43,833 bases of DNA, taken from NCBI GenBank assembly GCA_052055015.1, contig JBQJIT010000043.1; one strand, written 5' to 3'. Positions 1-43,833 of the stretch are shown here, piece after piece. How positions within the stretch are numbered: the first letter of the stretch is position 1; every line of letters starts with the position of its first letter. The position numbers and the translations under genes are program-made. Origin of the DNA: Malassezia furfur. Its lineage: Eukaryota. Below the pieces are notes generated by a model, which was not told the origin of the DNA, made no database searches, and saw only the letters and a list, made by a program, of their open reading frames with translations.

Positions 1-615
1 GGCACCGCCGCCGCGGGCGCCACCGCAGCTGCGGCGCGGCCGTCGGGTGAGGCGCCGGCGGTGCCTGCCAAGTCGACAGCGTACGACAACTCGCCGCTTG
101 TGCTGCACAAGATTGCGCCGGTCGACATGCAGGGCTGGATCAAGAAGAAGGGCGAGCGGTACAACACGTGGAACTCGCGGTACATTGCGCTCAAGGGCCA
201 GGACCTGATTGTGCTGCGCGACCCGGCCGCAGAAAAGGTCAAGGGCCACATCAACATGCGCGGCTACAAGGTGGTTGCCGACGAGAACATGAGTCTTGGG
301 CGCTACGGGTTCAAGATTGTGCATGAGTCGGAGCGCCCGCACTTTTTCAGCCTGGACGACCCGGTGGTGCTGCGCAACTGGATGAAGGGCATGATGAAGG
401 CGTCCATCGACCGCGACCCGTCGCAGCCGGTGATCTCGTCGTACAGCAACCCGACCATCTCGCTCGAGGAGGCGCGCCGGCGCAAGCCGCGGCCCCCGAG
501 CCCGGGCAGCCGCCAGCGCACGCAGCGCGAGCACGTGCGCGACGTCAAGGACCAGCTCACGGCCAAGGACGAGTCGGTGCTGCGCGCCTTGGAGCTGGCC
601 GAGGGGCACCCATAG
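1..615 (+). CDS. C-terminal part of a PH-domain polarity scaffold (Boi1/Boi2/Pob1-like); 5' end lies outside the window
   Basis: Frame is open from base 1 to TAG 613-615. PH-domain motifs MQGWIKKKGERYNTWNSRYIAL, YGFKIV, HFFS and WMKGMMKASIDRD..PVISSYSNPTISLEEAR resemble fungal Boi-type proteins. Confidence 0.7.
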   Translation, partial: GTAAAGATAAAARPSGEAPAVPAKSTAYDNSPLVLHKIAPVDMQGWIKKKGERYNTWNSRYIALKGQDLIVLRDPAAEKVKGHINMRGYKVVADENMSLGRYGFKIVHESERPHFFSLDDPVVLRNWMKGMMKASIDRDPSQPVISSYSNPTISLEEARRRKPRPPSPGSRQRTQREHVRDVKDQLTAKDESVLRALELAEGHP

Positions 616-679
616 TCCCTGTGCGAATAGACACGACACGCGCGCCTAGGCGGCGTGGGCGATTTCTTAGCTACACCCC

Positions 680-1411
680 CTATGTCGACAGCAACTTGGT
701 CGAGAGCCACGCCGTGGCGCCGAGCAGCGCGCCGACCTGCAGGAAGCGGTACGCGGGCGACATGCGCTCTGCGGCCTTTTCCTCCTGGCTCCACCGCCGC
801 TCGCTCCACGCACGGAAGCTGTCGGGGTTGCTGTGCTGTGTGCTGCGTTGCGTGTAGGCCGACTGCGCGCGCGCCGCCTCGCGCCGCGTCTCGCGCTCGG
901 CCATCTTGGCAAACAGGTTGGTCGCGTTCGGCGTCGCACGTGGCGGCGGCGACGGCCGCGCATGCCGCCCCTCGCGCTGCGCCGTGCGCTGTCTATGCTC
1001 CCACGCATAGTTCGCAGTGGCACGCCGGCGCATGTTGTCCGACGCATCGTACATCGGCGCACCGCCCGGCGGCGCAGGGCTGCTGCGACGCCCGGCAAAG
1101 CGCTGGTCGTACTCGCGCCGCGATCGGTCATTTCCAAGCGTTGCATACGCCTCGCTCACGCGCTGGAACATGCGCTTGCCCTCTTCCGATTTGCTCACGT
1201 CCGGGTGGTACTTCTTGGAGAGCTGGTAGAACTGGCTCTTGATCTGCGCCTTGGACGCCGTGTGCGGCAGGCCCAGCACCGCGTACAGGTCCTCCATGTG
1301 CGCCACACGCGTCGCATGCAGCGCACGCACCAGCGAAACAGATACTGCCTCGCTGGGTCCCGACACGCGCCGCTGCGCCCACCGTAGCCCGGTGCTGCTC
1401 ATCCGGCTCAT
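680..1411 (-). CDS. DnaJ/Hsp40 J-domain protein, probably mitochondrial, with a C-terminal hydrophobic segment
   Basis: J-domain DLYAVLGL..ASKAQIKSQFYQLSKKYHPD..FQRVSEAYATLGN..RREYD with HPD motif. Arg/Ser-rich leader (MSRMSSTGLRWAQRR..RALHATR) resembles a presequence. Start could be ATG 1411, 1402 or 1297. Confidence 0.85.
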   Translation of the reverse strand: MSRMSSTGLRWAQRRVSGPSEAVSVSLVRALHATRVAHMEDLYAVLGLPHTASKAQIKSQFYQLSKKYHPDVSKSEEGKRMFQRVSEAYATLGNDRSRREYDQRFAGRRSSPAPPGGAPMYDASDNMRRRATANYAWEHRQRTAQREGRHARPSPPPRATPNATNLFAKMAERETRREAARAQSAYTQRSTQHSNPDSFRAWSERRWSQEEKAAERMSPAYRFLQVGALLGATAWLSTKLLST

Positions 1412-1487
1412 CGTCGGGGCCCACGAAGCGCGCCCATGTGGAGGGGGCGCCCGCAAAAGTTTTCCGGGGGGACCTTTTTTTGTGACG

Positions 1488-2972
1488 ATGGCCGACGCAC
1501 CGCGCGCGCCACGCATCCAGAAGCTCGTGCTCGATGCGGCCCCGCTCTTGACGCAGGCCAAGATTGCTGGGCTTGCAGAGAAGTACTTTATCCCACCTAC
1601 AGTCCTTGCAGAGCTGCGTGACGTCCGCGCGCGCGAATACCTTGAGCATCTGCACACCACCGGGCAGATCGACCTCGAGGTGCGCGAGCCCGGCGCGGAG
1701 GCGATGCGTAAGAGTACGTCACCCCCCTCACACCCAGTGATCGACTTTGCGAAGCAGACAGGCGACTACGCCGTGCTCTCAGCGCCCGACATGCACGTGC
1801 TCGCACTGACCTATGCGCTCGAAGTCGAGACGCACGGCAACTGGCGCATCCGCGACACGGTTGGTGGCAAGGTGCGTCGCACCCAACTCACACAGACGGG
1901 ACAGCAGCAGCATGAAGCGCGCAAACTCGAAGAGAAGCACGCGTCCGCCGTCGCGCCGCAAGAGCCGCAAGCATCGGCCCCGGCCGCGGCACCGCCCAAG
2001 ACACGCGACACTCGGGCGCCGCCGCCGCGCGCCGCCCAACCGGACGACGGCGCCGACGATGATGGATTCGTCACCGTCGATGCACAGCACGGGTTCCAGC
2101 CGAACGCCCAGCCGCCGCCGCCCCGTGCGCCGACGCGCGTCGACGACGACGAGCAGGAAGAAGACGACGAGGACGTCGGCGGCGAGTGGATTACGCCGAG
2201 CAACATTACGCAGCACAAGAACAAGGCGCTCGGGCTCGTTGTCGAAGAGTCAGAGACCATCCCGGAGAAGCCGAGCGGCCGGCGCCGGCGCGGCAAGAAG
2301 AAGGGCAGCAGCGGCGGCGCTTTGTCGGTCGCCTGCATGACGGGCGACTTTGCCGTGCAGAACGTGCTGCTCCAGATGGGGCTGCGACTCGTGAGCGTCG
2401 ACGGTGTACGCATTGAGCGCGTCAAGAGCTGGGTGCTCCGCTGCCACGCTTGCTATAAGTACGTTGACCGCGCACACTGACCCAGAATCTGCAAGGATCC
2501 CGAGCGCAAGTTTTGCCCGTCGTGCGGCAACGCGACGCTGATCCGCACCTCGGTTAGCACTGGCGCCCCGGGGCACGACGGTGACCAGGGCCTCCGGGTG
2601 CACCTCAAGCCCAACTTTGAATACCACAACCGCGGCACGATCTATTCGCTGCCGATGCCCCGTGCAGGCAGCGCGTCCGGTGGGCGGCCGAGCGGGAGCA
2701 GCCGCAACGCCAAGACCGGCGTGCCGATTCTACGGGAAGACCAGCCCGAGTGGCAGCGCGGCGTCGCCAAGGACAAGCTGCGCAAGCAGAAGGAGGAACG
2801 CGCGCTGCAGCGCTCGTTGGACCAGGGCCAGGACTCGCTCTCGGCGCGCTACGCGGACCCCGACTGGCTCCCGGACCTTCTTACGGGTAAGCACACGGCC
2901 ACCGGCCCTGACCTGCCGGCGCTTGGCATCGGACGCAAGAACCCCAACGAACGCAGACGGCGGAGAAAGTAG
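1488..2972 (+). CDS. NOB1: 20S pre-rRNA D-site endonuclease Nob1 (PIN domain plus Zn ribbon); introns about 1714-1737, 1872-1895, 2459-2485
   Basis: LVLDAAPLL, FAKQTGDYAVLSAPD, GEWITPSNI, TGDFAVQNVLLQMGL and RCHACYK|ICKDPERKFCPSCGN, the last restored by removing the 27-nt intron 2459-2485. The first donor is ambiguous (1708 or 1714). Confidence 0.95.
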
Positions 2973-2980
2973 GTTGATTT

Positions 2981-3284
2981 CTATACGCGCTCCGTGCTCC
3001 AGAAGCTATTCGTCGCAAACTCAGGCGGCGCTTCTGGATTGTGCTGGGTGAGTCGGCGTGCACACATACCGCTTGCCCGCGTGTGCTTCCTGTAATGCGG
3101 TAGTCCCGGCGCATCATCATACGGTCCCAGTTGTCGAGGTTATGGCGCAGAGGCTGGGTGAGTGCGCAAGACAAACCTTGCCGTCGTTGGCCAGACGCGA
3201 AACCGCGCTGTACCCGGTACCAGTGACCGCGAACAGCACGGTAATGATTCCCATCGGGATCACCGACAACAGGGGGACCGGCAT
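2981..3284 (-). CDS. NDUFA1: NADH:ubiquinone oxidoreductase MWFE/NDUFA1 accessory subunit; introns 3154-3176 (23 nt) and 3044-3069 (26 nt)
   Basis: Spliced product MPVPLLSVIPMGIITVLFAVTGTGYSAVSRLANDGK|PLRHNLDNWDRMMMRRDYRITGSTRGQA|HNPEAPPEFATNSFWSTERV*. N-terminal TM helix and D.WDR.MM.RD.R.TG motif fit fungal MWFE subunits. Confidence 0.88.
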
Positions 3285-3757
3285 CGTGAACGAGATAGAT
3301 GGAGCTGTCGGGCTGCGAAAATCGGTCACGTGATGGGCTTCGCGCCGCGGTGCACCAGGCATGCCGGTTGCGCACGGGCTTCGTATAGCGACGACGCGCA
3401 CCGTGAACGCGGATCGGACGGGCGCTGTATTGGTGGCTGTGTCTCTCGTGAAATTGGTGCCCGTCTTTATCCACGTCTGCTTTGTTCTACTTGACATGGC
3501 ACATCACATTGGTCGCGCACACGCGTGCAGACCTAGCCTCCTAGACAGTCCATGTATTCGCGACCGGGCGCTGCCTGTACGCTTTTGATACTCTCAGTCC
3601 TTCGCCATTGTCCTCTGTCACTGTCGGTGCACGGCCGCGCCTACGACCGATAAACGCCGTACGCCTATGTGGAGTAGCGAGAGACATGGGGCGAGAACGA
3701 ATTTTGGATTTCGGGTGTGCCCGTGCAGGCCTCGCGCTTCCGTTGTGATTCATCGCG

Positions 3758-5028
3758 ATGTCTGATACACAGAACACAGTTCCCGACTTTGAGCACGTTG
3801 AAACGGCCATGTACAAGCAGGAGCCGCCGAAACCGGGTGAGGATTTCCTTCTCGCGATTGTCGGGGCTGGCAACATCAACTTCGGCTCGGACGAAGGGCC
3901 ATGGAACCACTCGTTCCGCCTCGAGCAGTGCGTGTCTCATCGCTGACGATCAGTAAACTCGGCCCACGTCTCAAGGTCGTGGCGTTGATCGACCCTGCCA
4001 GGGAACGTGCGGAGGAAGTGCTTGAAGCCAAGCGTAATTCGTTCGTGGTCAGTGCATACAAGGACACGGTGATCTATGCCGACCTTGAAGACTACCTCAA
4101 AGCGATTACTCCGGAAACCCGCCCGCATGCCATCTGGGTGGGCTCGCCGCCCGCATTCCGAGGTCGCCTGGAGAAAGGACGTAACCTCGAGGTCCTCGTG
4201 GCCGACAACCTGCCGAAGACGGCCATGTTCATCGAGAAGCCTGTCTCCACCGGCCCCGTCGAGGAAGCTGCTGAGGTTGCTCACGACATCAAGAAACGCG
4301 GAAACCTCGTTTCGGTCGGCTACATGCTTCGCTACCTCAAGGTCGTCCAAAAGATGAAGCAGATTATTGACGAGAACAACCTGGTCGTGACGGCAGTGAA
4401 TGGTCGTTACGTCATGGCCTACGAGTATCTTTCCAAGTCGTGGTGGTGGAACAAGAAGCAGAGCCTTGGCCCTGTCATTGAGCAAGCGACGCATTTCTGT
4501 GACCTGGCTCGCTACTTTGGCGGCGAAGTCGACCTGAGCACCGTGTTCGCCCATTCGCTCGAGCACAATGAGCCGGCAGGAAAGCTACGCAAGTTGAACG
4601 TCGATGAAGAGGCCATCCCACCCGAGGACCGCATCCCTCGCGTGACCAGCGCGACCTGGAAGTACGAATCAGGCGCCGTTGGGTCCCTGATGCACTGTGT
4701 TGCACTGCACGGCCAAGACTTCTTTACGCATCTTGATGTCTTTGCGGACGGATACTACCTCCGCCTCGTCGACCCGTACCATGCACCGACCCTCTATGTT
4801 CGGCGCCCTGGTGATGACCACGAGGAGACATACCGCTACTCGGAAGATGACCCATTCTTCTCCGAGGTGTCCAACTTGGTGGACTGCATCGAGCAAGGCC
4901 CGAATGCGGCGCCAATCCTGTCGACCTATGAAGATGCAGTGAAGACATATGCACTGACTTGGGCTATTCGCCTCGCCAGCGAGAAGAAAGCGGACGAGTT
5001 GGCCAAGCTTGCGAAAATCCAGATTTAG
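3758..5028 (+). CDS. Gfo/Idh/MocA-family NAD(P)-dependent oxidoreductase, copy 1 (no presequence); intron 3928-3953
   Basis: Rossmann IVGAGNINFG, family motif FIEKPVS, VGYMLRY and GPVIEQATHFCDL. The 26-nt intron joins RLEH|KLGPRL. Confidence 0.9.
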
Positions 5029-5314
5029 GTACGCATCGCAAAAGTCTTAGGGACATGCAAGTAGGGATGCACTCGGTCGGACTAGCTAAGGGATAGTAAC
5101 AAAGTGATTACTTTTTGAGTAGCGGCGCTGGCACTATCCGAGGTTCTGTGCTGGGATTTGTGGCAACAATGTAGTCAGCGTGACGCCACGTTGCTTGAAG
5201 GCGCTGAAGCCCGATGCTGGATTGCCGTGACTCTCAGGCGGTTTGCCAAAATGCGCCCAATTCCGCACATGTGGAGGTCTGTGACAGCCCGACGTTGGTC
5301 CTATCCTGGTCACC

Positions 5315-5792
5315 ATGTCCACCGCGACGACGGTTGATATCGACCCCAACCTCCTCAAATCTCTCCGGGATTTCCGCCTATCCAAGCGCTCTTCCAAAAA
5401 TGCAGCGCTAGTTGCCAAGATCGACAAGAAAAAGCTGCTTCTCGAAGAGGAAGAATTGCTTGATCCGATCACACCCGATGACCTCGCAGAGGAACTTCCG
5501 GAGCATTCCCCGCGCTTTGTCGTACTAAGTTACGAACTGCGTCATTCCGACGGTCGTGTCTCCTACGTACGTCTGGTCCACTCACCCGACAGCCGCTGGT
5601 TCTCATCTAGTACGCGTTAACCACACTGACATCAGCTGGGCACCCGCATCTGCCAGTATGGAGCTGTCGACACTGTACGCGTCGGCGCTATCCAACTTCT
5701 CGACCCATGCGGATGTCGGCAAGGTCATTGATATCCGTGATGGCCAACTGTCGAATGCTGTGCTGGACGAGCGGCTTGGCGCGCGCCGGTAA
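5315..5792 (+). CDS. AIM7: Glia maturation factor (ADF-H family Arp2/3 debranching factor, Aim7/GMF); introns 5567-5592 and 5610-5635
   Basis: DDLAEELPEHSPRFVVLSYELRHSDGRVSY|PLVLIY|WAP..MELSTLYASA is the GMF signature. It needs a 17-nt micro-exon at 5593-5609. Confidence 0.9.
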
Positions 5793-5796
5793 ACCC

Positions 5797-6051
5797 CTAT
5801 TTTGCAAAGGTATGCTCTGGAGGCAGGATGTCCTTTGGGTGCTTGCTTTCAAAATGGGATGAGAGTACTTTGTAGGACTAGGTAAGACGCTGCAAAGTTG
5901 CACGCACGGGACTAGGGACTCTGCAAACTGGGCAGACAAACTTTAGACCCTGCTCACGCGCCTTGCCCAGCTGAGACTTCCCGCCCTGCTGGGAAGCAGC
6001 ACGTTTCTGAGCGGCGGCCTGTGCTTGCGCCTTGGCATGCCCACGCACCAT
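5797..6051 (-). CDS. Small ZNF706/4F5-like C2H2 zinc-finger protein; intron 5878-5907
   Basis: MVRGHAKAQAQAAAQKRAASQQGGKSQLGKAREQGLKFVCPVCRVPSP|SYKVLSSHFESKHPKDILPPEHTFAK*, with CxxC...HFESKHPK typical of ZNF706. Confidence 0.88.
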
Positions 6052-6441
6052 GGTGGAATGCACGAGCACAGCCACGTGACCGACAAGCTATGCCAAGCAG
6101 ACCAAGACAGGCTTATCCGATCACCAATCTATCGCACGGACGGGCGTATGGTCCGTGGGACCAAACAATCCCGTCATTCCTGCGATACTTTCGCGCCAGG
6201 GTATAGCACTAGGGCATGTCACCCCCCAAAGTTTTGACATTCTACTGTGTAGCTGACGGTGCGATAAGTGATAGGCAAAATTCACGCGGCATTTTTGGCT
6301 GGGGACGTGATCGATTGGAGCGGATTTGTGCTGCAATTGTTCCGAGGAGTTCGTCGCAATAAAAATGTGCCGATGGGGATGCACAGGCGTTGTTTAAATA
6401 AACTACTCCCGAGTTTACTCGCATCGTTACGCTCATCCATC

Positions 6442-7822
6442 ATGAGTCTCCTGGCCACCAAATCGATGCGTGTTGGCCTCTCGCAGCCAATTCGTCGTGC
6501 ATGCCTGTCGACCATGGCCGCAAGGCCCAGCGTCGCGATCCGTGCACCGCCGAAGCGCTTTGCAACCGCACGATACTCGACCAAGCCCGAGTCCACGGCC
6601 GATTTCGACCCGAACGCGGTCACTGCGATGGACAAGCAGGAGCCCCCGGCGCCGGGTGAAGACTTCCGTGTGGCTATTGTTGGTGCTGGTAACATCAACT
6701 TCGGCTCCGATGAGGGTCCATGGAACCACTCGTTCCGTCTTGAGCAGTACGTGCAAACGAAGCTGACCGTGCAGCAAGCTGGGTCCCCGCCTGAAAGTCA
6801 CCGCGCTCATTGATCCCAGTGAGCAGCGTGCGAACCAGGTTCTCAAAACCAAGTGCGAATCCTTCGTCGTAAGCGCGTACAAGGACACGGTGGTCTATCC
6901 GACCGCCGAGGCGTACATTGCGGCGCTCAAGCCCGAGGAGCGGCCGCACGCAATCTGGGTTGGTTCGCCGCCTGCATTCCGTGGGCGTCTGGAACAGGGT
7001 CGTGACCTGGAAGAGGTGCTGACCAAGGGACTACCCGGTGTCCCGCTATTCGTTGAGAAGCCCGTTTCGACAGGTCCCGTGGACCAGGCGTTCACGGTAG
7101 CGCACAAGCTCGAGAAGACCAAGACGCTTGTGTCGGTGGGCTACATGCTCCGCTACCTCAAGGTCGTGCAGAAGATGAAGCAAATCCTCGAGGAGAACAA
7201 CCTCAACGTCATGGGGATCAACGCTCGCTACATTATGGCCTACGAGCACACGGCTAAGCTCGACTGGTGGGACAAGTCGCAGACGTTGGGCCCGATCGTC
7301 GAGCAGGCGACGCACTTCTGCGACCTGGCGCGCTACTTTGGCGGTGAGGCCGACCTGGGCACGGTCATGGCCCACTCGGTGGAGTACTTTGAGCCCGCGG
7401 GTAAACTGAGTAAGATCCCCGTGGACGAGTCGCGTGTCGCGCCCGAGAACCGCATCCCGCGTGTTACCTGTGCGACGTGGAAGTTTGACTCGGGTGCCGT
7501 TGGCTCGCTGACGCACGCTGTTGCGCTCCAGGGACACAACTACTCGACCGAGCTTGACGTGTATGCCGATGGACACATGCTCCGTTTGGTGGACCCTTAC
7601 AACGCACCGATCCTTTACTTCCGTCGTCCTGGTGACGATCATGAAGAGATTGTGCGCTACCAGAACGACGACCCCTTCTTCTCGGAAGTGTCCAACTTTA
7701 TCGACTGCATCGAGAAGGGCCCGGGTGCCTCCCCCATTCTTTCGAGCTACGAGGATGCGGTCAAGACGTACGCGTTGACATGGGCCATCCGCGAGGCCAG
7801 CGAGCGCAGCATCAAGAAGTAG
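6442..7822 (+). CDS. Gfo/Idh/MocA-family oxidoreductase, copy 2, with a predicted mitochondrial presequence; intron 6747-6774
   Basis: Same motifs as copy 1 (IVGAGNINFGSDEGPWNHSFRLEH|K, FVEKPVS, EQATHFCDL) and an intron at the identical codon position. About 48 aa acid-free Arg/Ser/Ala-rich N-terminal extension ending ..ARYS. Confidence 0.9.
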
Positions 7823-7896
7823 ACTGTTCCTCCGTAGCGCCCCCAAGGAACGCGCACGTGACCACATCCACTTGTCCACGGCGCGCTCGACGCACG

Positions 7897-9547
7897 ATGG
7901 AGCAGCGAGCAAACCGGGCGCGGAATGCGGTGCTGGCTGGCCAAGCCGCCGAATCACACGCAGGATGGGGAAGCGCATGGAATAGTGAAAATCTGCCACC
8001 GCTACCGTACGACGGACGCGATACTGCGGCGCGCGGCGCGCGTGCCTCCGATGGGCGGTCGCCGCGCGCGCCGGCGCTCGACGAGGACGTGTACGCCGAT
8101 GCGGCGCGTGCGCCAAAGCGGCCATCGGCAGAGGATCCTGGGCCATCAAAGCGTGCGCGGGATAGCGAGGTACCACGCGCGCTGGACGCGGTACTTGGCC
8201 GTCGGGACGCCTACGTCGACGAGACGCTCGAAGACATCCGTGAGCTGCACCCGCAGTTCGTGGGCGACACGGGTGCGAACGAAGACCACCTAGCGCTGGA
8301 TGACCAGCTGTCATTCTCGTTACCGCAGCGCTACGATGCCGAGGCACGAACGGGCCTTGCTGACGCTGCGGCTGTGGCCGCTGCCATGCACTCGGATGCC
8401 GACCACTCTGAGTCTGTCCCGCGGCGGCTACAGCCGCGCGGCGAGCACGCACAGCGCAAGGTAAAGCCTGGACAGGAAAAGACGCGTGCGGCGTTTGTGG
8501 CCGCGCATGCCGGGCAGACGTACGAGCAGATGGTGTTGGAGCGTGCCTACTCGAGCGACCGGTTGTTTTGGCTCAAAGAGGCGTACGGTCTGACGTGGCG
8601 CACCGGGCGGTGGAGCCAAGAAGAGGAGGATCTGGCGACGGCTGCACTGGACAAGTTCTGCAAGCACTACAAACTGTCGTCCGCGGCGCTTGACGAGCTG
8701 ATCTGGCACCGCAAACCAGAGCAGAAGCACATGCACGAGGAGCTGTGGAAGCACATTGCGTTGTCGGTCGGTACGCGCCCCAACTATGCGGTGCGCATGC
8801 ACATCAAGTCGATGCGTAAGAATGTCGTGCGCGGGGGCAATTGGACGCCGGCCGAGGTCGATGCGCTGGCAGCGGCCGTAGCCGAGCTGGGCCACCAGTG
8901 GGAAAAGATTGGCGAGCGGCTCGGGCGGTCCGGAAATGTGTGCAAGCACTACTGGCGCGAGCAGATGCAGGGCAGCCCCGCGGCACACGCGCCGCAGGGT
9001 GCCTTCCGCCCCGAGGAGGAGGCAGCGCTGCGGCAGGCGGTGCTGGCGTGCTGCGAAAAGGTTGGGTGCGACCCCGATGGCCCAAACCTGCCCTGGACGC
9101 TAATTCACGAGCAGCTCGGCCCGTCGACGCGCCGGATAAGCGTGTTGTCGCGCAAGTGGCGTGGCATGCTCAGCGCGGAACGGCGCAACTCGGAGGACCA
9201 AAACACGCGCTGGTACGCACCGCATGACGACCATGTGCTTTTGCGCCGTGTGCGGGCGCAGCGCAAAGGCAACGCGGCCGACATCGAATTCGACAAGCTA
9301 GCGTCGGACGATTGGCAATGGCCGACGTACGTGGTGAAGAAGCACTGGACGGGCATGCTGCGCAAGCGTGTCCCGCCGCAGTTTTCGGGCGATCTGGACG
9401 GTAAGCGGGCCCTAGCTAACCGCAGCACTGCTGGACCTGCTCGAGAGTCGTGTGCCATCCCCGGACGAGTACAAAATGTTGGCGTCGGGGCGGCGGCCTT
9501 CCAAGTCGTCGGACGACGCCGCGTACGCCGCCGGCGGCCCACAATAG
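7897..9547 (+). CDS. Myb/SANT-repeat DNA-binding protein, Reb1/Nsi1/TTF-I/DMTF1-like; intron 9401-9425
   Basis: GRWSQEE, LWKHIALSVGTR, GNWTPAEVDAL..ELGHQWEKIGERLGRSGNVCKHYWR and GAFRPEEEAAL..LPWTLI are Myb repeats. Canonical intron GTAAGC..GCTAAC.CGCAG moves the stop to TAG 9545-9547. Confidence 0.75.
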
Positions 9548-9610
9548 GCACGCGCTGCGCTGCGCTGGCTGCAGCTGCAGCCGCGATTCGTATCCCTGTA
9601 TATGTATCTA

Positions 9611-10638
9611 CTAATAGCCTGCCGCACCCGGCGCCGTGTCGCCTTCGCGCCGCAGCGAGAGGTACAGCTCCTTCATGCGGTTCAGGTTGCTGGAGCCCGG
9701 CTGGATCTTGGCGATGGTCTTCGACTGGCTGTTCTGCAGGTCCAGCAGCTTGGTGATGCGCGACCACGTCGTGCCCTCGGCCAGCTCCTGCTGCTTTTGC
9801 TCGCGGAAACGCGCCTCGGCCTCCCTGCGTGTGAGTGATGCAGTACGCACTTGTTCTTCCGGATGTTTTTCTCCTTCTCGGCGTTGTAGTCCGCGTAGAA
9901 CTGGTCGATCTCCTGCTCGGCCTTAGACGCCGCCTCGGCACGCATGCGCTCCGCCTGTGCATCACGGCGCGCAATCTCCTCGTCCTGCTTCGCGCGCCAG
10001 GCACGAAGCGCCTCGGTGTCCTCGTCGAGCGTGTCGTACGTGAAGGGCGTCTTTTTGTCGCTCATGCCCATCGGATCGCTCTCTGCCACGGGTGCACGCT
10101 CTGCCACGCTCGGCACCGGCACCACTCCCGACGCGAGCTCGGCGGGCTCGGGGAAGGACGCTTCGAAGCGCGCCTCGAGCCCGGTTTCACCCAGCGCCTC
10201 AGGCTCGCGCGTCACCTCGGTCTCGCTAAACTCGGCGAGGGAGTCGGGGCGCGACACACCGGTGCGCGAGTCGGCCTCGCCAAACTCGGCCAGCGAATCG
10301 ACGCGTGTCACCGGCGCGCGGGCGTCCGGCTCGCCAAATTCGGCCAACGAGTCGGCGCGGGTGAGCGCCGCGCCCGAGGGCAGGCCAGTAGCCGGCACGA
10401 TGGGACGCTCGGGTGCGCCGCTCAGCGCATCCTCAAACTGGTTGTCGTCGTCGAGCGCGGGGAAGTCGTGCGCGGCCTGCTCAAAGTCGTGCTCCGGTGT
10501 CTCCTGCGCGGCACTTCCGCCGAACAGCGTAGCATCGTTGCCCAGAAGCGACCCAGCGGCCTGCCTCTCGCGCTGCAAAAAGTCGGACGTGGGGTCCGCA
10601 GCGTCGGTCTCGCCCAGCTGCCCAAAGTCAAACGCCAT
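9611..10638 (-). CDS. CLC1: Clathrin light chain; intron 9825-9850
   Basis: [66 protein letters not shown] and [18 protein letters not shown]. Confidence 0.92.
10222..10365 (-). repeat. Three imperfect 54-nt (18-aa) tandem coding repeats inside CLC1
   Basis: [18 protein letters not shown] / [18 protein letters not shown] / [12 protein letters not shown]. Equivalent positions at 10222, 10276 and 10330 are exactly 54 nt apart. Confidence 0.85.
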
Positions 10639-10668
10639 GATGGTCGTGACCGAAACCGCCCGCGCGGC

Positions 10669-10674
10669 CACGTG
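10669..10674. promoter_or_regulatory. CACGTG E-box in the 88-bp CLC1/MRPL23 divergent promoter
   Basis: GGCCACGTGGCC palindrome between two divergent ATGs; the same hexamer recurs in most divergent promoters here. Confidence 0.6.
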
Positions 10675-10726
10675 GCCCACCCGGCCGAGGGTGCGACAGG
10701 GGACGTCGTCGCCTCTTTGTTCTTCC

Positions 10727-11223
10727 ATGTCTCAGCGGGTGGGGAATGTAGGTTGCCGCGGCACTCACGCAGACATCGCTCGCGTTTTCGCGCGTGTGGC
10801 ATCACGTTGATGCTCGCGAGCGCGTCCTAGGGCGCCTCGCGCGCTCCATCGCGGTCACGCTCATGGGCAAGCACAAGCCCATCTACGACCCGGCCGTGGA
10901 CGCAGGCGATTACGTCGTCGTTACCAACGCGTCGCACATTGCCGTTACGGGGCGCAAGGACGAGCAGAAGCTGTACCGCCACCACACCATGTACCCTGGC
11001 GGTCTGAAGGAAATTCCGTTCAAGACGATGCTGCAAAAGAAGCCCGAGGAAATCATCCGCCGCGCCGTGTCGGGCATGCTGCCGAAGAATAAGCTGCGCG
11101 AGCGCCGGCTGGAGCGTCTCAAGATCTTTTCGGACAGTACACACCCCTACGAAGAAAAGTAGGTACAGCGCCCTCTGACCCAGCTTCGTGAAGCGGTACG
11201 ACCTGCCCAACCGCCAGCCGTAG
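10727..11223 (+). CDS. MRPL23: Mitochondrial ribosomal protein uL13m; introns 10748-10772 and 11159-11183
   Basis: MSQRVGN|TSLAFSRVWHHVDA..LGRLA..LMGKHKPIYDP..GDYVVVTN..YRHHTMYPGGLK..AVSGMLPKNKLR..HPYEEN|FVKRY. Confidence 0.95.
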
Positions 11224-11276
11224 ACATGCCGCTCCGGCATCATACCCAAGCCTTCACTATGCCTTTTTTTGCCGTC

Positions 11277-12029
11277 TCATTCGTCATCAAACCATGCATC
11301 CTCACGCAACCGCTCGTTGTCCTGGTCAAGTGCGTGTGCATCCCAGCACTCGTCGTAGTCACATGCGTACGATACAGGCAGCACACCGCGCACGAACCGC
11401 GCGATCGTCGCCTGCTGAAACTCGGCCAGGAGTCCGTCGTCGTGCCCTTCGTCTAGCGCGTCGGCATCGATCGCGTCTAGGTACTTGCGGTGCAGCCCGT
11501 TTAGGTGTGCATGTGCACTGGCGGCCGGCAGATCCGAGGCGCGGTACGTGTCCGCTGCTGGTGCAGCGCGCGACGCAACATCGGCATGCAGGGCTTCGGG
11601 TACGTGTGGTGCTGCATCTTGCTCGTGCTCGCGTTCCCGTTCCTGCTCGTGCTCGCGCTCCTGTCCTCGCCCGCGCTCGCGCTCTGCATCGTGTCGTAGT
11701 TCCGACTCCATATCGAGATCGAGCTCCTCGACCTCCTCGTCCTGTCCAGTCCCCACCGTACGCCGCCACCGAGTTGGCTCGAGCTCGCGCTGCATCGCAA
11801 TCGAGAGCTCTTCGGGCTGCGTTGCCGCAAACCGGCGGCGACGCTCGCGCACGATCGGGTGGGTGCCGCGCTGCGTGGGACTCAGCAGGTCGCCGACGAC
11901 GCGACCTAGCGGTGTTGGGAGCTCGGAAAAGTACGCTGCAAACACATGCCCCGCGTCGTGGTCCGAGTCGTCCGGATGCACGGCCGCAAGCCACGCCTCG
12001 ACCTCGTGCCACCCCCGGACGGGGGCCAT
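11277..12029 (-). CDS. CCDC97-like (DUF2052) acidic protein
   Basis: IVRERRRRF..LSIAMQRELEP and a C-terminal FQQATIARFVRG..DYDECWD..ERLREDAWFDDE resemble the CCDC97 C-terminal domain. Low-complexity E/R/H run in the middle. Confidence 0.6.
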   Translation of the reverse strand: MAPVRGWHEVEAWLAAVHPDDSDHDAGHVFAAYFSELPTPLGRVVGDLLSPTQRGTHPIVRERRRRFAATQPEELSIAMQRELEPTRWRRTVGTGQDEEVEELDLDMESELRHDAERERGRGQEREHEQEREREHEQDAAPHVPEALHADVASRAAPAADTYRASDLPAASAHAHLNGLHRKYLDAIDADALDEGHDDGLLAEFQQATIARFVRGVLPVSYACDYDECWDAHALDQDNERLREDAWFDDE

Positions 12030-12036
12030 GGTGGAG

Positions 12037-12042
12037 CACGTG
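12037..12042. promoter_or_regulatory. CACGTG E-box in the 68-bp CCDC97-like/SMC5 divergent promoter
   Basis: AGCACGTGCC between ATGs at 12029 (-) and 12098 (+). Confidence 0.55.
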
Positions 12043-12097
12043 CCTTCGAGGGGTGCTAAATTGTGTGCGCCACGCGGTGTTGGATTCGCGTCGCGCC

Positions 12098-15000
12098 ATG
12101 ACCGAGGCGCGTGATCGACGGCGCGCCAAGCGGCGGCGCGCGGACACCGACGTGGATGCGGCAGATGGCGAGGAGGCTGGATCGCCTGGGCCGCGTGAGG
12201 GTAGCGAGGAGCGCGCACTTGGCGAGGAGGGCTTGGCGACGGGCGCGGAAGTGGATGCCGTTGGCGGCGCAGCGGATGACGTCGCTGCGTCGACGGCGAC
12301 GTTCACGCCGCCCAGCGTGCGCACGCGGAATGCCGACGGGTAAGTCCTGCTTGATTCACCCAGCTTTGTGCCTGGCGCGATCGTGCGTGTGGCGTGCAAA
12401 AACTTTGTGACGTACGACGCCGTGGAGTTCTTCCCCGGTCCCTACCTGAACATGATCATCGGCCCCAACGGCACAGGCAAAAGCACGGTGGTGTGTGCGA
12501 TCGCGCTCGGCCTTGGCTGGAAGCCGAGTGTGCTGGGTCGTGCGAAAGACGTGGCAAGCTACGTCAAGCTTGGGCACGAGCAAGGGTGGGTTGAGATCGA
12601 GCTGCAGGGCTTCCCTGGCGCATCGAACGTGACGGTGCGGCGTATTCTGTTCCGCGAATCGAACTCGAGCGACTGGCTCTTGAATGGCCAGAACGCCAGC
12701 TCGCGCGAGGTGCATGCGGCCGTGTCGCCGTTCCACATCGAGGTCGGCAACCTGTGTGCCTTTTTGCCGCAGGACCGCGTGGCCGACTTTGCGTGCATGA
12801 ACGCGGCGCGCCTGCTGCAAGAGACGCAGCACGCCGCGGGCCACGCACAGCTGAGCGAGTGGCATGCCGAGCTCATCACACAGGGCCACGCGCTTGCCAA
12901 AGTCCGCGCGCGCCTCGAGCGCGACGTCGAGGAGCATGACCACCTTGAGGCGCGCAACCAGGTGCTGGAGCGTGATGTGCGGCGCTACGAGGAGCGTGTC
13001 GAACTGGAGAAGCGCGTGGCATTGCTGCACGCGCGCATCCCTTACGCGCAGTACCGCGAGGCGAAGCAGCGCTACGACGCGGCGCGTGCGCAGCGCTCGG
13101 TCGCCAAAGAGGCGGTGCGCGATGCAGAGCGGGCCCTGGCGCCGCTGCAGGAGGAGCGCGAGCGGGTCGAGCAGCGCATTGAGAAGCTGGACGTGCGGCT
13201 GACCGAGCGGCGGCGCGATGCGGACGCGGCGCAGGGCGCGGTGAAGCGCATCGCACAGGAGCGCGAGCAGACCGAACTGGAGATGGCGACGCTGCACGAG
13301 CAAGAGAAGCAGCTTGAGACTGCCGAGGTGCGGCGTCAGCAGCTCCTCACCGAGCTGCGCGAGCGCATCGCCGAGCTGGCGCACCGCGCCGAGCAGGCGC
13401 CACCCCCCGCCTCGGCGGAGGTGGATGCGGAGCTGCGCTCGGTCAAGGCCGAGATGCGCGGCGTGGGCGAAGAGATGCGCGATGGCGAGTCGCAGCTTGC
13501 CGAGCTCGCGGGCGAGTCGCGGCAGCAGGCGGCGCGGCGTCAGCATGCCGAGCAGCAGCTGGCGCAGCTCAACAACCTGCGGCACCAGCGCCTGCAGATC
13601 CTTGCGCACGCCGACCGCGACACGTACAATGCTGTGCAGTGGCTCGCGAGCCACCGCGCCATCTTTCAGCACGAGGTATACGACCCCGTGCTGGTGCTGC
13701 TGGACGTGAAGCAGCCGGCGGCCGCGCGGGCGATCGAGTCGTGCCTGAACTGGAATGTGCAGCGGACGTTTGTGTGCCAAAGCCGCGCGGACTACGACCT
13801 GCTCACGCATGAGCTGATCGACAAGCGCGGCTGGCGCCTCAACGTTGTCGAGCTCGAAGGTGGCCGCCCGCTCGACGCCTATACCCCCCCGCTGCCGCCT
13901 GACGAGCTGCATGCGCTCGGCTTTGACGACTATGCCATCGACCTCGTGGATGCGCCGCGGGACGTGCTGCGTTTCTTGTGCCAGACGGCACACTTTCATC
14001 TGATCCCCATCGCCTCGCGCCGCCGCGCGGACCCCGAGCAGGTGGAGCGTAGTGGGTTGTTCCAGCGGTACATCATTGGGCCCACGCTGTTTACCACGCT
14101 CGTGTCCAAGTACGGCAAGCGCCTGCCTGTCACGCAGTCGCGCGACCTGAAGCCGCTGCGCAACTTTGCGCACTCGGCACAGAGCGAGGCGCGTGCCAAC
14201 GCCGAGCACGAGCTGGCCACGCTGGCCGAGGCCGCCGCCCAGCTCGAGACGCGCCGCACGGCGCTGCAGCGCGCCGCCGACGCGCACGCCGCGCGCTATG
14301 CCGAACTCACGCGCGAGCGCGATACCCTGGCCGCGCGGCAGCACGAGGCGCACCGCCTCGCGACCGAGCACCGCAAGACGCTCGCGCTCCTCGATGCCGA
14401 GCGCCAGAAGCTCGCGCGCGAAGAGACGCGGGCACCGATAGCCGTGCAACGCCGGCAGCTCGGCGAGCAGCGGCGCGCGCGGGCCATCGAGCTCGCGAAG
14501 CTGGCCGAGCGCCTGCTGCGCACGCTCGAGGCATTGCTGCGCGCGCGCGAAGAATGCGACACGCTCGTCCTGAGCAGTTTGGCGTACGCGACGCAGCGCA
14601 CGCGGTGCGCCGAGGCACTGCGTGAGAAGCAGGCCGCGCTGCGCGACGCACACCACGCACTCGAACAGACACTCGCAACCTTTACCGAGGCCAAGGAGGA
14701 GACGCTCGCGTGCAAACGCCGCTACGAGCAGCGGATGGACGAGTGCGACGATGCGATGCGCGAACTGTTCCGCGAGCAGTACGTCGACGACACCGACAGC
14801 GTCGACCAGCTCGAGATGCAGCTACAGAGCGCGCAGGCCGCGCTCGACATCCCGTGGGGTGTTGGCGCCAACGTCGTCGAGGCATTCCGTGCACGCAAGG
14901 CGCAGGTTGCGGCGCTCCAGGAGGCGATCCGCGCCGCGCGTATCGAGCAGGCGCAGGTCGAGACGGCGATCCAGCGCGTCGAGGTACGTGCTCCTCCTAA

Positions 15001-15618
15001 CACAGAACCGCTGGCTCCCTGCACTCGAGGCGCTCGTTGCCAACATCAACGAGCGGTTTTCTGCGGCGTTTCAGCGTACGTTTGCGACACACTTATACAG
15101 GCCTTGGCTGTGCGGGCGAGGTGCGCCTCACGCGCGACGACGACTACGAGAAGTGGGGCATCGATATTCTCGTCAAGTTCCGCGATACGGAGCAGCTCAA
15201 GCCACTCACGGGCCAGCGGCAGTCGGGCGGCGTACGTGAAGGTGACTGACCCACAGGAACGCTCGCTGTCCACCATTTTGTATCTACTGAGCCTCACCGA
15301 GCTCTCGCGCTCGCCCTTCTCGCTCGTGGACGAGATCAACCAGGGCATGGATCCACGCGCGGAACGCGCCGTCCACGACCAGATGGTCGCGATCACTTGC
15401 CGCCCCGAGGCCGGGCAGCACTTTTTGATCACGCCCAAACTGCTCTCGGGCCTGCGTTATCACGCGCTGATGAAGGTGCTCCTCATCAACAATGGCGACT
15501 GGCTCCCCGAGCAGCTCAAGCGTACGTCGTATCCACTCACACAGTGTCAGACGTCGCTGCGCGCAAACGCGCGCGCCAAGGCCAGGACGTCTCGCGCGCC
15601 GCGCTCGTTGCATCGTAG
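12098..15618 (+). CDS. SMC5: Structural maintenance of chromosomes protein 5; introns 12340-12363, 14984-15005, 15076-15100, 15232-15256, 15522-15544
   Basis: DG|FVPGAIVRV..NFVTYD..LNMIIGPNGTGKST (Walker A), NLCAFLPQDRV, long coiled coils, QSGG|ERS signature, VDEINQGMD (Walker B) and QHFLITPKLL. Confidence 0.96.
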
Positions 15619-15773
15619 CCCCATGTCTTACGTAATCGCGTGCGCGCATGCAGCCGCACCGTGTTTCCGCCGATTAGGCTCCTTTTTGCTGCTGTCCGTA
15701 ACGAGGCGAATTGCACGGTACGTGCCCAGGCTGCTTGCGAGCGGCGGCTGACCGTTTGGTTTGCACACAGAAA

Positions 15774-16365
15774 ATGCCGGGCGATGGTATGTACTGCGCG
15801 GCGTTGCGCTCCGAGAATGGATGGGACTGACCGGTCAGGTTGGCTGTTTCTCTTCGCGATCCTCCTGACGGCGATCCTGCTGTTTGTGATGGTGTTCTAC
15901 GTACGTGCACCTTGCACTTGCGCGACTTACACCACAGGTGATCCTCTACTCGGATCTCGAGTCGGACTACATTAACCCGATCGATCTCTGCTCGAAGCTG
16001 AACAACGTGCGTGGCCGTCGCCCCAGCCGTGCTGACCGCAGTTCACGCTCCCGGAGATGGGCGCGCAGGCGTTCCTCACGACGCTCTTCTTGCTCAGTGG
16101 CCAGTGGATCGCGTTCATGCTCAATGTCCCGCTTGTGGCCTACAACGCCAACAAGTACGTCTTGCGCTCTTACACGTACAGGGTCGTCAACAATAACTAC
16201 TTGCTCGACGCAACCGAAATCTTCCGGACGCTCATGAGTCACAAAAAAGAGAGCTTCTTGAAACTGGGTTTCTACCTCTTGTCTTTCTTCTACTACCTCT
16301 ACCGGTACGTTGGCCCGCATCGCTTACCCTCCAGGATGATCCTTGCGCTGGTTTCGGGTGCGTAG
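15774..16365 (+). CDS. ERV14: Cornichon-family ER cargo receptor; introns 15787-15838, 15901-15937, 16007-16041, 16155-16181, 16305-16334
   Basis: Spliced product [82 protein letters not shown]. Confidence 0.95.
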
Positions 16366-16627
16366 CACCGCTTCTGACCGCAGAATGAACGGACCATAGC
16401 TCGTCATGCCGACACACACCCACTAGGCTCCTCTACGCAACAACGTGTAGCTCGGCCTGGTCCTCTGTGCAGCGCACACGCGACGCACACGCAGCGCAAG
16501 CCCAGCACACGCGCGGCGCACACGTGGCGCGTGCGGGGAACAACAGGATCGCGTGCGGATTTCGATTCATTACTAGGTACAACAAAGCGCAATAGGGTGT
16601 GGAAGTATGCAGCTCTCCTGTCGACGC

Positions 16628-17287
16628 TTACTCCTCGTCTTGCGGTTCTTCTTCACTCTCAATGTCGTCCCCATCGTCATCAGCATCGTCACCTGCCTGC
16701 GAGCCCGTGCCCGTGACAGAGGGGTCACCGTCGGCCGTCGACGCGCGCCGTTTCGTGGATCTCCGGCGCCGCTGCCGCGGGTTTTCTTCTTGCGCCTGGC
16801 GGTAGCGGCTCAGGTACACTTTCAAAACCTGCTCGTAGTTATCGAAGCCCAAAACACGAAGCGAGTACAGGATATCGTCGCTGTTGATAGTCTTGCGCTT
16901 CTCACTCCCACAGCGATCACTCGCCTCCGAGGTAATGAAACTGATCAGTTCGCTCACGCATTCCTGCATGCATTCCTTCGCGTTTTTCGCGATCTTGCCA
17001 TTGTCGGGCAGTGCACGCTTCATAATACGCGAAATGTTGGCAATAGGCAAGTCCGCCCCTGCCGAATGCGACGGGAGCGGTGGGAGGTGTGCGGGCCAGG
17101 AGGTCGGTGCGCTCGATCCACCGAGCTTGGAGCTCTCAGAGCCTTGCCCCTCTCCCGTCCAGGATGCGCCCGACGCAGACGCGTCGTTCACTTCAGACGT
17201 GTCGGCACCCTGTTGCTGCGTTTTGGGTTCATTGGCGGACACGTTTAGGTCCGTAGTCGCGGTTTGGCTTTCCTCCGCGTTCGACAT
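16628..17287 (-). CDS. HAP3: CCAAT-binding factor subunit NF-YB/Hap3 (histone fold)
   Basis: [79 protein letters not shown]; no intron needed. Confidence 0.93.
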
Positions 17288-17573
17288 CCTCCCACAAGTC
17301 GCCTCGCTCCCACCGAATGCTCACGGCGTTGGTGATGCCAGCCAATCGAGGAAGGGATTGAGCCGATTCCGCGTCTCCGCTGAGAGGTTCCTTTTGCCAC
17401 TCTGCAGACACATGCATAAGCAGCCACGTGTGCTTTGACTAAAAAAAAACGCCGCGCGCCGCGCGACGGGCGCGAGGCGGCGGACAGTGGGAAAAAAAGT
17501 GCATGAATGTGGTCATTAACAGAGAGAAGCTCGCTGCAGAACAAAGAATTGGCTATGGTCGCCAGCGATCCGC

Positions 17574-19492
17574 TTACGAAGTCTTGGCGGTCACCTTGGC
17601 GCGCTCGATCGCCGCCGCACTGTTCTGCATCAGGATCTTCTTGTAGTCGGCGATGCCAATGTCCTGCTTGGACAGGTTGACAATCTTGCGGTCCTTAACC
17701 TCCCAAAGTTCCTCGGCGACCTGCGAGATGAGGCGGAAGTCGTGCGAGACAATCACCACACCACCCTCGAACTCCTTAATGGCCGCCGCCAGTGCGTCGA
17801 TTGAGCCCATATCCAAGTGGTTCGTCGGCTCGTCGAGCAGCAGAATGTGCGGGTTCTCCATCGCGAGCTGCGCAAACACCACACGGTTGCGCAGACCATC
17901 CGAGAGCGTACGGATCGCCGCCGTCTGGTGCTGGCCCGACAGACCGAACCGGCCGAGCTGACCACGCCAGAACTGCACGTCCTTGTCGGGGTACTTCTCC
18001 TTGTTCATGATCTCCATGTACTCGATGGGACTCTTGTCGTACGGGAGCTGGTCGGCAGAGTGCTGCGAGTACTTGCCGAGCTTCAGACCAGCGTGGCGCT
18101 GGACGCTGCCCTCCACCGGCATCAGCGCACCAGTGATGAGGTTGAGCAGCGTCGACTTGCCCGTACCGTTCTGACCCACAATGGCCACACGACTGTCCAT
18201 ATCAATACCAAAGCTCAGGTCCTGGTACAGGAAGTCCTCCTTCTTGCCGCTGTAGCTGAATCCCACGTCATTGAATGCAATGATCGGCGGCGGCAGCTTG
18301 CGCACGTCCTCAAAGTTGAACCGCAGCTGCTTGGGCTGGACCACTGGCTCGATGAGACCAGCCGCCTCCATCTTGTCGATGATCTTTTGCTTGGACTTGG
18401 CCTGCTTGACCAGGTTGGCGTAGGTACCCGCGCTGGCAATGAACTTTTTGATGTGCGCAATCTCCTCCTGCTGCTTGTGGTACGCCTTCATCTGGTTCAC
18501 CTCGTTCTCCGACTTGGTGCGGACGTAGGTCGAATAGTTACCACCATAGGTGATGAACTGCTTCTGGATGGTCAGGTCCAGAATGTTGGTGCAGACATTG
18601 TCCATAAAGTCGGCACTGTGCGACGTCAGCACCAGGATGTGGTTGTAGGTCGAGAGGTACGCCTCCAACCACACGACAGCCTCCAGGTCCAAGTGGTTCG
18701 TCGGCTCATCCAGCAGCAGAAGGTGTGGCTTGATGAACAACGCGCGCGCCAGCGACACACGCATGCGCCAACCACCCGACAGGTCCTTAGTAGGCTTGTG
18801 CATCATCTGCTGAGAGAAGCCTAGACCGTGGAGAATGGCACCAGCCTTGGCCTCGAACGTCGCCGGGTCGAGCTCCTCGAGTTCCTCGTACTTAAGCTCG
18901 AGCGCAACCTCGTCGACGTCGTCGGCGACTGACATGTCCTCGATCTCCTTTTCAAGGCGCGCAACCTTTTCACGCGCCGACTTGATGATAAAGTCGAGCG
19001 CATCCTCGTCCGAGGGCTCCGCCTCACCACGGACGAGGTAGATGTCGATGTGCTCGGGAATCTCGACGTCGCGGTTGGCGAGTGCCTCAAGGAACGTCGT
19101 CTTACCCGAGCCGTTCTCACCTAGCAGACCATAGCGCTGGCCATAGTTAAGCTGGACCAGGGCATTGTCAATGAGCAGACGGCCGTGGAAGGACATCGAA
19201 AAGCTGTCGATATGCAGGTCGCGACTTTGCTTGTCACTGATGATGACACCGGAAGCGTTGCGCTCCGTGGCAAGCGCCAGCTTCTTCATATCGGTGATCG
19301 GGCCTTCCTTCTCATCAACGCTGGTCGCCTTGGTCGACGTCGTGTCGGTCGTCGCCTCGGTCGAGTCGGTGGCTCCCGACGAGCTCTTCTTGTCGGCTTT
19401 GGCAGCAGCCTTGGCAGCCTTTTCACTGGAGGTCAGCAAGCAAGATCAACATACGCCTGACGTTTCGCCTTCGATGCAGAAATAGGGGGCAT
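17574..19492 (-). CDS. ARB1: ABC-F ATPase (ABCF2/Arb1); intron 19426-19454
   Basis: MPPISASKAKRQA|EKAAK start; two ABC domains (GENGSGKT, LSGGWRMR, LLLDEPTNHLD; GQNGTGKST, LSDGLRNR, LLLDEPTNHLD); FIASAGTYANLVKQAKSKQK linker; no TM domains. Confidence 0.95.
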
Positions 19493-19686
19493 GTTGTATT
19501 AGGTTCTCAATATCCAGCACACGCAAAGAAGACCTCTGGCGTGGTGGCAGATGGCGGAAGAGCCTACTTCGAGCGCCGGGCAGTCTTTTTTTTGTCTCTG
19601 ACTAATGACGTAGTACGCCAAGTCATGTGACCTGAACGGTTCTTCCACTCCCACTAGCGAAGTCGTGTTGGACACTATCGTGGGCC

Positions 19687-20130
19687 ATGTTTCGCGCAAC
19701 GCTCGCCGCGATGTCTAAGGCTAGCCGCCTCCCGCTGAATTCCAAACGGGCGAACAAGGATTTTTACAAAGGTATGTGATTAACAGCTCATCCAGGCACC
19801 CGCACGGGTAACATTATGCAGCGCAAGCGCATTGCCTTGGCAGACCGGGCCGGCAACCAGCTCTACGACCAGAACGGCCGCGAGCGTACCTGGAACCTAC
19901 GCACGCACCGGATCGATGAAGGTCGTACGATCTCGTTTGTGGTGCCACCGGGGCTGAACGATACTAAACTGAAGCCGTACGTCTACCTTGGCAAAGAGTC
20001 GGACGGTGGTTCGGAACGCCCGGAGCCCGGTCAGCCTGGTGCACCCAAGATGCCCAACGGGCACATGGATGGCACGTTTTACTCGCGCCTCGTAGACCGC
20101 ATGCTGCTGTCCAAGTCGCAGCGTTCTTGA
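19687..20130 (+). CDS. MRPL27: Mitochondrial ribosomal protein mL41; intron 19772-19795
   Basis: MFRATLAAMSKASRLPLNSKRANKDFYKG|TRTG..RTISFVVPPGLNDTKLKPYV matches the mL41 motifs YKG and FVVP..LKPYV. Confidence 0.88.
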
Positions 20131-20190
20131 GCTCTCTTTTCTATGTACCATAACGCCCCAATTCCAACGATTTGACCCCTGCTTGCGAGA

Positions 20191-21349
20191 TCAATGGCGG
20201 ACTGGCCTGTCATAAGTAGGAAACACATACGTCGCATCGAGCTGCTGAATTTGCGGCAATGCGAGTTGCACTTTGCGCCGGTACCCAGAACCCTCTTTCT
20301 TCTGCGCAGGGTTGCCCTCGAGATACACCGTTTCCAGATGGGGCATCAGCTGTGGGCCGAGGAATTGGTCAATGTGGTTGATGTCCAGCAATTGGTTGTC
20401 ATTTGCCTGTTATTAGCCATTCCGACGTACCCAGAATTGCGACATCTTGGACAAATGCTGCACGCCTTCAAGTGAGGCCACCTGGTTCGCCCCAAAGTCG
20501 AGCGTGTTTAGCTCACGGTTTTGCTCCAGTCCAGACAGTTGGGTGATGCCATTGTGTGAGACATAGAGCTCTTCCAATTTTGGGAGCGCATCCAAGTGCT
20601 CCAGCGAGGTAAGTCGGTTTGACTGAATCGACAGGACACGCAAGTTTTTGAGAGCTTGGATACCGTCCAGCGAGGAAATTTTGTTCTTCCCCACCCACAA
20701 TTCCTCCAAGTTAGTGAGGTGCTGAAGATTTTCGAGCGATCGCAATCGGTTCCCGCCTAGTTCCAGGCTCCTGAGGCTGTCGGAAATGGGTGCCTGGAGG
20801 TCTGTGGGGCGCAGGCGCGCAATCTTGTTCTGCACAAGGTAGAGAGTGTGGCATTTGGCCAAATGCGAAACCCTGGACACATGCCGAATATTGTTGAAGG
20901 AGAGATCCAGGATTCTTTTGTGAGCATCAGCATACGTACTCGAGGTCTTTGCAGTTTTCCAGACCAGCAATATGTTCGATCTGGTTATCGTACAGATCCA
21001 GCTCTTTCAAATGTGTCAGAATGCCCAGGTCCTTCCCGCGCATGGTTCGGATCTCATTTTGCCGGAGACCCAGTCGCTGCAGCGTCTTTGCAAAACGTGG
21101 GAGGTCCAGGTACTTGGTAGATGTAAGACGTAAGTGGGTTAGGTCAATGTCCGTCTCATCGTCGGGGAAGGCTGACATGAGTTCTTCGATGCCTTCATCA
21201 GGATGGACATGGTCCTCGTCTTTTGCGGTTTCTTCATTGTACTCTTCATGCTCGTGATCCATCTCATGTTCTGAGTCCGTTTCCACTTCCTGTGGCGGGG
21301 CGTGCATGACGGGCGGCGCCCCTACGACCTGTACCTTTTTCTCAACCAT
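20191..21349 (-). CDS. SDS22: PP1 regulatory subunit Sds22 (leucine-rich repeats); introns 20915-20939, 20407-20430, 20207-20230
   Basis: SDS22-type LRRs (LGLRQNEI, LDLYDNQI, LDLSFNNI, LELGGNRL, LWVGKNKI, LSIQSNRL, LYVSHNGI) and LRR cap VYLEGNP..YRRKV..LPQIQQLDAT. Confidence 0.93.
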
Positions 21350-21385
21350 GTTGGCACTTGCGCAAGCGTGGGTGCCACTTTCCTC

Positions 21386-21391
21386 CACGTG
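21386..21391. promoter_or_regulatory. CACGTG E-box in the 82-bp SDS22/CAP2 divergent promoter
   Basis: TCCACGTGGT near the centre of the gap, at the junction of a direct repeat GGTGCCACTTTCCTCCAC x2. Confidence 0.6.
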
Positions 21392-21431
21392 GTGCCACTT
21401 TCCTCCACCAACGGAACCTGGACACCCCGCG

Positions 21432-22450
21432 ATGAGCGCGACTGTCGAAGACCCCCTGTCCCTGTCACTCGACCTCTTGCGTCGGCTTCCACCCGCGAAT
21501 GTCACGAAGAATGTGCAACATCTTATTAATATGCTCCCGGACCATGCCGATGACCTTGCATCGAGTGTTGACCAGCCGCTGACATTACGCATTGACCAGT
21601 CCAAGGAGGGTGCTGGCCGAGAGTTTCTGTGTTGCGACTACAACCGCGACGGCGAGAGCTGGCGTAGCTGGATCAGTAATACCTGGGTGCCTCCCCTGAA
21701 GGATGGTGACGAAGAATCGGCGCCTGTCCCCACCGGCAAACTGAGGGAATTGGAATTGCACGCAAACGATGCTTTCGAGACGTATCGGAAGCTGTAAGTA
21801 TTTTGTATACTGACGCCTAGCTACTATGAGACTGGTTACACAAGCACATATCTCTGGGATCTTGGAGCTGACTCACCCGGTGATGTACCAGCTAACTTTG
21901 CCGGGGTTGTGTTGTTCAAGAAAGGTATGCACGACACGCGACTGACATCAGACCTCGAAGGCTCGGCAGATGACACAGCCAAGGGGACGTTCGGGTCGTG
22001 GGATTCTATCCATGTCTTTGAAGTCGCTACCGTGCCATCTAGTGGCTCGGCTGGCTCAGCCACGACCGTCAAGAGTGCCAAATACAAGCTGTCGAGCACG
22101 GTAATGTTGACTCTGAACAGGCACGACGGCGATGCCATTGCTCGCAAGAACGTGGACCTCAGTGGGAGTTTGAGCCGACAGGTGTGTTCCACTCTACTCA
22201 CCCAGACGGAAGAAACCATGAAAGTGACCGATGTCACCAATCATATCATCAATCTGGGTCGAATCATTGAGGATGTCGAGAGCAAGATCCGCAACCAACT
22301 ACAGGTAGGTCGCGCTTGTCTGACTTCCAGGAAATCTATTTTGGAAAGACACACGACATCGTGGAACAGTTGCGCAGTCTCGAAGACTTGGAAGCGAGCC
22401 GAAATGCCAAGAAACTTCAAGAGGAGCTTGTGGCAGGTTGGGAGCGCTAG
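21432..22450 (+). CDS. CAP2: F-actin capping protein beta subunit; introns 21794-21820, 21925-21951, 22182-22205, 22305-22330
   Basis: LDLLRRLPP, SSVDQPL, FLCCDYNRDGESWRSW, AFETYRKL|YYE, FAGVVLFKK, GSWDSIHVFEV, HIINLGRIIEDVE and Q|EIYFGKT; stop TAG 22448-22450. Confidence 0.95.
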
Positions 22451-22800
22451 GTGCCTGAGCTTGTCCGCAGGGTCCTGCAGTGTGATCTGCACGGTCTACA
22501 TTCCCCACATGGGCACGTCGCTGAAGCAACTACTAAACTTCGGGGCGCTGCACGTGGATTCGGGACCCTAATACGGCAAGTGGTGCAGCTGCTGCTAGGG
22601 ACAAGGCTCGTCGACGCATTTCCGTAGCGGGAATTACATAATCATGCTGCTTGCTTTTGGTGAATGGCTGACAACGCGTGTTGGATTTCCGGGCTTTGTG
22701 TAACGCGTGGGTTCTGCAGGACTTCGCACACACCCTGAACTCGAGCCGAGTTGTTTTCATCCCACCGCGAACCTTGATCTATTCAGATTATTCCGGCAGG

Positions 22801-24455
<1,655 letters not shown>

Positions 24456-24744
24456 AACACCTACGCACGGACGCTATAGAAAGGTTGCAACGTCGATTGT
24501 GTAGATGCCTGCGCTGCAGTACCCCAGTAGCTCCGGTCCCATATTCTTTCCCCTAACAGTTTTTCTCCGTCCCTCCTCCACGTTGCTTCGCCCGATCTAC
24601 CCAGTGTTTGATCCCACTGGTCCGGCGCATCCACATAGCCGGACTTTTTGCTGATTCAGCCGCGCACATGCATAGGAACTTACCCCCTTCCCCACGCTTG
24701 GTCCCTCGGCGCATCCGGCTGAGATCCCACGTCCGTCCGCAACG

Positions 24745-25794
24745 ATGTCGCAATCTTTGACCCCGTTTGAGAATGCCCTTGCTGGCGCGTTGGGAGGTGG
24801 GTTGTTCGAGTGGTGAAATGCTAACCACAGGCGTATTCTCCAATGCCGTGGTATACCCCCTCGATACGTATGTATACCCCACTAATCGCCAGCGTCAAGA
24901 CGCGTATCCAGGCAGACAAGGCGGCCGACGCCAAGGCACACCCAGATGTTAAGAAGCAGCTTGGAATTCTCGGCACGCTCCTTTCCATCGTGAAGAGCAA
25001 GGGAGGACCTGCCGCGCTTTATCGCGGCTTTGTAGCCAACATGGCTAACGCGTTCTTCCAGCGTACGTGATATATTGACGGGTCAGAGTTTGCCTACTTT
25101 TACTGGTACACGCTCGTTCGTTCTCTGTATATTCGCCGCGTGCTCCGCTCCAGCGAGGCTGCCCCTGCTTTGAACACGGCGACTGAATTGGTCCTTGGTG
25201 CGGTATCCGCCGCACTCGGACAGCTCTTCACGACGCCAGTCGGTGTGATTGCTACCCGCCAGCAGATTGGTACGGAGAGTCACGAGGAAGACGACACGGT
25301 TATGGGACACATAAAGGAGATCTACCACAAAGACGGCATCACAGGCTTCTGGCGTGGCCTGCGACCGAGCCTGGTACTTACGGTGAACCCTGCGATCACC
25401 TACGGTGTTTACGAGCGTACGTGTTCTCCTCTTACCCAGGCATCAAAACGGTGATTCTGGCTGCGTCTGATGGACACATGACGCCTGGCAAGTCGTTTGT
25501 CGTTGGTGCTCTTTCTAAGACCCTGGCCACGGTGGTGACGTATGTATCGCCGCGCACTGACGCAGTTTCCCTTATATTCTCTCGAAGATCCGTCTCCAGG
25601 CCAAGAACACGCCGTACAAGAATGCGTTCGAGGTCTTGGGTCACATCCTGGAGGAGAAGGGTCTGGCTGGGTGGTATCAGGGCATGCAGGCGCAGATCAC
25701 CAAGGCTGTGCTGTCGCAAGCGCTCCTCTTTTACTTCCGTGACTACTTTGAGATCTGGACTCTCCAGCTTTTGGCGTTCACGGGGAAGAAGTGA
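24745..25794 (+). CDS. ANT1: Mitochondrial-carrier-family protein of the peroxisomal adenine nucleotide transporter type; introns 24797-24830, 24868-24892, 25063-25086, 25417-25439, 25540-25565
   Basis: LTPFENALAGALG|GVFSNAVVYPLDT|VKTRIQ, FAYFYWY, QLFTTPVGVIATRQQ, FWRGLRPSLVLTVNPAITYG, T|FPYILSKIRLQ and WYQGMQAQITKAVLSQALLF. Confidence 0.85.
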
Positions 25795-25815
25795 TTTCGC
25801 TTACTTCCGTGTTAT

Positions 25816-26470
25816 CTAACGATATGCTGCAGGTCGTACAGTATGGGTATCAGGCAATGGCTCATGGTATGCCACGAGACGTAGCTGTTCGGTATTTTGT
25901 GGGTGCGGTTCGACGACATGCGTTTCGCGAAGGTAAATGACCACATCGTGATCGTAGTCTTGGGTGGACACGTATGGATTACTCGGGTTTTCCCATAACG
26001 CATTCAACAGAGTCTGTATCAGCAAGCAGAACATACTTCTAGCAACAGGCGGAGTTCCGCGCACCGTTCCTGGTCCTGGAATGCACGGTTGGTGATCGTG
26101 ATGAGCGCTTGCATCAGTTCCTTCTCGGACTTGGGTTGCAGTGTTGGGGATACATCGCGCTCCTGTTCCAGCGTTTGTGCGATGGTTTTTAGTTCTCTGA
26201 GGACAGTCCGTTCTCTGCATGAGGAGTGCACGTACTGCTCGACCTTTTGCTTTTCCATGCTCAGGTCTTGGCGTAGCGACGCAAGGAGAGATCTATGCTC
26301 GGATATACTCGTTCGCAACTGGTCTACCAGTGCCCCATCATCCTTGAGCTCAGGTAAAGCCGTGAGTTCTCTATTAGTCGACAGAACCTACTTCTTTGCG
26401 TAGCCAGAATTGCGTCGTCCAGGCGCTGGCGCTCCTGGGCGAGCCGTTCTTTCTCAGCGGCTCCTTGCAT
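25816..26470 (-). CDS. Probable inner-kinetochore subunit CENP-K (Sim4/Mcm22); introns 26014-26036 and probably 26369-26391
   Basis: Coiled-coil N-terminal two thirds, then LRLLLE|TLLNALWENPSNPYV..VVIYLRETHVVEPHPQNTEQLRLVAYHE, resembling the CENP-K C-terminal motif (L.N.....P.DPY..L....I...HP.D..R.RL..F). The first exon and its GAG acceptor are uncertain. Confidence 0.6.
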
Positions 26471-26477
26471 GCTTCTC

Positions 26478-26483
26478 CACGTG
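26478..26483. promoter_or_regulatory. CACGTG E-box in the 78-bp CENP-K-like/MDM31 divergent promoter
   Basis: CTCCACGTGGAG 12-bp palindrome between divergent ATGs. Confidence 0.55.
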
Positions 26484-26548
26484 GAGGTAGTTGGCCCGTG
26501 TGGAGACTTCGCTGGTGCAAATTGCCAGGAACTTGACCGGAGCGGGCG

Positions 26549-28895
26549 ATGTCCCGTATGGCATGCACGATTCGACTCTCGCTGCACGCATCGCGACCGG
26601 CTCACTGGCTTTACAGGCCGGTAGTAAGGAATGCATTTAGCCCATCTGTATCCCGTGCACTCCACTGGAGCGTGCCGCGACTGGATGCCAAGAGTTCCGA
26701 TGAAGACGCCAAGGGGCAGCGCTCTCCCCACGAGAGCGAGGTGGCCAAGGCGCCGAGCACGTCGCATGAGCTTGTTGAGACCAACAAAAGCATGTTTGAC
26801 AATTATCCCCGTTCGTTGCGTGAGCTCGCACTGAAAGCCCGGAGCTTCACACGTGCACGGACAGGTGAGGCCGCGAACGCAGCTCAAGGGTCAACAGGTG
26901 CACGGCCAGGCGCGGCGCGGCATACGCCTACTCAAGAAGACCTGCTTCGGATTGCACGAGGGTTTTGGACACGCATGCGCATCCGATTCAAGTGGTTTAC
27001 GATCCGCAGTTTCCGCCGGTTTAACATTGATGAGATCAGTGCCTTCTTTACGTTGGGCGGTCTTGGCACGGCAATCTGGGTGATCGTCGGAACGTACGTA
27101 TAACGTACTTACACAGAACCACGTTTGTCTCGGTGATCTTTGCGACACTCAATCTGCTCAATTTGCAAGGTATGTATGACGTCTGCTCATCCAGAATACA
27201 TTGCGCTGCGCCTGGCCAACTACATTTCTAAGCAGACCGGTTTCACGGTGGTTTGTGGTAGCGCCATCGTTCCCAAATGGCGTGAGGGACGGATTAGCTT
27301 CCGCGATGTTGTGGTTACGCGTCGAGCTGAGCCCATCGCGCCGGCAGAGCTGCAAAACGAGCGCCAGGCGCACGAAAGCGATGGACATCCTCACAGCCAT
27401 GTCGATCCACACCTGACCATATACCACGACATTCCTGCCTTTGACACGGGCGATGAGGTGGTTTCACCGCTTGGTCACGAAGAGCTGGCATTGTTGCCCG
27501 AAGAGGAGAAACATGACAAGAACTTTGCCATGTTTGAGCTCCGGATTGACTCACTGGATGTTCAGCTGAGTCTGCGGCGATGGCTGGATGGGCATGGCTT
27601 GATTTATGCGGCCGAGATGCGTGGCGTGCGTGGCATCGTCGATCGACGCAACGTCTTCTGGGACCCCGACGTCCCGTACGACCCGCGTCAGTCGCGGCGG
27701 AAGCCTAAGCCAGGCGACTTGGATTTGGCATCGTTCCGGATGGAAGATTTCCTCGTGACCGTGTACCAGCCAGGAAACTTCCGTCCGTTCAACGCGAGCA
27801 TTTTTGAGATGCGCGTTCCTCGACTGCGACTGCAGTGGCTCTTTTACGACCTACTCAATGCCGACTCCATCACTGGGCAAATTGATGGCTGTTTGTTCAG
27901 TTTGCACAAGCCACAGAGCGTCCAGCATACCTCTCACCACCTCTATGGAAAGCACAAGGGTCACTACCTCCAAAACTGGGTATGTTTTCCTCCTAACTCA
28001 GTCTCGACTGCGTGTCGATGGTGTCAACATTGACCACGTGCAAAAAATGGCCGGCATGGCAGGGCCACTGACCTGGATTTACTCAGGTCGTTTTGACCGT
28101 ACGTTACTCGACTGACGCAGTGGTGGCGGATATCAAATTCCCGCGCGAGTACGACAAAGACGTGGATATCAACACGATCATCTCCGAGATCCTTGAAAAC
28201 CTCAGCACCACTTTTGCCGTTGAGCCGACCAAGCGTACCAACCAAGAGGCACTCATCCCTGGTCAGCCCGAGCTGAGTGGACCGGCCATCTATGCACCGG
28301 TTGCTGCCGTGGGTCCTGTCGCAGAGCGCGCACAAAAGGAGCGCGTGGAACACGACCAAGAAACGAAAAACCTTGCTCGTCGTGGCCAGTCACCCAGTGT
28401 TCCGACCGAAGCGCCTCGTCTATCGCTCGTCACCGAATCGGAAGACGGCGAGGCAAAGATGATCCCTCCATCCGTGGTGATTGAAATGGACGTGCGTCTA
28501 AAAGACATTAAAGCCTCTATGCCCATCTTCACACGGGAGCTCAGCTATTCTTCTTACGCACTCGCACGGCCCGTTGTGGCTTTTATGAATGCACACAAGA
28601 CGCTGATTCCGGTTAATTGCCGGATTGTCATGGATCTTGTACGTCTTTCTTCTGACCACAGAGCGAATTCGATGGGTCCTTGGACCTTGCCCAAACGGGC
28701 CTATTGCCCCTCGTGTCGCGCAGGATTTACGAGGCGCTTGCCAACCACGTTACGTCGCAACAGGCAAATACGCAACGTGTGCGCAATGTAAGCCTATGGT
28801 CTCTCGACTTGGCAGCACAAGGCATGCTCCGACTTGCGCGTAATTTCCGAAATACAATGAGCCGCGTCCTGCCTGCTCCTGAAGTGCCCGCCTAA
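26549..28895 (+). CDS. MDM31: Mitochondrial distribution and morphology protein Mdm31/Mdm32; introns 27094-27116, 27170-27194, 27980-28001, 28099-28120, 28639-28661
   Basis: Presequence-like N-terminus, GFWTRMRIRFKWFTIRSFRRFNIDEISAF, IVGT|TTFVS, SAIVPKW, GVRGIVDR, LRLQWLFYDLLNA..GQIDGCLFSLH, SRLRVDGVNIDH and SEFDGS. Confidence 0.93.
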
Positions 28896-28908
28896 TCAAG
28901 ATATACCC

Positions 28909-29437
28909 TTATTTGTCCTTGGTATTCGGTTTCGGCATCAGCCCCGGAATGGCACCGCGCCAGCTTGCCTTGTCAAAATAGTAATTACCGTATACGCCAA
29001 GACCAACCCCAAAGACTGCTGTGCTTAGGGCCAACGAGATGGGTGACCTCCATAGCCAGGGCAGTGTCGGCAGCGTCTTGAAGGTGATGTACGTCAAGGA
29101 CCATGCTACGTTTAGCAAACCACGCACCTGTAATCACGCCACTCCCATTCAACGTGTCCCCTTGTCCAATGATATATCCTCCAGTCGCAAACAGTGCACC
29201 AAATCCAGCGAGTTGCCAGAAGGGAGGAACGAGTCGGGGAATCTTGTACGTCGCACGTGCGTTCAAGGTCGCATGGGCGAAGCCAAAAGGCAACGCAGCG
29301 GCACCTGGATTAGCTCGAAACGTACAAATCCCAGAAAGAGCATATGCTGGACGTGGATCAGTCGCCTTGGAGCGCAAAGACTCCCACACTGGCAGCACAT
29401 GGGCCTGAAGCGCGCTGATCGGAGAATCAGAAGCCAT
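28909..29437 (-). CDS. AIM19: Aim19-family small mitochondrial membrane protein; introns 29106-29127 (22 nt) and probably 29305-29325 (21 nt)
   Basis: GFGALFATGGYIIGQGDTLNGSGVIT|AWSLTY matches the Aim19 GG.....D..NG.G...AWS..Y pattern; several hydrophobic helices. Confidence 0.72.
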
Positions 29438-29499
29438 GGTTACCTTCTGGAACCTCCACACGGCGTGGGCGCTCGTTTCTCGTTTCGCCTTTGTGGAGT

Positions 29500-30229
29500 A
29501 TGAGCGGATTGGAAAGTGCGTAGCGAGGCAAACACTGACGACAGAGTCGCTCTTCCAGCTAAAAGTACGCAAAGAACTCTCACCCAGTTCACGGCGAAGT
29601 CGCTTCAGCGCCAAGCAAACAAAGCCAGTCGTGACGAAGTCTCAGAAAAGGCGAAGTTGAAAAAGGTGAGGCTCCCAGGTCTAACCCAGGCGCTTGCGCA
29701 AGATAACGTCGAGGGTGCTCGGATCTATGCCGCGAATTCGATCAGGAAGAAGAATGAGTCGCTTAACTTGCTTCGCCTCAGCAGCCGGATTGATGCGGTT
29801 GCTAGCCGTGTAGAAACGGCTGTGGCAATGCGCCAAGTGACAGGAAATATGACCTCGGTGGTCAAAGGTCTGGACCGCGCCATGCAAACCATGGACCTAG
29901 AGCGTGTAAGTATCTCTGCTGATCCAAAGATCTCTATGGTGATGGACAAGTTTGAGAATCAACTCGAAGACGTCGATGTCCAAACGTCCTACATGGAATC
30001 GACTATGGGATCCACTACTGCCACTGGCATGCCTCAAGACCAAGTGGATACGCTCATGCAGCAGGTTGCTGACCAGAATGGAATCGAACTCAACCACCAG
30101 CTAGGCGAAGCGCGACTGGAAGGCAAAGTGGCCGAGCTGCCGACGGGCGAAGTTGACAAGCAAAAGGCCCAGGCAGATACCGACGAAGCGCTTGCACAGA
30201 GACTACGTGCTCTTCGTCCCGCTACATAG
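29500..30229 (+). CDS. DID2: ESCRT-III-associated protein Did2/Vps46/CHMP1; introns 29516-29544, 29565-29587, 29666-29689, 29906-29929
   Basis: MSGLEK|SLFQLK|FTAKSLQRQA, ARIYAANSIRKKNE..LLRLSSRIDAVASRV.TA, ISMVMDKFE, PQDQVDTLMQQVAD and a C-terminal MIM1 element DEALAQRLRALR. Confidence 0.95.
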
Positions 30230-30403
30230 ACCTACATATCACCACATGTATCTGTCGCACCTCGTACGCGCTGCGACGACCACACATAGGCGGTCTCCCG
30301 GCGGCTCCCCGCAGTCTTGGCACGCGATACGCGTCGGTCGCTGAGTCAGCAAAATAAAGCACACTAGGAACGCGTGCGGCTTTTTTGGATCGAGCCATAC
30401 GCG

Positions 30404-32809
30404 ATGAGCAACCCCTCGAGCTCCTGGGGCGCCACGCAGCGGCAAGTGCGGCGGCGTCCTAGCGCGTACCTTGATACAACACCAGCATCGAGTGCCATTT
30501 CCTTGGATGAACTGGCCGAGCTGGAAGACTCGGTTAGTGGTTTGCAACGGAAGCCGTCAGTGGATGAGTTTTCGCGAATTTTGTCTGAGTTGGGCGCGAA
30601 TCGACGCGTTGTAGATGGATCGCGCTCGTCCCTGCATCGTGCCTCTCATCAAAGTCTCACTAGCAGTGAAGACGGGCGTAGCTTGAGCCGCGCAAGCGTC
30701 GCCGATGACGACGCTTCGGTCTCAAGTGGACTCCGTGTGCTTTGTTGCTGTGGCCAGTTGCAGTGCGATGCAACGCGGCGGTTTGGACAACAGATCCGCG
30801 ACCTGGAATCTGACCTGCAGCTGAGTGCTGAGATTGGGCAGGCTTTGTTGAAACGCCAAGATGCTCTTGTGCACAAGACCCAACAAGAAGCTGAAGAACA
30901 TGTACAGCAGCGCGACCAGCTTCTAGCGCGACTCACGCAAAGCATAAAGGACAATCAAATGCTCGAACGGCAACTTTCTCAGACTAAGTTCAACTTGGAG
31001 GCGGCCGATCAGAGCCACCACGCGCTCCTGACCGAATTGTCGGACGTTCGGCAGCAGCTGAAGCAGATGAAGGCGCACCGTTTGAAAGCGGTGAATCTCG
31101 AAACCAAACTCGATTATGCCACTTCCGAGCTGCAGGATATTCGTCACGAGCTTGACGTGGAGCGCCGACGCGCGCGTGCTGCCGAATGCCGGAGTGAGCA
31201 AGTGATGGCGAAGCGGTGCTTTGATCTAAGCGAGGTCCTTAGCGGGATGGACGACCAGCTGACGTCCCTATCTTCATGGGGTCCGCTCTTCCAGCGTCTC
31301 TCCAAAGCGGTGCCTAAGGAGGAGATGGCCATTCAGTCCCTCATGGACGAATACGAGTCGGTTACCGCCGAGAATGCCAAGCTACGAACAACGTTTGACG
31401 CATGTCGGCAAGAAATCAAGCGTCTGCGGAAGCTTTCCAAGGCACGTACAGATCTCGAGATGCGCGACGATGTGCCGAATCCTGAGCATCCGGCATTGGA
31501 GGGTCCGTCAGATGCGGAGCTCTCTACGTCACACGACGACCATGGTGCATCGGAGGCCACGGCCAAGTCTTCGCAAGACGTACCGACGATGAACTCTGCG
31601 CGAAGCGTCGCAACAATCTCAAGCGATGGAACCGCGCGAGTTCCCTCTGGTTCCTCGCGTGGTGAGCACTTTTCCGAGGGTCGTCGGAGTGACGGCACGT
31701 CGGTCACTACACCTTCACTTCACTCTCACACGATGCACGACGAGAAGTCGAGCAACGATGCGCATTCGATGCACACCTTTAGCACGGACCGAGACTATGA
31801 TGCTCAGCACGATGCGCGCACGGCGCAGCTGGCTGCGGTGCTCGAGTTTGTGCAGCGCACCTACACCAAGCTTGCGAATGCCGATATTGATACGCTCGCT
31901 GCGCGTCTGCAGCGCCAGAAGCTGGCGGGTGATGTATCGCATTTGGCCCAGACCACCATTCAGGCATCGGTCCGAGACGTGGAGAATTTGCGCGAGCATT
32001 TCCGGCGCCAACTCGATCGCGAGATGCGCGAAAGTCGTCTGAGCGCACGCGATACCCCCGATACGAGTCTGGTGACACGCCGCGACTTTTTCGCGTTGAT
32101 CAAGCTGCTCCGCGAGGTGCTGCTGGAGGTTGCGCGTCTACGGCGCGCGGTCAACGACGTGCACCTTAACCCGACGAACGCAGCCAGCATCCTCCACGAG
32201 CAGCTGCAAGCCAGTATGGACTATGCGCCGAAGGGGTCTTGGATCTCGCGGATTTTGACGGGTGCGCTTAGCAACAACGAAGCGCCGTCAACGCCGCCGC
32301 CGCCGAGATCCCCGGCGCCAACGACACCGCAAGAATCCATGTTTTCCCGGATTATCGGATCATCCACGCCGACGCCTATGCCGACGTCTCCCATGCCCGA
32401 GCGGCGACGTGCGAATGCGTTGCCCGTACACATGATGCCGCGTGCGTCGGTGGCCAAGCCGACTCCAATGGCCGTCCAAGCGTGTGGTTCCCAGGTGTCG
32501 GTGGCTGGATCACACTTTCCCCAGCACATGAGTACGCGTGGAATGCCAATGCGGTCGTCGCATCTAGCCCCACCAACGCGCTTGCGCGATACGGCCGATC
32601 TGCGGCAGCCGACGCGCATGCGGAACGACGATGCTATACATATGCGCTATGGTGATCTCTTTGACCCCACTCGTACACTCCGGCCACGCGCGCGGGGAAT
32701 GAGCGACAGCTCTATTCACAGCACGTACATGGAGCACGCCGAGCGTGCTGCTCCGGTCGACCGTGTGATCACACACGAGAGCCTCACCCTGGGTGGGGAC
32801 ACCGACTAG
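30404..32809 (+). CDS. Uncharacterised ~800-aa coiled-coil protein with CCCGxxxC and a HAP1/TRAK/BICD-like CC1-box segment
   Basis: Long ORF needing no intron; LCCCGQLQC..IRDLESDLQLSAEIGQALLKRQ followed by heptad-rich coiled coil, a second helical domain (LANADIDTLAARLQRQKLAGDVSHL) and Ser/Pro-rich tails. Confidence 0.75.
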   Translation: MSNPSSSWGATQRQVRRRPSAYLDTTPASSAISLDELAELEDSVSGLQRKPSVDEFSRILSELGANRRVVDGSRSSLHRASHQSLTSSEDGRSLSRASVADDDASVSSGLRVLCCCGQLQCDATRRFGQQIRDLESDLQLSAEIGQALLKRQDALVHKTQQEAEEHVQQRDQLLARLTQSIKDNQMLERQLSQTKFNLEAADQSHHALLTELSDVRQQLKQMKAHRLKAVNLETKLDYATSELQDIRHELDVERRRARAAECRSEQVMAKRCFDLSEVLSGMDDQLTSLSSWGPLFQRLSKAVPKEEMAIQSLMDEYESVTAENAKLRTTFDACRQEIKRLRKLSKARTDLEMRDDVPNPEHPALEGPSDAELSTSHDDHGASEATAKSSQDVPTMNSARSVATISSDGTARVPSGSSRGEHFSEGRRSDGTSVTTPSLHSHTMHDEKSSNDAHSMHTFSTDRDYDAQHDARTAQLAAVLEFVQRTYTKLANADIDTLAARLQRQKLAGDVSHLAQTTIQASVRDVENLREHFRRQLDREMRESRLSARDTPDTSLVTRRDFFALIKLLREVLLEVARLRRAVNDVHLNPTNAASILHEQLQASMDYAPKGSWISRILTGALSNNEAPSTPPPPRSPAPTTPQESMFSRIIGSSTPTPMPTSPMPERRRANALPVHMMPRASVAKPTPMAVQACGSQVSVAGSHFPQHMSTRGMPMRSSHLAPPTRLRDTADLRQPTRMRNDDAIHMRYGDLFDPTRTLRPRARGMSDSSIHSTYMEHAERAAPVDRVITHESLTLGGDTD

Positions 32810-32836
32810 CTTCGTAGCTTACCTAATACGTTGTCG

Positions 32837-33675
32837 ATGCCGACGGCGCTGCAGGTGCGCGTCGCGCCGCACATCACGCTGGATGTGCGCGTACATGTGC
32901 CGAAATGTGCAAACCGGGGTGTGGTGGTGATCGGGCATCGTACGTAGAAAGGGTCTGATCGCAGCATATGCGTACGTTGGTGGATCGCAGGACAACCATG
33001 TCGTCCAAGCTGTTGCGCACACCTTTGTGCGGTTCGGCCTGCATGCCGTGACATTTGATACGCGCGGTGTCGGAGCGAGTGGGGGAAGGATTTCTTGGAC
33101 TATGTGCCCTGAAAGCGAGGACTATCAGGTGCGTTTAGGTGCTTATCGAGGCGGTGGTCGATGCGGCACTTACCGAAATTGGGCCGCCCAGCGCCGGTGC
33201 GGAGCTTTACCTTTGTGTAGGTACTAGTGACTGACGCAGGGATACAGTGCCGGTGCAATACAGTACGTGGTCTGCTGATCTTTAGGGCATCGACTGCGCG
33301 CGCCCCGCGCACGGGCGGATGGAGCGAGGTACCTGTACGCTACGTACTCCTCTCGTACCCTCTCGGCGTACGGTGGGTTTTGACCTCTTTCCACGGCAGC
33401 TTCTTCCAACGTGCGTTGGAGCAGATGGTGCGATCGTGCGCTGAGGGCGATACACGCGCCTTGCTGGTCACGACGACACGCGACCAATTCACGTCTGCCT
33501 CGGTACGTCGCCTACATCCTGACACCAGACATATGCATCGTGGGTCGAATCCCTCTCTGCTCCCAATATCACGGCGCGCTCGCTCGACGAGGACCACTTC
33601 TTTTTGACCAAATCGGCGCTTGACGCACTGACCAACGTCCTGGACGCGTGGTGGGCCAACCTCCACCCGTGTTAA
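32837..33675 (+). CDS. Small alpha/beta-hydrolase-fold protein; introns 32940-32964, 33129-33150, 33217-33239, 33263-33285, 33503-33528
   Basis: Spliced product VVIGH|PYAYVGGSQDNHVV..TFDTRGVGASGGRISWT..ESEDYQ|..LYLC|GYSAGAIQ|..YVLLSYP..RDQFT..|..DEDHFF. A putative Ser-Asp-His triad (GYSAG, DQF, DHF) is intact. Confidence 0.85.
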
Positions 33676-33751
33676 GGCCCCGTCGGCCGACAAAGTTCAA
33701 AATACGAGACCAACACTCGGCATTCCGCGGCAGTGCAGTTTCGGGGACGCC

Positions 33752-36700
33752 ATGGCGCAGGCTGGTGAGGAGACACCGGCGGACCTTGTTGCCTTGGTCC
33801 TGGCTGCAGAAGATGGTGTAGTGAGTGAGGCTGCAATTGCAGCTGTCCTTAGTGAGCGGCTGGCGCACTCGCACCCCTATACCTGGGCATCGGCAACGAC
33901 ACTGGTGTCCGTCAATCCCTACCGCGACCAAAGCGGGATGGATGCCGAGGCGGCAGAGCACGCCTCGGTATACCATGACCTCGCAGCGGTCGCGCCGCAT
34001 CCATGTGCGCTTGCCGCACGCGCATACCACCGCATGCTGCGGACGCAGCAGTCGCAGTCGATCGTGTACCATGGCATGACCGATGCGGGTAAGACGCATG
34101 CGATGCAGCTGGTCACCGAGCACCTCTTGACGCTCGCTTCGAGCAATACACCGCAAGAGACACACCTCGCGGACCAGGTGCGGTGTGCGCAGCATGTGCT
34201 GGGCGCGTTCGGCACAGCGCGGACCAGCTTCTCGGAGCGTTCGTCACGGCATGCGACCTACTTCGAGCTGCATTTTGGTCCCGAGGGCCGCCTGTGCGGT
34301 GCGAAGCTACTAACGTTTGGCCTCGACAAGCACCGACTGCATGACAAGACGCCTGGCGAGCGCGTGTATGCCATCTTCTACCAGCTGCTGGCCGGTGCTA
34401 CGCACGACGAGCGGGTGGCGTACCACCTGGGCGACCTGACTGCGCCGGCGATGCTCCCACCCGGAACGTCTCCGTCGCGTGAGGATGCGCGTGCGTGTGA
34501 CTGGACGCGTAGTGCGTTGACCGCACTCGGTCTCAAGGAGAAACACGTCCAGGGCCTATTCCGTGTGCTGGCGGCGCTCCTGCACCTCTGTGATCTCGAC
34601 TTTGGCGATCCGCAAGTCGAGGGGCAGGCGGCGCACATCACGACGCCGCGTGCGATGGAGCGCGCCGCTGACGTGCTGCAAGTGCGTGCCGAGGACTTGG
34701 CGCAGTGCCTTGTGATGGACACGCGGTATCTCGGCAACGAACGCGTGACGCAGATGCTCAACGCGCGTGCCGCGCGGCGGCAGCGCGATTCGCTTGTGGA
34801 AAACTTGTATGCGGTGCTGTTCGCGTTTGTGGTCGAGGTGGTGAACCAGAAGCTTGCCCCGCACCAGGCGGCCCATCCGCTCCACATTGTCCAGCTCGAC
34901 ACGCCCGGGTTTGTGACGCGTGCCGAGGCGGGCTTGCCACGGGCGGGCCACTTTGACGACCTGATGAAGAACTACGTCGCAGAGCTGCTTCGCCACATCG
35001 ATCTGCGCTCCGTGCTTGATGAGAGTGCGCCGCGCAACGCGCAACTACGTGCCGACGGGCTGAGTGTGCCGCCCTCGGCCAAGTATGCCGACGTCATGTC
35101 GCTGCTGCGTGGCGGTCCCGTGCCGCTGGATGCCGATGCGCCCGCGCCCGGCGGGCTGATGGGCGACTACGACCGCGCGTTCCACCTTGTGCTCGATGGC
35201 CTGCGCAAAGAAAGCGACGACCGTGCGCTCGTGTCCGACATGGACGTCTACTGCACGAACCGTGCGTTCAGTCCGAGCGACCCGCGGCGCGGCACGCTGT
35301 CGTTTGACATCAACCACACGCTCGGCCCGTGCGCGTACACGGTGACGCAGCACCAACGCTCCGAGCTGGACTTGCTGCCCACGCAGCAGTACCAACTGCT
35401 GCGCACGTCTGGCAGCACGTTTATCACCCGGCTGTTTGCGGGCCCTGGCATGACGATCGAGTCGCACCTCGCGGACCACCAGGTGGTGCTGCGCGCACAG
35501 GTTGCGACGCATCCCCTGCGCCGTCCGACGCCGCTTGACGGGCGTACGGTGAACTGGGACGCAGGGCGTGTGCAGAGCGTCTCGCAGCAGCTCGACACGG
35601 CGCTGCTGTCACTGGCGCACAACGTGCAAAGTGCCGATACGTGCTGGCGCGTGGTGTGCATGCGCCCCAACGACCTGTCGCAGCCCAACGCCTTTGACAC
35701 GAAGCGCGTCACGCGGCAGATCAAGGCGCTGGCGCTGCCGCAGTTGCTGCGCCGCTTGCAGCACAGCCATATGGCGCCCGTGTCGTTCGAGGCGTTCTGT
35801 GCGCGCTACAACCCGCTGCTCCACGCGACGCTCGGCGATGCGGTGATGGCCGCGGCAGACGCGCGTGGTGTACTTCTCGAGTTTGCGTACGCCCAAGGCT
35901 GGACGGAGCCGAACGAAATGGTGCTGGGCCAGACGCAGGTCTGCTTCTCGTACACGGCCTACTTCACGCTCGAAGACATGCTGCGCCACGCGACCGGCGA
36001 GCGCAGCGTCGGCGCTGCGGCGCTGGCGGCGCGGCCAAAGCGTACGACGCTCGGTGCATCCCGGCAAGACGCGCTGCCGCGCTACTCGGCGTACTCGTCC
36101 GCGTCCGGCACGCAGCCGTCGAGCCAAGCGCACGGCAGCGACCCGCTCTCGCACTCGTACACCGAGCCGGGATACAGCGACGTGCATGCGCCTGCGACGT
36201 ACGACGCAGGCTATGCACCGATGGATCTGCAGGCCAACGGCTCCAACGTGTCGCTGCTGCCCAGCGATGAGAAGCCGCTGCCACAGGAGCCCGCATACCC
36301 TTCCGAGGCGGTGCCGCTCACGTCGTGGGCGCCGGCGCCCGGCGAGGTGTCGTTTGAGAAGGACGCGGTTTTGGCCCCGACCGGGGTCGAGACGGTGCCC
36401 ACGACGCGGCTGCGGCGGTGGTGGATGCGGCTGACATGGGCGCTGACGTGGTACATCCCCAACTCGGTGCTGTCCAACGTCGGGGGCATGAAGCGGCCCG
36501 ACGTGCGGATGGCGTGGCGCGAGAAGCTGAGCATCTGTCTGCTGATCTTTTTCCTGTGTGCCGTGGTGCTGTTCTACATTATCGGCGTCGGGCAGCTGCT
36601 GTGCCCCGACTACAACAAGGCATACAACCAGGGCCAGCTGAGCGGGCACAGCACAGGCAAGTCGTTCTACGTCGCGGTGGCGGGCAAGGTGTACGACATC

Positions 36701-39536
36701 ACCAAGTTTTACAAGATGGACCACTCGGACCTCTCGGCGATGCCCGTGACGGACGACGTGATGATGGAGCTGGCCGGGCAGGACCTCACGCCGTACTTCC
36801 CCGTGCCGCTGTCGGTTGGGTGCCCCGGGCTGGTATCCGACGACACCCTGCAGCTCTCCACCAACGAGAACCTCACCGCGACGATCGGGCAAGCGATCCA
36901 CACGTCGGGTGCGGCACAGACCTACCAGAACACCAAGCTGGACAGCCCTTCGTGGTACTTCCAGCGGTTCTTGCCCAAGATGCAGCAGTACTACAAAGGC
37001 ATCTACGTGTACGACCCGAAGCAGATCGCCACCGACGGGTCGTGGCGCAAGTGGGCCACGGTGGATGGCAAGTTGTACGACCTGACCAACTACCTGTACA
37101 CCATCAACCTGCACAGTGGCGACGATGCGTACAGCTTCCTCGACAGCGATGTGACCGACTTGTTTGATGCGCAGGCCGGCGGCGATATCACGCAAGACTA
37201 CGCCAACGTGCTCAACGGCATGTCCTCCGAGCAGCGCACACAGACGCAGCAGTGCCTGGACAATGTGTTTTATGTGGGCAAGAGTGATTTCCGCCTGTCG
37301 GCCAAGTGCGAGGCGCAAAACTACATCCTGCTCTCCTTCTCCATTCTCATCTTCCTCACCATCTTTTCCAAGTTTGTGAGCGCGCTGCAGCTCGTGCGCA
37401 AGCCGACACCCGAGCAGCAAGACCGCTTTGTGATCTGCCACATCCCGTGCTATACCGAGGGCGAAGATTCGCTGCGCAAGACGATCGACTCGCTCACCAC
37501 GCAAGAGTACGATGACAAGCGCAAACTGCTGTTTATCGTGTGTGACGGCATGATCACCGGCAGCGGCAATGACCGTCCGACGCCGCGCATCGTGCTCGAC
37601 ATCCTTGGCGTGGACAGCAAGGTGGACCCTGAGCCGCTGCCCTTCCACTCGGTCGCCGAGGGATCCAAGCAGCTCAACTACGCCAAGGTGTACTCGGGCC
37701 TATACGAGTGCGAAGGCAACGTCGTACCCTTCGTGGTTGTCGTCAAGGTCGGGCGGCCCTCGGAGCGCACGCGCCCGGGCAACCGCGGAAAGCGCGACAC
37801 GCAGGTGATGCTGATGCGCTACCTGAACCGCGTGCACTTTGACGAGCCCATGTCCCCGCTTGAGCTCGAGCTGTACCACCACATGAAGAACGTGATCGGA
37901 ATCGACCCAAGCTTCTACGAGTACATCCTGATGGTCGATGCCGATACGGGCATCAAGTCGGACGGCATGAACCGCCTTGTGGCTGCCGCCGTACACGACC
38001 ACTCGATCATCGCGGTGTGTGGCGAGACGCTGCTTGAGAACGAGGAGACGAGCTGGTGGACGATGGTACAGGTGTACGAGTACTACATCTCGCACAACCT
38101 CGCCAAGGCGTTCGAGTCACTGTTTGGTAGCGTGACGTGTTTGCCTGGGTGTTTCTCCATGTACCGCATCCGCTCCGCCGACAAGGGCCAGCCACTGTTT
38201 GTTTCGAACCGCATCATCGAGGACTACGCCGAGAACCAGGTGGACACGCTGCACAAAAAGAACCTTTTTGCGCTCGGCGAGGACCGCTACTTGACCACGC
38301 TGCTGCTCAAGCACTTCCCCTCGTACCGCACGCGCTTCCGCGCGGATGCTTCGGCGACGACCGTTGCGCCCGACAAGTTTTCCGTGCTGCTCTCGCAGCG
38401 CCGGCGTTGGATCAACTCCACCGTGCACAACCTCGCTGAGCTCGTCATGATGGATGGCCTGTGTGGCTTCTGCTTGGTACGTTGCGCCGACTGACCCAGT
38501 TCTCGATGCGCTTCATCGTGTTCATTGACCTGCTCGGCACAATCATCTTGCCCGCGACCGCCGTGTACATGGTGTACCTCATTGTCACGGTAGCGACCGG
38601 CGAGGCGGCGATACCGTACATTGCGCTCGCAATGATTGGCGCCGTGTACGGTCTGCAGGCCATCATCTTCCTGCTGAAGCGCCAGTGGCAATACATCGGA
38701 TGGATGGTCATCTACGTACGTTTCCCCTGCACTGACCCCAGCTGCTCGCCTACCCGCTGTACAGTTTCCTGCTGCCCATCTACTCCTTCTGGCACATGGA
38801 CGACTTCTCGTGGGGTAACACGCGCGTCGTCGTCGGCGAAAAGGGCAACATGAAGGTGGTTGCCGGCACGGACGACGAGCCGTTCGACGAGTCAATGATC
38901 CCGCGCAAGCGCTTCAGCGAATACCAACAGGAGATTGCCGAGTCGGGTGATGCGCAGCGCACGGTGCCGCTGTATGCGCCGTCGCGCGCGACACGGACCA
39001 TGACGCCGGATCCCGAGTACGCCGACTACTTCCAGCACACCAATCTGCTCAGCAAGAAACCGCGCGAATCACACGTCTCGACGCCGACGGCGCGCGCGTC
39101 GATGCCGAGCATGTACGGCATGCCACCGTCGCAGACGACATCGATGTACGGCATGCCAATGGGCATGCCGCCGATGATGTCGATGTACGGCATGCCGCCT
39201 AACATGTCAATGTATGGCATGCCAATGGGTATGCCACCGACCATGTCGATGTATGGCATGCCCCCCGCACCCTTTGCCACGCCGGGCACCGGCGAGCGGC
39301 CGTGGTCGAGCGCTCCGACGGACGCCTCGGTGCTTCCGGTGGTCGCCACGTCGGACCCGACTGAGCAGGAGCTGCGCGCCGCGGTGCAGACCTTCCTGGC
39401 TGCCCAGCCGAGCCTGATGCACATCACCAAGCGCGACGTGCGTGACGCACTGAGTGCGTCAATGCCGAATGCCGACCTCGGCAAGCGCCGCACCCAGATC
39501 AATATGATGATCGACGAGCTACTGTCGGGCAACTAG
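33752..39536 (+). CDS. Chitin synthase with N-terminal myosin motor-like domain (class V/VII type), cytochrome-b5-like domain and C-terminal DEK domain; introns 38477-38499 and 38716-38741
   Basis: Myosin-like [104 protein letters not shown]-like [10 protein letters not shown]. Confidence 0.96.
39108..39263 (+). repeat. Five SMYGMP peptide repeats in the chitin synthase C-terminal tail
   Basis: [56 protein letters not shown] core ATGTA(C/T)GGCATGCC occurs five times. Confidence 0.9.
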
Positions 39537-39578
39537 GCACGTCGGTCTGTAGCATACTCGCAGTTTTTTTTTTCCCCC

Positions 39579-40712
39579 CTACAATGCACGCTGTAGCCAC
39601 GCACGCAGTGCGTGCGCACTCTCGCTCTGCGCCGAGCCTGCGTTGGGCTCACTGGGCGCAACGGCCGACGGCGGCGCCGGTGCCAGCACATCGTATCGTT
39701 GGCCGCGTAGGCCCTGCACGGCATCGTGCAGCGTGGCGTCGTCACTCTCGAGCGTATGTACTTCGATGCCGCTCACGATGCCCCGTTCAATGCGTAGCGT
39801 CATGGCAAGGCGCACGCCGTCCCACGGTGTGTCGTCGGTGCGTACGAGCGTCTCCATGTCCGGCGATGAGCCATACACCCAGTCCCACGACTGCAGATCA
39901 TCGTATGCGCTGCGCACGGTCTGTTCCACGCCATTTACGTGCTGCGACGCACTCAGATCGTGCTCGTCGACGAGGGTCGTGTGCGTCGCGCCATACTGCG
40001 TCGCAAACGCATCGCGGATCGCCTCAAACACGGCCTGCGGCGTGAGCTGCGCGGCACGCTCAGGGAACGTCGAGCGCAGATTGGCAACCGGCGACGACAC
40101 CGAGTCGACGGCACGGCTGGTGATTTTTGCGCCCGACGTGCGACGTAGGAGGCGCATACGGCCCAAGTCTGCGTCGAGGAGCAGCGTGCCGTGGTGGTAC
40201 GCGTGCTGACTTGAGATTTTGTACGCGCTGCCGGACACTTTGCGGCGCGCGTCCGGCGACGGTGTATGGGCGTCCCGCGCATACACATACAGGTCGTTGC
40301 GGTCGTTCACCTGCACGGGTGGCTCGCCGAATCGCGTCGGGAGCGACACCGGCGCCTGGCGCAGTGCGCGTGCGACGAGCTCAGTGTGGGTATTCCGCGC
40401 AAACGCACTACGTGCGACATAAAAGCAAAAGTTGATGTTGCCCTCGTCGTGGTACACGGTCCCCCCGCCACTGCGGCGGCGCACGACAGGGACGCGCGCG
40501 CGCCGCATGGCGCGTGCGTCAAGTTCGCTCCAGATATTTTGGTTACGTCCGACCACGACGCACGGCGCGTTTCGGTACAGAAAACACACGGGCGTAGTGG
40601 GACGCAATCGCAGCAGGTAGTCCTCCCATGCCAGGTTGAAGTAGGGGTTCAGCGTGCGCGACCACACGACCTGCGCGGCGCCTGCCCCGTGCGCCGCTGC
40701 TGCGCCGGTCAT
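39579..40712 (-). CDS. AIM22: Lipoate-protein ligase A family protein (Aim22/Lip3)
   Basis: NPYFNLAWEDYL, YRNAPCVVVGRNQNIWSE, RRRSGGGTVYHDEGNINF, NDRND, KVSGSAYK, YHHGTLL, SVSSPVANL and SWDWVYGSSP. Confidence 0.92.
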   Translation of the reverse strand: MTGAAAAHGAGAAQVVWSRTLNPYFNLAWEDYLLRLRPTTPVCFLYRNAPCVVVGRNQNIWSELDARAMRRARVPVVRRRSGGGTVYHDEGNINFCFYVARSAFARNTHTELVARALRQAPVSLPTRFGEPPVQVNDRNDLYVYARDAHTPSPDARRKVSGSAYKISSQHAYHHGTLLLDADLGRMRLLRRTSGAKITSRAVDSVSSPVANLRSTFPERAAQLTPQAVFEAIRDAFATQYGATHTTLVDEHDLSASQHVNGVEQTVRSAYDDLQSWDWVYGSSPDMETLVRTDDTPWDGVRLAMTLRIERGIVSGIEVHTLESDDATLHDAVQGLRGQRYDVLAPAPPSAVAPSEPNAGSAQSESAHALRAWLQRAL

Positions 40713-40725
40713 CGAGGCGTGGGCG

Positions 40726-40731
40726 CACGTG
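40726..40731. promoter_or_regulatory. CACGTG E-box in the 53-bp AIM22/YCG1 divergent promoter
   Basis: GCACGTGAC (GTCACGTG on the minus strand, a Cbf1-type site) between ATGs at 40712 (-) and 40766 (+). Confidence 0.6.
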
Positions 40732-40765
40732 ACGTACGCGTCGCGCGGTGTCACTTGCGTTGGCC

Positions 40766-43663
40766 ATGCCGGCGAGTGTGGACGGCGCGGCGCTCGCGCA
40801 GGGCGTACAGGCGCAGGTGCCGGGCCATTTCCAGGACGCACAGCACTCTGTTGCAAATCACCGCAAGAATGCCGTGGGGCTGTATCGGCTGCATGCGCAG
40901 TGTGCGCAGTTCACTGAGCAGACACCGCGCGGCACGCGCCTCGTGGGAGAAAAGGCGTTTAACGAAGGCTTCTTCCGGTGCCTGAACCGTGTTCTCGACG
41001 TGAAGAAGGGGGTTGCGGCCGCGGATCGCGTGTGCAAGTTTGTCGCAACGTATGCCGCGTACGCCATCGAGCAGTTTGCGCTCGCGGCGCAGCGCGCGGG
41101 GAAACGCAGCGACGACACGTCCGGCACGCGCTTTGTCACGATCCTGCTCAAGCACCTGCTCAAAGGCTTTCGCGGAAAGGACAAAAACGTGCGACTGCGG
41201 TGCTGCAGCTGTGTCGCGCTGCTGGTCAATGTGGTGGAGAGCATCGAGTACGTCGGTCCACTTACCCAGCGACGAACTATACCAGACGTTGTCGAGCTTT
41301 TTGCTGGAGCGCATCACCGACCGTGAGTCGGCCGTGCGTGTACAAGCGGCCGTGGCACTTGCGCGGCTACAAGGCGACGACGAGGATGATACGAGCACCA
41401 CGCGGCTCCTGCTGCACCTCTTGCGGCACGACCCCAGCGCCGAGGTCCGTCGCGCGGCGCTGTTCAACCTCACGGCGTCGCCCGCGACGCTGCCCTACAT
41501 CCTCGAGCGACTGCAGGACGTGGATGCGACGAACCGGCGATGCGTCTACCTCGGCTCGCTCAAGATGCTCGCCGACGAGGAGCACGGCCTGGGCCTCGGC
41601 GAGCATGCGGTCGCCGAGGTGGTGCGCATCGGCCTGCACGAGCGCGATCCGTCGGTCAAGAAGGCCGCGCGCAAGCTTGTACACCACTGGCTCGAGACCG
41701 TTGCCGAGGGCCACGCCCTTGTGCTGCTCGGTATGCTGCACGTCGCGCGCACCGACGCGGGTGAGGCGGTGGTGATGGCGCTCCTCGAGGACGACGCTAG
41801 CGTCGTGGACCGCGTCGCACAGCAGCTGCGCGACCATGCACAGTACTGGGCAACGGTCACGCCCGAGTCGGCGCTGCTCGCACGGTGCTTTGTGCTGTTC
41901 TGCCAGGCGCACCAGCGCGAGACGCTGCTCGACGCATGCCTGCCGATGGTCACCGAGCTCGTGTTCCGCATCGAGGCAGAGTACCGCGCGCTGAGCGTGC
42001 TGCTCGAGCAGCAGGCGAGCGAGGAGGAGGACGACGAGGACGAGGCGATGCCTGCGATCCAGGATGACTCGTCGCTCGCACGCATCTTTGTGGTGAACGA
42101 GATGCTGGCACTGGCGATCCACTGCGACTATGGCGACGAAATGGGGCGGCGCAAGATGTTTATGCTGGTGCGCGAGATGCTCGCCAATGCGTGGCTCCCT
42201 GCCGCACTCATTCCGCGGTGCCTCGACGTGCTGCTGCGTCTGTCGAGCGGGCAGCGCGATTTTGTGCAGATGGTCGTGGAGTTGGTCCAGGAACTGGACG
42301 CGGACCTCGTCGAGGAGGACGGCGAGACGAGCGTCCAGCACGCGCTGTCGTGGCACGCGCGCCTCGAGAGCGACCCCGAGATGGCGGCACACCGCGCTGC
42401 GCTCGACGCGCGGCGGCTGCTCATCGTGCGCACGATGCTCGAGCGTGTGTCGTGTGCACTGCAGGACAACTCGGCGTTCCACGGGCTGATCCCGCAGCTG
42501 ATCGTACCGGCAGTGCGCAGCAAGGACGCAGTGGTGCGCGAGGAGGGTCTCGTGTGCCTCGGTTTGTGCTCGCTGCTCGACGACAAGATGGCACTCGACA
42601 CTTTTCCGCTCCTCCTCGACCAGATTCAACGCGGCACAGGCACGATCCAGGTGCGCTGCGTGCAATGTTTGTTTGACTTGGTCGTGGTGCACGGCGTCGA
42701 GGCGCTGTGTCGGCGCAGCGCCGAGGTCGCGGCGCAGTCCGAATTTGACGGCGACGCCGAGCGGGGCATGCAGTTTGCGCAGCAGCAGATGGTCGGCTTT
42801 TTGCTGTCGCTCCTCGAGCACGACGAGCCCGACGTGCAGACGGCTGCAAGCGAGGGCATCGCCAAGCTCCTGCTCACCGGCGCACTGCGTGACGACGACG
42901 TCCTCAAAGCGCTCGTCCTGATCTACTTCTCGCCGGACACGGCGCAGAACCAGCCGCTCCGACAGTGTCTGAGCTACTTTTTGCCGCTGTACTGCTCGTC
43001 GCACGCGCGGCACCAGCGCATGGTACAGCGCATCTTCCTCGACACGCTCGGCCTCCTCACGCAGGTGTACCTCGAAAAGGACGCGACGCAGACTATGGCG
43101 ACGCCCACTCAGATTGCGCTGCAGCTCACCGACTGGTCCAACCCGGAGAAGCTCGTGCTGTCGGTGCCCGACCCGACCGTACACGTCGACCTCGCCCACG
43201 CCGTGCTCGAGCGTCTGTGCACGCTGGAAAAGGGTACGTCCCTTGCTCTTACCCAGGGGAAGAACGCAAGGCGCTTTCTGCGCTCGTCAGCAAGTTTTAC
43301 CTGCCCGACACGCTCGACGAGCGGCACGTCAAGGGTCTCGCGATCCTCGCGCAGGCCGTACGCGAGCGTGCCGAGGAGTCGACGCTGCGCACCGCCTGCA
43401 TGCGCCTCGAGGCGGCGCTCGAGAAGCGCTATGCGCCGCTGTTTGCCAACTGGGCGCCGTCGCAGGCGGCCGCCGACGGCACGCTCCAGACAGACGCGTT
43501 TGCCGACCTGCGCTCGCTTCTCGATGCGCTGCCGCCCGTGCGCACCGAGCCACGGCGGCGTGTGCGCCGCACACGCACACGCAAGACTCCGTACGTCCCT
43601 CGCTTCTTACCCAGCGACGAATCCGACGAGGCATCCTCGACGGGGTCCGAGAGCGACGCCTGA
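40766..43663 (+). CDS. YCG1: Condensin HEAT-repeat subunit CAP-G (Ycg1/Cnd3); introns 41248-41269, 43234-43256, 43591-43614
   Basis: FQDAQHSVANHRKN, VLDVKKG...ADRV.KF, KGFRGKDKNVRLR, D|DELYQ..RITDRESAVRVQA..LARLQ, DPSAEVRRAAL, DYGDEMGRRKM, EGIAKLLL and NQPLRQCLSYF. Confidence 0.95.
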
Positions 43664-43665
43664 CT

Positions 43666-43833
43666 TTATACCCGTGGTGGCCGTGGCGGCGCCGCGGGTC
43701 GCTCGGCATGGGTGCTGCCGTAGCGCGGCGTATAGGAGGCCGGGGGTGCCGGCCACACCGCGTGGCTCGCGGCCGCCGCCGGCGGTGGTGGCGGCTCGGC
43801 CCGTGCCGCCGGGTTCGATCCGTACGAGGGCCG
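43666..43833 (-). CDS. Pro-rich C-terminal end of a gene whose 5' part lies beyond the window
   Basis: Minus frame is open from the window edge: RPSYGSNPAARAEPPPPPAAAASHAVWPAPPASYTPRYGSTHAERPAAPPRPPRV*, with TAA at 43666-43668. No family recognised. Confidence 0.45.
   Translation of the reverse strand, partial: RPSYGSNPAARAEPPPPPAAAASHAVWPAPPASYTPRYGSTHAERPAAPPRPPRV

Follow-up and report, generated by a model that had tools for sequence, protein, structure and literature searches.

Is a single palindromic E-box, CACGTG, the element that specifies the short promoters between divergent genes in this DNA? The window, i.e. the whole stretch of 43,833 nucleotides that was analysed, was annotated with our own gene models. 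These comprised 30 genes with introns of 22-44 nt. When six single-exon genes were compared with public proteins, 6 of 7 sequences, from five of the genes, were identical, and only the model of gene O had no exact match. The statistics are based on this 44-kb window, two 21-kb loci of related species and our gene models. The window contained 19 5' gaps (3255 bp, 7.4% of the sequence) and exactly 10 divergent gene pairs. The gaps between the divergent pairs (ATG to ATG) and the sites within them are:

1412-1487 (76 bp), B/C gap, DnaJ-domain protein (-) and NOB1 (+); variant CATGTGGAG at 1435-1443, outside the syntenic loci
3285-3757 (473 bp), D/E gap, MWFE complex I subunit (-) and GFO/IDH/MocA oxidoreductase (+); E-box GGTCACGTGAT at 3327-3332, with 42 nt to the ATG of MWFE and 425 nt to that of the oxidoreductase
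6052-6372 (321 bp), G/H gap, small zinc-finger protein (-), presumably ZNF706-like (a label without a tool hit), and second oxidoreductase paralogue (+); E-box CACGTGAC at 6073-6078, 21 nt from the ATG of G
10639-10726 (88 bp), J/K gap, clathrin light chain (-) and mitoribosomal uL13 (+); E-box at 10669-10674 within the 12-nt palindrome GGCCACGTGGCC
12030-12097 (68 bp), L/M gap, CCDC97-like protein (-) and SMC-family ATPase (+), which we take to be SMC5 from its N-terminal sequence; E-box at 12037-12042, 7 nt from the ATG of L, with GTGGAG directly adjoining
19493-19686 (194 bp), P/Q gap, ABC-F ATPase (-), presumably Arb1-like, and a small protein without a Pfam hit (+), assumed to be mitoribosomal mL41; variant E-box GTCATGTGAC at 19622-19631
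21350-21431 (82 bp), R/S gap, LRR protein (-), which we take to be Sds22-like, and F-actin capping protein beta (+); E-box in mid-gap at 21386-21391, with a direct repeat of GTGCCACTTTCCTCCAC on its flanks
26471-26548 (78 bp), V/W gap, coiled-coil protein that matches CENP-K weakly (-) and MDM31 (+); E-box at 26478-26483 within the palindrome CTCCACGTGGAG, 7 nt from the ATG of V
29438-29499 (62 bp), X/Y gap, AIM19/DID2; no E-box, second motif CCTCCACA at 29452-29460
40713-40765 (53 bp), CC/DD gap, lipoate-protein ligase (-) and condensin Cnd3 (+); E-box CACGTGAC at 40726-40731, with the flanking ATGs at distances of 13 nt and 34 nt

Sites in the 5' gaps of tandem genes are:

5266-5276, variant CACATGTGGAG, about 42 nt upstream of the ATG (5315) of an ADF-H/cofilin-domain gene
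7855-7860, E-box CACGTGAC in a 74-bp gap between the stop of oxidoreductase 2 (7822) and the ATG of a Myb-domain gene (7897)
17425-17430, E-box in the 286-bp O<P gap upstream of the NF-YB-like histone-fold gene O (-)
22551-22556, E-box in the 350-bp S>T gap, 244 nt before the ATG (22801) of the UDP-glucose pyrophosphorylase gene; intergenic because the gene for capping protein beta has a 26-nt intron and stops at 22450
24665-24670, variant CACATG upstream of a mitochondrial carrier gene (ATG 24745)
30243-30248, variant CACATG in the Y>Z gap

All coordinates given in the earlier note proved correct. The gene models agreed with it that exact CACGTG is present in seven of the ten divergent gaps and CATGTG in two, with AIM19/DID2 lacking both. 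Five of the exact-motif gaps were indeed 53-88 bp in size, whereas the description of the gaps as minimal did not hold for D/E and G/H, which are much longer. Two tandem sites had been noticed, at 7855 and 17425; the third, at 22551, had been missed. Of the tandem sites, 7855 and 5266 do lie 20-45 bp from an ATG, but 24665 (about 75 nt), 17425 (137 nt) and 22551 are further away.

We then asked whether these numbers exceed chance. In the window as a whole CACGTG occurred 18 times, no more often than expected by chance (the mean of shuffled sequences was 25.4). This total, and the fact that the hexamer was chosen after inspection of the sequence, would fit an artefact of chance or composition in GC-rich intergenic DNA. 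The excess is, however, local, with 3.07 sites per kb in the 5' gaps and 0.20 per kb elsewhere. Ten sites in ten separate 5' gaps were observed against an order-1 Markov expectation of 1.7 (Poisson P=1.3e-5) and a mononucleotide shuffle mean of 0.95. The hits in the gaps are thus non-random, as had been suggested, with 10 of 18 sites in 7.4% of the window (binomial P=1.3e-7). In a scan of 2069 strand-merged hexamers CACGTG was second for 5' enrichment, behind AAAAAA, and the enrichment survived correction for all hexamers (Bonferroni-corrected P ~2e-4). The comparison of divergent with convergent gaps that the earlier note had proposed gave, within the window, 7/10 against 1/10 (16521). In coding sequence CACGTG was depleted (7 observed, 15.5 expected from a synonymous-codon shuffle, P=0.002), and of the 14 hexamers tested no other showed depletion. 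The CACATG/CATGTG variant was more weakly enriched, with 8 copies in 5' gaps and 19 elsewhere (P=4.7e-4, uncorrected).

Conservation, also suggested earlier as a check, was examined in the two syntenic loci, L001 and L003, where intervals were bounded by tblastn limits rather than by gene models. The intergenic DNA of these relatives is unalignable by BLAST, which aligned the coding parts only, and the gaps aligned with MAFFT showed 48-60% column identity. For the four E-box gaps of the window that lie within synteny, CACGTG was kept in 7 of 8 orthologous intervals (chance P=3e-6, a value that presumes turnover of neutral sites since the three species share ancestry). It was retained at 17425 (L001 3719, L003 4467), at 21386 (7977 and 8323) and at 22551 (9194 and 9336), whereas the V/W gap had it twice in L003 (13172, 13192) and not at all in L001. 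The variant at 19622 was also retained, as TCATGTGA or its reverse complement, in L001 (~6012) and L003 (~6578). The CACATG of the Y>Z gap was found in L003 and was absent from L001. The CACATG at 24665 had no counterpart in L001 or L003 and is for this reason probably non-functional. None of the four covered sites outside 5' gaps (16521, 26850, 28035, 29254) had a counterpart in L001 or L003. In L003, 6 of 8 CACGTG lay in the 5' intervals, which make up 12.3% of the locus (P=7.8e-5; hexamer rank 2/2050), the other two being within genes V and Z. In L001, all three lay in 5' intervals (18.7% of the locus, P=0.0065). An origin by chance or composition is contradicted by the order-1 expectation, the rank in the hexamer scan, the replication in both loci and the conservation, and we regard its probability as negligible.

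The presence of CACGTG in about half of the 5' gaps, and in the same gaps of two relatives, makes it almost certainly a real and widely used promoter element. It could be the core element itself, with a single copy necessary and sufficient to make a minimal promoter accessible and to drive transcription both ways in almost all divergent pairs. The seven divergent gaps and the central position of the motif in the R/S gap of all three species are in line with this, as is the absence of a TATA box (TATAWA) from all 29 intergenic gaps in a motif scan of the window. Against it, equally short gaps lack the motif, namely X/Y in three species, Z>AA (27 bp) and AA>BB (76 bp). The words "almost every" and "promoter-specifying" in the earlier note were too strong, since the exact motif is missing from 9 of the 19 5' gaps of the window and occurs in only 5 of 11 intervals of L003 and 3 of 9 of L001; for divergent intervals the figures are 2/4 and only 1/4. 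Moreover, the distance to the ATG is not fixed and ranges from 7 to 244 nt, or up to 425 nt with the oxidoreductase ATG of D/E. In three gaps the E-box is 7-13 nt from an ATG and must therefore lie in the transcribed leader of that gene. Upstream elements do not usually lie there, and this position also counts against a general-factor reading of the E-box. At D/E and G/H, 300-425 nt separate the motif from the second gene, which makes action in both directions doubtful. CTCCAC(A) and poly(A) are, in addition, comparably enriched, and a necessary and sufficient core element is improbable.

CTCCAC, or GTGGAG on the other strand, ranked 3/2069 for 5' enrichment in the window and 1/2050 in L003. 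Three E-boxes (12037, 21386, 26478) and two variants (1435, 5268) overlap it or lie directly beside it. In the V/W gap of L001 GTGGAG is retained where CACGTG is lost, and the X/Y gap has CTCCACA in the window, L001 and L003 with an E-box in none of the three. This overlap, together with the enrichment and conservation of CTCCAC itself, means that some E-boxes may be part of a composite site or of another one. Part of the signal might then be CTCCAC(A)/GTGGAG or a composite CAYGTGGAG with a non-bHLH reader, and some CACGTG would be incidental, as CTCCAC ends in CAC. However, five of the ten promoter E-boxes (3327, 6073, 7855, 10669, 40726) have no adjoining CTCCAC, and four of them share CACGTGAC instead, which occurs four times in total, always in 5' gaps. 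Also the conserved O<P and S>T sites retain CACGTG without CTCCAC. The two motifs are hence at least partly independent, and we consider a non-bHLH origin of part of the signal very improbable.

The flanks of the core bear on the nature of the reader. In the 5' gaps 14 of 20 half-sites had a purine beside the core, compared with 4 of 16 elsewhere (Fisher P=0.018). In Saccharomyces cerevisiae, Cbf1 is a bHLH-zipper dimer on a palindromic CACGTG-type site with the extended form RTCACRTG, and its sites are far rarer per promoter than those of the window. The extended form is fitted by GTCACGTGAT at 3327 and by the conserved TCATGTGA at 19622, but the Cbf1-type TCACGTG fits only 5 of the 20 half-sites, a quarter; G is beside the core in nine and C in five. 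These heterogeneous flanks suggest that the sites may have two or more bHLH readers. CACGTG is also read by bHLH/bZIP dimers at the plant G-box and the animal USF/Myc-Max E-boxes, often near the transcription starts of housekeeping genes; being from other kingdoms and other proteins, these are a functional analogy only.

Among fungi, the available part of PMC12506109 gives GCACGTG as the consensus of Neurospora crassa NUC-1 and GGCACGTGA as that of NUC-3, which has 1391 sites in vitro, located in front of 1793 genes; some promoter sites of NUC-3 are common to divergent gene pairs. Like the sites of the window, these have a CACGTG core and stand at many promoters, and a core common to several fungal bHLH proteins would allow that our sites are targets of one or several pathway-specific regulators rather than of a constitutive chromatin-opening factor. 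Candidates are a phosphate control of the Pho4/NUC-1 type, a NUC-3-type repressor and a sterol/hypoxia control of the SREBP type. The heterogeneous flanks would fit more than one such reader, and several flanking genes are mitochondrial (MWFE, uL13m, MDM31, lipoate ligase). NUC-3 and NUC-1, however, act in the phosphate-starvation response, NUC-3 as a repressor (same part of PMC12506109), whereas nothing ties the genes of the window to phosphate control. The sites serve genes for the cytoskeleton, chromosome structure, vesicle coats, carbohydrate metabolism and mitochondria, which are as unrelated as had been noted before. About half of the 5' gaps have a site, far above a typical regulon, and the depletion in coding sequence suggests that misplaced binding of the factor carries a cost. 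Pathway-specific regulators are therefore rather unlikely.

Enrichment in gaps, conservation, avoidance in coding sequence and unrelated genes are together the signature of a general regulatory factor. On balance, we think it probable from the sequence patterns that the promoter CACGTG copies are conserved binding sites for a bHLH general regulatory factor used at many promoters. According to the available part of Tsankov et al. 2010 (PMC2897762), Cbf1/CACGTG is the ancestral nucleosome-depleting general regulatory factor of pre-duplication ascomycete yeasts. As described there for the Saccharomycotina, the core stands in promoters of many unrelated genes, works beside poly(dA:dT) in a small set of anti-nucleosomal elements and is relied on to an extent that varies by lineage; here poly(A) dominates the 5' intervals of L001, and L003 and the window rely on the E-box. 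Different from these yeasts, the window is from a basidiomycete (Malassezia-like), is 87% coding and has gaps of 53-88 bp, and its sites can be 7-13 nt from a start codon and mostly lack the T flank. The available part of PMC7025860 mentions S. cerevisiae Cbf1 at the centromere element CDEI and at MET gene promoters; unlike CDEI, the window sites are in ordinary gene promoters with no centromere context. In the literature searched, no work linked Malassezia promoters to CACGTG.

The putative binder is most likely a bHLH factor. The predicted reader would be a basic helix-loop-helix protein, probably with a leucine zipper, that behaves like Cbf1 of ascomycete yeasts and serves between about one third and one half of all promoters regardless of gene function. 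Its dimer would bind the palindrome amid a very short TATA-less gap and keep nucleosomes off the gap, which would let the transcription machinery load towards either side; stray intragenic copies would be removed by selection, since they would create cryptic promoters. The identity of the binding protein, the displacement of nucleosomes and the action in both directions are what we only infer. In conclusion, the E-box is no universal core element but belongs with CTCCAC(A) and poly(dA:dT) to a small set of promoter motifs, and a CACGTG element of the known general regulatory factor type in gene-dense Malassezia-like promoters is probably new.

The distribution of the E-box CACGTG was analysed with our own gene models, which were derived from Pfam scans of open frames (single exons only), six-frame reading and a splice-aware parser. 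The parser used a strict short-intron filter, and genes G, S, T, V and AA (genes are denoted by letters along the window) were corrected by hand. The window has a GC content of 54-68% and an extremely high gene density. We modelled 30 protein-coding genes, with 38,208 of the 43,833 bp (87%) in CDS and 1,534 bp in introns. The introns are 22-37 nt long (for example 1714-1737, 3154-3176, 29565-29587 and 38477-38499), plus one of 44 nt at 22876-22919, and have a GTAYGT-like 5' end, a CTNAC-type branch site 3-12 nt before the 3' end and YAG as the 3' end. For a check, 7 sequences from 6 single-exon genes were looked up and 6 of them (5 genes) were identical to public proteins; the gene O model had no identical entry in the public protein collection. 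The 90% cluster mates of the looked-up proteins bear the names Malassezia furfur and M. brasiliensis. Compactness and intron size agree with the published M. sympodialis annotation, which lists introns of 30 bp on average, 0.58 genes/kb and 6.72 Mb of coding sequence in 7.79 Mb (PMC5389616).

Some convergent genes are spaced stop to stop by only 8, 4 and 21 bp (2973-2980, 5793-5796 and 25795-25815). With stop codons nearly back to back, the 3' untranslated region of each such gene has to extend into its neighbour on the opposite strand. The DnaJ-domain gene B has a plausible start codon at 1411 or at 1297 (243 or 205 residues), and both forms are present in the public collection; the start at 1297 is embedded in a CATGTG (1295-1300). 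Two paralogous GFO/IDH/MocA oxidoreductases with an 'ox_reductase_C' domain lie 1.3 kb apart (3758-5028 and 6373-7822). The second is extended at the N-terminus by about 70 residues, which resemble a mitochondrial presequence. An E-box is present in the upstream gap of each paralogue, yet close to the divergent neighbour.

The intergenic stretches upstream of at least one gene, divergent or tandem (5' gaps, n=19), cover 3,255 bp or 7.4% of the window and contain 10 of its 18 CACGTG copies (binomial P=1.3e-7), spread over 10 different gaps. This corresponds to a density of 3.07/kb in the 5' gaps versus 0.20/kb elsewhere, a 15.6-fold difference. In the divergent gaps, 1,495 bp in total, 7 copies were found (P=1.2e-6). 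An order-1 Markov model predicted 1.7 copies for the 5' gaps compared to the 10 observed (Poisson P=1.3e-5), and mononucleotide shuffles of the same gaps gave a mean of 0.95 and a maximum of 6. Because CACGTG had been picked after looking at the sequence, all 2069 strand-merged hexamers of the window were ranked for 5'-gap enrichment. AAAAAA came first, CACGTG second and CTCCAC third. The binomial test and this unbiased ranking bear out the non-random clustering in gaps that the earlier note had suspected. The variants CACATG and CATGTG were mildly enriched, with 8 in 5' gaps versus 19 elsewhere (P=4.7e-4, uncorrected). The genes that flank promoter E-boxes are mixed in function, and a TATAWA box was found in none of the 29 intergenic gaps of the window.

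There is no global excess of CACGTG, since the 18 copies stay below the dinucleotide-shuffle mean of 25.4. Outside the 5' gaps, 7 copies lie in CDS and 1 in a convergent gap, at 16521-16526 in the longest such gap (262 bp). The latter was considered as the driver of an unannotated RNA gene, but the region gave no tRNA and no Rfam match and the site is absent from L001 and L003, the syntenic loci of two related species. We regard it as a probable chance copy.

Exactly 10 gene pairs of the window are divergent; from ATG to ATG, their gaps measure 76, 473, 321, 88, 68, 194, 82, 78, 62 and 53 bp. As counted in the earlier note, seven of them carry CACGTG in our gene models (3327, 6073, 10669, 12037, 21386, 26478 and 40726), two carry CATGTG (1435 and 19624), and the AIM19/DID2 gap (X<>Y) has neither. 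Five of the CACGTG-bearing gaps measure 53-88 bp, as stated in the earlier note. The D/E and G/H gaps are long, and their E-boxes lie 300-425 nt from the second gene. In tandem gaps, the sites reported at 7855 and 17425 were recovered, and a third, at 22551, had been overlooked. The end of the capping-protein beta gene, at 22450, follows a 26-nt intron, so that 22551 falls into the intergenic stretch before the UDP-glucose pyrophosphorylase gene.

All seven divergent-gap E-boxes are closer to the minus-strand ATG (7-42 nt) than to the plus-strand ATG (34-425 nt). The two-sided sign test gave P ~0.016, and this closeness may be due to chance. GTGCCACTTTCCTCCAC is directly repeated at 21372-21411, and the E-box at 21386 sits where the two copies meet. 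Since they are separated by GTG only, it is the duplication junction that forms this CACGTG.

Conservation was studied in L001 and L003, two long syntenic loci retrieved when metagenomes were scanned with the final exon of the UDP-glucose pyrophosphorylase gene. Their GC content is 51% and 58.5%, respectively. By BLAST, both align to 12.9-34.4 kb of the window with 65-83% identity in the coding parts only, and tblastn with the modelled proteins showed a common gene order from M to Z in L001 and from M to BB in L003. The interval borders were set at generous tblastn limits, a choice that works against enrichment. L001 has 3 CACGTG in 21 kb, all in 5' intervals (the tandem gaps O<P and S>T and the divergent gap R<>S; P=0.0065), and each of these gaps has a CACGTG in the window too. 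Of the 8 copies in L003, 6 lie in 5' intervals (O<P, R<>S, S>T, twice in V<>W, and Z>AA; P=7.8e-5) and 2 in coding parts. The comparison of individual sites covered 4 window E-boxes, those at 3327, 6073, 7855, 10669, 12037 and 40726 being outside the synteny. CACGTG was kept in 7 of their 8 orthologous intervals. With chance odds of 0.03-0.22 per interval, P=3e-6 for at least 7 of 8, and the check across related species proposed in the earlier note thus came out in favour of conservation.

MAFFT alignments of the four orthologous gaps, used solely to show flank divergence, had a column identity of just 48-60%, and the motifs did not fall into common columns. The sequence around the hexamer has therefore changed, but the hexamer itself has been retained. 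Each of the three species has the P<>Q variant (ABC-F ATPase/small protein) in the form TCATGTGA or the reverse complement of it; the T>U variant was not conserved in L001 or L003. The 4 covered window CACGTG outside 5' gaps had no counterpart in either locus. When hexamers were ranked in L003 (2050), CTCCAC was first and CACGTG second, whereas in the AT-richer L001 AAAAAA was first and CACGTG 17th.

A deep conservation of the UDP-glucose pyrophosphorylase E-box was considered and rejected. In ten more distant loci of the same scan, the 2 kb upstream of the match were free of CACGTG; this E-box is thus specific to the clade. Four distant eukaryotic loci of 10-13 kb and 47-55% GC (L009, L053, L057 and L065) contain zero CACGTG. 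Lineages clearly vary widely in the frequency of CACGTG. In the three genomic loci, the UDP-glucose pyrophosphorylase E-box is located 225-272 nt upstream of the ATG. Another relative is represented by a spliced, polyadenylated transcript of this gene (metagenome contig L002, 1-1945) with a 116-nt leader that has no E-box and a 3' untranslated region of about 300 nt. The leader length of this transcript suggests that the E-box sits 5' of the transcript start. L002 also serves as a rough guide to leader lengths in the clade.

To assess CACGTG inside genes, synonymous codons were shuffled within each gene 1,000 times. The CDS contain 7 copies versus 15.5 +/- 3.3 expected (P=0.002), and CACGTG was the sole depleted hexamer of the 14 tested. 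This depletion is a hint that stray sites are harmful. Strongly over-represented in CDS were GCATGC (42 versus 24.5 expected) and TGCGCA (40 versus 21.4), and CTCGAG was also high (41 versus 28.6).

The bases next to the core differ between the two groups of sites. Of the 20 half-sites in 5' gaps, 14 have a purine at the adjacent position, compared to 4 of the 16 remaining half-sites (P=0.018, Fisher test). All 4 copies of CACGTGAC lie in 5' gaps, and it ranked first among 8-mers for enrichment. Together with CAYGTGGAG, there are at least two flank classes of E-boxes. The 10 exact 5'-gap sites share the core CACGTG with the Cbf1 site, whose extended consensus is RTCACRTG, with a T immediately 5' of the core, seen on the other strand as an A on its 3' side. 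Among the 20 half-sites in 5' gaps, the A/T flank (TCACGTG type) was found in 5, G in 9, C in 5 and T in 1.

The earlier note had proposed that the E-box marks almost every promoter. This proved too strong, as an exact CACGTG is present in 10 of the 19 window 5' gaps, 5 of 11 L003 intervals and 3 of 9 L001 intervals. The near-universal presence of a core element was thus not observed, with 9 window 5' gaps lacking the exact hexamer, and these include short ones of 27, 62 and 76 bp. Nor was a fixed spacing found when the nearest ATG was used as a proxy for the transcription start, as the distances spanned 7-244 nt. The orthologous R/S E-boxes, for instance, are 24 nt (L003), 36 nt (window) and 77 nt (L001) away from the start codon of R. 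For L, V and CC (lipoate ligase) the E-box is only 7-13 nt from the start codon and must therefore lie within the transcribed leader of that gene.

A second motif, CTCCAC(A)/GTGGAG, was about as enriched in 5' gaps as the E-box.

CTCCAC(A)/GTGGAG: window 29452-29460, 21383-21388, 21403-21408 and 26475-26505; also in X<>Y, R<>S and V<>W of L001 and L003

It overlaps several E-boxes, as CTCCACGTGGAG at 26475-26486 and as CATGTGGAG at 1435 and 5268. All three species kept CTCCAC(A) in the E-box-free X<>Y gap, and the V<>W interval of L001 kept CTCCAC(A)/GTGGAG although its E-box is missing. Taken together, the incomplete presence of the E-box, its variable spacing, its varied flanks and this second motif show that the general promoter-specifying system suggested earlier goes too far. 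The E-box is a major word of a small promoter vocabulary and no universal specifier. A CCAAT box in the context AGCCAATSGAGGAAG was seen upstream of an NF-YB-like histone-fold gene (17338-17352, in O<P) and was kept in all three species. This hints at regulation of the NF-YB-like gene by the CCAAT-binding complex, and possibly at autoregulation.

Enrichment in promoter gaps, conservation, avoidance in CDS and a flank preference were observed for the E-box sites. Because they stand before unrelated genes, are conserved and avoided in CDS, occur in the company of poly(dA:dT) and lack a TATA box, we read them as probable general regulatory factor sites. Judged by sequence, they match this site type in being promoter-specific, conserved, avoided in genes and located in TATA-less gaps. 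The binding protein would be a bHLH factor that displaces nucleosomes and acts in both directions, and a bHLH dimer on CACGTG would keep very short promoters open.

The mechanism class is already known. Excerpts of a study on ascomycete yeasts describe CACGTG, the site of the bHLH-zipper protein Cbf1, as nucleosome-depleted in most pre-duplication species, and propose Cbf1 as the ancestral major factor with a trade-off against poly(dA:dT) between lineages (PMC2897762). The contrast of L001 and L003 resembles this trade-off. NUC-1 and NUC-3 of Neurospora are other fungal bHLH readers of the same core, with 1391 in vitro promoter sites for NUC-3 in the excerpted report (PMC12506109). Our literature search, made outside the subscription journals, returned no study linking Malassezia promoters with CACGTG. 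Three papers contained both Malassezia and CACGTG, but their titles and abstracts showed them to be unrelated, and a term search of the available text of the M. sympodialis annotation paper did not find the word promoter (PMC5389616). In the literature searched, the use of this site by a basidiomycete at a third to half of the promoters of a compact genome, with signs of purging from CDS, appears undescribed.

A more far-reaching proposal, which we hold to be rather unlikely, is that one E-box-binding bHLH protein is the dominant promoter opener of the compacted Malassezia genome. A single palindrome in a 53-88-bp gap, at times 7 nt from a start codon, would then organise two divergent, probably overlapping transcription units, and the potency of the protein would have led selection to purge about half of the expected CDS copies. 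If this were true, then among natural bidirectional RNA polymerase II promoters defined by one known site these gaps would be the smallest.

Malassezia species are skin yeasts of medical interest with genomes among the most compact in fungi, and their promoter architecture is essentially undescribed. The 53-88-bp gaps with one defined site are candidate natural bidirectional promoters, useful for testing how one factor serves two genes and also as compact expression parts. Along with CTCCAC(A) and poly(dA:dT), the conserved E-box at a third to half of the promoters provides a first promoter vocabulary for the clade and carries the idea of a Cbf1-type general factor from ascomycete yeasts to a basidiomycete.
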